Part shown: positions 1-64,000 of the stretch, piece by piece | How positions within the stretch are numbered: position 1 is the stretch's first letter | Layout of the letters: every line of letters starts with the position of its first letter | The notes under the pieces: generated by a model | The model's input: the letters and a program-made list of their open reading frames with translations, nothing else | Told to the model about the DNA's origin: nothing | Databases searched by the model: none | Translations under genes and position numbers: made by a program | DNA from: Candidatus Multivorans sp. | GTDB lineage: Bacteria; Acidobacteriota; Thermoanaerobaculia; Multivoradales; Multivoraceae | Direction of reading: 5' to 3' | Assembly: GCA_965220845.1 (NCBI GenBank) | Contig: CBDCRA010000005.1 | Coordinates: 16-64,015, forward strand | DNA length: 64,000 nt

Positions 1-43
1 GAGACGACCGTCGAGTTGACCCTCTACGCAGGAGAGATCGTCC

Positions 44-1864
44 ATGAGAACTAGAGACCGGGTCGCCACTGGGTGCGCCGGCGCCCCCGCCGGCTGCCGC
101 CGCAGGCGGCCAGAGGAACGCGCCGGCCGCAAGGCCGGCATCCGCTTTGTCCTCCTCACCCTCGTCGCGATCGTCTCCCAGCCCGCCGTTGCCCAGTTCC
201 AGGCCGGCGAACCGGCGCCGTCGCGCAACGACCCGGCCGACACGATCCTCGACGGCGGCCAGGTCTACACGCCCGGCGGCTGGGCGGAGTCGATCGCGAT
301 TCGCGACGGCGTCATCGTCGCGGTCGGCGACAGCGCCTCCGTCGCCGCGTTCCGCACCGACTCGACGGACGTGATCGACCTGGCGGGCCGGACCGTCTTC
401 CCCGGCTTCCACGACGTCCACGTCCATCCGCTGATCGCCGGCATGCAGGAGTTCTCCTGCCGCCTGCCTCCGGGGGCGACGCCGGACATCATCGCGGAGT
501 CGGTCGGCGACTGCGCCTCCCGGGCCGAGCCGGGAGAGTGGATCAACGGCGGCAACTGGGTGGCGGCGGTGTTCGAGCCTGGCCAGCAGACCAGGCAGTT
601 CCTGGACGCGGTGGCGCCGGACAACCCGGTCTTCCTGTACGACGAGTCCCACCACAGCGTCTGGGTCAACACGAAGGCCCTGGAAGTCGCCGGCATCGAC
701 CGCGACACGCCGGATCCGGAGGGCGGCATCATCGAGCGCGGCCCGGACGGCAAGCCGAACGGCCTGCTGCGCGAGACGGCCAACGCCATGGTGGCGTCCG
801 TGATCCCTCCCGCCTCGGACGCGCGGAAGATGGAGGGCATGAAGATCGCGACCGACGAGATGCTGGCCCACGGCATTACCTCGTTCACGGTGGCCTACGC
901 GAACTCCTGGCAACTCGGCGCGCTGGCTCGACTGGCGCGCGAGGGCACGTTGAAGCAGCGGGTGCGGGCCTGCGTCGCCTGGGGGCACGACCCGGCCCAG
1001 GCCTATGCCGCCGAGTCCCAGCTCGCGATCCGGGCGACCTACGAGAGTGTGCGCCTGAAGGTCGACTGCGTGAAGATCATGCTGGACGGGGTGCCGACGG
1101 AGAGCCACACCGCGTCGATGCTCGCGCCCTACGAGGACACGACCGGTGCGGACGATCCGCGGCCGAAGCTCGGGCTGCTCCTGGTTCCGCAGGAAGCGCT
1201 GAACGATGCCGTGACGGCCTTCGACCGCCAGGGTCTGCACGTGAAGATGCACGCCGCCGGCGACGGCGCGGTGCGGGCCGCGATCGACGCGGTCGCGGCC
1301 GCCCGGGAACGGAACGGCTTCGGCGGCCCGATGCACGATGTCGCCCACAGCACCTTCGCCGACCCGGCCGACATTCCCAGGCCGCGCGAGCTCGGCATGG
1401 CGTGGGAGTTCTCGCCCTACATCTGGTTCCCCACGCCGATGGCCGCGATCGACATCCGCAAGGCCGTCGGCGACGAGCGGATGAAGCGCTGGGTGCCGAT
1501 CCGGGACGCCCTCGAAACCGGCGCCCTGGTCGCGGCCGGCTCGGACTGGCCGGTCGTGCCCCTGGTCGACCCGTGGCTCGCGGTTGAGACGATGGTGACC
1601 CGCCAGGTCCCCGGCGGCAGCGAGGAAACCCTCGGCCTCCAGGAGCAGGTGACGCTGGAGGACGCGCTGCGCATCCTGACCTGGAACGGTGCCCGCCTGA
1701 TGGGCCAGGGCGACAAGGTCGGCACGATCGAGGTCGGCAAGGAGGCGGACCTCGTCGTCACGTCGCAGAACCCGTTCGATGTCGAGCCGACGGCGGTCCA
1801 CCGGACGAAGGTGGAGATGACGTTCATCGCGGGTGAGAGGGTGTACGCGGCCGGTGCGAACTAG
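44..1864 (+). CDS. Amidohydrolase-family metal-dependent hydrolase (amidohydrolase_3-like), secreted
   Basis: 606-aa ORF. HxH metal-binding motif (HDVHVHPL) and GSDWPV near the C-terminus. The hydrophobic signal-like segment (FVLLTLVAIVSQPAVAQ) follows an Arg-rich leader that is encoded by a REP-like repeat at 66-145. Confidence 0.75.
   Translation: MRTRDRVATGCAGAPAGCRRRRPEERAGRKAGIRFVLLTLVAIVSQPAVAQFQAGEPAPSRNDPADTILDGGQVYTPGGWAESIAIRDGVIVAVGDSASVAAFRTDSTDVIDLAGRTVFPGFHDVHVHPLIAGMQEFSCRLPPGATPDIIAESVGDCASRAEPGEWINGGNWVAAVFEPGQQTRQFLDAVAPDNPVFLYDESHHSVWVNTKALEVAGIDRDTPDPEGGIIERGPDGKPNGLLRETANAMVASVIPPASDARKMEGMKIATDEMLAHGITSFTVAYANSWQLGALARLAREGTLKQRVRACVAWGHDPAQAYAAESQLAIRATYESVRLKVDCVKIMLDGVPTESHTASMLAPYEDTTGADDPRPKLGLLLVPQEALNDAVTAFDRQGLHVKMHAAGDGAVRAAIDAVAAARERNGFGGPMHDVAHSTFADPADIPRPRELGMAWEFSPYIWFPTPMAAIDIRKAVGDERMKRWVPIRDALETGALVAAGSDWPVVPLVDPWLAVETMVTRQVPGGSEETLGLQEQVTLEDALRILTWNGARLMGQGDKVGTIEVGKEADLVVTSQNPFDVEPTAVHRTKVEMTFIAGERVYAAGAN
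66..145 (+). repeat. REP-like repeat type A (about 80 nt; CACTGGGTGCGCCGGCGCCCCCGCCGGCTGCCGCC...CGCGCCGGCCGCAAGGC)
   Basis: Near-identical copy at 35789-35865. Related half-copies at 31181-31255. Contains a GCCGGC palindrome (hairpin potential). Confidence 0.8.
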
Positions 1865-1885
1865 GAGCAACGCCGGCGGCAGACG

Positions 1886-1911
1886 CTGGGTGCGCGGGTC
1901 TTCTGACCCGC
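1886..1911 (+). repeat. REP-like repeat type B (CTGGGTGCGCGGGTCTTCTGACCCGC) with hairpin GCGGGTC-TTCT-GACCCGC
   Basis: Same unit recurs at 1994-2019 (inverted), 27870-27911 (variant), and 30173-30198 / 30221-30246 (tandem). Shares the CTGGGTGCGC core with type A. Confidence 0.8.
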
Positions 1912-1973
1912 CCGCCGGTCCTGGCGCCGCGGAGCGGCGCAGGCCGGGGAGACTGTCGGCCTTCGGCCGGCGC

Positions 1974-3419
1974 TTGGTCCGCCTCCGGCGGAAGCGGGTC
2001 AGAAGACCCGCGCACCCAGTGGGAAGCGTCCTGCTTCTGTTCCTTGCCGCCCCCGTCGCGGCCGCCGAACCGGACGCGCGCGCCCTGTACCGCCTCCACT
2101 GCGGCGGCTGCCACGGGCAGGCGCTCGAGGGCGGACTCGCGGAGCCGCTGATCAAGTCGGACTGGCGCTTCGGCCGGGACGGCTTCTCGGTCGAGAGCAA
2201 CATCCGCCACGGCATCCCGGGCACGGACATGCCGGGCTACCTCGGCGAGCTCTCGGACGAGGAGATGTCGGCCCTGGTCGAGCTGATCTACAGCCTGCAG
2301 ACGGAGCCGATCTGGATCGCCAGGCCGCTGCCGTCCGCGGTGGAGACCGAGCACTACACCCTGCGGGTCGAGTACCTGGCCACCGACGAACTGGAGAACC
2401 CCTGGGGCATCGAGTTCACCGGGCCGTCGGAGGGGCTGATCTCGGAGGACGCGGGCTACCTGCTTCGGTACCGGGACGGCAGGGTCGACCCGGAGCGGAT
2501 CACCGGACTGCCGCCGGTCGACCTCGCGACCTCGACCGGCGGGCTGATGGACATCGCGCTCGACCCGGACCACGCGGAGAACGGCTGGGTCTACGCGGCG
2601 ATCAGCCACTCGGAAGACCCGAACGACCGCTACGCCCCGGGGCTGACCCGGATCATCCGCGGCCGCGTCGACGGCAACCGCTGGCTGGACACGGAGTACC
2701 TGTTCCGGCTCGATCCCGGGTACCACCTGCCCGACAGCAAGCACTGGGGCGGCCGCCTGCTCTTCGACCGCGAAGGCCTCCTGTACTTCTCGATCGGCGA
2801 CATGAGCGCGGCGATGAACTCGCAGGACGCCGCCATGCCCTCGGGCAAGGTCTTCCGCATCCGCCCGGACGGCGGCATCCCGGAGGACAACCCCTTCGCC
2901 GGCGAGGACGGAGCGCTCGGCGCGGTGTTCACGCTCGGCAACCGGAACGTCCAGGGCATGGCCCAGCACCCGGAGACCGGCGCGATCTGGGCCGCCGAGC
3001 ACGGCCCGCGCGGCGGCGACGAGCTGAACCTCCTCGCTCCGGGCGGGAACTACGGCTGGCCGGTCGTCACGTTCGGCGTCAACTACGACGGCTCGGTGAT
3101 CAGCGACCGGACGCACGCCGACGGCATCGTGCCGCCCGTCGTCGAGTGGACGCCGGGGCTCGCCGTCGGCCCGATCGAGTTCGTGTCGAGCCCCGGCTTC
3201 GAGCAGTGGCGAGGCGACCTGCTGGTCGGGTCGCTCTCCTTCGAGGAACTCCGCCGCCTGGAGATCGACGGCGGCCGCGTCACCCGCCAGGAGCTTCTGT
3301 TCAAGGGCCACGGCCGCATCCGCGACATCAAGACCGGCCCGGACGGCGCGCTCTACCTGCTGCTCAACAACCCCGGCGCCCTGGTACGGCTGACGACCGT
3401 AGGATCGGCGGCCAGATGA
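1974..3419 (+). CDS. Cytochrome c domain fused to a PQQ-dependent soluble sugar (glucose/sorbosone) dehydrogenase-like beta-propeller
   Basis: CGGCHG heme-binding motif (LYRLHCGGCHGQ) followed by SGDH/YliI-like propeller motifs (GLLYFSIGD, NYGWP). The ORF track starts at 1833. The probable start is TTG 1974 (MVRLRRKRVRRPAHPVGSVLLLFLAAPVAAA, a good signal peptide) or GTG 2019. Confidence 0.75.
   Translation: MVRLRRKRVRRPAHPVGSVLLLFLAAPVAAAEPDARALYRLHCGGCHGQALEGGLAEPLIKSDWRFGRDGFSVESNIRHGIPGTDMPGYLGELSDEEMSALVELIYSLQTEPIWIARPLPSAVETEHYTLRVEYLATDELENPWGIEFTGPSEGLISEDAGYLLRYRDGRVDPERITGLPPVDLATSTGGLMDIALDPDHAENGWVYAAISHSEDPNDRYAPGLTRIIRGRVDGNRWLDTEYLFRLDPGYHLPDSKHWGGRLLFDREGLLYFSIGDMSAAMNSQDAAMPSGKVFRIRPDGGIPEDNPFAGEDGALGAVFTLGNRNVQGMAQHPETGAIWAAEHGPRGGDELNLLAPGGNYGWPVVTFGVNYDGSVISDRTHADGIVPPVVEWTPGLAVGPIEFVSSPGFEQWRGDLLVGSLSFEELRRLEIDGGRVTRQELLFKGHGRIRDIKTGPDGALYLLLNNPGALVRLTTVGSAAR
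1994..2019 (-). repeat. REP-like repeat type B, inverted copy
   Basis: GCGGGTCAGAAGACCCGCGCACCCAG is the reverse complement of the 1886-1911 unit. The two copies are 80 nt apart and could form a long stem. Confidence 0.8.
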
Positions 3420-4858
3420 CCAACGATCAAGGAACACTCCGCTCAGGCGCGCTCGGCCTCTGGGGCATCGTGTTCCTGGTCGTCGGCTCGGCGGCGCCGC
3501 TGACCTCGATGATGGGCGCGGTGCCGCCGCCGCTGTCGATCGGCAACGGCATCGGCGCGCCCGGCGCCTGGGTGCTGACCGGTCTCGTGCTGACCCTGTT
3601 CGCGGTCGGCTACGCGACGATGAGCCGGTTCGTGACGAACGCCGGCGCCTTCTACGCCTACATCGCGCGCGGCCTGGGGCGGCCGGCGGGCCTGGGCGGC
3701 GCGCTGGTCGCGGTCCTCTCGTACAACACGATCCAGTGCGCGCTGTGGGGGCTGTTCGGCTTCTTCTCCGTGAACATCCTGAACCCCAAGCTGGGCGTCG
3801 ACATCTCCTGGTACTGGTGGTCCTTCGCGCTGATGGCGATCACCGCGGTGCTCGGCTACTTCGGGATCGAGCTCTCGGCCAGGGTTCTGGGCGTGCTGCT
3901 GATCCTCGAGGTCCTGGTCCTCGTCGTGCTCGACGTCGCCATCGTGTTCACCGGCGGCGCGAGCGGCCTCCAGCTCAACTCCTTCAACCCGGCCGAGATC
4001 TTCTCGGGAGCACCGGGGGTGACCTTCGTCTTTGCCTTCGCTACCTTCGTCGGCTTCGAGGCGACCGCGATCTACGGCGAGGAGACCCGGGATCCGAAGC
4101 GCACCGTGCCGCGGGCGACCTACGTCGCGGTGGCGATCATCACCGTGTTCTACGCGCTGACCTCCTGGTCGATCGTCCAGGCCTACGGCGAGGACGAGGT
4201 CGTCGCCGCGGCGACCGGGAACCCGGACGGGCTGTTCCTGGACGCGAGCGCGAGCTACGTCCACCCGCTGTCGGCGAGCGTGATGGAGTGGCTGATCCTC
4301 ACCTCGATCTTCGCCGCGCTGCTCGCCTTCCACAACGCGGCCGCGCGCTACTTCTTCGCGATGGCCCGGGAGGGACTGCTGCCGCGCGCGATCGCCCGCA
4401 CCCACCCGCGCTACGGTTCGCCGTACCTCGCCGGCATCCTGCAGGCCGGGGTCGCCTTCGTCATCACCCTGGTGTTCGTGCTTGCGGGCCTCGATCCGTA
4501 CGCCGGCCTGTTCGCCTGGCTGAGCGGCATCGCGGCGCTGGGGATCATCGGTCTGCAGTGCCTGACCTCGCTCTCCGTCATCGCGTTCTTCCGGCGGACG
4601 GGCCTGGACGCGCGGCCGTGGCAGACGAAGGTGGCGCCGGGCCTGGGCGCGCTCGGCCTGGCGGCGGCGATGGTCTTCGTCGTCGTCAACTGGGACGCGC
4701 TGACCGGGGCGAGCACCGGCCTGGTCGGCTCGCTGTGGGCCGCGGTGCCGTTGTTCTTCCTCGCCGGCATCGCCTGGGCCGCCGCCATCCGCCGGCGCGA
4801 CGCCGAGGCCTACGAACGCCTGGGCCACTTCATCGACGAATCAACGGACGCGGCCTAG
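3416..4858 (+). CDS. APC-family amino acid/amine permease
   Basis: 480 aa from ATG 3416 (MTNDQGTLRSGALGLWGIVFLVVGSAAPL). About 12 predicted TM segments, typical APC architecture. The 3146 start in the track is an out-of-frame overlap with the upstream gene. Confidence 0.8.
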   Translation: MTNDQGTLRSGALGLWGIVFLVVGSAAPLTSMMGAVPPPLSIGNGIGAPGAWVLTGLVLTLFAVGYATMSRFVTNAGAFYAYIARGLGRPAGLGGALVAVLSYNTIQCALWGLFGFFSVNILNPKLGVDISWYWWSFALMAITAVLGYFGIELSARVLGVLLILEVLVLVVLDVAIVFTGGASGLQLNSFNPAEIFSGAPGVTFVFAFATFVGFEATAIYGEETRDPKRTVPRATYVAVAIITVFYALTSWSIVQAYGEDEVVAAATGNPDGLFLDASASYVHPLSASVMEWLILTSIFAALLAFHNAAARYFFAMAREGLLPRAIARTHPRYGSPYLAGILQAGVAFVITLVFVLAGLDPYAGLFAWLSGIAALGIIGLQCLTSLSVIAFFRRTGLDARPWQTKVAPGLGALGLAAAMVFVVVNWDALTGASTGLVGSLWAAVPLFFLAGIAWAAAIRRRDAEAYERLGHFIDESTDAA

Positions 4859-4886
4859 GGAGCCGCGACGTCAACAGGGGTCGAAC

Positions 4887-6203
4887 ATGAGCGACATCGA
4901 ACGGCTGACGGAGCAGGGCGCCAGGACGCTGCGGGTGATGTATCCCGATCTCCACGGGATCGCCCGCGGCAAGGACCTGGTGCTTGCCGACGCCGGCCAC
5001 GAGATCGAGGACGGCGTCGCCTTCTGCTCGGCGATCATGACGACGGACCTCGCCCATACGCCGGTGATGGGCGGCGAGATCGGCTACCCGGACTTCTTCG
5101 CCCGGCCCGACCTCTCGACCGCCGCGGTGCTGCCCTGGGCGCCGGACATCGCGGCCTGCCTGGTCGACCTGGTCGACGAGGAGGGCAATCCCCATCCGTT
5201 CGACCCGCGCGGCGCGGTGCGCCGGGCCGCGGACGGTCTGGCCGAACTCGGCCTGGCGCCGATCGTGGGCCCGGAGCTCGAGTTCTTCCTGTTCAAACCG
5301 GACGACGGCGCGCCGGAAGGCGCCGTCCGCTACGTCGACACGCTGTCGCGGGTCTACACCGTCGGCGCCGAGAGCGACCCGGGCGGCATCTCCGGCCGGA
5401 TGCTCCACGCCTGCGCCGGAATGGGTCTGGGCGCCTACGCCGCGAACCACGAGTTCATGAACTCGCAGTACGAGATCAACCTGCGCCACGGCCCCGCCCT
5501 GGACGCCGCCGACCGCGGGTTCCGGCTCAAGGCGACGGTCAAGGAAATGGCGGTGCTGGAGGAGATGCGCGCCACCTTCATGGGCCGGCCCTTCAACGAC
5601 CAGGGCGGCTCGGGACTCCACCTCCACGTGTCGCTTCAGGACGGCGACGGCGCCAACCGGATCGGCGATCCGGCGGGACCGAACGGCCTGAGCGCCGCCG
5701 CGCTCTCCTTCATCGCCGGAGTGCTGGAGCACGCCGGGGCGCTGATGGCTTTTCTCAATCCGACGGTCAACGCGTTCAAGCGGATCGCCCCCGACTCGCT
5801 GGCGCCGATCAACGTGTCCTGGGGGCTCGACAACCGGACGACCTTCGTCCGCGTGCCGCCCGAGCGCGGCAAGGCCGCCCGCCTGGAGATCCGCGTCGGC
5901 GACGGGACGGCGAACTGCCACCTGGCGATCGCCGCCCTGCTTCAGGCCGGCCTCGACGGCGTGCGCCGGAAGCTCGAAGCGCCCGAGCCGACCGCGGGCG
6001 ACGCCTACCGGCGGGAGGATCTTCCGCCGCTGCCGGGTTCCCTCGATCAGGCCCTCGACGCGCTGGAGGCCGACGAAACGCTGTGCGACGGCGTGGGCCG
6101 CGAGATCGTCGACGCCTTCCTGACTCTCAAGCGCTTCGAGCTCGAGCGTTACCACGGTTGGGTGACCGACTGGGAGCGCAACGAGTACCGGATTCAGTTG
6201 TAG
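4887..6203 (+). CDS. Glutamine synthetase-like gamma-glutamyl-amine ligase (GlnA3/PuuA/IpuC-like)
   Basis: 438 aa. GS catalytic-domain motifs (GSGLHLHVSL, NAFKRIAPDS, VRVPPERG..RLEIRVGD). Lacks the GlnA adenylylation loop. Confidence 0.8.
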   Translation: MSDIERLTEQGARTLRVMYPDLHGIARGKDLVLADAGHEIEDGVAFCSAIMTTDLAHTPVMGGEIGYPDFFARPDLSTAAVLPWAPDIAACLVDLVDEEGNPHPFDPRGAVRRAADGLAELGLAPIVGPELEFFLFKPDDGAPEGAVRYVDTLSRVYTVGAESDPGGISGRMLHACAGMGLGAYAANHEFMNSQYEINLRHGPALDAADRGFRLKATVKEMAVLEEMRATFMGRPFNDQGGSGLHLHVSLQDGDGANRIGDPAGPNGLSAAALSFIAGVLEHAGALMAFLNPTVNAFKRIAPDSLAPINVSWGLDNRTTFVRVPPERGKAARLEIRVGDGTANCHLAIAALLQAGLDGVRRKLEAPEPTAGDAYRREDLPPLPGSLDQALDALEADETLCDGVGREIVDAFLTLKRFELERYHGWVTDWERNEYRIQL

Positions 6204-6217
6204 GAGTCGGCGGGCCC

Positions 6218-7468
6218 GTGGCGCACGCAGCCAACCTCCCTGCCGTGGCCGGGATCGACCTCTGCGATCACGACCGGTTCGCGCGGGGCGTGCCGCACGA
6301 GTGGTTCGCGCGGCTGCGGGCGGAGGCGCCGGTGTACTGGCAGCCGGAGCCGAAGGGCCCGGGCTTCTGGTCCATCACGCGGCACGAGGACGTCGTCCGC
6401 GTCTCGAAGGATCCCAAGCGGTTCTCGTCCGAAGTCGGCGGCACGTCGCTCGAGGACCTGGAGCCGGAGCACGTCGAGGCGCGCAAGTCGATGATCGACA
6501 TGGACCCGCCGCGCCACTACAAGCTGCGCGCCCTGATCAACAAGCGCTTCCTGCCGCGGGCGCTGAAGGCCTTCTCGGGCCACATTCGGCAACTGTTCCG
6601 GGGCATTCTCGAGTCGGCGATCGCCCGGGGCGACTTCGACTTCGTCGACGACGTGGCGGTCGAGCTGCCGATGCGGGTGTTCGCCGAGATGCTGGGCGCG
6701 CCCCAGGAGGACCGGCGGCTCATCGTCGACATCGGCAACCGGATCCTCGGCGCGACCGACCCGGAGTACGTCGACGACTACGAGACGGAGCGGGAGCGCT
6801 TCAAGCACCTGCCGTTCTCGAGCCCGGCCAGCCTGGAGATGTTCGAGTACGGGCGCAAGCTGGCGGCCGCGCGGCGCGCCGAACCGCGCGACGACATCGT
6901 GACCGACCTGGTGTTCGCGGAGGTCGACGGCGAGCCGCTGACGCCGCACGAGTTCGACCTGTACTTCCTGCTGCTGGCGGCGGCCGGCAACGAGACGACC
7001 CGCCACTCGCTGTCGGGCGGCATACACGAGCTGCTGCGCCACCCCGACCAGGCGGAGCGCGTCGTCGCCGGCGACGAGGATCTGGCGACCACGGCCGCCG
7101 ACGAGATCCTGCGGATGGTGACGGCGGTTCACCACTTCCGGCGCACGGCGACCGAGGACGTCGAGATGCGCGGCGAGGTCATCCGCGCCGGCGACAAGGT
7201 CGCGATGTGGTACACGAGCGCCAACCGGGACGAGGACGTGTTCGAGGATCCCCACCGTTTCGATGTCGGCCGCAGGCCGAATCGGCACCTGACCTTCGGC
7301 ATCGGGCCGCACTTCTGCCTCGGCGCGTACCTGGCGAGGCTTGAGATCAGGATCGCGCTGGAGGAGCTGCGGCCGCATCTCGGTCGGCTCGAACTGGTCT
7401 CGGAGCCGGAGCGTCTGCGCTCGAACTTCTTCAACGGCATCAAGCACATGGGGGTTCGCCACCGGTGA
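6218..7468 (+). CDS. Cytochrome P450 monooxygenase
   Basis: Heme-thiolate signature FGIGPHFCLGAYLA, EXXR (ELLRH) and I-helix AGNETT. Probable GTG start at 6218, just after the GS-like stop. The track start at 6083 overlaps the upstream gene. Confidence 0.85.
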   Translation: MAHAANLPAVAGIDLCDHDRFARGVPHEWFARLRAEAPVYWQPEPKGPGFWSITRHEDVVRVSKDPKRFSSEVGGTSLEDLEPEHVEARKSMIDMDPPRHYKLRALINKRFLPRALKAFSGHIRQLFRGILESAIARGDFDFVDDVAVELPMRVFAEMLGAPQEDRRLIVDIGNRILGATDPEYVDDYETERERFKHLPFSSPASLEMFEYGRKLAAARRAEPRDDIVTDLVFAEVDGEPLTPHEFDLYFLLLAAAGNETTRHSLSGGIHELLRHPDQAERVVAGDEDLATTAADEILRMVTAVHHFRRTATEDVEMRGEVIRAGDKVAMWYTSANRDEDVFEDPHRFDVGRRPNRHLTFGIGPHFCLGAYLARLEIRIALEELRPHLGRLELVSEPERLRSNFFNGIKHMGVRHR

Positions 7469-8250
7469 GCGGAGGCGTTGCGGACAACCTGGGGCGCGGG
7501 CACAGGCCGCGGATCGGCGTCGTCGGCGACGTCCGGGACGCGATCATCGGTCCGTGGGACGAGGTCGTCTCGATGGTCCCGCACGACTACGTGTCGGCCA
7601 TTGCCGCCGCAGGCGGCGCGCCGGTCATCATCCCGAGCGTCGAGCCGTACGACGAGGACCCGGAGGCGGCGCTCGCGGGCCTCGACGGCATCGTCTTCAT
7701 GGGCGGCAAGGACTTCGATGCGAAGATCTATGGCGCGGAGCCGCACCCGGAGAATGACGAGCACGACGAGATGCGCGACCAGGTCGAGCTGGCGATCGGC
7801 CGCGCCGCGCTCAGGCGCCGGATGCCGATTCTGGGAATCTGCCGGGGCTTCCAGCTCCTGAACCTCCTCTACGGCGGCGACCTGGAACAGCACCTCGGCG
7901 ACCGGCTCGACATGAAGCCGCACCGCGACGTGCTGGGCGAGTTCACGCGGCACATGGTGACGATCGAGCCGGGGACGCACCTGGCGGCCGCGATGGAGGC
8001 GGGCGGCTCGCGTCTGCAGGCGGGGGACGTCGAGATCGCATCGCACCACCACCAGGGCGCCGGCCGGCTGGGGGAGGGCCTGCGGGTGGCCGCCACCGCG
8101 CCGGACGGCGTGATCGAGGCGCTCGAGGATCCCCGGCTTCCGTTCTGTCTCGGCGTGCAGTGGCACCCCGAGGTCACCGCGCCGGAAGACGGCGGCCGCC
8201 TGTTCCGCGCCCTCGTCGACTTCTGCTCATCCCATCCATCAACGGCCTGA
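7465..8250 (+). CDS. Class I glutamine-amidotransferase-like gamma-glutamyl hydrolase (peptidase C26, PuuD/IpuF-like)
   Basis: GICRGFQLLN nucleophile-elbow Cys and HHHQG His. Overlaps the P450 stop by 4 nt (GTGA), indicating translational coupling. Confidence 0.8.
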   Translation: MSGGVADNLGRGHRPRIGVVGDVRDAIIGPWDEVVSMVPHDYVSAIAAAGGAPVIIPSVEPYDEDPEAALAGLDGIVFMGGKDFDAKIYGAEPHPENDEHDEMRDQVELAIGRAALRRRMPILGICRGFQLLNLLYGGDLEQHLGDRLDMKPHRDVLGEFTRHMVTIEPGTHLAAAMEAGGSRLQAGDVEIASHHHQGAGRLGEGLRVAATAPDGVIEALEDPRLPFCLGVQWHPEVTAPEDGGRLFRALVDFCSSHPSTA

Positions 8251-8263
8251 GGATTCAGCGCAC

Positions 8264-9067
8264 ATGCCACTCAAGGGCTACAGCGGCCCGCTCTCCGCCA
8301 GCGGACGCGGCGGTCTCGTGCCGGCGCCGCCCTGGCACTACTCCTGCGACTTCCTGATCGTCGAGTACAGCACCGATCCGGACGCCATCACGGCCCTGCT
8401 GCCGGCGGAGCTCGAACCGGCCGAGCGGCCGGACATGGCCTGCGTCATCTTCGCCGACTGGCAGTCCTGCTCCGACGACCTGCACGAGCTGGAGGACCCG
8501 ATCCAGTCCCAGTACAAGGAGTGCTTCATCGTCGTCGGCGCGACGTGGCGCGGCGAGCCGGTGTCGCGCTGCGTCTACATCTGGGTCGACAAGGACTTCG
8601 CGATGTTCCGCGGCTGGGTGCAGGGCTTCCCGAAGAAGCTCGGCTCGATCCACATGACCCGCAGCTTCGAGGTCGGCAAGGCGGCGTGCAGGCTCGCTCC
8701 CGGCACCCGCTTCGGAGCGACCTGCACCGCCAACGACCGGCAGATCGTCCGTGCCGTCGTCGAACTCGAGGGGATCAGCGAAACCGGACCGACGGTGAAC
8801 GCTCCGCCCATGTTCAACACGCGCCACTTCCCCGCCGCGGCCGGGCTCGAACCCACGGTGTTCGAGATGGTCCGGGCCGGCGGCTACGACCGGGACTCGA
8901 CCGAGATCTGGGAGGGGCCGGCCAGGCTCGCCTTCGGCGGCGACACGCTGGAGGACCTGCAGGCGATCGCGCCGCGCGAGGTGCACCGCGGTTTCCGGTT
9001 CTCCTTCGCCTATAGCGTCGACGGCGTGGAGGTCGTCGGCCCGCACGACCGGGAGCAACTGCGATGA
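8264..9067 (+). CDS. Acetoacetate-decarboxylase (ADC)-family protein
   Basis: 267 aa. The N-terminal PWHYSCDFL motif and overall pattern resemble ADC-superfamily enzymes. Confidence 0.5.
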   Translation: MPLKGYSGPLSASGRGGLVPAPPWHYSCDFLIVEYSTDPDAITALLPAELEPAERPDMACVIFADWQSCSDDLHELEDPIQSQYKECFIVVGATWRGEPVSRCVYIWVDKDFAMFRGWVQGFPKKLGSIHMTRSFEVGKAACRLAPGTRFGATCTANDRQIVRAVVELEGISETGPTVNAPPMFNTRHFPAAAGLEPTVFEMVRAGGYDRDSTEIWEGPARLAFGGDTLEDLQAIAPREVHRGFRFSFAYSVDGVEVVGPHDREQLR

Positions 9068-9855
9068 GACACGAGCGCCGCGCCGGCGACGGCGCCTGGC
9101 TGCCTCCGATCGATCCGCCGTCGAAGATCATCGGCGTCCACCTGAGCTACCGCTCGCGCTGCGTGGAGTACGAGATGGAGCGCATCCCGGAGGTGCCGTC
9201 CTACTTCATGAAGCCGACTTCCTCGCTGAGCGCCCACGAGGCGCCCGTGGCGCGGCCGCGCGGCTGCCGCTTCCTGAACTACGAGGGGGAGATCGCGGTC
9301 GTCATCGGCCGGCGGGCGACCGGCGTGCCGATCGACGAGGCGCTCGACTACGTGCGCGGCTACACGCTGGTCAACGACTTCGGCATCCACGACTTCCGGC
9401 ACGCCGACCGCGGCTCGATGCTGCGGGTCAAGGGCCAGGACGGCTTCGGGCCGATGGGGCCGGCCCTGGTCGATGCCGGCGATGTCGACCCGAACGACCT
9501 GACGCTGCGCACGCTGGTCAACGGCGAGGTGGTGCAGCAGGGGAACACCGGCGAGGACCTCCTGTTCTCGTTCGCCTACCAGATCGCCGACCTGAGCCGG
9601 CTGATCACGCTTGAACCCGGCGACGTCATCATGACCGGCACGCCGGCGAACTCGCGGCCGGTCGGGCCGGGCGACGTGGTCGAGGTGCATTGCGACGAGA
9701 TCGGCACGCTGCGCAACCCGATCGTCGAGCTGGACCGGGACCTGCAGCCGGTCGGCGAGCAGCCCGAGGTGACCGGCAACACGTTGCATGTCGCGCTCTG
9801 CGTGCCGGAGGACGAGGCCGAGGTGATGGCGGCGGCGGAGGCGGCGGGTTCGTGA
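9064..9855 (+). CDS. Fumarylacetoacetate hydrolase (FAH)-family hydratase/decarboxylase (HpaG/2-keto-4-pentenoate hydratase-like)
   Basis: 263 aa. YEGEIAVVIGR and MTGTPA motifs of the FAH fold. 4-nt overlap with the upstream gene. Confidence 0.75.
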   Translation: MRHERRAGDGAWLPPIDPPSKIIGVHLSYRSRCVEYEMERIPEVPSYFMKPTSSLSAHEAPVARPRGCRFLNYEGEIAVVIGRRATGVPIDEALDYVRGYTLVNDFGIHDFRHADRGSMLRVKGQDGFGPMGPALVDAGDVDPNDLTLRTLVNGEVVQQGNTGEDLLFSFAYQIADLSRLITLEPGDVIMTGTPANSRPVGPGDVVEVHCDEIGTLRNPIVELDRDLQPVGEQPEVTGNTLHVALCVPEDEAEVMAAAEAAGS

Positions 9856-11348
9856 CGGCGGGAGGTCGAGAGGCGCGCGTCAACGTCGAAGGCGTCGCCG
9901 TACCGACCGGCCACCTGATCGGCGGCCGCCGTGTCGGTGGAGGCGGCGGTTTCGAGGTCCGTTCGCCGATCGACTGGGACTGGAAGCTGGCCGAGTTGCC
10001 CGAGGCGGGGGCGTCGGAAGTCGACGCCGCCGTCGCGGCGGCGCGCGGCGCCTTCCCGGACTGGGCGGCGCTGGGACCGGAGGGCCGGGCGCCGTACCTG
10101 CTGCGCCTTGCCGCGGAGGTCGAACGGAGAGCCGCCGAGATCGCCCAGGTCGAGACGATCGACAACGGTTCCCTGCTGGAGGCGATGAGGGAGCGGGTGA
10201 TCCCGCGCGGCGGGATGAACTTCCGTTTCTTCGCCGAGTACGCGGTGTCGCGCCTGGCCGAGCCGGCCCGCACGCTGCACGGCGGCGAGCGGAACACGGT
10301 CCGGCACGATCCGGCCGGTGTCGTCGCCGTGTCGACGCCCTGGAACGCGCCCTTCATGCTGGCGACCTGGCGGGTCGGGCCGGCGCTCGCGGCCGGCGAC
10401 ACGGTCGTCCTCAAGCCGCCGGAGTGGGCGCCGCTGACCTGCTCGCTGCTCGGCGACCTGGCCGAGGAGGCCGGGTTGCCGCCGGGGGTGCTGAACATCG
10501 TCCACGGCGGGCCGGAGACGGGGGCTCTCCTGATCGGCCACGCCGGCGTCGACCGGATCGCCTTCACCGGCTCGCCGGCGACCGCGCGCACGGTGGGGGC
10601 CGCCGCGGCGGCGGAGCTCACTCCCGTCTCCTTCGAACTCGGCGGCAAGTCGCCGTTTCTCGTCTTCGCCGACGCCGACCTGGAGGCCGCCGCGCGCACC
10701 GCCGCGTACCAGTACGACAACTCGGGTCAGGTCTGTCTGGCCGGAACCAGGCTGCTGATCGAGCGGAGCTGCCTCGAGGCCTTCATGGAGCGGTTCCTGG
10801 CGGAAGTCGAGGCGATCCGCGTCGGCGACCCGCGGGAAGCCGCGACGACCTACGGCCCGCTGATCCATCCTCGCGCGCTGGCGCGCGTCGAAAGCCACGT
10901 CGAGAAGGCGCTCGCCCAGGGGGCGGCGCTCCGTTTCGGCGGCAAGAGCAGCGGCGGGCTCTACTACCCGCCGACCCTGTTCGCCGACGTGCCGCCCGGT
11001 GCCGACGTTCTCCGCGAGGAGGTGTTCGGGCCGGTGCTCACCCTTCAGACGTTCGATGGCGACGAAGAGGCGGTCGCCCTGTCCGAGTCGACCGACTACG
11101 GGCTCGCCGCGATGATCTTCACCGGCGACGAGGCTCGTGCCGACCGTCTCTCGCGGCGGATCAGCGCCGGCACGATCTGGGTCAACTGCTTCTACGTCCG
11201 CGACCTGGAGACCCCCTTCGGCGGCACGAAGCACTCCGGCATCGGCCGCGAGGGCGGCCGCCACTCGTTCGACTTCTACTGCGACGTGAAGACGGTCTGC
11301 CAACGGACCTCCGCGTTCGCGGCCACCGCAACAGGAGACAGCCCGTGA
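9852..11348 (+). CDS. NAD(P)-dependent aldehyde dehydrogenase (hydroxymuconic-semialdehyde-type)
   Basis: ALDH motifs: FTGSPATARTV, ELGGKSP, catalytic Cys in VCLAGTR. GTG start at 9852 overlaps the FAH stop. The track start at 9690 is an out-of-frame overlap. Confidence 0.85.
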   Translation: MTAGGREARVNVEGVAVPTGHLIGGRRVGGGGGFEVRSPIDWDWKLAELPEAGASEVDAAVAAARGAFPDWAALGPEGRAPYLLRLAAEVERRAAEIAQVETIDNGSLLEAMRERVIPRGGMNFRFFAEYAVSRLAEPARTLHGGERNTVRHDPAGVVAVSTPWNAPFMLATWRVGPALAAGDTVVLKPPEWAPLTCSLLGDLAEEAGLPPGVLNIVHGGPETGALLIGHAGVDRIAFTGSPATARTVGAAAAAELTPVSFELGGKSPFLVFADADLEAAARTAAYQYDNSGQVCLAGTRLLIERSCLEAFMERFLAEVEAIRVGDPREAATTYGPLIHPRALARVESHVEKALAQGAALRFGGKSSGGLYYPPTLFADVPPGADVLREEVFGPVLTLQTFDGDEEAVALSESTDYGLAAMIFTGDEARADRLSRRISAGTIWVNCFYVRDLETPFGGTKHSGIGREGGRHSFDFYCDVKTVCQRTSAFAATATGDSP

Positions 11349-12256
11349 TCGGCGGCATCCACCACGCAGGCCTCACCGTCACCGACTTCGCCGAGGCCTC
11401 GGCCCGCTGGCAGCGCCTGCTCGGCCTCAGCCTGGCCACGGATGACGGCGCGCTGCTCCGCTGCGCCTACGAGGACTTCTGCGTCCGCCTCTCCGCCGGC
11501 GACCGCGGTTGCGTCGACTACATCGCCTACGAACTCGAACCCGGCGTGACCCTGGCCCAGGCCGGCGACCGGCTGTCCGACGCCGGAACGCTCGCCGTAC
11601 CGATCGAACTCCCGTCCGGCCGTTTCGGGCTGCGCACCGCCGACCCGGACGGCAACGGCGTGGTCGTCGTCGAGCACACAGCACCGGACGACCCGCGGCC
11701 CGACGTCTGCAAACAGTCGGACACCCTGCCCGGCTTCCATCCGCGGCGGCTCCAGCACGTGAACTACCTCACCGCCGACACGCCGCGCGCCGTCAAGTGG
11801 TACGTCGAGGCGCTCGGCCTCAAGATCACCGACTGGATCGGCGACGACGCCTGCTGGCTCCACGCCGACCGCGACCATCACGTGCTCGCCTTCCTCGACA
11901 AGGGCTACGCCCACATCCACCACGTCGCCTTCGAGCTGGCCGACTGGGGCGAGATGCGGGTCGGCCTCGACCACCTCGCGGCCCACCGGCGGCCGATCGT
12001 CTGGGGTCCGGGCCGCCACGGCATGGCCCAGAACCTGTTCGCCTACTGGCGGATGCCCGAGGAGGGCACCTTCATCGAGTTCTTCGCCGACATGGAAGTC
12101 CTCGGCCCGAACCACCAGGTCCGCCACTTCCCCGACGACGCCTTCGCCTCGAACACCTGGGGCCAACTGCCCCCGCGGTCCTACTTCCGCTTCGACGAAG
12201 AAGCGATCCGCGCCGAGTGGGACCAGTCCCAGCAACTGGGCGCCCAACTCTCCTGA
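11345..12256 (+). CDS. Type I extradiol ring-cleavage dioxygenase (VOC superfamily; catechol/homoprotocatechuate 2,3-dioxygenase-like)
   Basis: 303 aa from GTG 11345 (MIGGIHHAGLTV...). Two VOC modules. Metal-ligand His in HHVAFEL. Overlaps the ALDH stop. The track start at 10424 is an artefact. Confidence 0.8.
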   Translation: MIGGIHHAGLTVTDFAEASARWQRLLGLSLATDDGALLRCAYEDFCVRLSAGDRGCVDYIAYELEPGVTLAQAGDRLSDAGTLAVPIELPSGRFGLRTADPDGNGVVVVEHTAPDDPRPDVCKQSDTLPGFHPRRLQHVNYLTADTPRAVKWYVEALGLKITDWIGDDACWLHADRDHHVLAFLDKGYAHIHHVAFELADWGEMRVGLDHLAAHRRPIVWGPGRHGMAQNLFAYWRMPEEGTFIEFFADMEVLGPNHQVRHFPDDAFASNTWGQLPPRSYFRFDEEAIRAEWDQSQQLGAQLS

Positions 12257-12504
12257 CAGCTCCCGGACGACTGGTAGCGGCCGTGGTCAGGCGGTGGCCT
12301 GAGATGTGCCGAAGATGGCCTTCGGCGGGATGTGCGAAAGATCGGCAGGTAAGCAACGATTTACGCCAAGATCGTCACTTCACATGGAGATTTACGCCCT
12401 GGCCCCAGGAGTGCTGGCCGTGCCGGCCGGCTGGTTGTTCTCCCCTCCGGGATGAGCCGCCGTTGCGGCCGCCGCGACGCTGAGCGCGAGGCGGGTGCGC
12501 GGGC

Positions 12505-13185
12505 TCATCGAGACTGCCTCGAAAGTTCGCGTTCGGTAGCGCGGGAAACCGGTCCTTCGAGCATGGCCGCCATCGCGTCGAGCAGCGTCTCGAAGAACAG
12601 CTCGGCGTCGGCGCCGTCGAAGGCGCCGCCTGAGAGCGCCCGTTGGGCGAGGGCCAGCGCCGCCATCCGGTGCATCAGGTCGAAGCGCCGGTCCGCCAGC
12701 GCCTTGGGGATGCCAAGCTGCGCGCGGATGCGCTTCGCCACCTCGCCCACTCCGGCGCCCGTGTAGCGGGTCGCGCCCTCGCGGAGCTCCTCGCCGGGCA
12801 GGAAGACGAGCTGCCCGACCACCTTGAGGAAAAGCGCGAACTCCGGATCCCGCCGGGCGATCCGCACGGGAGGCATGACCGCCACCTCGCAGAGGCGGCG
12901 CACGTCCTGCACTTCGCCGGCGTCATCCAGCTCGTGGAGCATGCGCTCCCGCTCTTCCCCGATCTGTGCGCCGCGCTTGACGTACATGGCGTCGATGAGC
13001 CCCTCGCGGCCGCCGAAGTGGTACTGGAGGGCGGACTCGTTGCGCTGGCCCGCTTCGCGCAGGATGGCGCGAGTGGAGGTCGGGCCGACGCCCTGCTCGG
13101 CGAAGAGTCTCTCGGCGGCTCGAAGCAGCTTCTCCCGCGTTGTCTCGCCGGCCGTCACCGTCGCCGCGCGTGCACCGCCGCTCAT
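12505..13185 (-). CDS. TetR-family transcriptional regulator
   Basis: N-terminal HTH (TREKLLRAAERLFAEQGVGPTSTRAILREAG). 226 aa. Convergent with the catabolic block and divergent from the sulfatase gene. Confidence 0.85.
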   Translation of the reverse strand: MSGGARAATVTAGETTREKLLRAAERLFAEQGVGPTSTRAILREAGQRNESALQYHFGGREGLIDAMYVKRGAQIGEERERMLHELDDAGEVQDVRRLCEVAVMPPVRIARRDPEFALFLKVVGQLVFLPGEELREGATRYTGAGVGEVAKRIRAQLGIPKALADRRFDLMHRMAALALAQRALSGGAFDGADAELFFETLLDAMAAMLEGPVSRATERELSRQSR

Positions 13186-13226
13186 CGCAACCCGGGGACC
13201 TGCTTCGCCGCCGTGCGGAGAGGAGG

Positions 13227-13265
13227 ACTAATGACATTCATCAGCACTAATGATAGACATTAGCA
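13227..13265. promoter_or_regulatory. AT-rich partially palindromic element (CTAATGACATTCATCAGCACTAATGATAGACATTAG) in the TetR/sulfatase divergent region; candidate operator
   Basis: Outer arms CTAATG...CATTAG are exact reverse complements. It is a rare AT-rich patch in a 70% GC genome, directly upstream of the tetR start. Confidence 0.3.
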
Positions 13266-13280
13266 GATCGGTCCCAAGGC

Positions 13281-15863
13281 ATGACTCACGGGTTCATCTC
13301 CAGACGACGAAGGAAGCGCCGGGGCGGCGTGCGAGTGCTGGCGTCGGCGCTCATGGCGGCCGCGGCCCTGCAGGCGTCCGCGTCGACGGCGGCGGAGTCC
13401 GTGGCTCCTGCCGTCCCGCCGAACGTCGTCGTCGTGCTCGCGGACGACGTAGGCTTCACGGACCTGGGCGCGTACGGCAGCGAGATTCGCACGCCCCACA
13501 TCGACGCGGTCGCCGAGCGCGGCGTGCGCTTCTCGAACTTCCATGCTTCGCCGATGTGCTCTCCGTCGCGGGCGATGCTGCTCACCGGTGTGGACTCGCA
13601 CCTGACCGATGTCGCCAGCCTGCATGTGGCCACGCCGCTTCGTCATCGCGGTCGACCGGGCTACCGCGGCGAGTTGAGCACCGACGTGGTCACGATCGGC
13701 AGCCGGCTGCGGGCCGCCGGCTACCGCACTTACCTGAGCGGCAAGTGGAACCTCGGCCACGGCCCCACCTCGCTGCCCAGCGCGCGCGGATTCGATCGCA
13801 CGTTCGCGCTTGACGCCACCGGCGCCGACAACTTCGAGAAGAAGCCCTACCTGCCCATCTACGGCGAGCCTCCCTGGTTCGCCGACGGCGAGCCGACCGA
13901 TCTGCCGGACGATTTCTATTCGTCGGAGCACCTCGTGGACAAGCTCGTCGAGTTCATCCACATGGACCGGGCCGCGGGTGGGGTGCCACAGCCCTTCTTC
14001 GCCTACCTCGCCTTCCAGGCGGTCCACCTGCCGGTTCAGGCGCCGCGGGAGTTCATCGAGGGATACGAGGGCGTCTACGACGAAGGATGGGACGCGCTGA
14101 GGCGAGAGCGTCATCGCCGCGCCGTCGAAGCCGGTGTCTTTCCCCCCGGAGCCGCGCCGTCGACCATCCCCGAACAGGCGGACTGGGATGCTCTCTCGCC
14201 GGAGGAGAAGGCGTTCGCCGCGAAGAACATGGCGGTCAACGCGGCGATGCTCGAAGCGATGGACCACCACTTCGGTCGACTCGTCGAGTACCTCGGGGAG
14301 GAAGGGCTCCTGGAGAACACCGTTTTCGTCGTGCTGTCCGACAACGGTCCGGAGGCCGGCGACCCGGCCCAGAGCGGTCAGTTCGCGCGCTGGGCGGAGC
14401 GTGTCGGCTACCGCCGCGATCTCGAGACGCTCGGCGAGAAGGGGAGCTACGCGATCATCGGCCCGCACTTCGCGCGGGCTGCGGCCGCTCCGCTCGCGTA
14501 CTACAAGTTCCACGGCGGCGAGGGCGGGATTCGCGTCCCGTTGATCCTCGCCGGGCCTGGCATCGAGGCGCGAGGAGTCGCCCCGGCTTTCTCCTTCGTG
14601 ACGGATCTCGTCCCCACGATCCTCGAACTCACCGGAACGGGGGACGACACTCCGTCCGGCGCGCATCCCATCGATGGCCGCAGCCTTGCTCCGGCGCTGC
14701 GCGATCCGTCAGCCCGGATCCATCCGCCGCCCGACGCCGTCGGCTTCGAGACCGCGGGCCACAAGGGCGTCTTCAAGGGCGACCACAAGCTCGTCCGCGT
14801 CGGCGCTCCGGTCGGCGACGGCCATTGGCGCCTCTTCAACCTCGCGGAGGACCCGGGCGAGACCCGCGACCTGGCCGCCGAACAGCCGGAGCGGTTCGCC
14901 GGGATGCTGGCGGACTACGAGGCCTACGCGGAGCGCGTGGGCGTGCTCGAAGTCCCGGCCTTCTATTCACCGGCCCGACAGCTTGCGATCAACTACTTCA
15001 CCGACCGCGCAAAGGAGACCTTCATGAAGACCAGGCTATGGACCGGACTCGGGCTGGCCGTCGTCGTTCTGGCGGCCGCCGTCTGGCTGGGACTGCCGAG
15101 AGTGCTCGTCGGCCTCGGCCTTCACGCCCACTACGAGATTCCGGCGATCGATCTCGCCGGCAAACGCGCTCTCATCGTGACGACCAGCCACGACACGCTG
15201 GGCGACTCGGGCAAGGCGACCGGTGTCTGGGCCTCGGAGATGACGGTGCCCTACTACGCGTTCACGGAGGCCGGAATGGCGGTCGACGTGGCGAGTATCC
15301 AGGGCGGCGCGATCCCGGTCGAGCGCCAGTCCGTTCGGTGGCCGGTCGCCACCGCGGCGGACAAACGCTACCTCCGTGACACCGAGTTTCGATCCAAGGT
15401 CGAGGACTCGCTGGCGATCGACGACGTCGACGCGAGCGCCTACGACATCGTCTTTCTCGCCGGCGGTTGGGGCGCGGCGTACGACTTCGGCCAGTCGGAT
15501 GACCTGGGCAGGAAGGTCAGCAAGGCGTACGCCCGTGAAGCCGTGGTCGGCGGCGTGTGCCACGGTCCCCTGGGACTGCTCCAGGCGATGACTCCGGCCG
15601 GAGAACCACTGGTGCGGGGGCGTCGCGTCTCGGCCGTTTCGGACAAGCAGATCGAGGAGCTCGGCATCACCTTCACGCCGATGCACCCGGAGCGTGACCT
15701 GCGGGCCGCCGGAGCCCTGTTCGAGAGCGAGACCAGGTTTCGCGACATGCTCGCGAGCCGCGTCGTCGTCGACGGCCGTCTGGTGACGGGCCAGAACCAG
15801 AACAGCGGTGCCGAAACGGCGCACCGGATGATGGAGACCCTGCTGGACTCGAGGCGCTACTAG
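13281..15863 (+). CDS. Formylglycine-type sulfatase (13281-~15020) fused in frame, with no stop, to a TM helix and a DJ-1/PfpI domain (~15024-15863)
   Basis: Sulfatase signature CSPSRAMLLTG (C-x-P-x-R) with a signal peptide. From 15024, MKTRLWTGLGLAVVVLAAAVWL (TM) is followed by a DJ-1/PfpI fold (VGGVCHGPLGLL). A single 860-aa ORF with no internal stop. Confidence 0.6.
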   Translation: MTHGFISRRRRKRRGGVRVLASALMAAAALQASASTAAESVAPAVPPNVVVVLADDVGFTDLGAYGSEIRTPHIDAVAERGVRFSNFHASPMCSPSRAMLLTGVDSHLTDVASLHVATPLRHRGRPGYRGELSTDVVTIGSRLRAAGYRTYLSGKWNLGHGPTSLPSARGFDRTFALDATGADNFEKKPYLPIYGEPPWFADGEPTDLPDDFYSSEHLVDKLVEFIHMDRAAGGVPQPFFAYLAFQAVHLPVQAPREFIEGYEGVYDEGWDALRRERHRRAVEAGVFPPGAAPSTIPEQADWDALSPEEKAFAAKNMAVNAAMLEAMDHHFGRLVEYLGEEGLLENTVFVVLSDNGPEAGDPAQSGQFARWAERVGYRRDLETLGEKGSYAIIGPHFARAAAAPLAYYKFHGGEGGIRVPLILAGPGIEARGVAPAFSFVTDLVPTILELTGTGDDTPSGAHPIDGRSLAPALRDPSARIHPPPDAVGFETAGHKGVFKGDHKLVRVGAPVGDGHWRLFNLAEDPGETRDLAAEQPERFAGMLADYEAYAERVGVLEVPAFYSPARQLAINYFTDRAKETFMKTRLWTGLGLAVVVLAAAVWLGLPRVLVGLGLHAHYEIPAIDLAGKRALIVTTSHDTLGDSGKATGVWASEMTVPYYAFTEAGMAVDVASIQGGAIPVERQSVRWPVATAADKRYLRDTEFRSKVEDSLAIDDVDASAYDIVFLAGGWGAAYDFGQSDDLGRKVSKAYAREAVVGGVCHGPLGLLQAMTPAGEPLVRGRRVSAVSDKQIEELGITFTPMHPERDLRAAGALFESETRFRDMLASRVVVDGRLVTGQNQNSGAETAHRMMETLLDSRRY

Positions 15864-17491
15864 CCCGAGAAGTAGACCATCACGGCGGCGACGATCAGCA
15901 CCAGGACGACCGACAGCGTCCGGTCCAGCCGGCGCTTCGCCGGGTCGGATTCGGCCAGGAGGTCGGCGTTGCCGGCCCGGCTCCAGGTCAGGCCGGCGAC
16001 GCGCTGCTCGGAGGGCGGCGGGAACCAGAGGCTGACGGCCACCAGCACGGCGGCGCAGATCAGGAACAGGAAGATCGCGACGTGCATGAAGTTGATGTCG
16101 GCGAAGGTGTAGAGGAAGCCGCTCAGGCTCTCCTTGTTCAGCTCCGCGACGAGCCGGCCCATTCCCAGGACGAAGCCGACGGCGAGTGACGCGATCGCGC
16201 CCTGGGCGTTGAGGCGCTTCCAGAACAGCCCCAGCAGGAACACCGCGGTGACCGGCGGGGAAATGTACCCCTGGACGCTCTGGAGGTACTGGTAGAGCGT
16301 GCCGGAGATGTTCTGCATCAGCGGGATCCAGAGCAGGCCCAGGCCCACCAGGCCGATCGTCGCCGTCTGCCCGACGAGGACCAGGCGTCGCTCCGAGACG
16401 CCGGGGTGGAGCTTCTTGTAGATGTCGATCGTGATCAGCGTCGAGCAGGAGTTGAAGACGGAGGAGAGGCTGCTCATCAGCGCCGCCAGCAGTCCCGCGA
16501 CGACGAGTCCGCGGAAGCCCGCCGGCAGAAGCGCCACGACGAGGGCCGGCAGCGCCTGGTCGGAGGAGGCGAGTTCGAGCTTCCCGGACTCGGCCAGGCA
16601 GTAGGCGATCACGCCGGGCACGACGAACAGGAAGAGCGGCAACTGCTTGAGGAAGCCGGCGAAGATCGTGCCGCGCCGGGCGTCGTCGATGCCTCGGGCT
16701 GACAGAGCTCGCTGGACGATGAATTGGTCGGTGCACCAGTACCAGACCGCGATGATCGGCGCGCCGAAGGCGATGCCGGTCCACGGGAAGTCCGGGTCGG
16801 ACATCGGCTTCCACATGTCGAAGAAGCCTGGACCGGCGGTTTCGACCATGACCCGCCAGCCGCCGAGTTCGGCGAGGCCGAGGATCGTCACCGTGGAAGC
16901 GCCGACGATCAGGACGATGGCCTGCAGCAGGTCGGTGTAGACGACGGCGCGGAGACCGCCGAGCACTGTGTAGACGCCCGTGATCACGACGACCACCAGG
17001 GCGCCCGTCCAGAAGTTGATGCCCATCAGGGTCTCGAAGACGACGCCGCCGGCGTAGATCGTCACCGAGATCTTGGTCAGGACGTAGCCGATGACCGAGA
17101 TCACCGAGAGGTACCAGCGGGCCGCGGGCGAGTAGCGCCGCTCGAGGAACTCGGGCATCGTGAAGATGCCGCTCTTGACGTAGAACGGCACGAACAGCCA
17201 GCCGAGGATGAGCAGGATCAGCGAGGCCTGGAGCTCGAACTGGCCGAGAACGAGGCCGCTCTGGGCGCCGGTGCCGGCCAGGCCGACGAGGTGCTCCGAG
17301 CCGATGTTCGAGGCGAAGAGGGAAGCGCCGACGACGAACCAGCCGACGTTGCGGCCGGCGAGGAAGTAGCTCGACGAGGTGCGTTCGCCGTGCCGGACCC
17401 GCCGGATGGCCCAGAGCGCGATGGCGAAGACGCCGGCGAAGTAGAGGGCGACGACGGTCCAGTCGAGGGTCGTGATCTTCGCCGTCAGCAT
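15860..17491 (-). CDS. Sodium:solute symporter (SSS family)
   Basis: 543 aa, about 13-14 TM segments. N-terminal SSF signature (YFLAGR..G, GASLFASNIGSEHLVGLAG). Confidence 0.85.
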   Translation of the reverse strand: MLTAKITTLDWTVVALYFAGVFAIALWAIRRVRHGERTSSSYFLAGRNVGWFVVGASLFASNIGSEHLVGLAGTGAQSGLVLGQFELQASLILLILGWLFVPFYVKSGIFTMPEFLERRYSPAARWYLSVISVIGYVLTKISVTIYAGGVVFETLMGINFWTGALVVVVITGVYTVLGGLRAVVYTDLLQAIVLIVGASTVTILGLAELGGWRVMVETAGPGFFDMWKPMSDPDFPWTGIAFGAPIIAVWYWCTDQFIVQRALSARGIDDARRGTIFAGFLKQLPLFLFVVPGVIAYCLAESGKLELASSDQALPALVVALLPAGFRGLVVAGLLAALMSSLSSVFNSCSTLITIDIYKKLHPGVSERRLVLVGQTATIGLVGLGLLWIPLMQNISGTLYQYLQSVQGYISPPVTAVFLLGLFWKRLNAQGAIASLAVGFVLGMGRLVAELNKESLSGFLYTFADINFMHVAIFLFLICAAVLVAVSLWFPPPSEQRVAGLTWSRAGNADLLAESDPAKRRLDRTLSVVLVLIVAAVMVYFSG

Positions 17492-17507
17492 GGCGTGTCC
17501 TCCTCGC

Positions 17508-20069
17508 TCAGCAACCCGCCGTCAGCGCGGCGGGATCGGCGGGCGCGATCGCGATGCGTGAGAAACGAAGGGTGAACGGCCCGTCCGTCGTGATCAGGAA
17601 GGGCGTGTCGATGCGGTCCATTTCGGCGCCGGAAGCCTCGAAGCAGCGGAGGGGAATCTGCAGAGTGTCCCATGTTCCTTCGGGAACGCCCGAGAAGATG
17701 GGCGTGACGAGGAGACCGCCGGTACAGGGGAAGCCGCAGTCCATCCGCATCTGGACTCTGCCGGCGGGCGCCTGCTCCACCAGGAAGTCGATCTCGAGAG
17801 TCATGCCGGCAGCCGTTTCGGCGCGCAGGTCGATGGGACTCGACTGGAGGTAGATCTGGGCCTCGTTGCGGCCCCGCCACTGTGCTCTCCTCGCATCTTC
17901 CTGGACGTTGCGGTCGACGGCCGAGAGGACGACGCCGGACACGCGGCGGCGGGTCTGGCCGCGGCCGTCGGGGGCGGAGACCCGCCAGTCCGCCTCGTCG
18001 CCCAGGTAGAACTGCCACCCTTCCGCCGTCCGTCCTTCGAAGAGAACGCGGTCGGCCGACCCGCCGGCGTCCGTCGTACGAACCGGCGTCGGTCCGGCCG
18101 GCCGCGTCTCGTCCAGCTCGGGGAGGTCGCCCTCGTCGGCGTAGGTCAGGCCGTAGCCGTAGGGGAAGAGCGGGTCGTAGTCCGGATCGCCGACGTTGAG
18201 GACCGTCTGGTCCAGCGAACGCGGCCAGGAGAAGGAGAGCTTGCCCTTGAAGTCGTGGGCCGTTCCGCCGCCGGCCGCGCCGAAGATGACGTCGGCCACG
18301 CCGCCGCCCTCGGAGCCCGGCAGCCAGGCGGCGACGAAGGCGTCCGATGCGTTGATCTCCGGGTTCGTCCACAGCGCACGCCCGGACAGGAAGATCGTGA
18401 CGACCGGAATGCCGGCGGCCCGGAGCCGGCCCATCAGTTCGACGTCCGACTTGTCGCCCGGGCTGAACTCGAGGCTCGACACGTCGCCCTGGCTCTCGGC
18501 GTAGGGCGTCTCGCCGGTCACGTAGATGGCCGCGTCCGGCAGTTCGCCGCTGTACGCGCATCCCTGGCAGAGGACGGCCCTGCCGCCCGCCGCCTCGACG
18601 GCCCGCTCGATGCCGGTCCAGATGGACGTGGCGCCGGGGAAGTCGTCGTTCGTGTTCTCCGTGCCCTGCCAGGTCAGCGTCCAGCCGCCGCTCTGCCGGC
18701 CGATGTCGTCGGCCGCGGGTCCGGCGACCAGCACGAGCGAGGTCGGAGCGAGGGGCAGGAGGCCGTCGTTGTTCTTCAGCAGGACGAGGGACTCCCGCAC
18801 CGCCTGCCGGGCCACCTCGCGATGCGAGGCTTCGCCCAGCAGCTCGAAGCGTCCGCCGAGGGCCCGTTCCGAGGGCGGGCCGCTGTCGAACAGGCCGGCG
18901 CGGATCTTCACTCTCAGGATGCGCCGCACCGCGTCGTCGAGCCTTGCCTCGGAAATCGCGCCGGAACGCACTTGCCGGAGCGTGTTCCGGTGGAGCGCCC
19001 TCCAGTCTTCCGGGACCATGAACAGATCGAGGCCGGCCCGAATCGTGTCGGCGCAGTCGTCGTTGCTGCAGCCGGGCAACTGGCCGTGGCCGTTCCAGTC
19101 GCCGACGACGAGGCCGTCGAACGCCATCCGGCCCTTCAGCACGTCCGTGAGCAGCCCGGCGTGGCCGTGCATCTTCCGGCCGTGCCAACTGCTGAACGAG
19201 GCCATGACCGCCTGGGCGCCGGCGTCGAGCGCGGCGACGTAGGGCGGGTTGTGGATGTCGCGGAGTTCCTCCTCGCTCGCCCGCGTGTCTCCCTGGTCAA
19301 CGCCCTCGAAGGTGCCGCCGTCGCCCAGGAAGTGCTTCGCAGTGGCGATCACCCGCTCCTCGCCCAGGAAGTCCGGGCTGCCGACGGCGCCCTGGAGGCC
19401 TTCGACCAGGGCGCGCGCATACTCGACGACGATCTCGGGGTCTTCCGAGTAGCTCTCGTACGTACGGCCCCAGCGATCGTCCCGGGCCACGGCGACGGTC
19501 GGCCCGAAGTTCCAGTCGAGGCCGGTGGCGCGGACCTCGCGGGCCGTGATCTCGCCGATGCGGCGGATCAGCTCCGGATTCCGGGCCGCGCCGAGCCCGA
19601 TGTTGTGCGGGAAGATCGTCGCGCCGATCACGTTGTTGTGGCCGTGCACCGCGTCCACGCCCCAGATCACCGGAATGCCGATGCCGCCGTCCGAGGTGTC
19701 GGTGGAGGCTTCGTGGAACGCGTCGGCCAGCGCCAGCCAGTCCTCCGGCGCGGCGTGCTTGTCGTTGCCGGGGAACGAGCCGCCGCCGTTCAGGACCGAG
19801 CCGAGGTCGAACCTCCGCACGTCCCGCGGCGTGACCGAGCGGATTTCCGCCTGGATGATCTGGCCGACCTTCTCGCGGATGGTCATCCGCTCGAGCAGAT
19901 CGTCGACTCGCGCTCCGAGCTCCGGATCGGCCGGAAGCGGCGGAGTCAGCTCGGGCCAGAAGTCGGCGCGGACATCAGGGACCTGCTGCGCCGATCCGGG
20001 TACGGCGCAGCAGGCCGCCAGAGAGACCGCGAGCAGAGCAGCCGGCGCGGCGCGTAGGCGTCGGACCAC
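17508..20069 (-). CDS. Glycoside hydrolase family 3 beta-glucosidase (BglX-like) with C-terminal accessory domain, secreted
   Basis: 853 aa. Signal peptide. GH3 N-terminal (KHFLGDGG, GDWNGHG) and C-terminal domains, plus an extra domain of about 230 aa. Confidence 0.85.
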   Translation of the reverse strand: MVRRLRAAPAALLAVSLAACCAVPGSAQQVPDVRADFWPELTPPLPADPELGARVDDLLERMTIREKVGQIIQAEIRSVTPRDVRRFDLGSVLNGGGSFPGNDKHAAPEDWLALADAFHEASTDTSDGGIGIPVIWGVDAVHGHNNVIGATIFPHNIGLGAARNPELIRRIGEITAREVRATGLDWNFGPTVAVARDDRWGRTYESYSEDPEIVVEYARALVEGLQGAVGSPDFLGEERVIATAKHFLGDGGTFEGVDQGDTRASEEELRDIHNPPYVAALDAGAQAVMASFSSWHGRKMHGHAGLLTDVLKGRMAFDGLVVGDWNGHGQLPGCSNDDCADTIRAGLDLFMVPEDWRALHRNTLRQVRSGAISEARLDDAVRRILRVKIRAGLFDSGPPSERALGGRFELLGEASHREVARQAVRESLVLLKNNDGLLPLAPTSLVLVAGPAADDIGRQSGGWTLTWQGTENTNDDFPGATSIWTGIERAVEAAGGRAVLCQGCAYSGELPDAAIYVTGETPYAESQGDVSSLEFSPGDKSDVELMGRLRAAGIPVVTIFLSGRALWTNPEINASDAFVAAWLPGSEGGGVADVIFGAAGGGTAHDFKGKLSFSWPRSLDQTVLNVGDPDYDPLFPYGYGLTYADEGDLPELDETRPAGPTPVRTTDAGGSADRVLFEGRTAEGWQFYLGDEADWRVSAPDGRGQTRRRVSGVVLSAVDRNVQEDARRAQWRGRNEAQIYLQSSPIDLRAETAAGMTLEIDFLVEQAPAGRVQMRMDCGFPCTGGLLVTPIFSGVPEGTWDTLQIPLRCFEASGAEMDRIDTPFLITTDGPFTLRFSRIAIAPADPAALTAGC

Positions 20070-20103
20070 GTTCGGCTGCTCTGCGTTGGGGGTGAAGTTG
20101 TTC

Positions 20104-23100
20104 CTAGAACAACAGCTTGAAGCCGAGCTGAATCTGCCTCGGATCGCGAGCGGCCTGGGCCTGGCCGAAGTTGTTCGGCAGGGTGTAGCCGGTGATCGCG
20201 CGCCGCTCAGTGGCCACGTCGCTGTCGTAGGTGACGCTGCTCGGGTTCATCACCGTGTTGATGCCGACGAAGTTGTCGCGGTTCGTCACGTTGAAGACCT
20301 CGAAGCGGAACTGGCCCGTCATGCGGTCGGTGATGCGGATGTTCTTGGTCAGCGAGAAGTCGACCTGGAAGAAATCCGCCCCTTCGCATACGCCGGGCCG
20401 GGTAGCGCTCAGCGTGCCGAGCTGCCAGCCGACCAGCGTGAAGGCGTCGGGGTTGATCACCTGCAGGCCGCTGCCGCCGCAGGAGGCGCCCGTGAGGAGC
20501 GGCCGCATGTTCTCGGTGTAGCCGGTGCCGCCGGCGCCGTTGACACCCGTCAAGCTGCCGGTCCGCACCGTCAGGGCCTGCCCGGACGAGTACTGGACGA
20601 TGCCGCCGAACTGCCAGGCCCCGAACAGGGCACGAACGAAGCCGCCCTGGTTCTCGAGCGTCGGCAGGTTGTGGAGCACGTTCGCGTTGAACACGTGATC
20701 CCGGTGCAGGCCCGCGTAGCCGAAATCGAGATCGGGGTTCTCGCGGTCCGTGATCTGACCGGCGAAGGCGCCGGCGCCCGCGTCGTTCAGCGGATCGTTG
20801 GCCTTGAAGCTCGAGAGCGTGTAGGAGGCCTGGAACTGCGAGCCCGTACCGTAACGGTGCACGTACTGCATCTGCAGACCGTCGTACTCGGAGATGCCGT
20901 TCGACTCCCAGAACAGGATGTTGCCGTCGCCGAAGACCGAGTACGGTCGCAGGGCGCCACGAACGCCGGCGCCGCCGTCACCCTCCGGGGCGGTGACGTA
21001 CTCGAGCCGGTCCGGGATGCCGTTGCCGTTGTTGTCGCCCGAGGCCACCTGGTTGATGTCGGAGCGCCGCGTGATGTGGCGTCCGCGGGTGCCGACGTAG
21101 GCGATCTCGATCGTGCTGCTCCGGCCGAGCCGCTGCTCCCAGGCCACGTTGAACTGCAGGTTGTACGGCGTCTGGAAGTTCGGGTCGATGCCCGTCTGCG
21201 GTCTTCCGAGGCCGCATTCGAGGCACGGCTCCGGCGCTTCGTCCAGCTTGCGGATGCCGTTCAGGCTGGAGCGGAAGGGCGGATTGCCCGCGAACTCGAG
21301 CTGGATGTTCACGCGGTCACGCTGGAAGAACTGGCCGAAGCCGGCGCGGACCACGCTCCGGCCGTTACCGAACAGGTCGTAGGCCAGGCCGAGGCGCGGC
21401 GCGAAGTTGTCCGTGTCGCTGTCCACCAGCCCGCGGCCCGGCCCGGTAGAGCCGCCCAGCAGGCCCGCGTCGCCGCAGGGGTCCGTTCCCGGCACCTGGA
21501 GCAGACCGTTGCACGGGTCGCCGCCCAGGGCGGGATCGAACGCTCGCGGATCGAATGTCGTGAGCAGGTCGTCGCTGGCGTAGGGCCACTTGTAGTTCGA
21601 GTAGCGGATCCCGTAGTCGATGTTGAGGCGGGGGTTCGCCTGCCAGGAGTCGGCGACGTAGAACTCGATGTCCTCCCAGTTCAGTTCCGGCGTCGGCTGG
21701 TGCGAGTTTTCCGCGTAGCCGAAGGTCATGTCCTGGAGCAGGAAGTCGGCCAGGATGTTGCCGGTGTTGGCGCCCCAGCCGTTGTGGCCGGTGCTCGGAC
21801 CCCAGAACTGAGGCGTCTCGGACGCCGAACTGCCGCCGATGTACTCCTTCTTCTTGTTCTCGCTGTAGAGGGCGCCCACCTTGAGCCAGTGCTTGCCGAA
21901 GACTTGCGAGTAGTCGTCCTTGAGCACCATCAGGTCCTGCTTGTTCTCCCAGGGCGCGATGTTCCACAGCGCTCCGTAGCCGGCGGCGCCCCAGAACACC
22001 GGGTGGCTACGGTCCGCGCCGCCCGTCTTGCCGTCGAAGATCGCGGGGATCGCCGCGTTGATCTGGCTGTTCAGCCCGGGGTTCGTGCCGCCCCGGTTGA
22101 GGCTGATCTCGTTGCCCGAGTAGGAGAAGGTGACCGTGTTGACGCTGTCGTCGCCGATCGTCTGGCTGAGCTGCGCCACCAGGGAGTGGCCGGGCTGATC
22201 CCAGTTCGTGTCGACGGCGGGGTAGGGGTCGTCGCCCCACAGGCCGTTCGCTTCACCGGCGTTCGGAGCGCCGTTCACCCAGTTGTCCCGGGTGTAGCGG
22301 AGCATCAGCCGGGTGCGGTCGGTGGCGTCGTAGTCGAGCCGCAGGTTCGCCTGGTCCCAGTCGATCGGCGTGACCACCGCCTCGACCCAGTTGTTGCAAC
22401 TGCCGCCCGTGGGCGTCACGTTGGGAAGGGGGTAGAGATTCAGCATGCCCTGGCCGCCGGCGTTGATCCGGTCCGAGGGAATCACGTTGCCCGGGAAGGG
22501 CTGGCCGGTGGTCGGGTCGGTCGGGATCGCCGGGGTGCACCCTGGAATCGACGGACCGCTGAAGTCGCCCGCCCGCTCAGCCGCGGTGGGGACGAAGCCC
22601 GTGCGGGCAATGCCGCGCTCTTCCTGGTTCCACTCGCCGGAAAGGAAGAAGTGCAGCTTGTCCTGCTGAATCGGGCCGCCGAGGGTGAAGCCGTAGTCCT
22701 GGCGGTCGAGCGGCTCGGTGTCCAGCCCGGCCTGCTCCAGGAAGTAGTTCGTCTCGTTCCAGGAGTCGTCCCGCATGAACGTGTAGGCGCTGCCCCGGAA
22801 CTCGTTCGTGCCGCCGCGCGTCACGATGTTGATCTGGCCGCCGGCCGCGCCGCCGAACTCGGGGCTGTAGCTGTTCCGGTGGATCTTGAACTCCTCGATG
22901 GCGTCGACCGAGGGGTAGATCAGGATCGTGCGGTTCGAGCCGACGTCGTTGTTGTTCGCGCCGTCGATCGTCCAGAGGTTGCCGGTCGTGCCACTGCCGC
23001 TGATCGACAGGTCGACGCCGGCCAGCAGGCCCTTATTCTTCGTGTCGAAGCCTTCGGGCGAGCTCACGCCCGGCTGCAGGAGAGTCAACTGGACGAAGTT

Positions 23101-23544
23101 GCGGCCGTTGAGCGGCAACTCGCGAATCTGCTCGCCGGTCATCAGACCGGAGACCTCGCCGCTCATCGTCTCGACCGGGATGGCCTCGGCTTCGACCGTG
23201 ATCGTGTCCGAGACGTCGCCCAGTTCAAGCGCCGCGTTCACCTCGCGGACGTCGGCGACGTTCAATTCGAGGGCGCTGACCACGGAGGACTTGAAGCCGT
23301 CGAGCGTGAACGTGACTTCGTAGGCGCCGACCGGCAGGTCGCCGAAGGTGTAGATGCCGGCCGCGTTCGTGAACGTCGTCCGGTTCAGACCGGTTTCGGT
23401 CCCCTCCAGGTTCACCGTGGCGCCGGGCAGGGCGTCGCCGTTCGGGTCGGTGACGGTGCCGCGGATGCTGGCCGTGAAGCGCTGCGCCGCGAGGGGCGCC
23501 GCGAGCAGCGCGAGGATGAGGATGAGAGCGAGTCTTCGTGCCAT
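20104..23544 (-). CDS. TonB-dependent outer-membrane receptor with N-terminal carboxypeptidase-regulatory-like domain (Oar-like)
   Basis: 1146 aa. Signal peptide. The N-terminus (RGTVTDPNGDALPGATVNLEGTETGLNRTTFTNAAGIYTFGDLPVGAYEV) is typical of the acidobacterial/Gemmatimonadota CarbopepD_reg + plug + barrel class. C-terminal aromatic residue. Confidence 0.85.
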   Translation of the reverse strand: MARRLALILILALLAAPLAAQRFTASIRGTVTDPNGDALPGATVNLEGTETGLNRTTFTNAAGIYTFGDLPVGAYEVTFTLDGFKSSVVSALELNVADVREVNAALELGDVSDTITVEAEAIPVETMSGEVSGLMTGEQIRELPLNGRNFVQLTLLQPGVSSPEGFDTKNKGLLAGVDLSISGSGTTGNLWTIDGANNNDVGSNRTILIYPSVDAIEEFKIHRNSYSPEFGGAAGGQINIVTRGGTNEFRGSAYTFMRDDSWNETNYFLEQAGLDTEPLDRQDYGFTLGGPIQQDKLHFFLSGEWNQEERGIARTGFVPTAAERAGDFSGPSIPGCTPAIPTDPTTGQPFPGNVIPSDRINAGGQGMLNLYPLPNVTPTGGSCNNWVEAVVTPIDWDQANLRLDYDATDRTRLMLRYTRDNWVNGAPNAGEANGLWGDDPYPAVDTNWDQPGHSLVAQLSQTIGDDSVNTVTFSYSGNEISLNRGGTNPGLNSQINAAIPAIFDGKTGGADRSHPVFWGAAGYGALWNIAPWENKQDLMVLKDDYSQVFGKHWLKVGALYSENKKKEYIGGSSASETPQFWGPSTGHNGWGANTGNILADFLLQDMTFGYAENSHQPTPELNWEDIEFYVADSWQANPRLNIDYGIRYSNYKWPYASDDLLTTFDPRAFDPALGGDPCNGLLQVPGTDPCGDAGLLGGSTGPGRGLVDSDTDNFAPRLGLAYDLFGNGRSVVRAGFGQFFQRDRVNIQLEFAGNPPFRSSLNGIRKLDEAPEPCLECGLGRPQTGIDPNFQTPYNLQFNVAWEQRLGRSSTIEIAYVGTRGRHITRRSDINQVASGDNNGNGIPDRLEYVTAPEGDGGAGVRGALRPYSVFGDGNILFWESNGISEYDGLQMQYVHRYGTGSQFQASYTLSSFKANDPLNDAGAGAFAGQITDRENPDLDFGYAGLHRDHVFNANVLHNLPTLENQGGFVRALFGAWQFGGIVQYSSGQALTVRTGSLTGVNGAGGTGYTENMRPLLTGASCGGSGLQVINPDAFTLVGWQLGTLSATRPGVCEGADFFQVDFSLTKNIRITDRMTGQFRFEVFNVTNRDNFVGINTVMNPSSVTYDSDVATERRAITGYTLPNNFGQAQAARDPRQIQLGFKLLF

Positions 23545-23566
23545 GGCTTCGTACCTCCTTGACGGG

Positions 23567-23578
23567 TAAACCGATTTA
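23567..23578. promoter_or_regulatory. LacI-family operator-like site 1 (TAAACCGATTTA, AANCGNTT core)
   Basis: Imperfect palindrome with a central CG, in the divergent region between the TBDR and lacI-family genes. Confidence 0.4.
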
Positions 23579-23634
23579 GCCGGTAGCCGTGAAAAGGGCC
23601 CGGCTTCCTGCCGCTGCAGACGGAAGGGTCGGGC

Positions 23635-23646
23635 TAAATCGTTTTA
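23635..23646. promoter_or_regulatory. LacI-family operator-like site 2 (TAAATCGTTTTA)
   Basis: Second near-palindromic AANCGNTT-type site, 68 nt from site 1. Confidence 0.4.
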
Positions 23647-23734
23647 GCATGCTAGCCTGAGTCTGCACACGCCGCGTAGGGTTGTCAAGATCCTGTGAAG
23701 TTCACCCACTTTTTTGGATCCGGCCGTGAGGAAG

Positions 23735-24823
23735 ATGAGCGCCACCAGAGGAACCAGCCCCCCTCGGGGCGAGCCGAACACCGGAAAACCGGTCCGGCTC
23801 AAGGACGTGGCGGCCCATCTCGGCCTGTCGCCGACCACGGTTTCCCTGGTGATGAACCGCTCGCCGGCCGCCAAGGGGATCCCGCCGGAAACCCAGGAGA
23901 GAGTCCGCGCGGCTGCGGAAGAGCTCGGCTACCGCCCGAACTTCATCGCCCGGTCGCTTCGCCGCCAGCGCACCTTTGCGGTCGGCGTCCTCCTGCCGGA
24001 GATCAGCGAGGGCTACGCGGCCGGCATCCTCGGCGGCATCGAGGACCAGCTCCTGCAGGAGGGCTACTTCTACCTGGTCGCCGGCCACCACTCGAAGCCC
24101 GACCTCTTCGACGATTACTTGCAGCTCCTCACGGAGCGCTCGGTCGAGGGGCTGATCCTGGTCAACACGCCGATCGAGAACGCTCTGGCCCTGCCGGCGG
24201 TCGCGGTGGCGGGCCACCGCGAGATCGAGGGCGTGACCAACGTAGTGATCGACCACGGGATGGCGGCTCGGCTGGCGCTGGCCCACCTCGCCGAACTCGG
24301 CCACCGCCGCATCGCCTTCTTCAAGGGCCACGTGCACTCGGCGGACACCGAATCGCGGTGGCAGGCGATTGTCAGGGCCTCGGCCGATCTGGGTCTTGAG
24401 ATCGACCCGCGGCTGACCCTCCAGCTCTCCGGAGAACCGGCCGGCGGAGAGTTCTCACCCGAAGAGGGCTATCGCGAGGGCGACGTCTTCGGCCGGAAGC
24501 TGCTCGAGACGGGGGCGCCGTTCACGGCGTTGTTCGCGTTCAACGACATCTCGGCGATCGGCGCGATGCGCGCGCTCAGCGAGAGCGGCCTGCGCATTCC
24601 CGACGAGGTCTCGGTCGTCGGCTTCGACGACATCCTGAGCGCGGCCTTTCAGAACCCGAGCCTGACCACCGTACGTCAGCCTCTGCACGAGATGGGCCGG
24701 CGGGCGGCCGCCGAGTTGCTGCGCAAGCTGGCCGCTCCGGGCGATGAGTCGCCCCCCGCGATCACGATCGAACCGGAACTGGTCGTTCGGGATTCGACCG
24801 GTCCGGCACGGGGCGGTGGCTGA
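23735..24823 (+). CDS. LacI-family transcriptional regulator
   Basis: N-terminal HTH ([22 protein letters not shown]) plus a periplasmic-binding-like sugar domain. ATG 23735 is preceded by GAGGAAG. The track start is TTG 23714. Confidence 0.85.
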
Positions 24824-26030
24824 AGTCAGGGCCGGGTCGACCCCCCCGGGGGTGGCTGCCGGGCGCACCGTGCCGCTCTACGTGGGCTTCTTCGCCACCG
24901 GAGTGGCCACGGTGCTGCTGGGCCCGCTGCTGCCCGAACTGGCCGGAGAGTGGCGCCTGCCGGTCGAGGAGCTCAGGTCCCTCTTCGTAGCCCAGTTCCT
25001 GGCCAGCGCCGTTGGCTCGCTCGTCTCGAGTTATCGACTCGGCCTCAGCCTGTTGGTCGGCTACCTGTTGATCGCTCTCGGGCTGGCGCTGCTGGCGATT
25101 GCCGACTGGCCGGTCGCCCTGGTCCCGGTGGCCGCGATGGGCCTGGGCCTGGGGCTGGCGATTCCGTCTACCAACCTGTGGGTGGCCCACGCCCAGCCGG
25201 CCCGGCGCGGTGCGGCGCTGTCGTCGCTCAACCTGGTCTGGGGCGTCGGCGCGGTCACGTGCCCCCTGCTCTTCGCCGCGCGGCCGCGGGGAATGTCCAG
25301 CGACGCGGTGCTGGTTGTCCTGGCGGTGTTCGGCGGAGTGATCCTGCTCTCCCTCGTGGCCATGCGGGGCGAGGCACCGGGCAGGGACATCCCTGCCGAG
25401 GCCCCCGAGTCCCGGCGGTCGGCAGGCCGGCGACGGCTGGCCGCCCTCCTCGCGATCGCCGGGATCATGTTCCTCTACGTCGGCATCGAGACCTCGGTCG
25501 GCGGCTGGCTGGTCAGCCTGGCCGATCAGATCCAGACCTCGCCCGCCGCCTCGTCCCTCCTGGTCGGATCGGGGTTCTGGGCGGCGCTGCTGGCGAGCCG
25601 GGCACTGGCGCCGCTCCTGCTTCGCCGGATGACCGAACCCACCCTGTTCGCGGCCGGCATTCTCCTGGCGGCCGCCGGGCTGATCGGACTCATGGTGGCC
25701 CGGACGGCTGCCGGGATCGCGGTTTCCGCCGCCGCAACCGGCGCAGGGCTGGCGCCTCTCTTTCCCCTGGCCCTGTCGTTCCTCGCCGATCTCACCGCCG
25801 CGACCCGCTCTCGCGGCACCGGCTGGGTGTTCGCCGTCGCCGGCACCGGCGGCGCGGTGCTGCCCTGGCTGACGGCGCAGCTCGCCGGAGGGCCTGACCG
25901 GCTGGCGGCCGGCTTCGTCGCTCCGGTCGGCGGCCTCGTTCTCCTGGCTCTCTGCTTCGGCGTGCTCCGCCGCTTCGAAGACACGCAGCCGGACCACTAC
26001 TCACCTGACAGCGAAAGTAGACTGACGTGA
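24816..26030 (+). CDS. MFS transporter
   Basis: 12 predicted TM segments, 2 x 6 helices with a central loop. The exact start is uncertain (GTG 24816/24852/24870). Confidence 0.7.
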
Positions 26031-27838
26031 TGATGTTGAGAAGTTCAGGCCGCGCTCCTGCCGGCCCCCCGCGCGCCTGCGCAGCGCGGCCGCGGCGCCG
26101 ACCCCCGGGTTGCTGGTCCGCGTTGCCGGCGATGGCGTTCTCGGTGCTGGGGCCAGCCTTCGCCCAGGCGCAGGACGCCGAGCCGCCGTCTTTCAGCGAA
26201 GTCGTCGACGTTCAGCTCGTCAACGTCGAAGTGTGGGTCAGCGACAGGCGCGGCCGTCCGGTGACCGGCCTGGGTCCGGACGACTTCGAGGTGCGGGAGG
26301 ACGGCGAACCGGTGACGATCGACTTCTTCAGCGAGGTCACGGATGCCGTCGCCGCCGGTCCGGTCGGAGAGCCCGGTGAGCCGGCGTCCGCGGCGGAACC
26401 GGCATCGACGGGCGGGACGGCCGAACCCGCGCATCTCGTCCTCTACTTCGACGAGCTCCATCTCGGTCCGGCCAGCCGCAAGCAGGCGATCGAGGACCTG
26501 AGAGCGTTCCTCGACGAGGAGACGTTCCCGGCCGAACGTGTTCTCATCTTCCGCCAGGACCGCGACCTCGTCACCGAGGCCTACTTCGGCTCCAGCCGCG
26601 AGGACCTGGACGCGGCGCTCGAGCGCATCGCGGCCTCGCCGGGAATGGGCGGCCAGTCGCAGCAGGCGAAGCGGCTCGCGATACGGCGGTTGAACCAGCT
26701 CTGGCAGGACGCGAGGACGCTCGCTTCCGCGGGCAGCAGCCGCCGGAACTCGGCGCCGGCGCCCTGCGGAACGTTCGTGCGCCAGGCGCTGCCCGAGGTC
26801 GAGAACGCCGCCCACATCGGCCGCGACCGGATCGGCGCCACGCTCGATCACCTGACGACGACCGTCCGCTTCCTGGCCGCGCTGCCCGGCGTCAAGACGC
26901 TGCTCTACATCAGCGACTCCCTCGAACGGACTCCCGGCAGCGACCTGCGGGACTTCATCACCGGCCTGTGTCCCGCCGGCGACCGGTTCCGCTCGCAGTC
27001 GCCGGTGGCGGAGCTGTCCACCGGTTTTCACGAGCTCACCCGTCACGCCAACGCGAACCGCGTCACGGTCTACTCGCTCCAGACCAGCGGCCTCCGCCCG
27101 GCGTTCCTGAGCGCGGCGGAGCAGTCCTCGATCGACTTCCAGGGGGCGAACCCCTTCAACAGTTCGGTTCGCGAGGCCGAACGCGACGGCATGGCCGTGC
27201 TCGCCGACGAGACCGGCGGCCGCGCCATCTTCAACCGCAACCAGTTCGGCGACGAACTCGAGCAGATCGCCAGCGAGATGGCGAGCTACTACTCCCTCGC
27301 CTACCGCCCGCCCCACGGCGGCGACCGCGGCGAGCATCAGATCCGCGTACGGGTCCGCGGCCGGAACGTACAGGTCCGTCATCGTCGCGGCTACCGAGAC
27401 AAGAGTTCCGACCAGCGGATGAGCGAGCAGCTCGACGGCGCGCTTTATCTCGGCCTGGTCGAGAACCCGCTCGGCGTGCGGCTGGGCGCGGGCCGCGTTC
27501 GCGCGGCCGGCGGCGGCAAGCGACGACTGCCGCTCCACGTCATGGTGCCGGCCGCGGGAGTCGCCTTCCTGCCGTTCGAGGGCAAGGAGATGGCGCAGAT
27601 CAGGGTGGAGGTCGCCAGCCGCCACGCCCAGACCTCGAAGGTAGTGAGAGAAGACAAGACCTTCCTGGTGGAAGCGCCCCCGGATCGCGACACGCGTCTT
27701 CTGGACCTGGTCTTCAACATCGACATTCCGGACGGCCTGAACCTGGTCGCGGTCGGCGTGCGGGACGACGCTACGCGCGAGACCGCGTTCGTCTCGACCA
27801 CCCTGGCCGTGGGCGAAGGGGCCGGGAACGGACGTTGA
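26027..27838 (+). CDS. VWFA-related acidobacterial domain protein (TIGR03436-like), secreted
   Basis: The N-terminal motif FSEVVDVQLVNVEVWVSDRRGRPVTGLGPDDFEVREDGEPVTIDFF is the hallmark of the acidobacterial VWFA-related family. Alternative start at 26132 (MAFSVLGPAFAQA). Confidence 0.75.
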   Translation: MMMLRSSGRAPAGPPRACAARPRRRPPGCWSALPAMAFSVLGPAFAQAQDAEPPSFSEVVDVQLVNVEVWVSDRRGRPVTGLGPDDFEVREDGEPVTIDFFSEVTDAVAAGPVGEPGEPASAAEPASTGGTAEPAHLVLYFDELHLGPASRKQAIEDLRAFLDEETFPAERVLIFRQDRDLVTEAYFGSSREDLDAALERIAASPGMGGQSQQAKRLAIRRLNQLWQDARTLASAGSSRRNSAPAPCGTFVRQALPEVENAAHIGRDRIGATLDHLTTTVRFLAALPGVKTLLYISDSLERTPGSDLRDFITGLCPAGDRFRSQSPVAELSTGFHELTRHANANRVTVYSLQTSGLRPAFLSAAEQSSIDFQGANPFNSSVREAERDGMAVLADETGGRAIFNRNQFGDELEQIASEMASYYSLAYRPPHGGDRGEHQIRVRVRGRNVQVRHRRGYRDKSSDQRMSEQLDGALYLGLVENPLGVRLGAGRVRAAGGGKRRLPLHVMVPAAGVAFLPFEGKEMAQIRVEVASRHAQTSKVVREDKTFLVEAPPDRDTRLLDLVFNIDIPDGLNLVAVGVRDDATRETAFVSTTLAVGEGAGNGR

Positions 27839-27869
27839 GTTCGGTGCACCGCCGAACTGGCTGCGTCTG

Positions 27870-27911
27870 CTGGGTGCGCGGGTCCGTAGCCGGGGGTTTT
27901 CTGACCCCCGG
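27870..27911 (+). repeat. REP-like repeat type B variant (CTGGGTGCGCGGGTCCGTAGCCGGGGGTTTTCTGACCCCCGG)
   Basis: CTGGGTGCGCGGGTC core plus a GGGGGT-TTTCTG-ACCCCC hairpin. Lies between the VWFA and TPR genes. Confidence 0.7.
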
Positions 27912-27939
27912 TGAACTTGCGCCGGAGGCGGCGGGAAAG

Positions 27940-30165
27940 ATGCGCCGGCCGTTAGGCCAGCTCCTCTTTGGCGGCCTGGCCCTGGTCCTTGCCGTTACGA
28001 CGCCGGCGTCGACGCCGGCCCAGGAAGAGCCGCCCGAGGCCGCCATGCAGCGCGCCCTGTCGGAGGCCGAGACCTCGCTCCGCCGCGACGAACCGCAGGC
28101 GGCCGAGAGCTGGTACCGGGAAGCGCTGCTCGAAGGCTGGCTGCTGCTCGGTGACCTGCACCGCGCCAACGGCGCCCCGGCCGAGGCGGAGACCGCCTAC
28201 GAACGGGCCCTCGTCTCCGCCCTCGAAGCGCGCCGCCCGCTGCTCGCCCTCGCCGAACTCGCGCTCGAGCGCGGCGATCCCGACGGCGCGGCGGACCACC
28301 TCCGGCGTCTGCTGGCGCGCAGTTCGGGAGACGGTCGCGCCGTGCGGCTCCTCGCCCGGGCCTTCAACGCGAGCGGACAGCCGGAGATGGCGGTGCAGCA
28401 GTTGGAGCGGGCCGTCGAGTCCACGCCGGAAGACGTGGAGACCCGCTTCGCGCTCGCCAGCGGCTACCTCCGCCTGGAGCGTCCGGAGGCCGCCGAGAAG
28501 CTCTTCCGGGACGTGGCCGCGGAGCGTCCGATTCCGCAGACCTGGATTCTGATCGGCCGGACCTACCGCGACTACGGGGAGTACGGGAAGGCCCGCGAGG
28601 CGCTCGAGCGGGCCATCGAGGACGACCCGCGGGTGCCGCGGGCCCGCTTCTACCTGGGGACCGTGGAGCTCCTCGACCGGGGCCGGGGCGCCGTCGAGGA
28701 GGCCATCGACCAGTTCAAGGAGGAACGCCGCATCTCGCCCGAGGATCCGGTGAACCACCTCTACCTGGGAATGGTGCTGGTCGATGCCCGGCGCTTCGAG
28801 GAGGCGCTGGCCTCGCTGGAGATCGCGGTGGAGTCTCAGTCCACCCGACCCAACGCCCTGCATCATCTGGGCCGCGCTCTGCTCGGACTCGATCGGCCGG
28901 CGGAAGCAGCGACCGCGCTCGAGCGCGCCATCGATCTGGCGGAAGGCGGGTACGGGAGCTCGTTCAACGCCAACCAGATGGAGAGCCTCCACTACCAGCT
29001 CGCCCTAGCGCTCCGCCGCACCGGCGACGAGGCGCGGGCGCTGCCTCACTTCGAGGGCGCCGAGCGCTTCTCGGTGGCCCTGGCCCAGACCTCGCGCGAC
29101 CGCATGTCGAACTACCTGGACGGCCACGGCAAGGAACCGTCGGCCGGGGTCGTCGGCTTGTCCGTCTTCAGCGAGACGCCGGTTTCCGGCCTGTCGCCGG
29201 AGGTTCGGGCACAACTCGTGCGAACGGCGCGAACGACTCTCGCCCGCGCCTCGTTCAATCTCGGCGTGATGGCGACCCAGGCCCGGCGCTTCACCCGGGC
29301 CGCGGGTCATTTCGAGCAGGCCGCCTCGGTCGATCCGGCCTTCCCGAGGGTCCAGTACTCGCTGGGCGTCGCCCGCTTCAACGCCGGGCAGTTCGAGCAG
29401 GCGACCTCGCCGCTGTCTGCGGCGCTGGAGCTCCAGCCAGACGACCCCGCGCTGCGACGGATGCTCGCGCTGGCTTGGCTCAATGCCGAGGCCTACGATC
29501 GCGCGGCGGAGCTCCTGGCTACCGATCCGGCCCGCGCGGCCGACCGTTCGCTTCAGTACGCCTACGGCCTGGCCCTTGTCCGGAGCGGCCGGAGCGTCGA
29601 GGCGCAACCGATTTTCGACCGCCTGCTCGACGAGCACGCCGACTGGCCCGAACTCAACGTGCTGCTCGGCCAGGCGGCGGCCCAGGAAGGCGACTTCGAC
29701 GCGGCGGTGGAGCACCTGGAGCGCGCCATCGAACTTCGGCCCGGCGTCGCCGAGGCGCAGGCCACGCTCGGCAACATCTATCTCCGCCAGGGCCGCCTCG
29801 AGGAAGCCGGCGCCGCGCTGCGCGCCGAACTGGCCTCCCATCCCGCCGACCACCAGTCGCGCTACGTGCTGGCCACCGTGCTGGAGCTCGACAACCAGCC
29901 CCAGGCCGCGTTGCGCGAAGTGGAACTCGTCCTCGACGCCGAACCCGACTTCGCCGACGCCCGCTACCTCCGCGGCAAGATCCTGCTCGAGGACGGCCGG
30001 GTCGACGAGGCCGCCGCGCAGTTGCTCGCGGCCGCGGAACTGGCGCCGGAAGATCCCAACATCCGCAACCAGCTCGGCCTGGCCTACCAGAAGCTCGGAG
30101 ACCGCGAGAAGGCCCGAGAGCAATTCGAGATCTTCCAGCGACTCAAGGGAAGGTCCGACCAGTGA
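27940..30165 (+). CDS. Tetratricopeptide-repeat protein, secreted
   Basis: 741 aa from ATG 27940 (MRRPLGQLLFGGLALVLAVTTPASTPAQ). Many 34-residue A/L/E/R-rich TPR units. The track ORF at 26968 is an out-of-frame overlap. Confidence 0.8.
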   Translation: MRRPLGQLLFGGLALVLAVTTPASTPAQEEPPEAAMQRALSEAETSLRRDEPQAAESWYREALLEGWLLLGDLHRANGAPAEAETAYERALVSALEARRPLLALAELALERGDPDGAADHLRRLLARSSGDGRAVRLLARAFNASGQPEMAVQQLERAVESTPEDVETRFALASGYLRLERPEAAEKLFRDVAAERPIPQTWILIGRTYRDYGEYGKAREALERAIEDDPRVPRARFYLGTVELLDRGRGAVEEAIDQFKEERRISPEDPVNHLYLGMVLVDARRFEEALASLEIAVESQSTRPNALHHLGRALLGLDRPAEAATALERAIDLAEGGYGSSFNANQMESLHYQLALALRRTGDEARALPHFEGAERFSVALAQTSRDRMSNYLDGHGKEPSAGVVGLSVFSETPVSGLSPEVRAQLVRTARTTLARASFNLGVMATQARRFTRAAGHFEQAASVDPAFPRVQYSLGVARFNAGQFEQATSPLSAALELQPDDPALRRMLALAWLNAEAYDRAAELLATDPARAADRSLQYAYGLALVRSGRSVEAQPIFDRLLDEHADWPELNVLLGQAAAQEGDFDAAVEHLERAIELRPGVAEAQATLGNIYLRQGRLEEAGAALRAELASHPADHQSRYVLATVLELDNQPQAALREVELVLDAEPDFADARYLRGKILLEDGRVDEAAAQLLAAAELAPEDPNIRNQLGLAYQKLGDREKAREQFEIFQRLKGRSDQ

Positions 30166-30172
30166 ACTTCCG

Positions 30173-30246
30173 CTGGGTGCGCGGGTCCTCTGACCCGCCG
30201 GGTGCACGCGTCTTCGTCCGCTGGGTGCGCGGGTCTTCTGACCCGC
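30173..30246 (+). repeat. REP-like repeat type B, two tandem units
   Basis: CTGGGTGCGCGGGTCCTCTGACCCGCC ... CTGGGTGCGCGGGTCTTCTGACCCGC. Each unit encodes W-V-R-G-S-S-D-P in the reading frame of the downstream TPR gene. Confidence 0.8.
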
Positions 30247-31148
30247 TGCCGCCGAAGGCGGCCAGAAAGCGCGCCGGCCGAAGGCCGCCTCCTCTCTTCT
30301 GCTCGGCGCTCTTCCTGCTCCTCGTTGCGACAACAGCTCTCACAGCCCAGCCCGAAGCCGCCGCGACCGAGTCCGTCCGCCACCTCCTCGACCAGGCCCG
30401 CACCCTCGCCGGCCGCAACCAAGCCGAAGCCGCCGCCGAAGCACTCGGCCGGGCCATCTCCCTGGCCCCCAACTCCGAGGACGTCCTCAACGCCTACGCT
30501 CGCTTCTCCCTCGCCCGGAGCAACCCGATCCAGGCGATCCTGGCGCTCGAGCCGCTGGCTCGCATGCACCCCGGAGAGGCGGAGTACGCCTACCTGCTCG
30601 GCGTGGCCCGCATGCAGGTAGGCGAGATGGCGCAAGCGGCCGAGGTACTCCACGAGGCGGCAGACCTGGATCCGCGTCGAGCCCTGACCCACATCGGCCT
30701 CGGGCTGGCCCTCAACCGCGTGGACCGCTTCGACGAGGCCCGGGAAGCCCTGGCCGCGGCGCTGCGGCTGGAGCCCGGCAACGTCGAGGCGCTGGCCGCC
30801 CTGTCCGAGGCCGTCGAGGGACTCGGCGACCTGGAAGAAGCGACCGGACTCGCGGAACGGGCGCTGGCGGTCAATCCCGATCACCCGACAGCGCTGGTGA
30901 CGATCGGAACCGCGCGCGTGAAGGAAGGTCGCTTCGAGGAGGCCCGGGACGCGCTCACTCGAGCGGTCGCCGTCGAGACCCAGTCGATCAAGGGGCACTA
31001 CCAGCTCAGCCTCGCGCTTGCCCGCCTCGGCGACCGCGAGGGGGCGGAGCGCCACTTGCAGTTCTCCCGCGAGGCCCAGGCCGCGATCGAACAGCACATC
31101 GAGCGTCTGCGCGCCCAGCCGCCGCTCGGCTCAAGGACCGAACCTTGA
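30225..31148 (+). CDS. Tetratricopeptide-repeat protein (short), secreted
   Basis: GTG start inside the repeat (VRGSSDPLPPKAARKRAGRRPPPLFCSALFLLLVATTALTAQ is a signal peptide), then TPR units. The start could also be GTG 30179. The track ORF at 29475 overlaps the upstream gene. Confidence 0.65.
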   Translation: MRGSSDPLPPKAARKRAGRRPPPLFCSALFLLLVATTALTAQPEAAATESVRHLLDQARTLAGRNQAEAAAEALGRAISLAPNSEDVLNAYARFSLARSNPIQAILALEPLARMHPGEAEYAYLLGVARMQVGEMAQAAEVLHEAADLDPRRALTHIGLGLALNRVDRFDEAREALAAALRLEPGNVEALAALSEAVEGLGDLEEATGLAERALAVNPDHPTALVTIGTARVKEGRFEEARDALTRAVAVETQSIKGHYQLSLALARLGDREGAERHLQFSREAQAAIEQHIERLRAQPPLGSRTEP

Positions 31149-32941
31149 ACGGAGCCCGCGTACAAGGAACTCGACCGGTAGCCACTGGGTGCGCCGACGC
31201 CCCAGGAACTCGGCCGGCAGCCACTGGGTGCGCCGGCGCCCCCGCCGGCATCCGGCGCGTCAGCGCCGGCCTCCGGAATCCCGCCGCGGCAGCCACGATC
31301 GTGCTCCTCGTCTGGCCCATGTCGGCGCGCGCCCAGCCCACCGGCGACGCGCCCCTCTTCCGCGACGTCACCGAGTCCACCGGCATCACCTTCCGCCACA
31401 ACTCCGCGCCCGAGAAGAAGTACATCGTCGAGTCGATGAGCGGCGGCGTCGGGCTCTTCGACTTCGACCGCGACGGCCTGCTCGACATCTACTTCGTCAA
31501 CTCCCTCACGGTCGACACCGCGAACGACCCGGAGTCGTCGGACAGCGCGCTCTACCGCAACCTCGGCGACGGCACGTTCAGGGACGTGGCCCCCGAGGCC
31601 GGCGTCGCCCACCCCGGCTGGGGAATGGGCCTGTGCATCGCCGACGTCGACGGCGACGGCTGGCAGGACCTCTACGTGACCGGCATCGGCCGGAACCGGC
31701 TCTACCGCAACTCGGGCGAGGGCACGTTCACCGACGTGGCGACGGAACTCGGCGTCGCGGCCTCGGGCTGGTCGGCGGGCTGCGGCTTCGCCGACTACGA
31801 CCGCGACGGCGATCTCGACCTGTTCGTGAGCCGCTACGTGGAGTTCGATCTCGACAACCTGCCGGAGTTCGGCAGCGGCAAGACCTGCGAGTACCGCGGC
31901 GTCGCCGTCCAGTGCGGACCGCGCGGCCTGCCGGGCACCTCCGACCTCCTGTTCCGCCAGGAAGAGGACGGCGCCTTCACCGAGGTCGGCGAGGAGGCCG
32001 GGGTTCGCGATCCGGACGGCTACTTCGGCCTCGGCATCGCCTGGGTCGATGTGGACGGCGACGGCTGGCTCGACCTCTACGTCGCTAACGACTCGACCCC
32101 CAACTACCTCTACATGAACCGCAAGGACGGCACCTTCGAGGAGTCGGGCTTCTTCATGGGCGTCGCGGTGAGCGAGGACGGCGGCGAGCAGGGAGGCATG
32201 GGCGTCGCGGTCGGCGACTACGACGGCAGCGGCCGGCTGAGCCTGTTCGTCAGCAACTTCGCCGAGGAGTACAACGCGCTTTACCGCAACGAAGGCGAAT
32301 ACTCGAGCGACGCCTCCTTCCGCTCGAGGACGGGCGCGTCGAGCCTGCCCTACGTCGGCTGGGGGACCGCGTTCTTCGACTACGACAACGACGGCTGGGA
32401 GGACCTGGTCGTGGTGAACGGCCATGTGTACCCCCAGCTCGACGGTGCCCGGCTCGGCGCTTCGGCGGGGTACCGCCAGCGCAAGCTGCTCTACCGCAAC
32501 CTGGGCGACGGCACCTTCGAAGAGGTGGCGGAGCGCGGCGGTCCGGCCTTCCTCGAACAGCGGGTCAGCCGCGGCCTGGCGATCGGCGACCTCGACAACG
32601 ACGGCCGGGTGGACCTGGTGATCAACGACCTCGACGGTTCACCGACGGTGCTGCGCAACGAGGCCGGCGGCGGCCACTGGCTGCAGGTCAGGCTGGAGGG
32701 CGCCGGCAGGAACACGGACGCGATCGGCGCGGTGATCCGGGTGACGGCTGGCGAGCGAAGCCAGATCCGCAACATCCGCAGCGGCACCAGCTACCTGTCC
32801 CAGGACGACTTCCGGCAGCACTTTGGTCTCGGCGACGCCGCCACCGTCGAGTCGGTCGTCGTGACCTGGCCCGACGGCTCGACGACGGAGCGGGAAGACG
32901 TCGCGGTCGACCAGCTACTGGTCATCGAGCAATCTCAGTAG
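31145..32941 (+). CDS. CRTAC1-family protein (FG-GAP/VCBS repeats + ASPIC/UnbV C-terminal domain), secreted
   Basis: Repeated DxDGDGxxDL(Y/F)V FG-GAP-like motifs (DFDRDGLLDIYFVN, DVDGDGWQDLYVTG, DYDRDGDLDLFVS, DVDGDGWLDLYVAND). C-terminal UnbV_ASPIC-like tail (VTWPDGSTTERE). Confidence 0.8.
   Translation: MNGARVQGTRPVATGCADAPGTRPAATGCAGAPAGIRRVSAGLRNPAAAATIVLLVWPMSARAQPTGDAPLFRDVTESTGITFRHNSAPEKKYIVESMSGGVGLFDFDRDGLLDIYFVNSLTVDTANDPESSDSALYRNLGDGTFRDVAPEAGVAHPGWGMGLCIADVDGDGWQDLYVTGIGRNRLYRNSGEGTFTDVATELGVAASGWSAGCGFADYDRDGDLDLFVSRYVEFDLDNLPEFGSGKTCEYRGVAVQCGPRGLPGTSDLLFRQEEDGAFTEVGEEAGVRDPDGYFGLGIAWVDVDGDGWLDLYVANDSTPNYLYMNRKDGTFEESGFFMGVAVSEDGGEQGGMGVAVGDYDGSGRLSLFVSNFAEEYNALYRNEGEYSSDASFRSRTGASSLPYVGWGTAFFDYDNDGWEDLVVVNGHVYPQLDGARLGASAGYRQRKLLYRNLGDGTFEEVAERGGPAFLEQRVSRGLAIGDLDNDGRVDLVINDLDGSPTVLRNEAGGGHWLQVRLEGAGRNTDAIGAVIRVTAGERSQIRNIRSGTSYLSQDDFRQHFGLGDAATVESVVVTWPDGSTTEREDVAVDQLLVIEQSQ
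31181..31255 (+). repeat. REP-like repeat type A-related, two half-units (GCCACTGGGTGCGCCG[A/G]CGCCCC ...)
   Basis: Shares the CCACTGGGTGCGCCGGCGCCCCCGCCGGC motif with 66-145 and 35789-35865. Confidence 0.7.
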
Positions 32942-33020
32942 AGAGTTCCGCCGCGACGACGCCTCCGCGGCCGCATGTCCGAGGATTGACGAGGTCTGCC
33001 ACCTGAAATACCATCTCGCC

Positions 33021-33287
33021 ATGCTCATTACCATCGACGGCGCGGGAAGGCTGGTCGTGCCGAAAGCCCTCAGAGAGCAGTTCAACCTGACTCCCGGGTG
33101 TGAGCTCACGATCGAAGCCGGTCCGAACGGGATCATCCTCCGCCGAACCGAAGTCGAGCCGGCCCTGGTTCGCAAGCAGGGGATTCTGATCCATCACGGG
33201 TCCCCGCGCGCGTCGGTGGACATCGGCGAGTTCGTCCGCGCCGAACGCAAGGCACGAAGCGCTCGCATCGCCCGCGACATCGGCTGA
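33021..33287 (+). CDS. vapB: AbrB/MazE-type (SpoVT_AbrB) antitoxin, VapB-like
   Basis: 88 aa. The swapped-hairpin motif (DGAGRLVVPKALREQFNL) is characteristic. Confidence 0.75.
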   Translation: MLITIDGAGRLVVPKALREQFNLTPGCELTIEAGPNGIILRRTEVEPALVRKQGILIHHGSPRASVDIGEFVRAERKARSARIARDIG

Positions 33288-33719
33288 GTGCGCACGCTGT
33301 TCGACACATCGGTGGTCGTCGCGGCCCTGGTGGATCAACTCGGTGCCCACGAAGCGGCCTTCCGCGAGTTCCGGCGCTGTTCGCATGGCGAGAACACGGG
33401 CTATTGCTCGACGCACGCGGTGGCGGAAACCTACGCGACGCTGACGGCCCTGCCGCTGCAACGGAGGATCTCGCCGGACGAGGCGCGACGGCTCATCGAA
33501 GGCACCGTGCTCGGCCGCCTGGCCGTGATTCCGCTCGACTCCGCCGACTACCGCGCGGCTCTACGCCAGGTCGCGAATCAGGGGCTGAGCAGCGGGGCAA
33601 TCTACGATGCTCTCCATGCCCAGTGTGCGCGCAAGGAAGGTGTCGACCAGATTCTCACGTACAACCTGTCCGATTTCGACCGGTTCGACCTCGACGGCAT
33701 CCTGGTCGCGTCGCCGTGA
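33288..33719 (+). CDS. vapC: PIN-domain ribonuclease toxin, VapC-like
   Basis: GTG start abuts the vapB stop. The N-terminal LFDTSVVVAAL with conserved acidic residues suits the PIN fold. Confidence 0.75.
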   Translation: MRTLFDTSVVVAALVDQLGAHEAAFREFRRCSHGENTGYCSTHAVAETYATLTALPLQRRISPDEARRLIEGTVLGRLAVIPLDSADYRAALRQVANQGLSSGAIYDALHAQCARKEGVDQILTYNLSDFDRFDLDGILVASP

Positions 33720-33738
33720 GGCACGCGGTGTACGACAA

Positions 33739-34791
33739 TCACCGGTCCCGCGACATCCATCGCTTGCCTGAGCTGTGCGGCGCGCTCTCAAGGCCGCGGT
33801 TGAAGCCCTTCGCCGCGTGCGGATAGTCCGGCCCCACGACACCCCCGGCGCATTCGCCGGCCGGCGGGATCACCCAGTCGCAGCCGGGCGTGTTCTCCGG
33901 ACCGTCCTCCCAGCACTGCCGTAGCGCCTCGAGGTCCGCCGCGAGTGAGCCCGGGTCGTGCGGCGGCATGTGCTCGTTCGGATCCCAGAAGTCGCCGGTG
34001 AACTCCTCCAGCGTCTCCATGGCCATCCGGTGGCAGCCGAGGCAGCCGTTGCCCTCGATGTGGATCGTCCGCATGTCCCAGTCCGGCGCGCCCACGACGT
34101 AGTAGGGCGGGTTTGGGCCCGGCAGGACGGGGACCACGGGCCGTCGCGGGTTCTCGGGAAGCCGCGCGGACTTGATCCACGGGTTGTGGATGAACGGGTC
34201 CGCCTGGTGGCAGCGTACGCACTGGATGTCTCCGGCCGGCATGTACGCGTCGTCGAACTCCGGATCGTCCGGGCCCGGCAGCACGCCGAGCAGCCGGTTG
34301 TTCTCGCCGACGGAGGTCCAGGGGCTGTTGTCGCCGGACTCGAAGAAGCAGGTGGCGCCCGTCTCATAGTTGTAGCCGATCATCTGGACCGAGTCGCCGA
34401 TGTCCACGTTGAAGACGTCGTCACGGCCGTCGTGGCGGCAGAAGCTCACCCAGACGACCTCGGAACGCGGCGAGCCGTCCGCGTTCCTGCCCGCGTGGCG
34501 TTGCAGGCTCGAGCCGGGCATGCAGTCGCCGATCTGGAGACTTCCGTCGTCGCATTGGTGCAGCCCCGGGTCCTCGAAGATCTCCTCGCCGTCCTGCCGG
34601 ATGCGGATGCGCGCCCCCTGGCTGCAGTCGACCGTCGGCGCCACGCCGAGGTGCGGCTCGCACATCGCCGCGTAGGCGCGGGCGCTCTTCGGCATCGGTG
34701 GGTTCGCGCCCTCGGGGACGCACTGTTCCGCGGACTGGCCCTGCGCAAGGCCCGGGCCGACGATGAGAAGCAGGGCGGTGAGTGCTCGCAC
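33739..34791 (-). CDS. Secreted Cys-rich protein with two CxxCH haem c-binding motifs (putative dihaem c-type cytochrome)
   Basis: Signal peptide MRALTALLLIVGPGLAQG. CVRCH and CLGCH motifs. No confident family assignment. Confidence 0.5.
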   Translation of the reverse strand: MRALTALLLIVGPGLAQGQSAEQCVPEGANPPMPKSARAYAAMCEPHLGVAPTVDCSQGARIRIRQDGEEIFEDPGLHQCDDGSLQIGDCMPGSSLQRHAGRNADGSPRSEVVWVSFCRHDGRDDVFNVDIGDSVQMIGYNYETGATCFFESGDNSPWTSVGENNRLLGVLPGPDDPEFDDAYMPAGDIQCVRCHQADPFIHNPWIKSARLPENPRRPVVPVLPGPNPPYYVVGAPDWDMRTIHIEGNGCLGCHRMAMETLEEFTGDFWDPNEHMPPHDPGSLAADLEALRQCWEDGPENTPGCDWVIPPAGECAGGVVGPDYPHAAKGFNRGLESAPHSSGKRWMSRDR

Positions 34792-34794
34792 GCC

Positions 34795-35709
34795 CTACAT
34801 CTCCAGCGCGACTTCCTTCTTCGCGTTCGACTCCAGCGACTGGACCTTGCGCTTCAGGTACTTGTTGAGCTGCCGGTCGTAGCGGCTCGTCGCGCCGGCG
34901 TGGCGGGCTCGCACGTAGGGCTCCCAGCGGGCTTCGCCGGCCGCCTCGACCTGGTCGCCCATCACGGTGACGCGCTGGATGATGCGCTCCTCGTTGAAGT
35001 CATTCAGCACGAAGTGCTGCGTGCAGCGGTTGTCCCACATGGCGAGCGTGCCCTGCCGCCAGCGGTAACGAACGGTGAAGCGCGTGTTCGTCGCCCAGCG
35101 GGTCAGGTAGCCGAGCAGGTGGTCGCTCTCCTCGTGGCTGAGCTCGACGATGCGGCGGGTGAAGTGCTCGTTGACGAACAGCGACTTGCGGCCGGTATCC
35201 GGATGGACGCGGACGACCGGGTGGATCGTCATCTTCTCCGGCTTGCCGTGCGGCGTCGCGTCGTGCAGCGCGGTCAGCCCCTCGCAGAGCTCCTGCAGCG
35301 GCGCCGACAGCTCCTCGTAGGCCCTGTACATGTTGGCCCACATCGTGTCGCCGCCGACCTCCGGGCACTTCACCATGTTGAGGATCGCCATGACCGAGGG
35401 GCTTTCCTGGAAGCTGATGTCGCTGTGCCACTCGTCGGCGACGCCGCCGCGGGTCGCGACCAGCTCGAACACCTCCGGATGGTCCAGGAACGGGTTGTTC
35501 AGGTGCGGGTGCCCCTCCAGCTCGCCGAAGTGCCGTCCGAAGGCGACGTGCTCCGCCACGTCCAGATGCTGGTCGGGAAAGAAGAGGACCTGATGGTCCA
35601 GCAACAGGCCGCGGATCGTTGCGGCCTCCTCGGGGCCGGCCTCCGCCAGCGGCAGATCGTGGACCTCGGCGCCGAGGGACCCGGAGAGACGGACGACTCG
35701 ATGGCTCAT
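34795..35709 (-). CDS. TauD/TfdA-family Fe(II)/2-oxoglutarate-dependent dioxygenase
   Basis: 305 aa from ATG 35709 (MSHRVVRLSGSLGAEVHDL...). HxD (WHSDISF) and TauD-like layout. The track start at 35910 is probably an over-extension. Confidence 0.8.
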   Translation of the reverse strand: MSHRVVRLSGSLGAEVHDLPLAEAGPEEAATIRGLLLDHQVLFFPDQHLDVAEHVAFGRHFGELEGHPHLNNPFLDHPEVFELVATRGGVADEWHSDISFQESPSVMAILNMVKCPEVGGDTMWANMYRAYEELSAPLQELCEGLTALHDATPHGKPEKMTIHPVVRVHPDTGRKSLFVNEHFTRRIVELSHEESDHLLGYLTRWATNTRFTVRYRWRQGTLAMWDNRCTQHFVLNDFNEERIIQRVTVMGDQVEAAGEARWEPYVRARHAGATSRYDRQLNKYLKRKVQSLESNAKKEVALEM

Positions 35710-35788
35710 GGGAGTTCTCCTGCGGTTTGGAGTAACGAGGCTATCTCTAACGAGCGGCTGTTGTGCCTCCGACAACGTCGACGGACCA

Positions 35789-35865
35789 CACTGGGTGCGC
35801 CGGCGTCCCCGCCGGCTGCCGCCGTAGGCGGCTTCAACACGCGCCGGCCGCAAGGCTGGCTCCGC
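35789..35865 (+). repeat. REP-like repeat type A, second full copy
   Basis: About 90% identical over about 77 nt to 66-145. Lies between the divergent tauD-like and ATPase genes. Confidence 0.8.
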
Positions 35866-35956
35866 TGCTTCGATGCCGTGCGTCGCTAGAATGTCATTTC
35901 GATGATCCAATCACCGATTTGACACAAGTGGCCCGGCGAAGCAGACTTCTCCTGCC

Positions 35957-37192
35957 ATGATCTCCCGCCACATCACCCCCGCGTTGAAGCGCGCCGCGGA
36001 GGACTATCCCGTCGTGACGCTGACCGGGCCGCGACAGTCGGGGAAGACGACCCTGGTGCGAGCCGTCTTCCCCGAGCACCGGTATCTGTCGCTTGAATCG
36101 CCGGACGTGCGCGCGCGGGCCCTCGCGGATCCGCGCGCCTTCCTGGCTCAGGCGGACCGCATGATCCTCGATGAGATCCAGCGAGCGCCCGAGCTGCTCT
36201 CGTACATACAGGGGCTCGTCGACGAGGACCTTCGCGGCGGCCGGTTCATCGTGACCGGGTCGCAGAACATCCTCCTTCTCAGGTCGGTTTCGCAGACGCT
36301 CGCGGGCCGGACGGCGTTGCTCGTCCTGCACCCGTTCTCGCTGGCGGAGCTGCGCGGCCTGCCGTCGCTTGAGCCGTTGAGCCTGGATCAGCCGGCGGCC
36401 GCGGACGGCCCCGGCGGGAGGAAGCCAGCCGGGGCCGGGCCGCTGACCGCCGATGCGCTCTGGGACACTCTGGTCACGGGCTTCTTTCCGCCGATCCATG
36501 ACCGCGGTGTCCCGGCCGGCGAGTGGTTGGCCGATTACTTCCGCACCTACGTCGAGCGCGATCTGCGTGAAGTGACGCAGGTGCTGGACCTGCGGCAGTT
36601 CGAGACGTTCATGCGGCTGGCGGCCGCGCGGACGGCATCCGAGCTCAACCTGAGCGGCCTGGCTGGCGACGTCGGCGTGACGCAGCAGACCGCTCGCCGC
36701 TGGTTCACCGCGCTCGAGATCGGTTACCTGGCGACCGCGCTTCCCCCGCATCACGCCAACTACCGGAAACGCCTGCGCAAACGCCCACGGCTGCACTTCC
36801 TCGATACGGGTCTGATCTGCTACCTGCTTGGCATTCGGGACGGCGTGACGCTGGAGAGCCACCCCCTGCGAGGCGCGATCTTCGAGTCCTTCGTCGTGGC
36901 GGAGCTCATCAAGGCCTTCTCGGCGACGCGCCGCGATTCGCCGCTGTTCTTCTGGCGAGATGCCGCCGGCCATGAGATCGATGTTCTTCTCGATGCCGGC
37001 GATCGCCTGATCCCGATCGAGGTCAAGTCGGGCCGCACCGTGGCCGCGGACGCTGTTGCAACCCTCGAATGGTGGACTTCGATTCCCGCCAATCCCAACC
37101 GGGGCGGCGTTTTGGTTCACGGTGGCGCCGACGGCTTCGACCTGAAGGGCTTCAGGGTTCTGCCGTGGTTTCTGACTACTGCAGGAGAGTGA
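35957..37192 (+). CDS. AAA+ ATPase with DUF4143-type C-terminal domain
   Basis: Walker A GPRQSGKTTL. 411 aa. Confidence 0.75.
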   Translation: MISRHITPALKRAAEDYPVVTLTGPRQSGKTTLVRAVFPEHRYLSLESPDVRARALADPRAFLAQADRMILDEIQRAPELLSYIQGLVDEDLRGGRFIVTGSQNILLLRSVSQTLAGRTALLVLHPFSLAELRGLPSLEPLSLDQPAAADGPGGRKPAGAGPLTADALWDTLVTGFFPPIHDRGVPAGEWLADYFRTYVERDLREVTQVLDLRQFETFMRLAAARTASELNLSGLAGDVGVTQQTARRWFTALEIGYLATALPPHHANYRKRLRKRPRLHFLDTGLICYLLGIRDGVTLESHPLRGAIFESFVVAELIKAFSATRRDSPLFFWRDAAGHEIDVLLDAGDRLIPIEVKSGRTVAADAVATLEWWTSIPANPNRGGVLVHGGADGFDLKGFRVLPWFLTTAGE

Positions 37193-37490
37193 ACCGCGCC
37201 ATCATGGCGACCAGCAGGGCCATGGCGGCCATCATCGAGCGGATGCACCACATCATCGCCGAGTACTCGGCGGCTTCGGCCCTTCGCTGTTCCTCCAATC
37301 GGCTGAGCACCAGCTCCTTGAGGCTCGCGATCTCGGCTAGAACCTCCCGGGTCGGATCGTCGATCTTCTGTGCCAGCAGATCCCTGGTCCTGCAGGTTCT
37401 CCGTCCGTTCATCGTCGCTGGATTCTACTTGCTCCATGGCCTCTGCCGTCCCCCGGCGCTCCTGTGCGCCCTGCGCCTAGACTGTCCGTC

Positions 37491-38648
37491 ATGCGCAACC
37501 AACTCGGCCTTGTCGCCGCCGCCCTTGCCGTGGGCGTCCTGTCCTGCTCGGAGCCCGCGGAGCAGGACCAACCTCCCCGTGTGGAGGCCGACGGCACCGT
37601 TCACGTCCCGGCGTTCGACCTGCCGGAGACCTCCTACCTCAGTGACGAGTCGCGGGCGGCGATGAAGCACTTCCGCGAGGTGTACGGGCCGGAGTTCGGC
37701 ACTTTCTCCGAGGGCTGCGCGAGCCTGAACGACGTCGCCGATGACCTGGACGCGGTGCGCGCGGCGCGCCAGTGCGTCGCCGAGGGCTACTACGAGACCG
37801 CCATCTACCGGTACACCGTCGCCAAGCACCCCGTGGAGATCTCCGCGGAGACGATCGCGGGCGTCTACACCGAGGTGTTCGTTCCGAAGCGGGGCGTCGC
37901 CGAGGAGAACGGGAACCGGCTGCTGATCAGCATTCACGGCGGCGGCTTCCGGGTCGGCGCCCGCTACTTCAGCCATACCGAGGCGATGCAGGTCGCCGAC
38001 ATGGGCGGCTACAGGGTGATCAGCCCCGACTACCGGATGGCGCCGGAGTACACCCACCCGGCCGGCGTCGAGGACGTCATCGCCGTCTACAGGGCGATGC
38101 TAGAGGACTATGACGCCGCGGCCATTGGCCTCTACGGCTGCTCGGCCGGCGCCATGCTGACGGCGCAGACGGTCGCCTACATGCTTGAGAACGACCTGCC
38201 GCTGCCGGGCGCCATCGGCTTGTTCTGCGCCGGCATACCGACGACCGACGGTGACACGCCGGGCGTGTTCAAGATGGGCCGCAGCGAGAGCGCTTTCCTG
38301 GTGTCAGCCATCAACGGCTTTCCGCGCCCGGTCGAACCGGAAGAGCCGCCCCAGCCGAGCGGCTACTTCCGCGGCGTGGAAGCCGGCGACCCCGTGGTCG
38401 CTCCCGGCGACCACGACGACCTGCTGGCCCGCTTCCCGCCGGCGCTACTGATCAGCGGCACCCGCGACTTCGCCCTGGGCGGCGTGCTGGCGAGCCACAA
38501 CAAGCTGGTCAGCCTCGGCGTCGAGGCCGACCTGCACGTCTGGGAGGGTCTCGGCCACGCGACCTTCGCGTTCAACCCCCGCCTGCCCGAGTCGGACGAA
38601 GTGCACCGCGTGATCGTGCGGTTCTTCGACCGGCACCTGTCGCGCTGA
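37491..38648 (+). CDS. Alpha/beta-hydrolase esterase/lipase (HGGG-type), lipoprotein
   Basis: Lipobox (VGVLSC). Oxyanion HGGGF and nucleophile GCSAGA (GxSxG). Alternative GTG start at 37464. Confidence 0.8.
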   Translation: MRNQLGLVAAALAVGVLSCSEPAEQDQPPRVEADGTVHVPAFDLPETSYLSDESRAAMKHFREVYGPEFGTFSEGCASLNDVADDLDAVRAARQCVAEGYYETAIYRYTVAKHPVEISAETIAGVYTEVFVPKRGVAEENGNRLLISIHGGGFRVGARYFSHTEAMQVADMGGYRVISPDYRMAPEYTHPAGVEDVIAVYRAMLEDYDAAAIGLYGCSAGAMLTAQTVAYMLENDLPLPGAIGLFCAGIPTTDGDTPGVFKMGRSESAFLVSAINGFPRPVEPEEPPQPSGYFRGVEAGDPVVAPGDHDDLLARFPPALLISGTRDFALGGVLASHNKLVSLGVEADLHVWEGLGHATFAFNPRLPESDEVHRVIVRFFDRHLSR

Positions 38649-38871
38649 GACGTGCGTTCTGCTCGGGACTAGGCCGATGATGAAGTAGAGCACAGGCTCT
38701 CTCGCGACCCGCACAGTGCGCTCGAGGCTTTGTAAGTCTTCGTGAATCAACTAGGGGACTAGATGCGGTGCTAGTCGCCCGTTCGACGCCCAGCGTGACG
38801 GCCGGAGTGTAGATCACGAGTGAAGTAGACTCCGGCTAGCAAGAAACACCCCCGGTCCGAGGACGCCAGTT

Positions 38872-39399
38872 GTGACAAGGAAGAACAACGTCAGTTGGAA
38901 GCCCGACTACTACCTCTACAGCGTCCTCCTGCCCAAGCGGGCGGGTCTGATCAGGGACATAGAGGACTCAGGCAAGAGAAACCGAGAACGACGGAGCGAT
39001 GACTACCACGGAGTACAGACGCGGGCTGCCTACTACTGTGAGGTCGCGCTGAAGTGTCTCATCTCGGCACTCGGTGCACAGCCTCAATGGACACATGACC
39101 TGCACGTTCTGTACAAGAAGGCTGACCAGCTATATCCAGGAGACCTTGATCGGGAGATTCAGGCCCGAATAGAGAGGCTGGCTGAGTCTGCTCCCGTGCT
39201 GGAGGCCTTTCACTTCGCCGAGCCTTCTGGTGTCACCAAGACCGCGAGGAACTACTATAAGAAGTCTCGCTATCCCAAAGCCGTGCCCCCAGGACAGTGG
39301 AGCGATCCTCAGCTTGCTCCTCACCACCTGTTCGCTGTTGGCGACGGAGCAGCAGCGCTAACAGAAGAGCTCCTGAGGTCCTCATCGAGGGCAGTCTGA
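38872..39399 (+). CDS. Hypothetical protein, possible HEPN-like domain
   Basis: 175 aa, in the lower-GC islet. The segment CEVALKCLISALGAQPQWTHDLHVLYKKA resembles the HEPN core helix pair, which is weak evidence. Confidence 0.4.
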   Translation: MTRKNNVSWKPDYYLYSVLLPKRAGLIRDIEDSGKRNRERRSDDYHGVQTRAAYYCEVALKCLISALGAQPQWTHDLHVLYKKADQLYPGDLDREIQARIERLAESAPVLEAFHFAEPSGVTKTARNYYKKSRYPKAVPPGQWSDPQLAPHHLFAVGDGAAALTEELLRSSSRAV

Positions 39400-39424
39400 G
39401 GATCGGCTAGAGGCCCCTGTCTAC

Positions 39425-39885
39425 AGCCCTTCGTAGGCTCGCGCCTCGCCGGTGTAGGTCCCGACACTAGGCTTCACGTTCTTCTCGATGAAGCCGTGTA
39501 CCGTATGGGCGTCGGTGTTCCTGACCACCTTCGCCTTGATCTTTCTGGTCCTGCGGTCCTTGATCCCGACGACGGCAGTCTTACTGGCCTTTCACCGACG
39601 CCCAAGTTCCCGGCGCTTCGAGGCAGGCGTGTTCTTTCACCTTTCGCCGATGAACGTCTCGTCGGCTTCTAAAGGACCCGCGAACAGCTCGATCTGGTCG
39701 GGCCAGTTCTCGCGAATGCGGTGGGCCGAGTCCACGCCGAGCGTGATCCGCAGGTCACGGTGGACCTTCATGGACGACTGACCCTTGAGACCTGTGATGA
39801 GCAGGTAGATCGTCAGCGCCCATTCCTGAGGATGCCACGGCGGAAGGCAGTCCAACTGCCGCGCCGGCCGAAGCGTCGTCAGCAC
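39425..39885 (-). pseudogene. IS1595-family (ISXO2-like) transposase remnant, truncated with in-frame stops
   Basis: ALTIYLLITGLKGQSSMKVHRDLRITLGVDSAHRIRENW ... EADETFIGER*KN..KRRELGRR*KASKTAVVGIKDRRTRKIKAKVVRNTDAHTVHGFIEKNVKP matches the IS1595 HTH + DDE-N region. Two in-frame TGA codons. Both ends are missing. Confidence 0.7.
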
Positions 39886-39888
39886 CCG

Positions 39889-41046
39889 TTAGTAGTCCAT
39901 GTTCGCGTGCCTGTCGTAGAGAGCTGCCTGTTCGGCGAGAAACGTGCCCATTTCCTCTTCGGACTGCATCGCGCGCGCGTATTTTCCGTCCTTGGCGAAA
40001 CTCAGGTTCAAAGGAAGTCCGCTCTCTTGGATGTAGAGCTTGGCCGGTGATCGGGATCCGGACCAGAGATGCTCTATGAATCGTTCGATCAACTCAACGG
40101 TCTCGTGTTCGACAAAGTCGATACCTCGTCCGAATCGGGGTGTGCCGCTCTGTCCTTCGTCCGGCAGCGTTAGTGGAACAGCTCCCACGCTAGAGTGAAA
40201 CAGCAATGTCTCCCGGCTTCTTCCGAATGAACCATGCGCGTCGAAGTTCCTGATCTGCTGGCGGATCGCCATGAGGTCTTTGAAGTACTCCAGCGTGACT
40301 GCATCGGCACAGTCCATTGCCAACTTGAACTTCTTGGGCCAGTTCTTGTCGGCGGCTCTGCGCACGTCCGCACCAGTCACCAGGTCGCCTTGTAGGATAG
40401 CGATGTGAACGAAGACGTGATCAGTCCAGCTAAAGAAGGTGTCGATCGCCGTGAGCGCGAGCCACTTCGCTTTTCGGTTTAGCTCCAGTGCAGGAGTGAA
40501 GTAGAGGCTTACGCCGGGCGGCAGCTCACGGTGCAGGGTTTCGTCGTTCCCGAGGGCGGTCGCCTCTGCCCGCGTTTCGATGTACTGGTCGCGGTAGAAG
40601 CGGTAGCGATCATAGAGTTCGGTCGAGCGGTTGAGTACGGTAAGAGCGGAGCCATTGGCGGCTTGATCGGCTAGCGACTTGAAGTAGGGCTCGGCGATCG
40701 CTACGGCAGCTGTTAGGCGCGTTACGATGGTCTGAGCGGGCTCCTCGTCGAGTACCTTGTGTTGCGCGAAGATACCGAAACCACTCTTTCGGTGCTCGAG
40801 GAGGAAGGCTCGGCCGTTGAAGTCAAGGAGTACGCCCCACGCGATTTTCTCGGCGCGGCCAAGATTCTTGTAGCCAAGAAGGTCAACGAGTAGGAAGTAG
40901 ACCAGATAGTAGGGCGGTAGGGAGTCGCTGGCGCGGGTCCACTTGGCGGAGAGTAGGAAGTCCCGAGGGGCGCGAGTGGTGGAGTCCACTGGTTTGATCG
41001 GGTGGAGGATTGTGCGGGCGGCGTTCTGGATTTCGGAGGTGTCCAC
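39889..41046 (-). CDS. Hypothetical protein (385 aa), no recognisable domain
   Basis: Long ORF with clearly lower GC than the surrounding genome. Divergent from the RtcR-like regulator gene and adjacent to the IS remnant. Confidence 0.5.
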   Translation of the reverse strand: MDTSEIQNAARTILHPIKPVDSTTRAPRDFLLSAKWTRASDSLPPYYLVYFLLVDLLGYKNLGRAEKIAWGVLLDFNGRAFLLEHRKSGFGIFAQHKVLDEEPAQTIVTRLTAAVAIAEPYFKSLADQAANGSALTVLNRSTELYDRYRFYRDQYIETRAEATALGNDETLHRELPPGVSLYFTPALELNRKAKWLALTAIDTFFSWTDHVFVHIAILQGDLVTGADVRRAADKNWPKKFKLAMDCADAVTLEYFKDLMAIRQQIRNFDAHGSFGRSRETLLFHSSVGAVPLTLPDEGQSGTPRFGRGIDFVEHETVELIERFIEHLWSGSRSPAKLYIQESGLPLNLSFAKDGKYARAMQSEEEMGTFLAEQAALYDRHANMDY

Positions 41047-41213
41047 GATTTGGCGGCTTTCACGGAGTAGAGCTTGGGGAAGCAGGTTCTAGGTGGTAGG
41101 GACTCGGCAGGGTTGGCGAGCTGTGGGATTCTAGGCCGTCTTCGCCTCGTACGTGGGGACCTTTAGAGCAAGAGATCTTGCGTGGTCAACAACTATCCTT
41201 GTACCCTCGACGG

Positions 41214-42725
41214 ATGCACAAGGTCCTCATCTCATGGATCGGCACCACGGATCTTCGCGCACCCGAGGAGGGCGCGGAGGTCGGCAGGGGGCCCGTCGCA
41301 CAGGCCCTCGAAGAGCTCCGCTTCGACGAGGCTCGCCTGCTGACGAACCATGAGCCGGAGACGGTCGAGCCGTACCGCTCGTGGCTTCGGGCCCGAGCCC
41401 CGGAAGTCCAGATTCAGGTAGCGCAGGAGGCCCTGAGCAGCCCGACGGACTTCGGAGAGATCTACGCTGCCGCTGTTGGCGCTTGCGGCGCCGTGGTGGA
41501 GAAGGCGCCGGTCGCCAGCTCGCTCACGTTCCACTTGAGCCCCGGTACACCCGCGATGGCGGCGATCTGGGTCATTCTGGCCAAGACCCGTTTCCCCGCG
41601 GAGCTCATCGAATCCTCCCGCCAGCACGGGGTCCGCGTCGCGTCCGTACCGTTCGACATCAGCGCGGACTTCCTTCCCGATCTCCTCCGCCGGCCCGACC
41701 GGGAACTAGAGCGTCTATCCGCCGGCCTGGCGTCCGAAGCGCCGGAGTTCGATGAGATCCTGCACCGGAGTGCGGCGATGAGACGGGTCATCCTGCGCGC
41801 TCGGCGGGTCGCCCCCCGCTCCGTACCCGTCCTGATCGAGGGAGAAACCGGCACGGGCAAGGAACTGGTGGCGAGAGCGATCCACCGCGCCAGTCCCCGT
41901 CGCGACCGGCCTTTCGTGGCGGTGAACTGCGGCGCCCTCTCGCCCGAACTCGTTGAGTCCGAGCTCTTCGGGCACGAGCGGGGCGCCTTCACCGGCGCCT
42001 CGGCGCGCCGCGACGGCCACTTCGTCGCTGCCGATGGTGGCACGCTCTTTCTCGACGAGATAGGCGAGCTTCCTCTATCCGCCCAGGTGAAGCTCCTCCG
42101 CGCCTTGCAGGAAGGGGAGGTCCTGCCCGTTGGAAGTTCTCGGCCGCGCTCCGTGAACGTCAGGCCGATCGCCGCGACCAACCGTTCCCTCCCGTCGGAA
42201 GTAGGAGCCGGTCGTTTCCGCGAAGATCTCTTCTACCGTCTGGCCGTCGCAGTTCTTCGACTGCCGTCACTCCGCGAACGGGCCGAGGACCTGGCGCTCC
42301 TGATCGACCGGCTCCTGGAACGGGTCAATCGTGAGAGCGAACAACAACCGGGTCAGGTGCACAAGAAGCTGTCTGCTGGCGCAAGGAACCTCCTGCTCTC
42401 GCACCCGTGGCCGGGAAACGTGCGGGAGCTTCAGAACACCTTGAGCCGAGCTGCCTTGTGGTCCTCGGAGGAGACTCTGACGGTGGACGATGTGCGCGAG
42501 GCGCTGCTGCCCGTCGCAGCGAGCGACCGGGCCGAGACTGTGCTGAATCGCCCTCTGGGCAACGGCCTCGACGTTCGGGCTGTCCTGGCGGGCGTGGCCC
42601 GTCACTATCTGGAGCGCGCCCTGGACGAAGCCGGAGGCAACAAGACGGAGGCCGCCCGACTCGTGGGGCTTCCCAGCTACCAGACGCTCACCAACTGGAT
42701 GAAGCGTTATGGTCTGACCCCGTGA
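41214..42725 (+). CDS. RtcR-like sigma-54-dependent transcriptional activator: N-terminal CARF-like domain + AAA+ sigma-54 interaction domain + C-terminal HTH
   Basis: N-terminus ([14 protein letters not shown] ... [32 protein letters not shown]) aligns by eye with the E. coli RtcR CARF region (...HITTGTHVAQICWFLLAEARYLPARLIQSS). Central [21 protein letters not shown] and ESELFGHE motifs. Fis-type HTH at the C-terminus. ATG 41214 (the track gives 41178). Confidence 0.8.
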
Positions 42726-42741
42726 TGGCACGCCGTTTGCT
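42726..42741 (+). promoter_or_regulatory. Sigma-54 (-24/-12) promoter TGGCACGCCGTTTGCT
   Basis: Exact match to the TGGCACG-N4-TTGCW consensus, with GG and GC separated by 10 nt. It begins one nucleotide after the regulator stop and ends about 34 nt before the hsdR-like start. Confidence 0.8.
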
Positions 42742-42774
42742 CTCCAGTCTCCTCGCATGTTCGAGGAAGCCCCG

Positions 42775-45516
42775 ATGACGCCGCGCGAGACCGAGGCGGA
42801 TGCCCGGATCGTGATCGACGACCTGCTGAAGCAGGCCGGCTGGAATCCGAGCGACAAGTCCATGGTCGCGACGGAAGCGCCGGCGGTCATGCCTGACCGG
42901 CCCGGCCCGCTGGTGGACCGCTACGGCGCCCGTCCGTTCGAGACGCACGCCCCCGCCTACGACCTCGTCGCCTCCGCCGGCGACTTCGGCCCGGACCGGC
43001 TCGTCGGCAAGGCCGGCGACGAGATCGGCTGGGCGCCCGTGCCAAGCTCGGTACATCTGACGCGCGACCACTTCGTAGCTCGCGTCGAGGGGCGTTCGAT
43101 GGAACCGGCGATCCCGGACGGGTCCTGGTGCCTGTTCCGGGCCGACCGGGGAGGAAGCCGCGAAGGCAAGCGGGTTCTCGTCTGGCACCGGGGCTGCACC
43201 GACCCGGCACTCGGTGGAGAGTTCTCGATCAAGCGCTACACGAGCAGGAAGGCCGGCAACGGCGACGGGACGTGGCGACACCGCGAGATCCGCCTGGAAC
43301 CGCTCAACCCGGATCCCGAGTTCCGCCCCCTCGTCTTCTCCCCGGAGGCCGAGGACGATCTGCGCGTGGTGGGTGAGCTCGTGGAAGTCCTCGACCTGGA
43401 GGAAGCCGGCGACGGCGCCGCGGCCGGTGGCGGACGGGCCGACTACGTCCTCTACGACGGCCGCGGCCGACCGCTGGCCGTGATCGAGGCCAAGCGGAAC
43501 GCGATCCACCCCTACGTGGCCAAGCAGCAGGCTCTCCCCTACGCGAAAGCGCTCGACGCGCCCTTCATCTTCCTCGCCAACGGCGAACAGACCTACTTCT
43601 GGGACTGGAAGAACGACGATGCCCGCGAGGTCGCCAGCTTCTTCTCGCAGCGCGACCTGGAACGGCTGGTCGAAGCCCAGGAGAACCGCAAGCCGCTCGC
43701 CACCATCGAGATTCCCGAGCACTACAGTCGCCAGGGCGAGATCCGCACCCTCCGCCCGTACCAGACGGACGCCATGCGGGCGCTCGACCACGCGCTGGAG
43801 CTCGGCAAGCGGCGCTTTCTCATCGAGCTGCCGACCGGCACGGGCAAGACGGATCTCACCTGTCTCTACCTGAAGCGGCTCTTCGAGGCAGGCTGGGTCG
43901 AACGGGTGCTCGTCCTGGTCGACCGGGAGCAGTTGGCCAAGCAGTTCCTGGAGGCGGTGCAGGACCTGCTCCCACAGCACTCCAGCTACTGGATGCGGTC
44001 GGGCATGGCGCGTCAGGAGCAGCAGATCACGGTTGCCTTGCTTCAGACGATGATCGGCCGGATCGAGGAATACACGGCCGGCTACTTCGACGTCGTGGTC
44101 ACCGACGAGTGCCACCGCTCGATCTACGACGGCTGGAAGCCCGCGCTGACCCGCTTCGAGGCGGTGCACGTCGGCCTGACCGCCACGCCGGCCAACTACA
44201 TCGAGCGCAACACCTACGACTTCTACCACTGCAAGCCGGGCAAGCCCGACTTCAGCTTTCCGATCCAGGACGCCTTCCGCGAGGGCTACCTGGCGCCGTA
44301 CTGCTTCGCGACCGGCATCACCGAACTGGTGGCCGAGGGCGCCGAAGTGGACGACGAGCACTACGACCCGGCCGCGTTCGAGAAGAAGTGGACCAACGAA
44401 GCCAGCAATCGCCTGATGATGAAGGAGTTCGACGAACTTGCCTGGGCGACGTTCGAGGAGTTGGCCCCGCAGCAGAACCCCGGCCCGGGCAAGTCGATCG
44501 TCTTTGCGATCAGCAAGCACCACGCCGCGCGTCTGGCCGAGTACCTCAACGAACTCCACCCGGAACACAAGGGACGCTACGCAAAGGTCATCACGTCCGA
44601 CGTACCGGATCCAGGTGCTCTGATCCGCCGGTTCAAGCACGAGCCCTACCCGCAAGTGGCCGTGAGCGTCGGCATGCTCGACACCGGCTTCGACTGCCGC
44701 GAAGTGCTCCACCTGGTGCTCTGCCGGCGGGTGCGCAGCCCCATCCTGTACCAGCAGATGCGTGGTCGCGGCACCCGCATGGCGCCCCACATCGACAAGC
44801 GGAAGTTCGTGATCTACGACTTTTTCCGCAACCACCAGTACTTCAACGACAGCGACACGGACGCATTCACGGGTGCCGCCGGGGGACATGCGCCCGCGAC
44901 TCCCGATAGTCCTTCGACGTACCGCGGCGACCTGGTGGAACTCGGTCTCGAGGACGAGTGGCTCGAAGCGGTCGGATACGTCGAGGTCGGTCCGGAAGGC
45001 GAACGGGTCGACAAGGAGAAGTACAAGAGCGATTGGCAGGAAGCGGTCCAGGCCCGAGTGGCCGACGACCCGCTGCTCCGCAAGGTGCGGGACGAAGAGG
45101 CGCTCGAGGCCGGCGAGGAAGAGGAACTCGCCCGGCGCCTGAACCGGCCGGAGCGCTACTTCAACGAGGACAACCTCCGCCGCGCCTACCGTGATCCGAG
45201 CGGAACGCTCGTTGATTTCATCCGCGCCGCTCTCGGCACGCTGCGCATCAAGAGCCGCGAGGAGAAGCTCGAAGAAGCGTTCCGCGCTTGGCTCGTGTCG
45301 CGTACGTTCACCCCGCGTCAGGCCGAGTACCTGAGTCTGCTGAAGAACCGGGGCATCGCCACCGGGCTCGTGCGCATCGAAGACCTGTTCGAGCCGCCGC
45401 TTTCGATTCTCGACGTCGCCGGCAAGGGAGTGGCTCTCTTCGGCGAGCAGGGTCTGAGTGATGTCGTGGACGACCTGAACGAAGGTGTCTTCCTGCCTGC
45501 GAAGCGGGCGAGCTGA
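42775..45516 (+). CDS. hsdR: Type I restriction enzyme R subunit (HsdR-like) with a LexA-like S24 peptidase domain inserted into the N-terminal PD-(D/E)xK nuclease region
   Basis: HsdR_N start motif (ARIVIDDLLKQAGWNP). Then about 190 aa of S24 fold (GRSMEPAIPDG Ser, FSIKRY Lys, a candidate A-G cleavage site in LVASAGDFG), then the rest of HsdR_N (ADYVLYDGRGRPLAVIEAKR). SF2 helicase motifs I (LPTGTGKT) and II (DECH) and a C-terminal domain. Probable start at ATG 42775 (SD GAGGAAG); the track gives 42757. Confidence 0.8.
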   Translation: MTPRETEADARIVIDDLLKQAGWNPSDKSMVATEAPAVMPDRPGPLVDRYGARPFETHAPAYDLVASAGDFGPDRLVGKAGDEIGWAPVPSSVHLTRDHFVARVEGRSMEPAIPDGSWCLFRADRGGSREGKRVLVWHRGCTDPALGGEFSIKRYTSRKAGNGDGTWRHREIRLEPLNPDPEFRPLVFSPEAEDDLRVVGELVEVLDLEEAGDGAAAGGGRADYVLYDGRGRPLAVIEAKRNAIHPYVAKQQALPYAKALDAPFIFLANGEQTYFWDWKNDDAREVASFFSQRDLERLVEAQENRKPLATIEIPEHYSRQGEIRTLRPYQTDAMRALDHALELGKRRFLIELPTGTGKTDLTCLYLKRLFEAGWVERVLVLVDREQLAKQFLEAVQDLLPQHSSYWMRSGMARQEQQITVALLQTMIGRIEEYTAGYFDVVVTDECHRSIYDGWKPALTRFEAVHVGLTATPANYIERNTYDFYHCKPGKPDFSFPIQDAFREGYLAPYCFATGITELVAEGAEVDDEHYDPAAFEKKWTNEASNRLMMKEFDELAWATFEELAPQQNPGPGKSIVFAISKHHAARLAEYLNELHPEHKGRYAKVITSDVPDPGALIRRFKHEPYPQVAVSVGMLDTGFDCREVLHLVLCRRVRSPILYQQMRGRGTRMAPHIDKRKFVIYDFFRNHQYFNDSDTDAFTGAAGGHAPATPDSPSTYRGDLVELGLEDEWLEAVGYVEVGPEGERVDKEKYKSDWQEAVQARVADDPLLRKVRDEEALEAGEEEELARRLNRPERYFNEDNLRRAYRDPSGTLVDFIRAALGTLRIKSREEKLEEAFRAWLVSRTFTPRQAEYLSLLKNRGIATGLVRIEDLFEPPLSILDVAGKGVALFGEQGLSDVVDDLNEGVFLPAKRAS

Positions 45517-45536
45517 GAAAGGGACGCTCGAGAACC

Positions 45537-47186
45537 ATGGACCACAGCCTGCGGCGCAAGCTCGACCGGATCACCGACATCCTCTGGGCGGGGGGCGTCA
45601 CGAACCCCGTCACCTACATCGAGCAGATCTCCTATCTCATCTACCTCAAGCTGCTCGACGAAGAAGAGGCCAACCGCGAACTGCGGGCGCGACTCGCCGG
45701 CGGCAACGGCGCGCGCCTCTTCCCCCTCCAGGCGGAGCGATACCGCTGGAGCAAGTGGCGGTTCAAGAGCGGGAACGACCTGCGCGACTTCGTGCGGGAC
45801 GAGGTCTTCCCCTACATGGCCTCGCTCGTGAAGGACGAGCCGCAGGTAGCCGGCTATTTCCGCGATGCCGTGCTGGAGATCACCGATCCCAACGTGCTCA
45901 AGCAGGTGATCGACGAACTCGACGGCATCGAGTTTCAGAAGCTCGGGCCGGACGTCAAGGGCGATGTCTTCGAGTACCTCCTGACGCATTTGGGCCAGTC
46001 GGCCTTGAACGGCCAGTTCCGCACGCCGCGCCAGATTCGGGCGTTCATGGTGCAGATGACGGACCCGGATCTCGGAGACACGATCTACGACCCCGCTTGC
46101 GGCACGGCCGGCTTCCTGATCGACGCCGTGGACCACATCCTCGCTCGCTACAGCGAGAACCCCGAGGAGGTCCCCATCTACGGTGAGGACTGGCTGGAGA
46201 AACGCGGGCAGACTCCGGAGGAAGCCAAGGCCGAGATCCCGAATCTCCAGACGTACCGCAAGGGAGCCGGTGACCTACTGCCGGATTGGAAACGGCTCGA
46301 AGCATCCATCCACGGCACCGACGTTTCCCGCCAGATGATGCGCGTCGCCGTGATGAACCTGGTGCTGCACGGCATCCGCGGTGCTCGCGTCAAGCGCGCC
46401 AACGTGCTCTCCGAGATGAGCGGGCTTACCGAGGACGACCTGCATCGGCAGTACAAGGTGATTCTCTCGAACCCGCCGTTTGCGGGCCAGATCCCAAGCG
46501 AGTCGGTCCGAGCCGATCTCCCGACCAGGTCGAAGAAGAGCGAACTCTTGTTCCTGTCCCTGATGATGCGCTCGCTCGCCCCCGGCGGACGCTGCGCCGT
46601 GGTGGTGCCGGAGGGCCTGCTCTTCGGCTCCACGAGGGCCCATCGGGAACTGCGCGAGAGGCTGTTGCACGAGTTCGAAGTGCTGGCGGTCGTCTCGCTG
46701 CCAGCGGGAGTGTTCAAGCCCTACGCGGGCGTCAAGACATCGGTGCTCGTCTTCCGGCGCCCCAGGACCGAGCTTGAAGACGGCGACGGCGCGACGCGAC
46801 AGGTCTGGTTCTACGAGATCCGGAACGACGGATACGACCCGGACAAGATCCAGCAAGGCGGGCGTCCCGAGACGCCGTTCGAGAACGACATCCCTGCTCT
46901 ACTGGCAGCTTGGGCCGCGTACAGCGGTGCGCGCTTCGAGGAGCCGCCTGGCGTCCATGTGGGGAGTGTTCTTCCCCCTGGGAGTGAAGAGCCTCGGTCG
47001 TGGTTCGCTCCTCTCGATCGCATCGCCGACAACGACTTCAGCTTGGCCGCTTCTCGCTACAAGCCCATCGTTGCCGAGGAGGTTCCACGAGAGGATCCGG
47101 CTCAGTTGATCCGAGAGGTTATGGCGATTGAAGAGAGGATCGCCTCGGGACTCGAAGGCCTTCTGGAAGAGGTCGAAGGATCGTGA
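45537..47186 (+). CDS. hsdM: Type I R-M N6-adenine DNA methyltransferase subunit (HsdM)
   Basis: HsdM_N region and NPPF catalytic motif (ILSNPPFAG). 549 aa. Confidence 0.9.
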   Translation: MDHSLRRKLDRITDILWAGGVTNPVTYIEQISYLIYLKLLDEEEANRELRARLAGGNGARLFPLQAERYRWSKWRFKSGNDLRDFVRDEVFPYMASLVKDEPQVAGYFRDAVLEITDPNVLKQVIDELDGIEFQKLGPDVKGDVFEYLLTHLGQSALNGQFRTPRQIRAFMVQMTDPDLGDTIYDPACGTAGFLIDAVDHILARYSENPEEVPIYGEDWLEKRGQTPEEAKAEIPNLQTYRKGAGDLLPDWKRLEASIHGTDVSRQMMRVAVMNLVLHGIRGARVKRANVLSEMSGLTEDDLHRQYKVILSNPPFAGQIPSESVRADLPTRSKKSELLFLSLMMRSLAPGGRCAVVVPEGLLFGSTRAHRELRERLLHEFEVLAVVSLPAGVFKPYAGVKTSVLVFRRPRTELEDGDGATRQVWFYEIRNDGYDPDKIQQGGRPETPFENDIPALLAAWAAYSGARFEEPPGVHVGSVLPPGSEEPRSWFAPLDRIADNDFSLAASRYKPIVAEEVPREDPAQLIREVMAIEERIASGLEGLLEEVEGS

Positions 47187-48454
47187 TGATGTGGCCGGAA
47201 CAGCCTCTAGGTGCTCTATGCGTCCCTACGGACCAACGTGACCCTCGACGAGCCCCCACGGACACGTTTCGCTACGTAGACATCGCCGGAATCGACCGGG
47301 CGTCCAAGACGATCAAGCCACCCCCGATACTCCAAGGCGCGAAAGCTCCAAGCCGGGCTCGGAAGGTCATTCGTGGGGACGACGTGCTCGTCTCCACCGT
47401 GCGGCCCAACCTAAACGCGGTCGCGCTAGTCCCAAAGGAACTCGACGGCGAGATCGCGTCCACGGGATTCTGCGTCCTTCGGGCGAATCGGCAGGTTCTT
47501 GAACCTCGATACCTCTACTACCGGGTCGCGGCTCCCGACTTCGTCGCTGAGTTGAGCTCGAAGGTCCGTGGTGCCAGCTACCCGGCGGTGTCAGACCGCG
47601 ACGTCAAGAACCTGAAGATCGGACTTCCCAGCGTTTCCGAGCAGCGCCGGATTGTCACTCTGCTCGATCAGGCCAACCGCCTCCGACAACTCCGGTCCGA
47701 AGCCGACGAGAGAGCAGAGCGAGTTCTGCCGGTTCTCCTGACGCGCATCCTGGGTCGTCCTGAGACGTGGCCAGGTGACTCGGGCTGCAAGCCCCTGGGC
47801 TCACTGGCGTCTTTCGTCAGTGGAGCGACCCCGCCCAAGTCAGTCGAGGGTTTCTGGCAGGGCGGCGTGCCCTGGGTGTCGCCCAAGGACATGAAGACGG
47901 ACTTCCTCTCGGACAGCCAGGACCATGTCTCAGAGGCTGCAGTCCAGGAAACCAACTTGAGGTTGATCGAGCGAGGTAGCACGCTTGTCGTCGTGCGGGG
48001 GATGATCCTCGCCCGCACTGTTCCACTGGCGATCAACTTGACTGCCGTGACAATCAACCAGGACATTAAGGCGCTCCTTCCGAAGAGGGGACCGATCAAT
48101 GGCACCTACCTCTGGGCGGCACTCACCGTGGCGAAGCATCAGTTGAGAGGTCTCGTCCGGACTGCGGGACATGGCACGCGGAAGCTCGACACACCCGACC
48201 TCATGCAGTTCTGGATTCCTCTTCCAACGCTCGATCAGATCCGACAGGTGAGTTCCGCTGTTGAAACTCATCGGCATCTCGGCGAGAGCCGGCAGAAGGG
48301 CGCGCTGGCGATCAACCGCCTTTTCCGGCTGCTCTTGAGCCGGGCCTTCAGCGGTTCTCTGACGTCCGTCTGGCGCGAAGGCCAAGCTGTGGAGCTACTC
48401 GAGGAGAGTTCGCGCGACCACTCTGGCTCCGGCCACATGGAGGGTCTGGCGTGA
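47183..48454 (+). CDS. hsdS: Type I R-M specificity subunit (HsdS), two target-recognition domains
   Basis: Two TRDs separated and followed by conserved coiled regions (RLRQLRSEADERAER ... NRLFRLLLSRAFSG). 4-nt overlap with hsdM. Confidence 0.85.
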   Translation: MMMWPEQPLGALCVPTDQRDPRRAPTDTFRYVDIAGIDRASKTIKPPPILQGAKAPSRARKVIRGDDVLVSTVRPNLNAVALVPKELDGEIASTGFCVLRANRQVLEPRYLYYRVAAPDFVAELSSKVRGASYPAVSDRDVKNLKIGLPSVSEQRRIVTLLDQANRLRQLRSEADERAERVLPVLLTRILGRPETWPGDSGCKPLGSLASFVSGATPPKSVEGFWQGGVPWVSPKDMKTDFLSDSQDHVSEAAVQETNLRLIERGSTLVVVRGMILARTVPLAINLTAVTINQDIKALLPKRGPINGTYLWAALTVAKHQLRGLVRTAGHGTRKLDTPDLMQFWIPLPTLDQIRQVSSAVETHRHLGESRQKGALAINRLFRLLLSRAFSGSLTSVWREGQAVELLEESSRDHSGSGHMEGLA

Positions 48455-50235
48455 GCCTTGCCGCCCTTCGGCTCGCCAACTTCAAGGCGTTCGGGCCATC
48501 TCAGCGGGTTCCGTTGCGGCCGATCACGCTCGTGTTCGGAGCCAACAGTTCTGGAAAGTCCTCGATACTGCATGCGATGGCACTCGCGCACCATGCGGTT
48601 GAGACAGGCGACCTCGATACACAAAGGACACGTGTGGGCGGCGAGTCCGTGGATCTGGGCGGCTTCCGCCAGTACGTGCATCGGGGACAACTCGACAGTC
48701 AAGTGGAGATGGCGTTCGAGCTGGATCCAGGGAAGCTCTCGGGGAAGCTGGCGAGTTTACTGGGAGCGGCCCGTGTGCCGCTCGTTGAGCTTGCGATCGG
48801 GGGCCGCTTCGCCTACTTGAGGGAAACGGTTTACGGGAGACGAGACCTCGACTGGGAAAGGGCCTTTGGCGGCGTCGGTGTCGAACGCTTCACGCTGGAA
48901 GTTGACGGCGCTTCGATGCTCTCGATGAGTACGCGCGTCGACGGTGACCTCAGGCTCGATCGGCTGGACCACGCGCATCCGGTGTTCCGTGAGATCTTCC
49001 GCGGGATTCTGGCCCTCGCCACGACGGCGCGTACGGTGCGGGAGGACGACTTCACCGAGCTGGCTCCCGTGCTGGACGCGCTGGCTCCGGACACGACAGC
49101 TCGTAGGGAGGGCCTGTTCCCTCGAATCGAGAATCCGAACGCCGAGAAGGTCGGGAGAAGCAACAGCCTCCTACCTGTCAGCAGCGGGCGCCGCCGGGAA
49201 GATCTGGCAGGGGCGGCGCGGCTCCTCTTGCCTGCCGTCCTGCACGATCTGGTAGGCGGCCTTTCGACCGCGCTAGAGGACGAGATTCGCCGGCTTCGCT
49301 ACTTGGGACCGCTGAGGTCCTATCCCCCGCGGCACCTGGCCTTCTCGCAGCACCATGACGCGAACTGGTTGGCGGGAGGCGGCTACGCCTGGGATGTTGT
49401 GCGCACGCGCAAGGACATCAGGGATCGCGTGAACCAATGGCTCGGGGACGCGGACCATATGAAGACGCCCTATGAACTGAAGGTTCGCGAACTGCTGCCT
49501 GCAGATACGCTCGCCCCCCAACTTGCAACTGGCCTTGCGGATTCGCTGAAGGACCTGACGCGAAGACTACTGGTGGAGTTGGAGGGTGACGGTCGGTCTG
49601 AGGCACTCTCGCTGGCGCTTGAGTCGGTCCGTCAGGAGATCGAGTGGGGATCTGTCGACGTCGGCGACTTGAGTGACATCGATGTCGGAGAGCTGGTTGG
49701 ATCGCTTCTCGACGCGGAGCCGACGAGCGAAGAGTGGGTTCAGAGAATCGTCGAAGCCCGCCGTGAGATCATCCAGGATCTGGTTCTGGTCGACAAGCGC
49801 TCCAACACTCCTGTGAGCCACCGCGACGTAGGAATCGGCGTGAGCCAGGTCCTGCCGGTGCTGGTCTCCGCCTACGCCTCTGCGGCGAAGCTCATCGCCA
49901 TCGAGCAACCCGAAATTCACCTGCATCCGGCCCTCCAAGCGGAACTTGGCGACGTGTTCCTTGAGTCGGCACTGGGCGAGTCCGCCAACCGGTTCCTCAT
50001 CGAGACGCACAGCGAGCACCTCATCCTGAGAATTCTGCGCCGCATCCGCGAAACGTCGGAGGGCGACCTACGGCCGGACGCGAGGCCGGTCAGACCCGAG
50101 GACGTAGCGGTCCTCTACGTTCAGCCAGGGCCGGAGGGCGCCGAGATCATCGAACTGCCGATCACGCCAGACGGCGAGTTCGAGCGTCGGTGGCCTGACG
50201 GGTTCTTCGCCGAGCGGGCGAAAGAGCTCTTCTGA
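48451..50235 (+). CDS. ABC/OLD-type AAA_21 ATPase with large insertion (DUF3696-like C-terminus); candidate abortive-infection ATPase (AbiLi/RloA-like)
   Basis: Walker A GANSSGKSS at the N-terminus. Walker B/D-loop/H-loop at the C-terminus (LIAIEQPEIHLHP ... IETHSEH). No TOPRIM domain. Start overlaps the hsdS stop. Confidence 0.7.
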   Translation: MSLAALRLANFKAFGPSQRVPLRPITLVFGANSSGKSSILHAMALAHHAVETGDLDTQRTRVGGESVDLGGFRQYVHRGQLDSQVEMAFELDPGKLSGKLASLLGAARVPLVELAIGGRFAYLRETVYGRRDLDWERAFGGVGVERFTLEVDGASMLSMSTRVDGDLRLDRLDHAHPVFREIFRGILALATTARTVREDDFTELAPVLDALAPDTTARREGLFPRIENPNAEKVGRSNSLLPVSSGRRREDLAGAARLLLPAVLHDLVGGLSTALEDEIRRLRYLGPLRSYPPRHLAFSQHHDANWLAGGGYAWDVVRTRKDIRDRVNQWLGDADHMKTPYELKVRELLPADTLAPQLATGLADSLKDLTRRLLVELEGDGRSEALSLALESVRQEIEWGSVDVGDLSDIDVGELVGSLLDAEPTSEEWVQRIVEARREIIQDLVLVDKRSNTPVSHRDVGIGVSQVLPVLVSAYASAAKLIAIEQPEIHLHPALQAELGDVFLESALGESANRFLIETHSEHLILRILRRIRETSEGDLRPDARPVRPEDVAVLYVQPGPEGAEIIELPITPDGEFERRWPDGFFAERAKELF

Positions 50236-50237
50236 CG

Positions 50238-51173
50238 GTGATTCGGGAGTACGCACTCGAACCCGAGATGGTAGCCAAGGCGGACCGAATCCTCGGTGGC
50301 CGCCTGCGCTCGGGTTTCAAGATGGGCAAGGGGAGGATCCTCGCGCGCTACCCGAAGAAGTGGAAGCGGCAAGTGTGGGATGCCTTCAACGACACCGGCG
50401 ACATCGACCGGACACGACTGGAAGTGCTTGTCAACGAACTCTTCGAGTTCGCCGCTGCCCGAGGCGAGGTCCACTGGGATCCGGATGCAACCTGCTGGCT
50501 CGACAACGCCGTGGTCGAGCATCAGCGTTTGCCGTTTCACGCGATCATCGCCCGATCGAACCCGGGGCGGCACTCGTACGTCGTCACCGCCCGGGCGGTT
50601 CTGGAGGGAACGGCGCCGCTATGGGCGGCGGTCGGCAGTTGCGTCGTCGAAAGGAAGGCCGATCTCATGGCCGACATGATCGCGCCGGTCCTCAAGAGAG
50701 GCTCGGTCCTCATGTTCGTGGACCCTCACTTCGGCCCCGAGAGGCCAAGGTACCGTCGCGCGCTCGAGTCCTTCCTCAAGCACGTGAAGGAGCGCACGGG
50801 AGCCCCGCCGAAGCGCGTCGAGGTCCTGACCAGCGCCGACAAGACAGGCTGCAGGTCGTTCTTCGAGACGGAATGCCAGGAGAGACTCCGCCAGTGCGTC
50901 CCGGTAGGAATGCGCGTCGCTATTCGCAGGCTCCGGGAGAAGCCGGGAGGCGAGGCGCTCCACAACCGCTATGTCCTGACTGAACTCGGAGGGGTACGCT
51001 TCGACTATGGCCTGGACGAGGGGAAACCGGGAACCACGGACGACCTCTCGTTGCTTGAGTACCACGTCTACGAGAAACGCTGGCGGCAGTACGTGGGAAA
51101 CGACGGAGCGCCTCCTCCGGCTTTCGACCAGGAGGGCGACCTGATCCAAGTAGTCGGGAGCCGCCTACTGTGA
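50238..51173 (+). CDS. Hypothetical protein, partner of the AAA_21 ATPase (possible RloB/AbiLii-like)
   Basis: 311 aa. Starts 2 nt after the ATPase stop. No confident motif. Family assignment is speculative. Confidence 0.5.
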   Translation: MIREYALEPEMVAKADRILGGRLRSGFKMGKGRILARYPKKWKRQVWDAFNDTGDIDRTRLEVLVNELFEFAAARGEVHWDPDATCWLDNAVVEHQRLPFHAIIARSNPGRHSYVVTARAVLEGTAPLWAAVGSCVVERKADLMADMIAPVLKRGSVLMFVDPHFGPERPRYRRALESFLKHVKERTGAPPKRVEVLTSADKTGCRSFFETECQERLRQCVPVGMRVAIRRLREKPGGEALHNRYVLTELGGVRFDYGLDEGKPGTTDDLSLLEYHVYEKRWRQYVGNDGAPPPAFDQEGDLIQVVGSRLL

Positions 51174-51595
51174 CTGCGACACCTTCAGGCCAGCGGACGT
51201 TGACGCGGGTAACCAACGAACTCCTCGGCCGCATGGTCCGCGCAATCGTCGACGAAGTGGACCCCGAGCAGGTCATCCTCTTCGGCTCGCGCGGCCGCGG
51301 CGACGCTTGCGTGAGCTCGGATGTCGACCTTCTGGTCATCGAGGCCGAACCCTTCGGACCCGGGCGCGGCAAGCACGAGGAGATGAACCGGCTGTATCGC
51401 GCACTCAGGGGCTTCCGCGTGCCGAAGGACATCCTCGTGTTCTCGAACGAGGAAGTGGAGTATTGGCGGGACTCCCTGAACCACGTCCTGGCGCGGGCGC
51501 TCCGGGAGGGAAGGGTGCTCTACGAGCGACCCGCAGGCGACAGTGACCGGCCAGCCAGACGAGGTTCCCGGGCGGCTCCCGAGGGAAACGCATGA
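51170..51595 (+). CDS. Minimal nucleotidyltransferase (MNT) antitoxin of a HEPN/MNT pair
   Basis: GS-x9-13-DxD motif (ILFGSRGRGDACVSSDVDLLVI). Confidence 0.85.
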   Translation: MTATPSGQRTLTRVTNELLGRMVRAIVDEVDPEQVILFGSRGRGDACVSSDVDLLVIEAEPFGPGRGKHEEMNRLYRALRGFRVPKDILVFSNEEVEYWRDSLNHVLARALREGRVLYERPAGDSDRPARRGSRAAPEGNA

Positions 51596-51993
51596 CCGCC
51601 GACCCGAAGTGCGCTCGAATGATGCTCGACTCCGCCGAAAGGGACTTGCGGTCCATGCGGCTTCTGGAAGAGGAGGGGCCGGAGGAGTCGTTCGGCTTTC
51701 ACCTCCAGCAGGCGGGGGAGAAGGCGCTCAAGGCATGGATCGCGGTCCTGGGCGGACTGTACGAACTCACCCACAGTCTTGAAACGCTGCTGGAACAGCT
51801 CGACGAGTGCGGCGCGGATGAAGTCGACGTCGATCATTTCCGCGGCCTCGCCGGTTACACGCCCTATGCGGTCGAGTTCCGCTATCGGGGGATCGACGAC
51901 GATACGGAACCGATCGACCGGGAGGCCGCCATCGCCCTGGTCGGCGATCTGCTGAAACACGTCGGCGCCGAGCTCGAGAAGGTAGAGGAGTAG
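51592..51993 (+). CDS. HEPN-domain protein (toxin of a HEPN/MNT pair)
   Basis: 133 aa. HEPN-like helices (GEKALKAWIAVLG ... THSLETL). 4-nt overlap with the MNT gene. Confidence 0.75.
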   Translation: MTADPKCARMMLDSAERDLRSMRLLEEEGPEESFGFHLQQAGEKALKAWIAVLGGLYELTHSLETLLEQLDECGADEVDVDHFRGLAGYTPYAVEFRYRGIDDDTEPIDREAAIALVGDLLKHVGAELEKVEE

Positions 51994-52038
51994 CGTCGCT
52001 CTCCGGGATGCCCGCGCTCACGCCCCGCGTTCGGCGGC

Positions 52039-54125
52039 TCATCCCGCGGCCGTTCCCGTCTCCACCGCTCTCGCCAGGCGATCCACCGTCGCCGCGGAAG
52101 CGGCGGCGCCCTTCATCCGAGGCGCGCAGTCGCGCAGCGAGTCCATCCACTCGACGTCCTCCGCATACTCGCGGAGCCGGCGCCGGTGGCCGGCGCGGGT
52201 CTTCGTGCAGACCAGGGTGTAGGGGCTGCCTTTCCTCTCGGTCTCGTGATCCAGGTCGAGGCGGTAGCCGTCGATCGTCCGATGGATGTGCTTGCGCCGA
52301 TCCTTCCGCACGCTGAAGCGGCCGACCCGCTTGTCGGGGTCCCGGCAGAACGCGAGCAGGGCGACGCAGTCCTCGCAGTCGCAGCGCACTTCGGCGGGCA
52401 TGGCCCAGTCGGTCGGCTCGGCGGGAACCTCGGAGCTGCGTTCCAGCAGAAAGTCGGCGGCCTGGCGCCAAAGTAGGGCGTAGGCCGAAGATCGGGCAAG
52501 CTCCTCGTCCTCGTGCATTCCCTCGAGCGCCGCCGGGAGCATTCGGCCGCGGGTCACGATGCGCGGATGGTCCTCCGCCAGACCAAGGAGGAAGTCGCCC
52601 GCCTCCTCCGCCCCGATCAGCGGCATGACGGCCGCCAGAGCCTCGTTCTCGGTGCCGTCGTACTTCGTCTTCACCGCGCGATGCAGGAAGTCCACGGTCT
52701 GCTCGGCGGCGCCGGCGGAGGCCAGCAGGCGGAGCATCGCGCCGCGATCCTGTTGCCGATAGTCGCGTTCGCCGAGCGGCCAGAGTTCGATCAGCCGCTC
52801 GATGACCTCCACGTCGCGTTCGCTGTCCGCGTCGCCCCGGCCCGTGATTCGCGATGCCGCCCAAACCACGGCCCCGTCGATGCCGCCGCGAACGAGCACG
52901 TCCACGGTCTTCTCGCGTGGCCAGACCACGAGCGCCGCTCTCCGATACATGTGTTCCAGGGTCGGGCCCTCGTTGCCGGTCGAACCCTCGAGTCGTCGAT
53001 CGTCCGGCTCGGCGTCGTCGAGGGCGCCCTCGGGAAGAAGTTCACCCTCGTTCAGGGGAATTTCGCCCAGATTCGGCCTGCTGCCATCCGTGGCCGCCCA
53101 CGAGTCCAGGACCTCCCAGCGATCGTGAACGTCGACCATCGTGGACTCGTCTTCCTCCACATTGTCCCAGTAGTCCATGACGAGGTCCGGCGTGCCGTAC
53201 TCGTGTATCCGAAGCACCGCGGCAAGGAACTCGCAGCCGGCACGCTCCGCCGCTTCCTGAAGCACTTCCGCCACGGTGGCGTCCGTGTTCTTGAGCGTCG
53301 CGAAGGACAGTCCGTCCTCGCTGTACTCGTGTTCGAGGAGCCAGACGATCTTGTCCGCGACTTCTTCGGAATCCTGCTCGACGCTCTCCGCTCGCCATTC
53401 CGCGAGGCACTCCGCCACGGGCGCCAGGAGGTCCGAGTAATCCGGCGCGGCCGGCCCGCGGCCGGCGGAGTCCAGGAACAGGTTGAAGACGAGCGAACCC
53501 GGTGGCCTTCGGTGACCGGCAGCACTTCGTGCGGACAGTCCGCGTAGAAGGCGGCGAACGCCAGTTCGGAGGGCTCGTCCGCGGTCATGTCGTGCGTGGT
53601 CTCGTCGTCGCCGTGGCGAACGACGATCTCGCCGCCGGCGCCCGTCGCCGGCAGCGACAGCGAGAGAGTCGCCACCATGCCGGGAACCTTCTCCGTGTCC
53701 CGATGCTCGGCAAAGAAGCCGCCGCGCCGGTAGACGAGCAGCTTGTAGAGCTCCGCGCCGAGCCGCTCGGCGGGCAGACCGAGGCCCTCCGCCACGAGTT
53801 CCATGATCTTCGCGAGCGAACCGGGCCAGGCTCGGCCCGAGAGGCTTACGTTTCGGGCATCGATCTGCCAGCAGTCGCGGACCGACGGGTCCACCAGTGT
53901 CCGCGTGCCCTTGCCGTAGGGCGCCCGCTCGGCCGCATCGGCCAAGGCCTCGATCTGGACCGGAGGAACAGGGAACGACAACTCGCCCACGCCTTTCACG
54001 ACGACGCGCGGCACGGGCAGAAACTCCCGCCCGCTTACGCAGTAGTTACCAGGGCGGTCGATGGACAGGAGCAGTTTCTCCAGCCGCTCGTGCCCTCGTC
54101 CGTACTCGATGCCTTGAACGCCCAC
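52039..54125 (-). pseudogene. 2OG-Fe(II) oxygenase N-terminal domain joined by an apparent 1-nt frameshift (~53493-53497) to a ~460-aa acidic Cys-motif C-terminal region
   Basis: Frame A (54125 -> ~53497) encodes a 2OG oxygenase (FFAEHRDTEK HxD; VVRHGDD; AFYADCPHEVLPVTEGHR). After the shift, frame B reads in-frame ...SLVFNLFLDSAGRGPAAPDYSDLLAPVAECLAEW... through to 52039. There is no stop codon in frame A near the expected domain end. Confidence 0.55.
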
Positions 54126-54153
54126 TCGTCTACGGAACTGTCGAGTCGTCCGC

Positions 54154-55818
54154 TCAGTTGTACCAGTAGATGTACTCGTCGTCCGGCGCGTCCGGATAGA
54201 GCAGCGTCTTGTCGATGTTGATCGGGGTCCGGGTGGCCCACGGCCAGATCGGCGTCGCCTGTTCCTTGTTGTATTCGGCGAGGAGCTTCTTGAGCGCCGC
54301 GACCCGCTCCGGCTCGGTGTCGGCGAGGTTGTGCTGCTCGGTCGGGTCCTTCGCCATGTTGAAGAGCCATACCTTCCCGGGCGGATCGCTGACCTGGAGT
54401 TTCCAGCCGTCGGCGAGGACGACCTCGTAGCCGCCGGTGCGCCAGAAGAGACGGTCGTGCGGCGCGCCTTCGGCCTTGCCCAGAACGTGCGGCACCAAGT
54501 CGACGCCGTCGATCGTCCGGTCGCCGGGCAGGTCGACTCCCGCCGCGGCCGCCGCGGTCGAGAAGATGTCGAAGCCGTGGACCGGAGCTTCGTAGACCTG
54601 GCCGCCGTCGAGGCGGGCCGGCCACTTCAGGAGGTAGGGCACATGGATACCGCCCTCGAAGAAGCTGATCTTCCAGCCCCGGAAGGGCTCGTTGACGCGC
54701 GGCAGGCCGATGTAGGCCGGCGCCCCGTTGTCGGAGGTGAAGAAGACGAGCGTGTTTTCTTCGAGGCCGTTCTCGCGCAGCGCCTCGAGCACCCGGCCGA
54801 CGCTGCGGTCGAGCGAGCGCACCATCGCGGCGTAGACCCGCAGGCGATGCTCCTCGATATGGGACAGCGCCTCGTAGTCGGCGCGCAGCGCCTGGAGCGG
54901 CGTGTGCACCGCCCAGTGCGCCAGGTAGAGAAGGAAGGGCCGGTCCTTGTTCGCCTCGATGACCTGGACCGCCTGGTCGGTGTAGTAGTCGGTCAGGTAC
55001 CCGCCGGGCTCGAAGGCGGGACTGTCGTTGAACGAAGCCTCGAAGCGCGAGAAACGCCACAGGAAGCGGTCGATCCCGTCGAACTCCTGCTTCGAGTTGA
55101 CGACGTTCGGGTCGTCCTCGGGCAGGTACAGACCGCTCCTCATGAGCAGGCTCTCGTCGAAGCCCTGCTCGTGGGCTCGCATGCCGTTGCCCGTGCCGAG
55201 GTGCCACTTGCCGATGTGCACGGTGTGGTAGCCGGCCGGCTTCAGCAGCTCGGCGAGCGTGATCTCGGAGGGCGGCATCCCCTTCTCCGCGAACGGAACC
55301 GAAGACGCTTCCTCGTTGGCGCTCGTCTGCCGGAGCCTGCCTTCCCGGTTCGAGAGCTGGGGCACCATCGTGGCGAATCCCGGCGGCGTCGGCGTGAACT
55401 CGAAGCCGAAGCGGGTGCCGTAGCGGCCCGTCATCAGCGCGGCCCGCGATGGAGCGCAGGTGCCGTTGGCCGAGTAGCCGTTGGCGAAGTGAACGCCGTC
55501 CCGTGCCAGCGAGTCGATGTTCGGGGTCGGCACCGTGCCGCCAGCGACTCCGCCGCCGAGCCAGCTCAGGTCGTTCCAGCCCAGGTCGTCGGCGAGGATG
55601 ACGACGATGTTGGGCGGCCTCTCCGCGGCGGGTCGGCCCATGGGGTCGGCGCCCGACTGCCAGTCGATCGTCTGAGTCGGACCGATGGCGGGCTGCTGCT
55701 GCGCGAGTTGGGTCGTGCCTTGCCGGTAGGCAGCCGCGCCCGCGGCGCCTCCTGCGAGGACAATCGCGAGACCGAGGCCGACCAGACCGCGTCGAGTCAC
55801 TCCGGAGCGTCGTCTCAT
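54154..55818 (-). CDS. Formylglycine-type sulfatase, Tat/Sec-exported
   Basis: C-x-P-x-R motif (CAPSRAALMTGRY). RR-containing signal (MRRRSGVTRRGLVGLGLAIVLAGGAAGAAA). ATG 55818; the track start at 55935 is probably over-extended. Confidence 0.85.
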   Translation of the reverse strand: MRRRSGVTRRGLVGLGLAIVLAGGAAGAAAYRQGTTQLAQQQPAIGPTQTIDWQSGADPMGRPAAERPPNIVVILADDLGWNDLSWLGGGVAGGTVPTPNIDSLARDGVHFANGYSANGTCAPSRAALMTGRYGTRFGFEFTPTPPGFATMVPQLSNREGRLRQTSANEEASSVPFAEKGMPPSEITLAELLKPAGYHTVHIGKWHLGTGNGMRAHEQGFDESLLMRSGLYLPEDDPNVVNSKQEFDGIDRFLWRFSRFEASFNDSPAFEPGGYLTDYYTDQAVQVIEANKDRPFLLYLAHWAVHTPLQALRADYEALSHIEEHRLRVYAAMVRSLDRSVGRVLEALRENGLEENTLVFFTSDNGAPAYIGLPRVNEPFRGWKISFFEGGIHVPYLLKWPARLDGGQVYEAPVHGFDIFSTAAAAAGVDLPGDRTIDGVDLVPHVLGKAEGAPHDRLFWRTGGYEVVLADGWKLQVSDPPGKVWLFNMAKDPTEQHNLADTEPERVAALKKLLAEYNKEQATPIWPWATRTPINIDKTLLYPDAPDDEYIYWYN

Positions 55819-55961
55819 GATCTCTTTATCCCTCCGGTGGATTGAAGGGCGTATCCTACGCGTTGCAGCAGGCTGCCGGTTGAGCCTCCACGGCATGGCT
55901 GGTACCGTCGCTGACCCCGAACCCGTACAGCGCAACCACCGTCAGAGGGAGCGTTCGACCC

Positions 55962-57167
55962 ATGAAGACAGGCCGATTCGCCTTGCTCGCCCTTGTCCCG
56001 CTGCTCTTCGCCGTTCCGGCCTTCGCCCAGGACGGCGCCGGGAACGAGAATGAGAGAGTGAAGGGCGCTCACGAGAACCAGTCGCCGGAGGCACGGCAGG
56101 ACGACCTCGGCATCACGGTGCCCATTCCGACGAGCCACCCGGGACGGCGCTATCCGGCGGACCACGAGTTCCCGACCGGTCCCGCGATCGGCGAGCGCCT
56201 GCCCGAGTTCGAGCTGCCGAACCAGAACGGCGAACTCGTCGACTTCCACGCGGACCGGGGCGACTCGAAGGCCATCGTCGTCTTCTACCGCTCCTCCGTC
56301 TGGTGACCGTACTGCCGCACGCAGCTGGTCGAGCTGCAAGAGAACATCGCGCTCTTCGACGCCGAGGGCATCAAGGTTTACGGCGTCAGCTACGACTCGG
56401 AGCAGCACCTGAAGGCCTTCGCCGACAGCAAGGACATCTCGTATGACCTGCTCTCCGACTACGACTCGGAAGTCATCAAGCGTTTCGGCATCCTGAACAC
56501 GACGATCGACCCCGACTCGGATGTGTTCAACCGCGCCACCGAGCGGGGGTTCTACGGCATTCCCTTCCCGGGCGTCTACGTCACCGACCGTGAGGGCCGG
56601 GTCACGGAGAAGTTCTTCCACCGGCACTACGCGACGCGCACTTCGGCCGGGACGATTCGAGACAGCGCGATCGGCCGCATCCTCGCCAAGCACGAGGCGC
56701 CGACCGCCGAACTGGGCGACGAGCACGTCGAGGTGTCCGTCTTCCTCGCCGACGAGGCGCTCAGGTTCGAGTACGCGAGCACCCTCCACGTGCGCTTCGA
56801 CGTCGCCGAGGGGTACCACATCTACGCCGACCCCCTGCCCGACGGCTTCATCGCATCGACGGCGACCGTCGTGCCGACCAAGGGCGTGCGGCTGGGCGAG
56901 CCGGTCTACCCGGCGACCCGTAAGCGTGAGTTCCCCCAGCTCGACGTGACGCTCAACGTCTACGAGGAAGGCGTGACCGACATCGCCATCCCGATCGCGC
57001 TGAACGCCGAGATTCTCAACTGGCCGATTCAGGACAAGCCGACCTCGATCGAGATTCCGGTCGACGTCGTCTACCAGGCCTGCAGCGAGACGGTCTGCTA
57101 CGTGCCGAAGGAAGAGACGGTCACGATCGAGGTGCCGATCGAACCACTGGTGATGCCGGGTCGGTAG
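55962..57167 (+). CDS. Candidate selenoprotein: periplasmic TlpA/ResA-like thiol-disulfide oxidoreductase with in-frame TGA (Sec) at 56304-56306 giving a U-P-Y-C redox motif, plus a ~190-aa C-terminal domain
   Basis: Track ORFs 55962-56306 and 56523-57167 are in the same frame and separated only by the TGA. Context VVFYRSSVW-[TGA]-PYCRTQLVEL matches redoxin WCxxC. Hairpin GCAGCT-GGTCG-AGCTGC at 56321-56337 (15 nt downstream). Signal peptide present. Confidence 0.65.
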
Positions 57168-57272
57168 CCAGTTCAGTCGCTTCATGGGCAAAGAGCCCGT
57201 CGATCTGACGGCGGCTTGATCGGCGACTAGAATCCCCTTAGCCGAAGCACGGCTAGAGGGAGCGTTCGACCC

Positions 57273-58619
57273 ATGACGGAACGCCGGATCGTCCAGGCCG
57301 AAACCCCCTGCGGGACAACGCCCGGGTACATGCCCGGATTCGGCAACGACTTCGAGACGGAGGCGCTGCCGGGGGCGTTGCCGCAGGGCCAGAACAGTCC
57401 GCAGCGCTGCGCCTATGGCCTGTATGCGGAACAGCTCTCGGGCACACCCTTCACCGCGCCGCAGGGCGAGAACGAACGCACCTGGTGCTACCGCATCCGT
57501 CCGTCGGTCAGGCACACGTCGCGCTTCCGGAGCATCGACCTGCCCTACTGGCGTACGGCTCCGCACATCGTCGACGACGTCATCTCGCTCGGGCAGTACC
57601 GCTGGGATCCGGCGCCCCACACGACCGAGGCGCTGACCTTCCTGACCGGTATGCGCACGATGACGACCGCCGGCGACGTCAACACCCAGGTGGGCATGGC
57701 CGCGCACGTCTACCTCGCCACCGAGAGCATGGTCGACGAGTACTTCTACTCGGCGGACTCGGAACTGCTCGTCGTGCCCCAGGACGGCCGGCTCGTGTTC
57801 TGGACGGAACTCGGGCGGATCGACCTCGAGCCGCGCGAGATCGCGATCCTGCCGCGCGGCATGGTCTTTCGCGTCGAGGTCACAGACGGCCCGGCACGGG
57901 GCTTCGTGTGCGAGAACTACGGCGCGAAGTTCGGCCTGCCCAACCGCGGGCCGATCGGCGCCAACTGCCTCGCCAACCCGCGCGACTTCAAGACCCCCGT
58001 GGCGGCGTTCGAGGACCGCGAGGTCCCGTCACGGCTGGTGGTGAAGTGGTGCGGCCGCTTCCACGCGACGGACATCGACCAGTCTCCGCTCGACATCGTC
58101 GCCTGGCACGGCAACTACGCGCCCTCGAAGTACGACCTGGAGGCGTTCGCGCCGGTCGGCGCCGTTCTCTTCGACCACCCCGACCCTTCGATCTTCACGG
58201 TCCTGACCGCGCCGTCGGGCGTGCCGGGTACCGCCAACATCGACTTCGTGCTCTTTCGCGATCGCTGGAGCGTCGCCGAGCACACCTTCCGGCCGCCGTG
58301 GTACCACAAGAACATCATGTCCGAGCTGATGGGCAACATCCACGGCATCTACGACGCCAAGCCCGAGGGCTTCGCGCCGGGGGGTCTGTCGCTGCACAAC
58401 ATGATGCTGCCCCACGGCCCGGACGCCGACGCCTTCGAGGCCGCGACGTCCGCTGAACTGGCTCCGAAGAAGCTGGAGAACACGATGAGCTTCATGTTCG
58501 AGACCCGCTTCCCGCAGCACCTGACCGAGTTCGCGGCGCGGGAGGCGCCGCTCCAGGACGACTACACGGACTGCTGGACGGGGCTCGAGAAGCGCTTCGA
58601 CCCGGGCGACGGCGGGTGA
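57273..58619 (+). CDS. hmgA: Homogentisate 1,2-dioxygenase
   Basis: 448 aa. Characteristic HGD N-terminus ([42 protein letters not shown]) and cupin core. Confidence 0.9.
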
Positions 58620-58631
58620 CGGGCTGACGGG

Positions 58632-59606
58632 CTACGTCTTCGCCACCTGCTCGAACAGCCACGGGCAATCGATGAAGGGCGGAGACTGGACGCCGCGCGA
58701 GGCGAGATCGATCCGGAAGTTGCGCGCCATGGTCCGGGCGTCGTCCGGCAGGTCGACCCAGTCGTGGCCCCAGAGGCTCGGGCCGTCGAACAGTTCGACG
58801 GGCTGCCAGGTCTCCGGGTCGATGATCCGGCCGCCCCAGCCATTCTCGACGAAGAAGCCGGAGGGCGTCCGGGCGTAGAAGGACGTCATGAAATCATTGG
58901 TGTGCCGGCCGAGGGTGAAGCCCACCCGGTCTTCCGTCGCCCCGGCCAGGTCGTAGCCCTGGCCGACGTCGTCGAGGGACTGGAACTCGACCATGAAGTG
59001 GTGGAAGCCCTTCTGCCCGGAGGCGATCATCGCCAGGCTGTGGTGGCGACCGTTGACGTGCAGGAAATGGATGGGGACGACCGGCATGTTGCCGAAGTCG
59101 CTGAGCTCGAAGCCCAGGAGGTCGCGGTAGAAGGCCAGTTGCTTCTCGATGTCGGTGACGTGCAGCACCGCGTGCCCCATGCCCAGCGGGCCGGTCTTGA
59201 AGCCCGAAATCGTCCTGCCCGGCACGAACGGGTCGCTCGTGCGCATGGGCTTCCAGACCAGCTCGACGCGGTTCCCGTCCGGGTCGTGGCAGACGAGAAG
59301 ACGCTCGACGAAGCGCCGGTCGGCGAGCTCGGAGCTGCCCCATTCCACCTCGACGCCCGCCGCGTCGAGCTTCGTGGCGAAGCCCTCGAGATCGTCCTCG
59401 CCGGCGACCTCCCAGCCCATGAAGGAGAGCGTGTCGCCCGGTTCGTCGGAGACCAGCAGGCGCTGCTCGAAGTTGTCCATCCGGTAGGAGAGGGACTTGC
59501 CCCCGCGGTCGACCTGCTGCATGCCGAGCAGGTTGCAGGCGAAGTCGTTCCAGTCTTCCAGCTTGTCCGAGCGGACACCGAGGTAGGCGAGGGCGGCTGT
59601 GCTCAT
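58632..59606 (-). CDS. Type I extradiol dioxygenase (VOC; dihydroxybiphenyl/catechol 2,3-dioxygenase-like)
   Basis: 324 aa from ATG 59606 (MSTAALAYLGVRS). Two VOC modules. HAVLHV and HHSLAMI motifs. Confidence 0.8.
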   Translation of the reverse strand: MSTAALAYLGVRSDKLEDWNDFACNLLGMQQVDRGGKSLSYRMDNFEQRLLVSDEPGDTLSFMGWEVAGEDDLEGFATKLDAAGVEVEWGSSELADRRFVERLLVCHDPDGNRVELVWKPMRTSDPFVPGRTISGFKTGPLGMGHAVLHVTDIEKQLAFYRDLLGFELSDFGNMPVVPIHFLHVNGRHHSLAMIASGQKGFHHFMVEFQSLDDVGQGYDLAGATEDRVGFTLGRHTNDFMTSFYARTPSGFFVENGWGGRIIDPETWQPVELFDGPSLWGHDWVDLPDDARTMARNFRIDLASRGVQSPPFIDCPWLFEQVAKT

Positions 59607-59692
59607 CGTCGGCTCTCCTTGTGGAAGGGGATTCTGCATTCTTGTAGCGTGGGTGCGTCTTCGCAAGCGAAAGCAGGAGGGAACGGACTTAG

Positions 59693-61222
59693 GTGATGAG
59701 GACGGAACACGGGATCGTGCTCGCGACGGTCATCCTCCTGCTCGGCTGTACGCCGGCCGAGGAGGCCGGGGAAGCGGGAGCGCAACGGCCGCCCAACGTC
59801 GTGCTCATCGTCGCCGACGACCTCGGCTGGCGCGACGTCAGCTTCAACGGCGGCGACATCGCCACCCCCCACATCGACCGCATCGCCGCGGAGGGCGTCA
59901 GGCTCGATCGCTTCTACGTGGCGCCGATCTGCTCGCCGACTCGCGCCGGCCTGATGACCGGCCGGCATCCGATCCGTTACGGGATGATGCGCGGCGTCGT
60001 CATGGGGTACCACGACTACGGTCTCGATCCCGAGGCGACTCTCATCCCTGAGGTGCTCGCCGATGCCGGCTACGAGCAGCGCGGCCTCGTCGGCAAGTGG
60101 CATCTGGGTCTGTCGCGCAGCGAGTACCACCCCCTCGAGCGCGGCTTCACGCGTTTCGTCGGCCACCTCGGCTGGGGCTTCGACTACTTCACGCACGAGC
60201 GCTACGGCGAGGTCGACTGGTTCCACGACGAGGAGTCGGTCGACGAGCCGGGCTACAGCACGGATCTGATCTCCGAGCACGCGGTGCGCTTCGTTCGCGA
60301 GCACGCCGACGGTGACGCGCCCTTCTTCCTGTTCGTGCCCTACAACGCGCCGCACTCGCCGTTCCAGGCGAAGGAAGAGGATCTGCCGCGGTATGCCGAC
60401 CTCGAGCCGGTGCCGATCGAGGCGGTCGTCGGCGCGGGGGTACCGCCCGAGAAGTACGAGTGGTTCGGCGGTCACGCGATGAGCCGGGCGCGCCTCGAGG
60501 ACGTGGAAGGCCGTCTCCGGAACCGCAGGATCACCGGCGCGATGGTCCACTCGATGGATGTCGGCATCGGCCGCATCCTCGATGCCCTGGACGAGGCCGG
60601 CGTGGCGGACGACACTCTGGTGTGGTTCTTCTCGGACAACGGCGGCGACACCGGCATCGGCGAGAACCGCCCGTTTCGCGGCTCCAAGGGCAACGTCTTC
60701 GAAGGCGGCATCCGGGTCGCGGCGGCGGCTCGCTGGCCCGCCGGCGGGGTGAGCGGCGGCGGCTCGATCGACGCGCCGCTCAACTATCTCGACGTGTTGC
60801 CGACGCTGATGGAGGCCGCGGCCCTTTCGGACCGTCCCGACCTCGAGCTGGACGGCCGCGATGCCCTGCCGGCGCTTCGGGGCGGCGATGTCGCCGGCGA
60901 CCGCGACTTCTACTCCTGGTGCGCCCAGTTGAGCAACGAGCGCGAGCAGCTCATGGCGATGGAAGGGGATTGGAAGCTGATCGTGATCGGCCCCGAGCCG
61001 CTCGACCGCGCGGCGCTCGCCGAATCGCAGACCATGCTCTTTCACCTCGGAGACGATCCCGGCGAGCAGAACGACCTGTCGGCCGAGCACCCGGAGATCG
61101 TCGCGCGCCTGACCGGGAAGGCGCTTGCGTTTCGCGCCCTGCAGCCGGAGGAGCATGTGCCGATCTTCTGGGAAGGTCGTGACGGGTTCGTGGCGCCGCC
61201 GAGGTGGCGGCTCGCGGAGTGA
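59693..61222 (+). CDS. Formylglycine-type arylsulfatase, secreted
   Basis: C-x-P-x-R motif (CSPTRAGLMTGRHP). 509 aa. Signal peptide. Confidence 0.9.
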   Translation: MMRTEHGIVLATVILLLGCTPAEEAGEAGAQRPPNVVLIVADDLGWRDVSFNGGDIATPHIDRIAAEGVRLDRFYVAPICSPTRAGLMTGRHPIRYGMMRGVVMGYHDYGLDPEATLIPEVLADAGYEQRGLVGKWHLGLSRSEYHPLERGFTRFVGHLGWGFDYFTHERYGEVDWFHDEESVDEPGYSTDLISEHAVRFVREHADGDAPFFLFVPYNAPHSPFQAKEEDLPRYADLEPVPIEAVVGAGVPPEKYEWFGGHAMSRARLEDVEGRLRNRRITGAMVHSMDVGIGRILDALDEAGVADDTLVWFFSDNGGDTGIGENRPFRGSKGNVFEGGIRVAAAARWPAGGVSGGGSIDAPLNYLDVLPTLMEAAALSDRPDLELDGRDALPALRGGDVAGDRDFYSWCAQLSNEREQLMAMEGDWKLIVIGPEPLDRAALAESQTMLFHLGDDPGEQNDLSAEHPEIVARLTGKALAFRALQPEEHVPIFWEGRDGFVAPPRWRLAE

Positions 61223-61261
61223 CGATCACGCCTCGCCGGAACATCCAAAGGAGAAGCCGAA

Positions 61262-62125
61262 GTGAATGACCGGTCTTGGTTGATGGCTGCGATAACCGCA
61301 GGAGTGCTCGCTGCGGCAGTCGCCGGAGGCGGTGCCGCGGCGCAGGACGCGAACGGCGAGACGGCGCGCCCGGTGTCGGCCTTCTTCGGGTTGGACAACG
61401 CCCTGCCGGCCGGGGCGAATCTCCTCTGCCAGGGCGCGGCCGGGCAGGACGGCATGCCGGTCGTGCTGTCCCATACCGTGGACGCGGAGACCTTGCAGCC
61501 CGGGGACTTCCGGATCGTCACGCAGTCGGGGTCTGAACGCACTCCCCACTGCCTGACCCTCAGGCCGGCCGGCGATCCAGGCGAACTCAGGACCGTGCTC
61601 CTCATCGGCGAGTTCGGCAACGCGGACGACGACCCACCGGTGAAGGTGCTCGTTGTCGACGATCTGCTTTCGGATGGAGTAACTGGCGAGCCGGTGAACT
61701 TCCGCGGCACGGAGACTGATGTCACGCCGCTCGATGCCGGGCCCTCTCTCGTGCTGGCGGAGGTCGTACCCGAGGACCGATGGTCAACGGAGAGCCGGGG
61801 GACCGCCTGCCCGGAAGGCACCCAGCAGGTGGTTCGGGCGACCTGGGCCGGAGGCGTACGACTGCCGAATGGCGACGAACTTGGCGACGCCGAGCGCGCC
61901 CTGTATCGCGTGACGGTGGGGCGGCCGGACGGTTCGAGTGACGAGATCGCTCCGGCGGCGCTCGCGGATCTGGGGGACCGGGACAACAACCACCTTCTGT
62001 GCCTCGATACGTCCGCCCCGGCGGTCTCGGTCAGCTTCCCGGGCGGCCATCTGGTCGACCCCAATCAGGACCTGAATCCCGACACGCGGGTCGACGTCAA
62101 GAGTGCTTCGTCGGAGGCGCCCTGA
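61262..62125 (+). CDS. Hypothetical secreted protein
   Basis: 287 aa. N-terminal signal (MNDRSWLMAAITAGVLAAAVAGGGAAAQ). No recognised domain. Confidence 0.5.
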   Translation: MNDRSWLMAAITAGVLAAAVAGGGAAAQDANGETARPVSAFFGLDNALPAGANLLCQGAAGQDGMPVVLSHTVDAETLQPGDFRIVTQSGSERTPHCLTLRPAGDPGELRTVLLIGEFGNADDDPPVKVLVVDDLLSDGVTGEPVNFRGTETDVTPLDAGPSLVLAEVVPEDRWSTESRGTACPEGTQQVVRATWAGGVRLPNGDELGDAERALYRVTVGRPDGSSDEIAPAALADLGDRDNNHLLCLDTSAPAVSVSFPGGHLVDPNQDLNPDTRVDVKSASSEAP

Positions 62126-62168
62126 CCGCGGGCAGGCTGTGCTAGATTGCGCGGCCCTGCGCACGCGT

Positions 62169-62244
62169 GGCCCGTTCGTCTAGGGGTCTAGGACGCTGGC
62201 CTCTCACGCCAGTAACACGGGTTCGAATCCCGTACGGGCTACCA
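62169..62244 (+). tRNA. tRNA-Glu (anticodon CUC)
   Basis: 76 nt. Acceptor stem GGCCCGU/ACGGGCU. Anticodon loop C-U-CUC-A-C. T-arm GGGTTCGAATCCC. 3' CCA encoded. Confidence 0.85.
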
Positions 62245-62315
62245 GCGCGCGTGTGGGTGGTTCGCCCCGGCGGGCTCGGAATCAGGCCTTGCCGCGGTGG
62301 TGTTAGGTTGCCGTA

Positions 62316-64000
62316 GTGTCTCTCCGACGCGGCATCATCTGGTGTGCCTCCGGACTGCTGGCAGCGGCCCTGGGGCTTTCGCTGCTCGCGCCGGCGTCGG
62401 CGCAGAGGGACGACGAGCCGGAAACGGTCATCCTCTCCCACGAGGCGGGGACGATCGTCGTCGGCCGTGACTCCGAGCCACTACCCTGGGCCCGCTCTTC
62501 CTCCGGGCCGCTGGTCGCGCTGGGTTCCGTCGTCGATGTGCTGGGAGGGGACCTCGAGATCGGTCCGCTCGGCGAGGCGCACACGGTTCGCGTAGCGGGG
62601 CGGGAGGTCGTGCTCGGACCCCTGAGCAGGACGGTCATGGTCGACGGCGAGGTCCACCACCTGTCGATCCGGCCGTGGATCGAGCCGGAACCGGTGTACC
62701 CGGACGAAGAGGACGAGGACGACGGGGAAGCGTCGGAGCCGGAAGAGGATGGCGAGGAGGAAGAGCCCGAGCTGCCCCCTGAGCCAATCGAGCCGCGCAA
62801 GCTGTTCGTGCCGGTCGACGCGTTGGCACGGGCGTATCCGGAGACGCTCGGCTACCGCTTCGACTTCGACCGGCGGCGGGGCCTGCTTCGCGTCGACAGG
62901 ACGGGCGAACGCCGTCTCGACGTGGAGGTGGACCGCGTTCACGACCTCGGCGCCACGACGCTCGTCGTGACCTTCTCCGGCCGGCCTCGCTTCCAGGTCG
63001 ATCGTTACCGCGCCGGCGTGCGGCTGCGGCTGCTGAGCGGGGTCATGGAGCCGCGCCGCCGGGTGCGGTTGAACGATCCCCTCGTGCGCTGGATCGAAGT
63101 GCGGGAGCGTTCGGTCGACATCGGCCTGGCGCCTCGCGCCGAGGCGTCCGAGCCGTACCTCCTGGGCCGTCCGCCGCGGGTCCAGCTCGTCCTCGACATC
63201 ACGCGGGGCCGGCCGGGACTTCAGCCGCGCGCGACGTCGCGGCCGGAGGAGGAACGGCGCGAGTTCCGGATCGTCCTCGATCCGGGTCATGGCGGGACGG
63301 ACAACGGCGTTCGGGCGCCGTTCGGCCAGAGCGAGAAGAACCTCGCGCTCAGGATCGCCGAGGCGCTCAGGTCGCACCTGGAATCCGAGCTGGGGGCGCG
63401 CGTCGTGCTGACCCGCAACGGCGACAGCACGGTCACGCTCGAGAATCGCACCTCCCTGGCCAACCAGTACGAGGCCGACCTCTTCGTGTCGCTGCACGTG
63501 AGCGGCGACGCGGCGCTCCTGCCGGGAAGCGCGTTCCAGACGTGGGTTCTCGATCCGCCTCCGGCGACGCTCGTGCCCGAGGAGGCTGAATCGGCAGCGG
63601 ACCTGGAAGTGGACCCGGAGGCAGACCCGGCTCTCGAAGCCGCCGAGGACGCGGCGGAACCGGACGCCCTTGAAGGCGAGGTGTTCGACGACCTGGAGTC
63701 CGAACCGGAGGAGGAAGAGCCTCCGGTCGTGATCCCGCCGCTCGAGCCCTGGGACCGGGTGCAGGACGGCCAGCTCGAGCGCAGCGCGCTGCTGGCCCGG
63801 CTGATCCAGACCCAGGTCGGCGACGCGCTCGGACTGCCGAACCGGGGCTTCCAGCGCGCGCCCCTGCGGGTGTTGACCGGGGCGTCGATGCCGGCGGTCC
63901 TGATCGAGTTCGGGTACGACGAGGTCGAGGACGGCGAGGGCGAGAAGACCCCGGTCTTCGACGGTCCGCGCGGCCGCGAGGTGTTCGAGGCGATCGGCCG
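62316..64000 (+). CDS. N-acetylmuramoyl-L-alanine amidase (Amidase_3, AmiC-like) with N-terminal AMIN-like region; 3' end beyond the window
   Basis: GTG 62316 (VSLRRGIIWCASGLLAAALGLSLLAPASAQ signal). Amidase_3 motifs (IVLDPGHGGTDNG, EADLFVSLHVSG, RAPLRVLTGASMPAVLIEFGY). Not in the ORF track because it is truncated. Confidence 0.75.
   Translation, partial: MSLRRGIIWCASGLLAAALGLSLLAPASAQRDDEPETVILSHEAGTIVVGRDSEPLPWARSSSGPLVALGSVVDVLGGDLEIGPLGEAHTVRVAGREVVLGPLSRTVMVDGEVHHLSIRPWIEPEPVYPDEEDEDDGEASEPEEDGEEEEPELPPEPIEPRKLFVPVDALARAYPETLGYRFDFDRRRGLLRVDRTGERRLDVEVDRVHDLGATTLVVTFSGRPRFQVDRYRAGVRLRLLSGVMEPRRRVRLNDPLVRWIEVRERSVDIGLAPRAEASEPYLLGRPPRVQLVLDITRGRPGLQPRATSRPEEERREFRIVLDPGHGGTDNGVRAPFGQSEKNLALRIAEALRSHLESELGARVVLTRNGDSTVTLENRTSLANQYEADLFVSLHVSGDAALLPGSAFQTWVLDPPPATLVPEEAESAADLEVDPEADPALEAAEDAAEPDALEGEVFDDLESEPEEEEPPVVIPPLEPWDRVQDGQLERSALLARLIQTQVGDALGLPNRGFQRAPLRVLTGASMPAVLIEFGYDEVEDGEGEKTPVFDGPRGREVFEAIG

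Follow-up and report, generated by a model that had tools for sequence, protein, structure and literature searches.

REP/REPIN-like palindromic repeats in Candidatus Multivorans and other Thermoanaerobaculia, and their association with RAYT transposase genes

Introduction

REPs, as described in Escherichia coli, Pseudomonas fluorescens and Stenotrophomonas, are short palindromes rich in GC whose 5' flank is conserved. They are found in hundreds of copies, extragenic and near gene ends. They appear as singlets, as inverted doublets which fold into long hairpins, or as arrays. Each one is a single palindrome of 20–40 nt, and most carry a GTAG or CGTC tag (PMC3733652). The RAYT genes code for Y1/HUH transposases (PF01797, NF047646) and are themselves flanked by repeats, and every lineage of transposase has a repeat variant of its own. 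Definitions of REP, REPIN and RAYT are available (PMC3337134, PMC5581495, PMC12306157), and roles which serve the host have also been proposed for the REPs of E. coli (PMC3733652, PMC12306157).

Two other kinds of element have to be considered. Rickettsia palindromic elements (RPEs) and other REPs located in ORFs are palindromes found in frame in coding genes, where they are apparently tolerated. CGTC-tagged repeats (the class of RPEs) have been reported without an associated transposase (PMC3733652). Di Nocera et al. found an excess of REPs at the N-termini of ORFs, and warn that many cases are due to misannotation (PMC3733652). MITEs are small, non-coding, multi-copy elements with terminal inverted repeats, served in trans by a DDE transposase.

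Here we describe a family of repeats in a bacterium of the class Thermoanaerobaculia (Acidobacteriota). We have studied a window of 64,000 nucleotides of Candidatus Multivorans sp. (contig CBDCRA010000005.1), together with related genomes and metagenome contigs. In the literature we have found nothing on Candidatus Multivorans and no description of a REP family in Thermoanaerobaculia.

Results

Anatomy of the repeats

In the window the core CTGGGTGCGC is found nine times in its exact form, at positions 69, 1886, 2010 (reverse strand), 27870, 30173, 30221, 31185, 31224 and 35791; shuffled sequences give 0.31 copies. When one mismatch is allowed there are 19 matches against 11.6 expected, so that the signal is diluted. 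Two types can be distinguished: the hairpin of type B, GGGTCTTCTGACCCGC, has five matches in the window (0.13 expected) and the extension of type A has three (0 expected). The initial annotation had reported a family of this kind; the family is real, and its copies had been placed at the right positions and in the right orientations, including the inverted pair 1886–2019 and the tandem heads at 30173 and 30221.

The basic unit is a head of 26 nt, which consists of the core and a hairpin with a 7-bp stem (HP1). Its consensus is C-A/G-CTGGGTGC followed by the stem: the motif CTGGGTGC is single-stranded, and the tetraloop of HP1 is made of pyrimidines. In the full unit, about 75 nt long, the head is followed by two further GC hairpins (HP2 and HP3) with loops of the G-N-A type. 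There are also inverted doublets of about 140 nt, similar to REPINs, and short tandem arrays. Inverted pairs with a spacing of 40–150 nt include 84 of the 248 heads present in 899 kb of related loci. A subset of units has outer inverted arms of 17–27 bp. These arms, GCATGGAACTGGCCGCC, were considered as a separate element, but they are found almost only around the 75-nt unit and have therefore been counted as part of a long form. The consensus head has no GTAG or CGTC tag at one end; where GTAG does appear, in some HP2 loops and in the variant at 27886, it is accidental.

The hairpins are strongly conserved. The 7-bp stem of HP1 is 99.9% paired in 116 copies: four of its seven pairs vary on both sides, none varies on one side only. 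The five covariation measures all exceed those of 500 out of 500 shuffles. RNA folding of the units, which had been suggested as a check, gives a centroid with three hairpins, and the inverted doublets have a z of about −10. No G-T wobble is present in HP1. In HP3 there are 7 G-T and 11 A-C pairs, a strand-symmetric distribution which is the pattern expected of DNA. A scan of the window against Rfam at the gathering threshold and a permissive scan of two repeat-rich loci gave nothing relevant.

Copies in the window

The copies found in the window are given in Table 1. They follow the stop of the preceding gene in a region of tightly packed co-directional genes, so that the 5' end of the next gene is touched too. 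In Pfam the neighbour genes correspond to Amidohydro_3, cytochrome c with GSDH, TPR, TPR and FG-GAP/UnbV_ASPIC, in agreement with the names they had been given. Mechanical ORFs run in frame through the repeats (44..1864, 1833..3419, 26968..30165, 29475..31148 and 31145..32941), as had been proposed for genes of exported proteins.

Table 1. Repeat copies in the window of Candidatus Multivorans sp.
Feature	Position	Strand	Details
Full three-hairpin unit, type A	66..145	+	Head 69–94; core 69–78; HP1 stem 77–83/88–94; HP2 96–110; HP3 122–139
REPIN-like inverted doublet	1883..2023	.	Head-only (+) 1886–1911; full unit (−) 1951–2021, head 1994–2019
Type B unit with enlarged first hairpin	27869..27969	+	Exceeds the L001 and L068 units by about 51 nt
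Head-only copy, type B	30173..30198	+	8 nt past stop TGA 30163–30165
Full unit, type B	30219..30297	+	Within the second TPR gene, at its 5' end
Truncated type A head	31185..31207	+	Core and degenerate hairpin
Type A head 31224–31249 with small hairpin (CCGGCGCGTCAGCGCCGG)	31224..31290	+	Upstream of the FG-GAP/ASPIC start
Full unit, type A	35788..35866	+	Divergent spacer between the TauD gene and the AAA_14/DUF4143 gene
L001, L068: related strains.

The initial annotation had taken these repeats often to encode Arg/Gly/Pro-rich leaders in front of signal peptides. This may hold for two copies, 66–145 and 30221–30297, which seem to be translated: in 3–4 orthologues the stretch from the repeat to the signal-peptide core contains no canonical start. 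The first one lies 12 nt past the stop (TAG 51–53) of an upstream paralogous amidohydrolase. ATG 44 is in front of it, and the hydrophobic signal core begins behind it at 146, with no ATG, GTG or TTG in frame between the unit and the h-region. Close orthologues have the unit in the same place, while the distant orthologues, with 565–590 aa, have short signal peptides. In the second TPR gene the hydrophobic core directly follows the unit, and in L001, L027 and L068 the unit has kept its position and its open frame; the head-only copy in front of it is missing in L027 and L068, which have the full unit only. GTG 30225 had been considered the only plausible start of this gene. However, the frame contains two further candidates, GTG 30177 and GTG 30162, the latter overlapping the upstream TGA; all three are upstream of the unit or within it.

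The other copies are different. The doublet only abuts a start codon, GTG 2019. This GTG has the frame of the cytochrome c-GSDH gene and is on the edge of the reverse core (CCCAGTG). The whole doublet folds into a single long hairpin (−70 kcal/mol), and strain L109 has at this site a single forward unit followed directly by TTG. The copy described at 27870–27911 was correctly located, but the unit to which it belongs is a variant which extends to 27969. The first TPR gene starts inside it, at ATG 27940, 11 nt past the GGAGG of the HP2 loop (27924–27928); this ATG is ACG in L068. Its HP3 encodes the n-region RRPLGQ.

As the orthologues indicate, the real start of the FG-GAP/ASPIC gene is GTG 31301; the copy at 31181–31255 is upstream of it and untranslated. 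The orthologue in L068 has no element, with GGAG and ATG beside the hydrophobic core. That in L027 has one head and an ATG start, and in the window and in L001 the ATG has become ACG, with a GTG two codons later. The truncated head is absent from L027 and L068. The last unit is intergenic and does not overlap any predicted gene: TauD starts at 35709 on the minus strand and the AAA_14/DUF4143 gene at ATG 35957. It is conserved in L001 at 9832–9910.

Distribution in related genomes

The family is present in more than 20 genomes of Thermoanaerobaculia and in many metagenome contigs. The genome scan gave more than 107 stretches in at least 20 genomes of Acidobacteriota; the metagenome scan gave 107. 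Placement was studied in the 248 heads mentioned above. Only eight of them (3%) are more than 150 nt inside a gene, although 90% of this DNA is coding. Heads occupy 48% of the convergent spacers, 17% of the co-directional and 19% of the divergent ones, so that convergent spacers are occupied 2.5 times as often as divergent. Most of the 149 full copies are intergenic, with a median distance of 17–25 nt to a stop codon versus about 79 nt to a start. A location on the 5' ends of genes, which had been put forward as the rule, is therefore not what we find. Both orientations occur: about 40% of the copies are antisense to the neighbour gene, and many lie between convergent genes. The unit follows the majority gene strand in 59 loci versus 33 (p = 0.009), and its orientation has no relation with the local GC skew. 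The repeats are stem-loop palindromes, in many copies with a consensus, extragenic and near gene ends, as is the case for REPs.

Differences between strains

Strains with about 95% identity differ by gain, loss and subtype swaps of copies, so that the presence/absence polymorphism expected among relatives does occur. One array has five copies in one strain and two in another, with identical flanks. There are two clean polymorphisms in coding DNA: 39 nt (13 codons) in an aldehyde dehydrogenase gene, with no alternative start downstream, and 75 nt (25 codons) in a linker in the middle of a gene. Both have a whole number of codons and are found in genes for non-exported proteins, which indicates that in-frame insertion is tolerated in general. 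They resemble RPEs in this respect: in-frame insertions in coding genes, with predicted read-through. No target-site duplication is found at these two sites. No target-site rule could be derived: at several, or most, of the "empty" alleles the flanks have diverged or small HP3-like hairpins are present.

Association with RAYT genes

Nine RAYT loci of related genomes and contigs were examined, and each of them has heads, doublets or arrays on its two sides, at a distance of 25–270 nt. Their genes match PF01797 above the cut-off. With NF047646 they give 76.8–84.9 bits for a cut-off of 80, four out of seven being just under this NCBIfam value. Neither the HUH motif nor the catalytic Tyr varies. 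The variant of HP1 is specific for each lineage: RAYT P0136 is found with type A, P0146 and P0138 with type B. Three loci (L218, L219 and L222) conserve the gene order kinase-RAYT. No RAYT gene is present in the window, and the evidence of linkage comes from the related genomes and contigs. None was found either in the 899 kb of related loci in which the heads were counted, with an approximate E. coli RayT query and a regular expression (HUH/WQxRFW); with the same query RAYTs were found only after the metagenome scan. No contig location was found for protein P0126.

The presence of the repeats around the RAYT loci, with a different HP1 variant for each lineage, including the types A and B of the window, indicates a REP/REPIN-RAYT system. 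The term REP-like palindromic, used from the start, was therefore appropriate. Judging from their hairpins, types A and B would belong to two populations served by different RAYTs.

Discussion

Very probably these repeats form one family of small non-autonomous palindromic elements of the REP/REPIN type, which are spread by RAYT and are found mostly after stop codons. A RAYT (REP-associated tyrosine, HUH/Y1) encoded elsewhere in the genome would recognize the hairpin with its 5' flank and spread the units; by analogy with the E. coli enzyme, recognition may take place on single-stranded DNA. Each RAYT lineage would serve its own hairpin variant. Copies would survive where they are least harmful, mainly just past stop codons. 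Less often they might be kept in coding DNA which tolerates residues rich in Arg, Gly, Pro and Ala: n-regions of signal peptides, N-terminal tails and inter-domain linkers. DNA with 70% GC keeps ORFs open across the repeats, so that many of the apparent leaders are annotation artefacts. We infer that a minority of the in-frame copies is really translated and that a few units may now supply a start codon.

The likeness to known REP/REPIN-RAYT systems extends to several of the features described in the Introduction: GC-rich palindromes with a conserved 5' flank, a large number of extragenic copies near gene ends, the singlet, doublet and array forms, transposase genes flanked by repeats and the pairing of lineages with variants. 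There are also differences. In place of a GTAG or CGTC tag the head has CTGGGTGC; three hairpins in a row, 75 nt in all, are the commonest form instead of one palindrome; a subset has outer inverted arms; and the host is a member of the Thermoanaerobaculia. RPEs are similar by the strain-polymorphic insertions of 39 and 75 nt and by the insertions in n-regions, for which translation is predicted. However their sequence family is unrelated, and here the majority of copies is extragenic and relatives have a cognate RAYT. Among the features of MITEs that were examined, the repeats are likewise small, non-coding and multi-copy, the long forms do have inverted termini and the enzyme would act in trans, but the clean sites have no target-site duplication and the transposase is Y1/HUH instead of DDE. 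We dropped attC sites, since GTTRRRY ends are absent, and CRISPR, since there are no spacer arrays.

The units might be more than tolerated products of RAYT-driven turnover: they could have been exapted repeatedly as N-terminal modules of exported proteins, which would diversify signal peptides under selection. They would then provide start codons (the core GTG, or an ACG mutated to ATG), Arg-rich n-regions and, in the HP2 loop, an SD-like GGAGG, while gain, loss and subtype swapping between strains would generate the diversity. We consider this improbable.

Another idea, somewhat less probable still, is that the units are portable 5' cassettes selected at the starts of exported genes, where they would bring a promoter, an RBS, a start codon or an Arg-rich n-region which helps export. 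An N-terminal hydrophobic segment is indeed present in 42 of the 76 genes with a unit at or near their 5' end and in 197 of 527 others (odds ratio 2.07, p = 0.004). This modest and non-exclusive link with export comes, however, from a home-made heuristic applied to loci which were picked because they carry the repeat. Units do supply starts in some cases, such as ATG 27940, GTG 2019 at the edge of a unit and the core GTG, which is in frame in several genes; yet the FG-GAP/ASPIC orthologue without a unit has a normal SD and ATG. Divergent spacers contain two 5' ends, and their occupancy is less than half that of convergent spacers; similar in-frame insertions are also found in non-exported proteins. 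Scans for sigma-70 promoters and intrinsic terminators at five repeat sites found none that overlaps a unit, so that the mobile promoter/RBS cassette of the initial annotation has no support. A conserved N-terminal targeting peptide and peptides of the Tat/ESPR type were also discarded: the units are used in both orientations and in all three frames (frames 2 and 3 in the embedded copies), they encode unrelated peptides and no conserved one.

It is very unlikely that the repeats are in essence 3'-end elements which serve the host, with hairpins that stabilize the upstream mRNA, terminate transcription or modulate the termination of translation, and with RAYT responsible for dispersal only. The short distance to stop codons, the enrichment in convergent spacers and the mild bias for the sense orientation would agree with such a role. 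But there is no T-tract past the hairpins, none at the five sites scanned was scored as an intrinsic terminator, and strains of 95% identity may have or lack a given unit with no compensation that can be seen. Such a role is also compatible with the REP/REPIN-RAYT explanation and does not exclude it. Least probable of all is a structured cis-acting RNA (leader, riboswitch, attenuator or sRNA module) whose hairpins act on the downstream gene: it would account for three conserved hairpins with compensatory changes and for the preference for the majority gene strand, but all of these changes are of the Watson-Crick kind and neither strand has a G-U bias, no Rfam family matches, the copies are mostly at 3' ends, often antisense or between convergent genes, and they number hundreds and are linked to RAYT genes.

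An abundant and conspicuous repeat of Thermoanaerobaculia can thus be assigned, with good probability, to the known REP/REPIN-RAYT class, with an anatomy of head, three hairpins, doublets and RAYT-specific hairpin variants. It adds clean cases of REPs in frame in coding DNA, and the paired RAYTs and hairpin variants may be used to study substrate recognition by RAYT. In these genomes with 70% GC gene callers extend ORFs into the repeats, and N-termini and signal-peptide predictions close to them should therefore be checked. Miscalled starts were also observed in the called N-terminus of RAYT P0145 and in the FG-GAP/ASPIC gene of L001, whose start is called too far downstream.

The repeat unit

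The repeats described in the initial annotation form a genuine and abundant family. Their 10-nt core CTGGGTGCGC has nine exact matches in the window, all of them at copies listed there, as compared with 0.31 expected from shuffles; the type B hairpin has five (0.13 expected) and the type A extension three (0 expected). Reading of the sequence and alignment of the copies give a modular unit, with a full length of about 75 nt. It starts with a head of 26 nt, which comprises the core and hairpin HP1 (7 bp, loop YYCY); types A and B are head variants which differ in HP1. Usually HP2 (GCCGCC-GNA-GGCGGC) comes next and, after a spacer on its 3' side, HP3, typically GCCGGCC-GNAA-GGCCGGC.

Pairing statistics were obtained from an alignment (A3) of 116 distinct full copies. 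HP1 is paired in 99.9% of the cells, HP2 in 99% and HP3 in 86%, the shortfall in HP3 being due to variant stems misplaced by the alignment. Four of the seven HP1 pairs vary on both sides and none on one side only; the variants are GGGTC/GACCC, GGGCC/GGCCC, GGACC/GGTCC, CGGCG/CGCCG, CGACG/CGTCG and CGGCC/GGCCG. All five measures of covariation lie above 500 of 500 shuffles and above every slid control. HP1 is Watson-Crick in 810 of 812 cells with no G-T wobble, and the mismatches of HP3 are balanced (7 G-T vs 11 A-C). Both strands are therefore under equal constraint, as is expected of DNA and not of one RNA strand. Loops such as C-GNA-G and GCGAAGC are of the kind which gives very stable DNA mini-hairpins. 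On folding as DNA, the centroid consists of the three hairpins. Single units, which have a high GC content, give modest z-scores (-1.2 to -2.9); the 141-nt doublet reaches about -10. No Rfam family matches the repeats.

Some of the 75-nt units lie between outer inverted arms, which are 17-36 bp long and have the consensus GCGCTGAC-TTGCATGGAACTGGCCGCC; the pairing partners within one copy are more alike than arms across copies. The unit at 27870 has an enlarged first hairpin (27886-27911), in which a GTAG precedes a palindrome of its own (GTAG-CCGGGGGT-TTTC-TGACCCCCGG). In form this corresponds to a classical REP with a GTAG tag, lying within the unit. This variant recurs in related loci L003, L022, L045, L049, L050 and L101.

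Coordinates of repeat copies, RAYT genes and other features in the window and in related loci (L numbers)
Sequence	Position	Feature	Remarks
Window	66-145	Full unit	Type A
Window	27869-27969	Full unit	Variant
Window	30219-30297	Full unit	
Window	35788-35866	Full unit	
Window	1883-2023	Inverted doublet	
Window	30173	Head-only or truncated copy	
Window	31185	Head-only or truncated copy	
Window	31224	Head-only or truncated copy	
L075	560-700	Unit with outer arms	
L002	2125-2260	Unit with outer arms	
L078	1079-1200	Unit with outer arms	Minus strand
L058	6800-6960	Unit with outer arms	
L172	3380-3988	RAYT ORF	NF047646, 84.8 bits (cut-off 80)
L184	492-1319	RAYT ORF	NF047646, 78.1 bits (cut-off 80)
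L218	2796+/2912-	Doublet	
L218	3001-3606	RAYT gene	
L218	3642+/3756-	Doublet	
L221	2012-2862	Array beside RAYT gene	5 copies
L220	2358-2862	Array beside RAYT gene	2 copies, flanks identical to L221
L222	3619-4172	Array beside RAYT gene	
L223	1704-2733	Array beside RAYT gene	
Window	38644-54151	Strain-specific island, 15.5 kb	L001 13199-13307: convergent spacer with one REP unit only (13213-13288)
Window	12304-15860	Strain-specific segment	L109 20072-20199: short REP-bearing spacer
Window	32963-33751	Strain-specific stretch, 790 nt	L001 7458-7635: short spacer with REP units
Window	62169-62241	tRNA gene	Rfam RF00005, 61 bits

Distribution and associated transposases

A pattern which fixed core and HP2 only matches at least 107 eight-kb tiles among 20 species-level genomes, whose titles are all Acidobacteriota: Thermoanaerobaculia, Candidatus Multivorans or "Holophagales". 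Metagenomes (JGI and WGS) provide 107 further stretches. An HMM built from the matches detects 224 copies in the first 899 kb, 149 of them full length, and 543 in 1.86 Mb.

These repeats are very probably REP/REPIN elements served by RAYT transposases, a known kind of element. No RAYT-like ORF is present in the first 899 kb of related loci. Two metagenome ORFs, in L172 and L184, match PF01797 (Y1_Tnp) above cut-off and also match NF047646, "REP-associated tyrosine transposase"; both are flanked by repeats. A protein search with RAYT gave many homologues, the close ones on Mb-size Acidobacteriota contigs. In all of seven further RAYT contexts, heads, doublets or tandem arrays lie on both sides of the gene at 25-270 nt, with up to 17 heads in 6.6 kb at the densest; L226 has the same layout as L218. 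The HUH motif (MPNHxH) and the catalytic tyrosine (YI..NPV) are invariant in the seven proteins, which score 76.8-84.9 bits with NF047646 (cut-off 80).

The HP1 variant tracks the RAYT lineage. CGGCG, found in window type A, goes with RAYT protein P0136, CGACG with P0142, and GGGTC (type B) with P0146; P0138 has both GGGTC and GGGCC. GGACC accompanies P0143, P0145 and the L184 protein, and CGGCC accompanies P0121/L172. These are features which define REPIN-RAYT systems (PMC3337134, PMC5581495), the RAYT linkage being known here from genomes and contigs of relatives. The sole described REP feature missing is the GTAG or CGTC tag (PMC3733652). We have found no earlier description of a REP family in Thermoanaerobaculia. 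The head and the three-hairpin unit are unusual as compared with known REPs.

Next to RAYT genes the units form tandem arrays, which repeat every 121-138 nt, or every 286 nt when made of doublets. In L172, partial cores (CACTGGGTGC-AAA-CACTGGGTGCGCC-AAA...) also follow one another in runs at 3030-3075 and 4000-4050. The called N-terminus of P0145 (L224 3001-3816; MPAFGRPAAWPHPARCREAASAS...) extends into the flanking unit, a gene-calling artefact.

Position relative to genes

Gene contexts were determined with a purpose-built codon-usage gene finder. Convergent genes surround 41 of the 149 full copies and divergent genes 19; between co-directional genes there are 36 in sense and 22 in antisense. 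Another 22 overlap a predicted CDS, 17 of them within about 120 nt of its 5' end, and 9 lie at contig ends, where one neighbour gene is missing. The median distance is 17-25 nt to the adjacent stop codon vs about 79 nt to the adjacent start. Heads are present in 48% of the spacers between convergent genes, vs 17% of those between co-directional and 19% of those between divergent genes; although 89.7% of the DNA is coding, only 8 of the 248 heads are more than 150 nt inside a gene. These heads are single (138), in inverted pairs (84) or in direct tandems (26). Unit orientation favours the majority gene strand (59 loci vs 33, p = 0.009) and has no relation to local GC skew.

Such a distribution is classic for REPs and unlike that of a 5' cassette. 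The initial annotation placed the repeats on the 5' ends of genes; as a rule this fails, since copies hug stop codons and convergent spacers are the most occupied. In the window, where the genes concerned are co-directional and tightly packed, the copies lie 8-37 nt past the stop of the preceding gene and therefore touch the 5' end of the next gene too. The neighbouring genes themselves were correctly called, as confirmed by Pfam. A role as co-transcribed hairpins in mRNA stability is possible. A promoter cassette had also been proposed, but no promoter-like consensus overlaps the units, nor does any terminator-like one.

Copies at the start of genes and inside them

The proposal that repeats encode leaders holds only in part. 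It most likely applies to copies 66-145 and 30221-30297: between unit and hydrophobic core no canonical start is found in the window, nor in L101, P0001 or P0002, nor in L001, L027 or L068. Distant homologues of the amidohydrolase have short signal peptides and a length of 565-590 aa; for the three unit-bearing ones it is 603-611 aa.

Copy 35789 is intergenic, and 31181-31255, upstream of the start, is untranslated. At the latter site L068 has no element: TGA is followed by 17 nt with GGAG and then by an ATG which adjoins the hydrophobic core. This ATG is also present in L027, together with one head. In the window and in its sister strain L001 (about 95% identical) there are two heads, ACG replaces ATG and GTG is found two codons later. 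The FG-GAP/ASPIC gene of L001 is called from an internal ATG, 5814 (window 31319), and loses its hydrophobic core, again a gene-calling artefact. Copy 1886-2019 does no more than abut the start codon, the in-frame GTG 2019 being formed by the final three bases of the reverse core. At the GSDH site of L109, a third strain, TTG lies directly 3' of the unit. ATG 27940 is inside the 27870 unit, 11 nt downstream of GGAGG; in L068 this codon is ACG and no start follows, which means that the gene must begin further upstream.

In-frame insertion is real and extends beyond exported proteins, as two clean polymorphisms show. The aldehyde dehydrogenase of L109 has 39 nt (13 codons) inserted after codon 3, with no later start. 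In a protein of about 470 aa (L169 4508-6376 vs L148 3429-4844) 75 nt (25 codons) are polymorphic in an inter-domain linker; a second, older repeat-coded linker stretch (EPSGSRPEGRRTQWAES) is common to both alleles. Embedded copies differ in frame and orientation, therefore no peptide is conserved. GC-rich REPs appear to be tolerated in signal-peptide n-regions, which are malleable, and in N-terminal tails and linkers, sometimes supplying the start codon. Among genes whose 5' end carries a unit or lies near one, 42 of 76 have a predicted N-terminal hydrophobic segment, as compared with 197 of 527 (p = 0.004, odds ratio 2.07); this modest excess was obtained with a home-made heuristic on a biased sample of loci. 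REPs inside ORFs and their excess at N-termini are already on record, together with a caution that many of them are due to misannotation (PMC3733652).

Turnover between strains

The window, L001, L109 and other relatives differ in their copies. L001 has a 139-nt doublet (8672-8810) at the 5' end of a minus-strand gene; the window orthologue lacks it and begins with a plain signal peptide. The 27870 unit, enlarged in the window, is canonical in L001. At the same amidohydrolase site L109 has type B (10004-10083) instead of type A, and ahead of the GSDH gene a single forward unit instead of the doublet. The 39-nt insertion of L109 is a clean head-only one relative to the window. Tandem duplications of units are seen among other relatives.

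HP1 subtypes are swapped at orthologous sites with flanks 95-98% identical, and every change keeps the palindrome; an example is CGGCG vs CGGCC in L133 10314-10359 and L182 2281-2334 (flanks 98% identical). Such swaps suggest that units were replaced or converted in situ and did not change by point mutation.

Three segments of the window are strain-specific. The island has a lower GC (0.64-0.65) and carries type I restriction-modification genes (HsdR, HsdM, HsdS), an AAA_15/AAA_21 ATPase and a sigma-54 activator; segment 12304-15860 encodes a TetR regulator and a sulfatase/DJ-1 protein. REP-bearing spacers lie opposite each segment, thus all three coincide with a REP site in another strain. 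It may be that DNA is preferentially integrated or replaced at REP sites.

Other features of the window

An identical 18-nt sequence, AGAGGGAGCGTTCGACCC, is found at 55944-55961 and 57255-57272, directly before the ATG of the genes for a 115-aa protein and a HgmA homologue. It is probably a ribosome-binding region common to both genes, or else the product of a small duplication. The divergent spacer 23565-23650, ahead of gene 23726, contains AT-rich half-sites in pairs (TAAACCGATTTAGC ... GCTAAATCGTTTTAGC), resembling an operator.

Follow-up and report, generated by a model that had tools for sequence, protein, structure and literature searches.

Eight plus-strand genes, delimited by GC3 frame analysis and ORF reading, form an intact, tightly packed operon between positions 3416 and 12256 of the window, i.e., the whole 64,000-nucleotide stretch analysed (Table 1). 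The first-pass annotation had counted nine genes here, a number reached only with the convergent TetR gene; the enzyme families that it had proposed for the eight are matched by Pfam and NCBIfam. Start and stop codons overlap by 4 nt at the P450/hydrolase, ADC/FAH, FAH/ALDH and ALDH/dioxygenase junctions, and gaps of 28 nt and 14 nt separate permease from GS-like gene and GS-like gene from P450 gene, respectively. The ligase/P450/hydrolase unit had also been described as joined to the ring-cleavage unit by a 4-nt overlap; however, the hydrolase stop (8250) and the ADC start (8264) leave a 13-nt gap between the two modules, and it is the functional tie between them that stands (see below). Upstream of the permease, the co-directional block continues with an Amidohydro_3 gene and a cytochrome c-PQQ dehydrogenase gene, whose start is uncertain (1974-2019) and whose stop (3419) overlaps the permease start by 4 nt. 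In relatives, this dehydrogenase has an additional Amidohydro_1 domain (~1.4 kb) at its C-terminus, absent from the window copy. Of 13 acidobacterial relatives, 11 have the Amidohydro_3 gene upstream, and no actinobacterial locus does; the gene is thus a companion limited to the acidobacterial version. The hairpin 3' of the last gene can be called terminator-like on weak evidence only. The TetR gene had been taken for the likely regulator, but among relatives it does not stay linked to the operon: it is missing at the matching position in the closest relatives (L004, L005, L013 and L014), and in other relatives it is displaced, set apart from the operon by 0.4-2.3 kb of unrelated genes.

Table 1. 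Features of the operon and its flanks, with predicted functions and supporting matches.
Feature	Position	Strand	Match
Amidohydro_3-family amidohydrolase, signal-peptide-like N-terminus	44..1864	+	PF07969 1.6e-93
Cytochrome c-PQQ glucose/sorbosone dehydrogenase, exported	2019..3419	+	PF07995 7.9e-99; Cytochrome_CBB3, CGGCH motif
APC-family permease, predicted amine importer	3416..4858	+	AA_permease PF00324 2.8e-29
GS-like ATP-dependent gamma-glutamyl-amine ligase (predicted)	4887..6203	+	Gln-synt_C 1.1e-95
Class I cytochrome P450 monooxygenase	6218..7468	+	p450 PF00067 4.2e-25
Peptidase_C26/class I GATase gamma-glutamyl-amide hydrolase, PuuD-like (predicted)	7465..8250	+	PF07722 3.4e-57
ADC-superfamily enzyme, MppR/Sbi00515 branch	8264..9067	+	ADC PF06314 5.1e-53
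Single-domain FAH-family enzyme, HpaG-like decarboxylase/isomerase (predicted)	9064..9855	+	FAA_hydrolase PF01557 1.4e-60
NAD(P)-dependent ALDH, ring-fission semialdehyde type, HpaE-like (predicted)	9852..11348	+	Aldedh PF00171 2.6e-142
Two-domain VOC (type I) Fe(II)/Mn(II) extradiol catechol dioxygenase (predicted)	11345..12256	+	Glyoxalase/VOC
Terminator-like GC hairpin, then T-rich tail	12413..12431	+	consensus scan
Convergent TetR-family regulator	12505..13185	-	PF00440 6.1e-10

The GS-like protein scores 281.8 bits against a GlnA cut-off of 429 (NCBIfam) and does not reach the type III and PuuA cut-offs either. In the alignment, the ammonium-site residues are replaced (D50 by C47, S53 by I50, and E327 by L305), whereas those that bind metal, ATP and glutamate are retained (E130/E132/E189/E196/H245/H247/R299/R317/R322/E334/R336). 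The three substitutions are invariant across the subfamily, Streptomyces members included, and all cluster-linked homologues contain the F-C and PD(S/T)(L/T)AP motifs. As judged from these scores and residues, and as had been proposed earlier, the protein is not a bona fide glutamine synthetase.

The P450 translation shows the FGIGPHFCLG haem loop, the AGNETT I-helix and the EILR motif, and in the PDB it is closest to CYP125MRCA (449 bits), followed by CYP125/124/126 (~280 bits). The latter clan, the nearest solved P450s, consists of aliphatic omega-hydroxylases, not phenol hydroxylases; this, like a 46%-identical P450 that lies outside any such cluster in Nonomuraea, speaks against the route favoured below. 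As the first-pass annotation had noted for the block, no P450 redox partner is encoded: by tblastn, no ferredoxin, ferredoxin reductase or PLP decarboxylase was detectable across the 64-kb window, another point against that route. In relatives, the partners are found within the cluster (ferredoxin in 26 and ferredoxin reductase in 25 of 43 full-length actinobacterial loci). The adjoining hydrolase, 33% identical to E. coli PuuD, carries the GICRG and QWHPE motifs and best matches the gamma-Glu-GABA hydrolase model (103.9 bits, below the 266 cut-off).

Among the ring-cleavage enzymes, the dioxygenase has HpaD as its best NCBIfam model (100.3 bits, cut-off 321), and alignment to homoprotocatechuate 2,3-dioxygenase (HPCD) indicates that H155, N157, W192, H200, H214, H248, Y257 and E267 are kept; on the other hand, Arg243 of HPCD, which we take to be a contact of the substrate carboxylate, is a Trp in the window enzyme. 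The ALDH is closest to HpaE (464.7 bits, cut-off 638), followed by 2-hydroxymuconic semialdehyde dehydrogenase, and is 39% identical to PuuC. The FAH enzyme is 57-73% identical to cluster-linked actinobacterial homologues, and the HpaG C-terminal model ranks second for it (209.7 bits, cut-off 276). The ADC-like enzyme matches PDB 4zbo (1.3e-54) and MppR (2.2e-53), and it retains the RGWVQGFPKKLG motif, including the Schiff-base lysine (K124). It is predicted to be a hydratase/retro-aldolase releasing pyruvate, a role suggested by the precedent of Sulfolobus solfataricus, where phenol strongly induces the MppR-like ADC proteins that neighbour a catechol 2,3-dioxygenase and have been proposed as the aldolase (PMC7820114). 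In the three enzymes aligned (ligase, ADC-like enzyme and dioxygenase), the catalytic residues are intact. It is worth noting that the Hpa-, Puu- and GS-type assignments all fall below the curated NCBIfam equivalog cut-offs, which also weighs against the favoured route.

The operon is common to sponge-type Acidobacteria and soil Actinobacteria. Its families co-occur around the GS-like gene in all 11 full-length acidobacterial loci, and P450, dioxygenase, FAH and ALDH genes co-occur in 34 of the 43 full-length actinobacterial loci (Solirubrobacterales, Rubrobacterales and Conexibacter), in at least three gene orders; the P450 gene lies directly 3' of the GS-like gene in 41 of the 43. The gene set is also present on Streptomyces and Embleya replicons, and its cultured carriers include Solirubrobacter soli DSM 22325, Conexibacter sp. 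CPCC 205762, S. canus NBC_00633 and Embleya sp. NBC_00896. The association of the ligase/P450 unit with the ring-cleavage unit is far beyond chance, and because synteny is conserved yet shuffled across two phyla (Acidobacteriota, and Solirubrobacterales, Rubrobacterales, Conexibacter and Streptomycetaceae), the ligase/P450/hydrolase and ring-cleavage units are functionally tied. An APC permease occurs in 27/43 actinobacterial loci, an M20 peptidase in 19 loci, and the regulators of the actinobacterial clusters belong to the GntR, LysR, MarR or TetR families. Of the 11 close acidobacterial relatives with full-length loci, 4 lack the ADC-like gene and 3 the permease gene, so the operon may be partly dispensable or decaying, an observation that likewise does not favour the route below.

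In a biosynthetic reading, the product would be a secondary metabolite or a building block derived from a catecholamine, either gamma-glutamylated or with its ring cleaved. The nearest relatives of the ADC-like protein, MppR and Sbi00515, would agree with this, as would an NRPS gene ~10 kb away from the copy of the gene set on pSLUN1, a Streptomyces linear plasmid; MppR itself and the extradiol cleavage of L-DOPA in the lincomycin and pyrrolobenzodiazepine pathways offer analogies. We regard this as very improbable, since the gene set has no core biosynthetic enzyme conserved alongside it, uptake permeases and catabolic-type regulators belong to it, the ALDH, FAH enzyme and aldolase lead to pyruvate-type products, and the set occurs in many otherwise unrelated genomic contexts.

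The clustered decarboxylases point to the substrate. An aromatic-amino-acid-type group II PLP decarboxylase is clustered in 37/43 actinobacterial loci; in structure, it is closest to tryptophan and DOPA decarboxylases, a second type best matches tyrosine decarboxylase models, and in a single case (L085) a phenylalanine-4-hydroxylase gene adjoins the cluster. Together, these suggest a tyrosine-type amine. The Streptomyces and Embleya dioxygenase is LigB-type, non-homologous to the VOC type of the window and Solirubrobacterales, but its best model is also HpaD; with two unrelated dioxygenase types converging on HpaD, HpaE as the best ALDH model and a strong HpaG match, a homoprotocatechuate-like catechol may be expected. 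The earlier suggestion of an arylalkyl amine is thereby upheld as the best substrate class. An aniline or aminophenol handled by a Tdn/Atd-like system, with the P450 replacing the Rieske dioxygenase and the product passing to catechol meta-cleavage, would suit the hydrophobic ligase pocket, and the combination of a GS-like ligase, a class I GATase hydrolase and meta-cleavage genes is the hallmark of aniline clusters. It is nevertheless very unlikely: no Rieske oxygenase is present, a monooxygenase cannot turn gamma-glutamylanilide into catechol by deamination, the cluster conserves PLP amino-acid decarboxylases, and the dioxygenases, ALDH and FAH enzyme are nearer the Hpa than the catechol set, with no 4-OT, XylJ or XylK-type set.

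The pSLUN1 set is informative for the order of steps: it has the ligase, hydrolase and decarboxylase genes and a complete ring-cleavage set, but no P450. In both pSLUN1 and Embleya, a PuuC-like ALDH (identity to E. coli PuuC 50.5% and 48%, respectively) is coupled to the PuuD-like hydrolase; for the pSLUN1 enzyme, PuuC is the best model (554 bits). On the S. canus plasmid, the PuuC-like ALDH (48%) is cut at the locus edge, and no hydrolase lies in the stretch examined. The Ipu-like order originally proposed would have the amine glutamylated, its ring hydroxylated by the P450 and the glutamyl group then removed, so that a free catecholamine reaches the dioxygenase and downstream enzymes. It is compatible with the identical gene content and with the hydrolase gene directly following, with overlap, the P450 gene, just as the hydrolase step of the Ipu route comes straight after that of its P450. 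The Ipu amine is reportedly converted via N-glutamylated intermediates (de Azevedo Waesch et al., 2002). However, the Ipu-like order probably does not apply here and appears quite unlikely, since in P450-less pSLUN1 adding the glutamyl group only to remove it at once would achieve nothing, and glutamylation makes sense there only if the group outlasts ring cleavage; the coupling of ALDH to hydrolase also argues against this order. Moreover, a free primary amine beside a ring-fission aldehyde or ketone is expected to cyclise, as with betalamic acid and the lincomycin precursor. Both the pSLUN1 set and the coupling suggest instead that the glutamyl group is retained through ring cleavage.

The PuuC-like ALDH of Streptomycetaceae also scores well (~470 bits) against phenylacetaldehyde dehydrogenase models and so fits a further, rather unlikely route. 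Here the P450 would hydroxylate the carbon next to the amide nitrogen of glutamylated dopamine or tyramine, the carbinolamide collapsing to an arylacetaldehyde and glutamine; the GATase/C26 would be a glutaminase that regenerates glutamate and releases NH3, an ALDH would yield (di)hydroxyphenylacetate, and an Hpa-like route, with the ADC-like enzyme standing in for HpaH/HpaI, would degrade homoprotocatechuate to pyruvate and succinic semialdehyde. The HpaD, HpaE and second-ranked HpaG matches agree with this, coupling of ALDH and hydrolase would be expected if each acts on one product of the P450 step, and P450 alpha-hydroxylation of cyclic amines is familiar from morpholine and piperidine degradation. 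Roseobacters contain GS/GATase/P450 triads with 40-42% identical P450s, and that of Ruegeria TM1040 lies directly beside the paaABCD phenylacetate genes. Yet tyramine would need a 4-hydroxyphenylacetate 3-hydroxylase, and none is conserved in the clusters, so the route is complete only for a catecholamine; pSLUN1 would have no nitrogen removal, the Hpa-like enzymes score well below their cut-offs, Arg243 is replaced, and the M20 peptidase is left without a role.

Based on the results presented above, we tentatively prefer, at slightly less than even confidence, that the operon serves the catabolism of a tyrosine-derived arylethylamine, likeliest tyramine with dopamine-type catechol intermediates, in which gamma-glutamyl is an N-protecting handle kept to the end. 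The amine would be taken up by the APC permease and converted with ATP and glutamate to gamma-glutamyl-tyramine by the ligase, in whose ammonium pocket Cys, Ile and Leu have taken the place of the usual residues. With a ferredoxin and reductase whose genes would lie elsewhere as its partners, the P450 would then add a ring hydroxyl ortho to the phenol; the resulting gamma-glutamyl-dopamine is a 4-substituted catechol that the VOC dioxygenase could cleave in the manner of homoprotocatechuate 2,3-dioxygenase. The semialdehyde would be oxidised by the HpaE-like ALDH, and the product tautomerised and decarboxylated by the HpaG-like enzyme; the Sbi00515/MppR-type enzyme may then hydrate and retro-aldol-cleave the 2-oxo-3-enoate to pyruvate and gamma-glutamyl-4-aminobutanal. 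If carbons are counted along the established Hpa pathway, gamma-glutamyl-dopamine would be expected to end as exactly the PuuC substrate. An ALDH, the window's own or another, would yield gamma-glutamyl-GABA, from which the PuuD-like hydrolase would free GABA and regenerate glutamate. As long as the amide is retained, no free amine would be available to cyclise onto the quinone or ring-fission carbonyls. Against this preferred route, no tautomerase is present, and the window has one ALDH only. In Actinomycetota, the amine may be made in the cell by the clustered PLP decarboxylase; the acidobacterial version has none and presumably imports it. The permease is 21% identical to E. coli PuuP.

In the literature searched, no pathway combining glutamate tagging, a P450 and ring opening for such an amine was found; the operon appears to be a variation on the known Puu, Ipu, Tdn and Hpa systems.

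Genes in the window, which has a G+C content of approximately 70%, were called from third-position GC and by reading of the ORFs, and families were assigned with Pfam and NCBIfam. All gene families named in the first-pass annotation were recovered in this way, and the permease, GS-like ligase, P450 and GATase-type hydrolase indeed stand in one operon (window 3416-8250). However, eight genes and not nine, as had been counted, lie between positions 3416 and 12256. The intergenic gaps of the block do not exceed 28 nt, the stop of the preceding dehydrogenase gene overlaps the permease start by 4 nt, and a terminator-like hairpin is located 3' of the last operon gene. The 4-nt overlaps said to fuse the amine genes to the ring-cleavage genes are present at the P450/hydrolase, ADC/FAH, FAH/ALDH and ALDH/dioxygenase junctions, but the module boundary itself, between the hydrolase and ADC-like genes, is a 13-nt gap. 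The TetR gene, previously taken to be the likely regulator, is an unstable neighbour in relatives, and a role as conserved regulator is not supported.

Operon genes, the two genes preceding them and the TetR gene, with motifs read in the translations
Feature	Window position	Strand or orientation	Motifs
Amidohydro_3, signal-peptide-like N-terminus	44-1864	+	
Cytochrome c-PQQ glucose/sorbosone dehydrogenase	~2019-3419	+	
APC permease	3416-4858	+	
GS-like protein	4887-6203	+	
P450	6218-7468	+	FGIGPHFCLG, AGNETT
Peptidase_C26 / class I GATase	7465-8250	+	GICRG, QWHPE
ADC-like protein	8264-9067	+	GFPKK
FAH	9064-9855	+	
ALDH	9852-11348	+	ELGGKSP, GQVCLAG
VOC dioxygenase	11345-12256	+	
TetR gene	12505-13185	convergent to operon	

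The GS-like protein scores 296.3 bits against the type III/GmaS-like model (cut-off 469.6), 281.8 bits against the GlnA model TIGR00653 (cut-off 429.15) and 252.7 bits against the PuuA model (cut-off 650). Its identity is 32% with E. coli GlnA and 30% with PuuA, and lies in the range 28-32% when two roseobacter P450-linked ligases are included. The residues were aligned against archaeal and Bacillus-type GS structures and E. coli GlnA. The metal, ATP and glutamate ligands are kept (E130, E132, E189, E196, H245, H247, R299, R317, R322, E334 and R336). On the other hand, D50', S53' and the flap residue E327 (S. typhimurium numbering), which bind and deprotonate ammonium in GS, are replaced by C47, I50 and L305, and of this site only Y179 is retained (Y157). 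In the same alignment, PuuA likewise lacks D50 and E327. All 30 homologues compared, as well as the members from Streptomyces and Embleya, carry the F-C and PD(S/T)(L/T)AP motifs without change, and the ammonium-site substitutions are likewise invariant in these homologues and the Streptomyces members. A true glutamine synthetase is ruled out by the sub-cut-off GlnA score together with the replaced ammonium-site residues. Since the ligands are kept and the ammonium residues are replaced, the protein is probably a gamma-glutamyl-amine ligase, as the first-pass annotation had proposed, with a more hydrophobic pocket.

The loci of GS-like homologues were compared with the window proteins by tblastn. 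Ligases of 91-99% identity are found in 13 acidobacterial genomes (Thermoanaerobaculia, 'Holophagales' and Ca. Multivorans), and each of the 11 full-length acidobacterial loci carries an operon of the window type; the window DNA is approximately 97% identical to loci L004 and L016. The operon is polymorphic within this lineage, since the ADC-like gene (window 8252-9057) is cleanly deleted in five close relatives (L005, L007, L012, L013 and L015), four of them among the 11 full-length loci, and the permease (window 3460-4820) is deleted in three of the 11 full-length close relatives with >90% identity (L007, L012 and L015). The next relatives, with ligases only 55-63% identical, are all Actinomycetota (Solirubrobacterales, Rubrobacterales and Conexibacter), and include the cultured carriers Solirubrobacter soli DSM 22325 (L032) and Conexibacter sp. 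CPCC 205762 (L058). This drop in ligase identity from >90% to approximately 60% suggests that the module was transferred between Actinomycetota and this acidobacterial lineage.

Among 43 actinobacterial loci with full 10-kb flanks, the P450 is present in 41, the dioxygenase and FAH in 38 each, a PLP decarboxylase in 37, the ALDH in 34, the ADC-like gene in 32, a ferredoxin in 26 and a reductase in 25; P450, dioxygenase, FAH and ALDH occur jointly in 34. The usual order (FAH, ferredoxin, reductase, small GATase, GS, P450, dioxygenase, ADC, ALDH, sometimes an M20 peptidase, permease) is unlike that of the window. A second, split arrangement occurs in L002, L024, L059, L061, L065, L077, L078, L082 and L085, and the FAH and dioxygenase encoded there, with the ADC-like protein of those loci that have one, are the nearest to those of the window (58-73% identity). 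That the gene order is shuffled but the content constant in two phyla argues strongly for one functional unit made up of the ligase/P450 and ring-cleavage genes, and chance adjacency of two unrelated modules is ruled out by this conserved, shuffled synteny. The deglutamylating enzyme is exchangeable among clusters and may be a Peptidase_C26, a small class I GATase or an M20 peptidase; the C26 gene of the window lies two genes downstream of the ligase, in approximately 47 actinobacterial loci the ligase gene is immediately preceded by that of a small class I GATase, and a C26 hydrolase is found in 20 loci. The nearest solved structures of the common decarboxylase type (group II PLP) are a Ruminococcus tryptophan decarboxylase and a DOPA decarboxylase, and the best models of a second type (L002b and the S. 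lunaelactis plasmid pSLUN1) are tyrosine decarboxylases. A phenylalanine-4-hydroxylase neighbour is not a general feature; only L085 has one, flanking the cluster.

When the window dioxygenase is aligned with Brevibacterium homoprotocatechuate 2,3-dioxygenase (HPCD), H155, H214 and E267, the 2-His-1-carboxylate iron triad, are conserved, as are the catalytic H200 and Y257 and the residues N157, W192 and H248; R243 is replaced by Trp. The score of this protein against the HpaD model is 100.3 bits (cut-off 321.4). The best model of the ALDH is HpaE (464.7 bits; cut-off 638.35), and that of the FAH protein is the generic FAH-family model PRK12764 (271 bits), followed by the HpaG C-terminal model (209.7 bits; cut-off 276.4). 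No HpaF, HpaH or HpaI gene is found in the block, and the ADC-like enzyme occupies that position. The latter is closest to Sbi00515 (PDB 4zbo) and MppR (4jm3), with E values of approximately 1e-54; the alignment with 4zbo covers residues 3-261 (1.3e-54), nearly the whole protein, and in it K124 aligns with the GFPKK lysine (4zbo chain position 122), the Schiff-base lysine. Sbi00515 and MppR are pyruvate aldolase-dehydratases and not decarboxylases. Against the MppR model TIGR04460, the ADC-like protein scores 214.5 bits (cut-off 380), and no MppP or MppQ partner is present. A biosynthetic role of the operon would fit less well than a catabolic one. An MppR-like ADC protein has been proposed as a meta-pathway aldolase for the phenol-induced Sso1221/Sso1222 of S. 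solfataricus, together with a catechol extradiol dioxygenase (PMC7820114). A hidden small tautomerase in the relatives was considered and rejected, because the 52-aa and 87-aa ORFs concerned are fragments of FAH and GATase genes. Of the publicly annotated short ORFs at 9723-9986 in L084 and 14902-15060 in L002, one is a small-GATase C-terminal piece and the other an FAH N-terminal piece.

The gene set is also carried by the linear plasmids of S. canus NBC_00633 and S. lunaelactis (pSLUN1) and by an Embleya replicon. The dioxygenase of these Streptomycetaceae is a LigB-type enzyme that matches HpaD_Fe (TIGR02298) and has no detectable similarity to the window VOC enzyme, and the best model of both types is HPCD. 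That two unrelated folds fill the same slot, and that both resemble an enzyme whose catechol substrate bears a two-carbon side chain, points to a catechol of the dopamine kind as the compound cleaved. The number of P450 genes is zero in pSLUN1, one in Embleya and two in S. canus. In pSLUN1, the ligase, permease, decarboxylase, ring-cleavage set and hydrolase are all present, and neither a P450 nor a P450 remnant was found within 12 kb at the cluster. Glutamylation in pSLUN1 would be pointless unless the amide survives the cleavage of the ring. Read literally, the first-pass annotation would give an Ipu order, with deprotection before ring cleavage; the same kinds of enzyme are indeed encoded, but this order fits less well, and the hydrolase probably performs the last step instead of following the P450 directly.

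A second ALDH adjoins the PuuD-like hydrolase in pSLUN1, where the two are translationally coupled, and in Embleya. These copies are 50.5% (pSLUN1) and 48% (Embleya) identical to E. coli PuuC, which is the best model for the pSLUN1 copy (554 bits). On the S. canus plasmid, a PuuC-like ALDH (48%) is truncated by the edge of the fetched stretch, within which no hydrolase is found; an F420-dependent LLM oxidoreductase is also part of the S. canus version. The second PuuC-like ALDH is not conserved in Solirubrobacterales, as it is essentially confined to Streptomycetaceae and locus L028. An E. coli PuuB query gave no match in the Streptomyces loci, and no flavin amine oxidase is among the Pfam assignments of the block.

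Among solved structures, the window P450 is best matched by a reconstructed CYP125 ancestor (449 bits) and by CYP125/124/126 (approximately 280 bits), a kinship that says little on the reaction. Redox partners were already noted as absent from the block, and neither a ferredoxin, a ferredoxin reductase nor a PLP decarboxylase was found in the whole 64-kb window. In roseobacters, GS-like/GATase/P450 triads combine P450s 40-42% identical to that of the window with ligases of only 28-32% identity; they seem to belong to a wider "glutamylate, then P450" family whose members handle different amines. Such triads lie at 6923-10230 in L091 (Sagittula stellata E-37 plasmid) and at 8154-11680 in L092 (Ruegeria sp. 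TM1040 megaplasmid), the latter directly adjoining paaABCD. The P450 lineage is an unsafe marker of glutamyl-amide substrates, as a 46%-identical Nonomuraea P450 has no ligase nearby. The roseobacter triads, one of them beside paaABCD, suggest the main alternative, in which the P450 would hydroxylate the carbon next to the amide nitrogen and release an arylacetaldehyde and glutamine; the GATase would then be a glutaminase, and a true homoprotocatechuate pathway would follow. This N-dealkylation explains the Hpa-like best matches and the ALDH/hydrolase pair equally well. However, for tyramine it requires a ring hydroxylase, and none is conserved; nor can it explain pSLUN1.

For tyramine catabolism with retention of the glutamyl group, the reading preferred here, we infer every step of the following mechanism. 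Tyramine would be imported in the organism of the window and formed by decarboxylation of tyrosine in Actinomycetota, and the ligase would join it to glutamate. Hydroxylation of the ring by the P450 would then give the catechol gamma-Glu-dopamine. CYP2D6 converts tyramine to dopamine, which provides a P450 precedent. The dioxygenase would open the ring of gamma-Glu-dopamine, and the ALDH, FAH and ADC-like enzymes would act as HpaE, HpaG and a combined HpaH/HpaI, respectively. Carbon bookkeeping on the Hpa pathway, with carboxymethyl replaced by 2-(acylamino)ethyl, predicts pyruvate and gamma-glutamyl-4-aminobutanal, the substrate of PuuC; oxidation followed by PuuD-like hydrolysis would yield GABA and glutamate. 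Chemically, the amide would prevent cyclisation of the amine onto the o-quinone or the ring-fission carbonyls. Taken together, it is a serious possibility, if somewhat short of an even chance, that a gamma-glutamyl group, attached by its own GS-like ligase, stays on a catecholamine during P450 ring hydroxylation and throughout extradiol fission; that the Hpa-type route ends in gamma-Glu-4-aminobutanal and gamma-Glu-GABA; that the module has passed between Thermoanaerobaculia of the Ca. Multivoraceae group and soil Actinomycetota, linear plasmids of Streptomyces among them; and that the number of P450s (0, 1 or 2) may follow how far the amine taken is already hydroxylated (dopamine, tyramine or phenethylamine). 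The interpretation of the operon is limited by the sub-cut-off scores of all equivalog assignments, by a window with neither redox partners, decarboxylase nor tautomerase, by the single ALDH, by the loss of the ADC-like gene or the permease in some close relatives and by the unstable position of the TetR gene.

Several features of the surroundings are recorded here. The exported Amidohydro_3 protein and the cytochrome c-PQQ dehydrogenase (window 44-3419; 5638-8529 in the related locus L006) precede the operon in the acidobacterial lineage (Amidohydro_3 in 11 of 13) and never in Actinomycetota; putatively, they might release the amine from an extracellular conjugate. The dehydrogenase of relatives also carries a fused C-terminal Amidohydro_1 domain (approximately 1.4 kb), which the window has lost (junction near 3391-3427). 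Positions 57231-59729 encode homogentisate 1,2-dioxygenase together with a VOC protein resembling 4-hydroxyphenylpyruvate dioxygenase, so the organism also has the canonical tyrosine degradation route. Three sulfatase genes, one fused to a DJ-1/PfpI domain, lie within 13281-24823, 54154-55941 and 59693-61222; a GH3 glycosidase, a sodium:solute symporter, a TonB-dependent receptor with CarboxypepD_reg and a LacI regulator share these stretches, which look like a glycan or sulfated-polymer utilisation neighbourhood. TauD is found at 34795-35910. The G+C content of 38000-50000 is 0.62-0.65 against approximately 0.70, and positions 42718-45516 encode a type I restriction R subunit with a fused Peptidase_S24-like domain; the region is possibly a mobile or defence island.

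Known tyramine and dopamine breakdown starts with an amine oxidase or a transaminase and continues through the 4-hydroxyphenylacetate/homoprotocatechuate pathway. In the literature searched, mostly outside subscription journals, neither the catabolism of gamma-glutamyl-tyramine or -dopamine nor this gene set was found described. Glutamylation of the Puu, Ipu and Tdn types, Hpa meta-cleavage and Sbi00515-type aldolases are known parts, but their combination would be new; its chief new element would be ring fission on a glutamyl-protected catecholamine, converging on Puu intermediates. If the model is true, a wide set of bacteria hydroxylate and open the aromatic ring with the nitrogen still in place, hidden in a gamma-glutamyl amide, and the gamma-glutamyl "protecting group" principle of the Puu, Ipu and aniline pathways would extend to ring-cleavage chemistry. 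Functions would also be assigned to a large unannotated GS-like subfamily, a P450 clade and the enigmatic MppR/Sbi00515 branch of ADC proteins, and a cross-phylum mobile catabolic module would be described. The idea is directly testable because S. soli DSM 22325, Conexibacter sp. CPCC 205762, S. lunaelactis MM109, S. canus NBC_00633 and Embleya sp. NBC_00896 are cultured carriers. As a result of comparative genomics, the finding seems coherent, widespread and open to testing in these strains.

Compared with known systems, the block is close in plan to the Ipu pathway of Pseudomonas sp. KIE171 (de Azevedo Waesch et al. 2002, as cited in PMC1713258). Like Ipu and the related piperidine systems, it has a permease, a GS-like ligase, a class I P450 that would act on the gamma-glutamyl amide, and a hydrolase of the class I GATase type, and like Ipu it would use the glutamyl group as a handle during oxygenation. 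Unlike Ipu, whose substrate is a small aliphatic amine, it is predicted to act on an aromatic one (arylethylamine); the window has no dedicated ferredoxin or reductase, the ligase/P450 unit is joined to a four-enzyme extradiol ring-cleavage module, and the hydrolase probably acts at the very end instead of directly after the P450. The Puu pathway of E. coli shares ATP-dependent gamma-glutamylation, oxidation of the protected amine and release of GABA and glutamate by a Peptidase_C26, and the window proteins are 21%, 30%, 33% and 39% identical to PuuP, PuuA, PuuD and PuuC, respectively, with scores below the PuuA, PuuC and PuuD cut-offs. However, the block has no PuuB oxidase, and its gamma-Glu-4-aminobutanal is predicted to derive from catecholamine ring fission and not from putrescine.

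Similarly, the block shares with Hpa/Hpc a dioxygenase with the full HPCD catalytic set, HpaE-like and HpaG-like enzymes and pyruvate as the predicted end product. It differs in lacking HpaF, HpaH and HpaI, the hydratase and aldolase steps being assigned, as a prediction, to the ADC-superfamily enzyme; in the Trp at HPCD Arg243; in the sub-cut-off scores of the three Hpa-like enzymes; and in a predicted 2-(gamma-glutamylamino)ethyl side chain in place of carboxymethyl. In the aniline systems TdnQTA1A2B and AtdA1-A5, as in the block, a GS-like ligase and a GATase hydrolase adjoin meta-cleavage genes, and the intermediate, in the block by prediction, is the gamma-glutamyl amide of an aromatic amine. 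An aniline-type pathway nevertheless fits less well: the block has a P450 and no Rieske oxygenase, a search of its genes and of the clusters conserved across 80 loci having turned up no Rieske-type gene; nitrogen is predicted to be kept at oxygenation; and a PLP decarboxylase is linked in the clusters of relatives. Finally, in comparison with Sbi00515 and MppR, the window ADC-like enzyme is predicted to work in the hydration/retro-aldol direction on the ring-fission product, and it is dispensable in some relatives.

Follow-up and report, generated by a model that had tools for sequence, protein, structure and literature searches.

The question raised by this locus is why the restriction subunit of a type I restriction-modification (R-M) system carries a long extra segment inside its nuclease domain, and what that segment would do to restriction. 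The window (the whole 64-kb stretch of DNA analysed) contains the gene with the following parts; HsdR residues are numbered from the Met at 42775.

42775..45516, + strand: hsdR, EcoAI-like (type IB-like) type I R subunit of 913 aa, carrying the S24 insert (ORF, Pfam, NCBIfam, PADLOC)
42802..42849, + strand: N-terminal HsdR helix ARIVIDDLLKQAGWNP, aa 10-25, alpha1 of the PD-(D/E)xK nuclease domain (kept in relatives with and without the insert)
43441..43494, + strand: PD-(D/E)xK core, Asp223 (ADYVL, aa 222-226) to Glu238-Ala-Lys240 (EAK) (alignment, 3h1t, Pfam)
43747..44781, + strand: SF2 helicase motor, ResIII plus Helicase_C (Pfam)
45016..45483, + strand: EcoEI_R_C C-terminal domain (Pfam, E 4.9e-26)

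Apart from the insert, the host protein is an otherwise ordinary EcoAI-like HsdR. It matched ResIII (E 1e-29), Helicase_C, EcoEI_R_C and HSDR_N in Pfam and REase_I in PADLOC (E 3.7e-77), and its nuclease triad and helicase motifs were intact by Pfam and alignment. The best NCBIfam match was restrict_EcoAI, the EcoAI/FtnUII equivalog, at 246.5 bits and below the cut-off of 550, so that the protein belongs to a related clade and is not an equivalog, although this was its best-matching family. Residues D223, E238 and K240 were invariant alignment columns, and the core aligned with the nuclease of 3h1t from residue 74. Helix alpha1 aligned with helix 26-47 of the same structure, the predicted helix covering residues 7-20. 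Starting from another ATG in frame, at 42757, would make the protein 6 aa longer (919-aa reading); the start at 42775 was considered better because a GAGGAAG Shine-Dalgarno sequence (42763-42769) lies upstream of it, homologues begin at the equivalent Met, and the predicted transcript start of the sigma54 promoter described below is near 42752.

42895..43431, + strand: insertion, aa 41-219, made up of a flexible linker, the S24 module and a flexible Gly/Ala/acidic linker (absent from close relatives)
42922..43392, + strand: S24 (LexA/UmuD/CI-like) module proper, about aa 50-206, with cleavage-site strand and loop (Pfam PF00717, AF2, Foldseek, hhalign)

An earlier note on this DNA had claimed an N-terminal HsdR helix followed by a gap of about 190 residues. 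The helix-to-core spacing was 196 residues, against about 22 in two close relatives without the insert (P0045 and P0072) and about 27 in the Vibrio vulnificus HsdR structure (3h1t), which gives a net insertion of about 178 aa. The flanks of P0045 and P0072 aligned with the present protein at 72-73% identity, and L018 carried a 40-aa linker alone at the same place. As judged from these alignments, the insert sits in the loop between alpha1 and beta1 of the nuclease domain. The Pfam HSDR_N match (226-288 in the 919-aa reading) covered profile positions 126-196 only, i.e. the part after the insert. Type IB HsdR proteins (EcoAI/EcoEI) have the same architecture save the insert, with HSDR_N contiguous there and split by about 178 aa here.

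The insert matched Pfam Peptidase_S24 (PF00717) with 27.2 bits in the whole protein (E 3.4e-6) and 31.5 bits when searched alone (E 1.6e-7; cut-off 23.3). A sequence-only search of the PDB reached LexA at E 0.11 with the clade profile and at E 0.004 with a broader profile; the clade-profile result was too weak to call, so structure prediction was needed. An initial AF2 model, covering aa 1-324 and built from 19 sequences (pLDDT 59.6), had an unreliable helix (41-57) and unreliable linkers; it served as a first fold hint only, was too weak to describe alpha1 packing, and was replaced by a model of the module alone (pLDDT 84.8, pTM 0.80). The top 27 Foldseek matches of the latter in the PDB were all LexA, CI or UmuD (probability 1.0, target-normalised TM ≤0.77), and hhalign aligned the module with LexA at 92% probability. 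An S24 fold inside the nuclease domain of HsdR, as the earlier note had proposed, was thus recovered by Pfam above cut-off and by AF2 plus Foldseek. No HTH family was detected in Pfam, the module being preceded by the HsdR helix and followed by nuclease and helicase, so that it resembles the protease half of LexA and not a LexA-type repressor. An intein or mobile element was unsupported: a domain search of the insert gave S24 alone and neither an endonuclease nor a Hint family.

43096..43098, + strand: Ser108, predicted nucleophile (GRSMEP, aa 106-111), aligning to LexA S119
43231..43233, + strand: Lys153, predicted general base (SIKRY; IKRY is aa 152-155), aligning to LexA K156
42976..42981, + strand: predicted scissile bond Ala68-Gly69 (SAGD, aa 67-70) (loop position, conservation)

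These residues are the S24 hallmarks that the earlier note had pointed out, and all were located. Ala68 and Gly69 precede Ser108 by 40 and 39 residues, the latter being the distance claimed, and Lys153 follows Ser108 by 45 (about 50 claimed). Conservation of the dyad held up: both Ser108 and Lys153 were invariant among 17 clade sequences, with the scissile pair Ala-Gly in 15/17 and Gly-Gly in 2/17. LexA and CI are cut at Ala-Gly and UmuD at Cys-Gly. The window's own protein has Ser at P2 (ASA, not AAA). The scissile loop (aa 66-78) was the sole low-confidence internal loop of the module model, and in the profile alignment Ala68-Gly69 was offset by one residue from LexA A84-G85, the P77...AAG loop of LexA being matched. 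Taken at the level of sequence and model, the region is an autonomous LexA/UmuD/CI-type S24 autopeptidase module that has all its catalytic residues (Ser108, Lys153) as well as its own predicted Ala68-Gly69 substrate loop.

LexA, lambda CI and UmuD (MEROPS S24) have the same fold, a Ser-Lys dyad at equivalent positions and an Ala/Cys-Gly bond in a mobile loop that precedes the core. Unlike LexA and CI, the HsdR module has no DNA-binding domain, its cargo being an enzyme (the nuclease domain) and not a transcription factor; unlike all three, it is internal and tethered at both ends. The positions of LexA's RecA F203 pocket were hydrophobic and conserved in the module, which is compatible with RecA*, but they also belong to the hydrophobic core of the fold, so that their conservation is no proof of RecA binding.

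Intact orthologues with the insert at the same place were found in 12 other, independently assembled genomes (900-913 aa), several of them complete chromosomes, which answered the earlier note's concern about an assembly artefact. Insert-bearing hsdR genes formed one clade spread over at least three phyla (Acidobacteriota, Gammaproteobacteria, Latescibacterota). The dN/dS ratio of the insert (0.08-0.15) was on a par with that of the helicase motor (0.09-0.12). The insert is presumably accessory and regulatory in nature, since close relatives, presumably active, work without it.

A profile of the insert matched 1,977 cluster representatives (50% identity) at E≤1e-3, and 1,223 still matched at E≤1e-10, which is far beyond chance. 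Partners of the module included HindI-type HsdR, HsdS, Type ISP/IIG, Type III Res-like, McrC, DruE-like and DUF2075/Nhi-like proteins, and HNH and PLD nucleases, the HindI-type HsdR and HsdS fusions being independent. Nearly all partners were immune enzymes that target DNA. The module ended ≤20 aa from the C-terminus in 125/131 proteins, and Pfam S24 was matched by 57/58 surveyed members. Among 145 family representatives (≤50% identical), the dyad was kept at 99% (Ser 143/145, Lys 141/142) and an Ala/Cys-Gly pair at about 90% (P1 Ala 124 plus Cys 14, 138/140; P1' Gly 128/141). The predicted new C-terminus was AAA in 91, VAA in 17, AAC in 14 and IAA in 7 of 140; the upstream product of LexA ends in VAA, and that of the module family is predicted to end in xAA. 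Two conserved elements that LexA lacks were also present, DP.(T/L)GG inserted ahead of the Lys strand and the hairpin W.H..I.L.P.N. Its distance from LexA in profile searches (E 0.004-0.1) and from the phage relatives described below sets the family apart as an S24 subfamily of its own. Going by these profile matches, the HsdR insert is one internal copy of a large S24 subfamily normally found at the extreme C-terminus of defence enzymes. Databases label the proteins 'LexA', 'helicase' or 'hypothetical', across many phyla and roughly ten defence-enzyme classes.

This wider context, in which the HsdR copy is the unusual internal case of a normally C-terminal module, was absent from the earlier note. 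Viral contigs yielded, among the matches listed, only distant S24 proteins (24-33% identity over most of the module). Among plasmids, the one match was a DUF2075-S24 gene of Halomonas, frameshifted and without annotation, which was uninformative. No prior description of an S24/LexA-like module on restriction or defence enzymes was found in open-access papers and bioRxiv, and neither of the R-M reviews PMC12707154 and PMC3874165 mentions a restriction enzyme with an S24 or other peptidase domain.

The gene stands in an operon under a candidate sigma54 promoter:

41178..42725, + strand: RtcR-like (CARF-type N-domain) sigma54-dependent activator (Pfam Sigma54_activat, E 3.4e-68; weak RtcR match)
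42726..42741, + strand: sigma54 -24/-12 promoter TGGCACGCCGTTTGCT, directly upstream of hsdR (exact motif match)
45537..47186, + strand: hsdM (Pfam N6_Mtase plus HsdM_N)
47183..48454, + strand: hsdS (Pfam Methylase_S, two stretches)
48451..50235, + strand: AAA_15/AAA_21 plus DUF3696 ATPase, fourth operon gene (Pfam)

The hsdR promoter was the sole exact match to TGGCAC-N5-TTGCW in the 64-kb window, and most related loci had a sigma54 promoter in the corresponding position; an internal sigma54-like site at 43183 (1 mismatch) was rejected as being at chance level. The activator aligned over its full length with NCBIfam RtcR at 367 bits, below the cut-off of 650, and probably regulates hsdR. An RtcR-like activator lay upstream of hsdR in 12/17 insert-bearing loci and in most insert-less loci; sigma54/RtcR-like control therefore predates the S24 insertion. 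The association of RtcR-like activators with R-M systems had been noted before (Makarova et al. 2014; PMC4012209). The gene upstream of hsdR belongs to the same family as those activators, the likeness concerning the regulatory context only. Being ancestral to the insert and already published in its R-M association (PMC4012209), the regulator was rejected as part of the novelty. The hsdM and hsdS genes adjoin hsdR downstream, an arrangement kept in related loci. In many related loci the ATPase gene (35-83% identity) likewise follows hsdS; it may not belong to the S24 feature.

The reading preferred here, with a probability of about one half, is that the module in HsdR is a self-cleaving off-switch with built-in restriction alleviation. 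From the intact module onwards, we infer that the protein cuts itself, that RecA* sets this off and that restriction is thereby turned off. A signal would move the cleavage loop into the active site, and HsdR would cut itself at Ala68|Gly69; as with LexA, CI and UmuD, this signal is most likely the RecA-ssDNA filament that arises when DNA is damaged or recombines. The upstream fragment would then end in ...LVASA, and in the wider family in AAA, VAA or IAA; such ends would belong to the class of C-terminal ClpX degron that is unmasked when LexA and IrvR are cleaved. In the usual C-terminal fusions the degron would fall on the whole enzyme and lead to its degradation, and in this HsdR it would fall on residues 1-68, so that alpha1 would be pulled out of the nuclease fold. 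DNA cutting would be lost while methylation by HsdM/HsdS would go on, with the net effect of protecting the chromosome when repair or recombination makes unmethylated target sites. The C-terminal context of the family points towards such an off-switch, in which an exposed degron would do the work and not the mere detachment of the helix.

Exposure of ClpXP C-degrons by S24 cleavage is documented for LexA-like proteins (PMC7101444), and proteolysis of type IA and IB HsdR by ClpXP gives restriction alleviation after DNA damage (PMC12707154, PMC3874165, PMC4231737, PMC11109961). The E. coli route does without self-cleavage, ClpXP recognising HsdR while it translocates along unmodified DNA (PMC4231737). 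The proposed outcome is the same as in this EcoKI/EcoAI-type alleviation, namely that proteolysis silences the R subunit once the chromosome is endangered, whereas the present HsdR brings its own predicted protease and site and would couple alleviation to an S24 trigger. IrvR and HdiR follow the same logic, autocleavage unmasking a C-degron that decides the fate of the N-terminal part; they are, however, repressors whose degraded part is a DNA-binding domain, and here it would be a piece of nuclease fold from an enzyme. Autocleavage of IrvR is independent of RecA (PMC7101444). Bulk attached to LexA hinders docking in the RecA groove, and with the present module tethered at both ends in a 913-aa protein the access of RecA* may be hindered as well. 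If alpha1 stayed bound after the predicted cleavage and no unfoldase acted, the nuclease might be left active.

The switch could also work in the opposite direction, which we regard as unlikely: the insert would keep the nuclease inactive until self-cleavage triggered by RecA filaments freed the active enzyme, as UmuD is converted into UmuD'. S24 cleavage of UmuD activates rather than inactivates, and UmuD' was among the structural matches of the module. The proposed trigger is RecA filaments formed on damaged DNA or on intermediates of phage replication or recombination. AbiO/Nhi-like and DruE-like partners, helicase-nucleases that resemble abortive-infection proteins and have no obvious methylation-based self/non-self test, could need an infection signal, and the inducible sigma54/RtcR-like control of hsdR suggests that restriction is not constitutive. 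Against this, fusions also involve HsdS and combined R-M enzymes (Type ISP/IIG), for which late activation on an unmethylated chromosome would be suicidal, and classical restriction has to strike incoming DNA ahead of RecA filament formation. The near-universal position at the extreme C-terminus and the xAA-COOH product are explained by a degron and are not needed for activation, and insert-less relatives are presumably active without such a step.

Slow constitutive cleavage without a co-protease, acting as a timer that would set a fixed, short lifetime for HsdR and so turn a sigma54/RtcR-like pulse of expression into a transient burst of restriction, appears improbable. IrvR is the precedent, with RecA-independent constitutive autocleavage followed by degradation by ClpXP (PMC7101444); in this HsdR clade the link with an inducible sigma54 promoter and activator is tight, and double tethering may disfavour docking of RecA*. 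Most family members, however, have the module fused at the C-terminus in unrelated settings where nothing points to sigma54 control, the conserved F203 pocket positions are at least compatible with RecA*, and the sequence bears no sign of a fast-cleaving (hyper-cleavable) loop.

LexA, CI and UmuD dimerise through their S24 domains, and the fold could serve only for dimerisation or interaction in HsdR, e.g. for pairing R subunits or docking on RecA filaments. The two clade members with Gly-Gly at the site are in line with such a role, to which we give little credence: the whole cleavage-site strand and loop were kept, not just the beta-barrel core, and retention of Ser/Lys and Ala/Cys-Gly at ≤50% identity argues for catalysis, as these would otherwise not be maintained. 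An assembly chimera, a pseudogene or a decaying mobile insertion without function was rejected as having a negligible chance. Many database homologues were truncated or frameshifted (300-570 aa, junk C-termini) and the sole plasmid example (Halomonas) was frameshifted just before the module, but the 12 independent orthologues were intact, the dN/dS of the insert was low as given above (0.08-0.15), and a single clade extends over three phyla.

Restriction and other DNA-cutting defences endanger the host when repair or recombination makes unmodified DNA. To our knowledge, how they are silenced during DNA damage has been worked out for no more than a few enzymes of E. coli, where it goes through recognition of the stalled motor by ClpXP. 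The occurrence of the module on many DNA-cutting defence enzymes suggests an undescribed built-in proteolytic safety switch. If the off-switch reading were true, a damage signal would be linked directly and post-translationally to immune shut-off within a restriction enzyme. With about 2,000 clusters, roughly ten defence classes and miscellaneous database labels, the family would amount to an unannotated regulatory layer of prokaryotic immunity. That a whole class of DNA-targeting effectors reads the RecA-filament (SOS) signal through a LexA-like module and destroys or re-programmes itself, the HsdR variant losing one helix of its nuclease, which would make the module a general brake on autoimmunity, intrinsic to the protein and bypassing transcription, is put forward tentatively, as a possibility that we hold to be somewhat doubtful. 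A possible use of the module would be as a portable damage-responsive degradation tag for engineering.

Distant loci that resembled a helix followed by S24 (query residues 4/14-206) were identified as Type ISP/IIG enzymes and were rejected as HsdR. These distant enzymes carried a similar ID..I..HGGWP motif ahead of their C-terminal module.

The hsdR gene encoded an EcoAI-like type I restriction subunit with an S24 (LexA/UmuD/CI-like) module inside its nuclease domain. The features of the gene and of the region that precedes it were:

Features of hsdR and its control region (window positions; residues numbered from the Met at 42775)
42775-45516, plus strand: hsdR, 913 codons, S24 insert towards the 5' end
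aa 10-25: N-terminal helix of HsdR, ARIVIDDLLKQAGWNP
Ala68-Gly69, within SAGD: predicted scissile bond
Ser108, within GRSMEP: predicted nucleophile
Lys153, within IKRY: predicted general base
Asp223 (ADYVL) to Glu238-Ala-Lys240: nuclease motif
41178-42725: gene of an RtcR-like (CARF-type) sigma54 activator, directly upstream of the promoter
42726-42741: perfect sigma54 -24/-12 promoter, TGGCACGCCGTTTGCT, in front of hsdR

An alternative in-frame ATG at 42757 was the less likely start of hsdR, because a GAGGAAG Shine-Dalgarno (42763-42769) precedes the Met at 42775, homologues begin at the equivalent Met, and the transcript start predicted from the sigma54 promoter is near 42752. With numbering from 42775, the motifs, coordinates and spacings of the earlier note were right within a few residues. 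HsdR matched ResIII, Helicase_C, EcoEI_R_C and HSDR_N in Pfam, the last with the second half of its profile alone and past residue 220; between the helix and this match, Peptidase_S24 scored 27.2 bits with the whole protein and 31.5 bits with the insert alone (gathering cut-off 23.3 bits). The best NCBIfam match was the EcoAI family (type IB), under the equivalog cut-off. Genes for hsdM, hsdS and an AAA_15/DUF3696 ATPase followed in the same operon. A 733-aa open reading frame antisense to hsdR (42688-44889, minus strand) showed no sign of being a gene; its translation was rich in Arg, Gly, Ala and Val, of the spurious type, in DNA of 68% GC.

The spacing between the N-terminal helix and the nuclease core was 196 residues in HsdR, versus about 27 in the solved Vibrio vulnificus HsdR (3h1t) and about 22 in the close insert-less relatives P0045 and P0072, in which '...DKSMVGTE...' ran straight into 'GRADYVLYD'; a net insertion of about 178 residues (aa 41-219) is therefore indicated. 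The insertion site was the loop from helix alpha1 to the first strand of the PD-(D/E)xK fold. When HsdR residues 1-330 were used as query, about 20 clusters shared the HSDR_N, S24 and ResIII architecture (59-74% identity), and many HsdR proteins with closer scores matched the flanks only. The full insert-bearing N-terminus was present in 14 species-level genomes, with intact reading frames of 900-913 aa in 12 of them. Those from Thermoanaerobaculia / Ca. Multivorans (93-96% identity) probably represent the window's own lineage; the others belonged to Vicinamibacteraceae, Aminicenantes, several Gammaproteobacteria and Latescibacterota. Pairwise dN/dS was the same in the insert (0.08-0.15) as in the helicase motor (0.09-0.12), and all insert-bearing genes grouped in a single clade when the core (aa 224-700) was used for a neighbour-joining tree. 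The intact frames in 12 genomes, the low dN/dS of the insert and the single clade exclude a chimera or pseudogene, and the insertion described by the earlier note was no assembly artefact. Nested in the clade, locus L018 (6001-6300) was without the module, and its alpha1-beta1 loop contained a Pro/Ala-rich linker of 40 residues; this loop is therefore permissive and variable, and the module can be lost. The distribution is consistent with a single acquisition at this permissive loop, horizontal spread and occasional loss. The insert-less locus L025 (Thioalkalivibrio sulfidiphilus ALJ17, 6001-6633) also had a somewhat longer helix-to-core spacer (match of 633 nt versus about 500 nt in others), perhaps through another, shorter insertion in that position.

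The S24 fold proposed from the sequence was borne out by the Pfam score and by structure prediction. A first AlphaFold model of HsdR aa 1-324 was mediocre (pLDDT 59.6) and matched lambda CI, LexA and UmuD only; a model of the module alone, built with 53 diverse sequences, was confident (pLDDT 84.8, pTM 0.80), and its top 27 PDB matches were all LexA, CI or UmuD (probability 1.0, TM up to 0.77). The structural alignments spanned 155-160 columns and included LexA fragments with the cleavage-site region. The sole internal stretch of low confidence (aa 66-78) was the loop with Ala68-Gly69, the counterpart of the loop in LexA whose movement takes that protein from its non-cleavable to its cleavable state and back. 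In a profile alignment with Escherichia coli LexA (probability 92%, E 5e-7), Ser108 fell on S119, Lys153 on K156 and Pro60 on P77. The proposed Ser/Lys dyad thus stood, and was invariant in all 17 clade sequences. The Ala-Gly pair, proposed to be spaced as in LexA, lay in the expected loop, with AAG one residue out of register with A-A84-G85; the predicted scissile pair was AG in 15 of the 17 and GG in two. By alignment and model, the insert is a complete S24 autopeptidase module with its own substrate loop.

Against 1.84 billion cluster representatives, the insert profile matched 1,977 proteins at E ≤ 1e-3 and 1,223 at E ≤ 1e-10. Among the best 145 representatives (≤ 50% identical pairwise), the Ser nucleophile was present in 143 and the Lys general base in 141 of 142; P1 was Ala in 124 and Cys in 14, and P1' was Gly in 128. 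Cleavage sites are Ala-Gly in LexA and CI, and Cys-Gly in UmuD. Near-full modules ended within 20 aa of the C-terminus in 125 of 131 cases, and the six internal ones included two from the window HsdR clade. The domains joined to the module came overwhelmingly from enzymes of restriction or defence that target DNA: Schlafen-group-3/DUF2075 helicases (AbiO/Nhi-like), ResIII/Type III Res-like enzymes with a C-terminal PD-(D/E)xK domain, Type ISP and MmeI/Eco57I-type IIG enzymes, McrBC-family (McrC-like) proteins, DruE-like helicases, HNH and PLD nucleases, and AlwI-like and AlbA_2 proteins; independent fusions were to the C-terminus of a HindI-type HsdR (P0208) and to an HsdS subunit (P0220). Phage contigs held distant S24 proteins only, among the matches listed. 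In public sources, proteins of the family went under the names 'LexA', 'predicted helicase' or 'hypothetical protein', and the open-access literature and bioRxiv, comprehensive restriction-modification reviews included, yielded no description of an S24 domain attached to a restriction or defence enzyme. Both components, S24 autopeptidase and type I HsdR, are known; joining them appears undescribed, as does the group of defence enzymes that carry S24 modules.

The sole plasmid or chromid record with the module was L100 (4998-7468; Halomonas sp. PA16-9, NZ_CP040452.1), an unannotated DUF2075-type helicase gene with the module in another frame after a frameshift near 7000. Two Type ISP/IIG enzymes (L032, 2287-6609; L034, 5602-6588) carried 'EID..I..HGGWP' about 30 residues before the C-terminal module. 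The HsdR helix IDDLLKQAGWNP, about 30 residues before the insert, resembled it, a likeness that may be fortuitous or reflect a shared junction.

The S24 catalytic centre and scissile loop are intact and under selection, the rest of HsdR is intact, and the insert is accessory; the conserved dyad and scissile bond make a purely structural role unlikely. Self-cleavage at Ala68-Gly69 would leave an upstream product ending in ...LVASA. The corresponding predicted ends in the family (n = 140) were AAA (91), VAA (17, identical to LexA), AAC (14) and IAA (7). Cleavage of S24 proteins unmasks terminal degrons, among them the ClpXP C-degrons of LexA-like proteins (PMC7101444). An xAA-COOH degron would mark any upstream part, so that in C-terminal fusions the whole effector would become a protease substrate; this would account for the module being almost always the last domain, and the possibility of placing the degron on anything upstream for its many partners. 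In HsdR the degron would lie on residues 1-68; with helix alpha1 removed from the nuclease domain by an unfoldase, cutting would be switched off, and the methyltransferase would remain untouched. Such an off-switch matches a known need of type IA and IB enzymes, restriction alleviation by HsdR proteolysis after DNA damage and recombination (PMC12707154, PMC3874165, PMC4231737, PMC11109961). The structural reading of the earlier note is supported and the predicted mechanism plausible; if true, the mechanism would give cells a new way to alleviate restriction and to control autoimmunity.

By analogy with LexA, CI and UmuD, the trigger of the predicted cleavage is probably RecA*. Six LexA residues of the RecA F203 pocket corresponded to conserved hydrophobic Y62, A66, F100, A102, L135 and F150, a weak test because the same residues build the fold core. 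Cleavage as a RecA-independent timer is also plausible; it has a precedent in IrvR (PMC7101444), and would be in line with a module tethered at both ends in HsdR and with the sigma54 promoter and RtcR-like activator gene that precede hsdR. Activation of a pro-enzyme, as with UmuD, is a possible but less likely reading than the off-switch. It would suit the Abi-like partners; it agrees badly with the HsdS and combined restriction-modification fusions and leaves the C-terminal/xAA pattern unexplained.

The RtcR-like activator and sigma54 promoter preceded hsdR in 12 of the 17 loci with the insert and in most relatives without it; the pairing is therefore older than the insertion, and its retention in most related loci makes hsdR, perhaps the whole type I operon, look sigma54-inducible. 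This regulator family was linked to restriction-modification systems in 2014 (PMC4012209).

The fourth operon gene (48451-50235) encoded the AAA_15/AAA_21 and DUF3696 ATPase (OLD/AbiEii-like P-loop) and overlapped the end of hsdS; a homologue followed hsdS in many related loci (35-83% identity). Upstream of the regulator gene and divergent from it lay the genes of a 175-aa HEPN-domain protein (38872-39399) and of a 385-aa protein (39889-41046, minus strand) with no Pfam or NCBIfam match and a 79% identical copy in locus L004; both (38872-41046) may be further defence-island content. In the insert-bearing loci L001 (12373-13087) and L002 (12406-13126), a nucleotidyltransferase/HEPN pair (MNT-HEPN toxin-antitoxin-like) lay between hsdM and hsdS.
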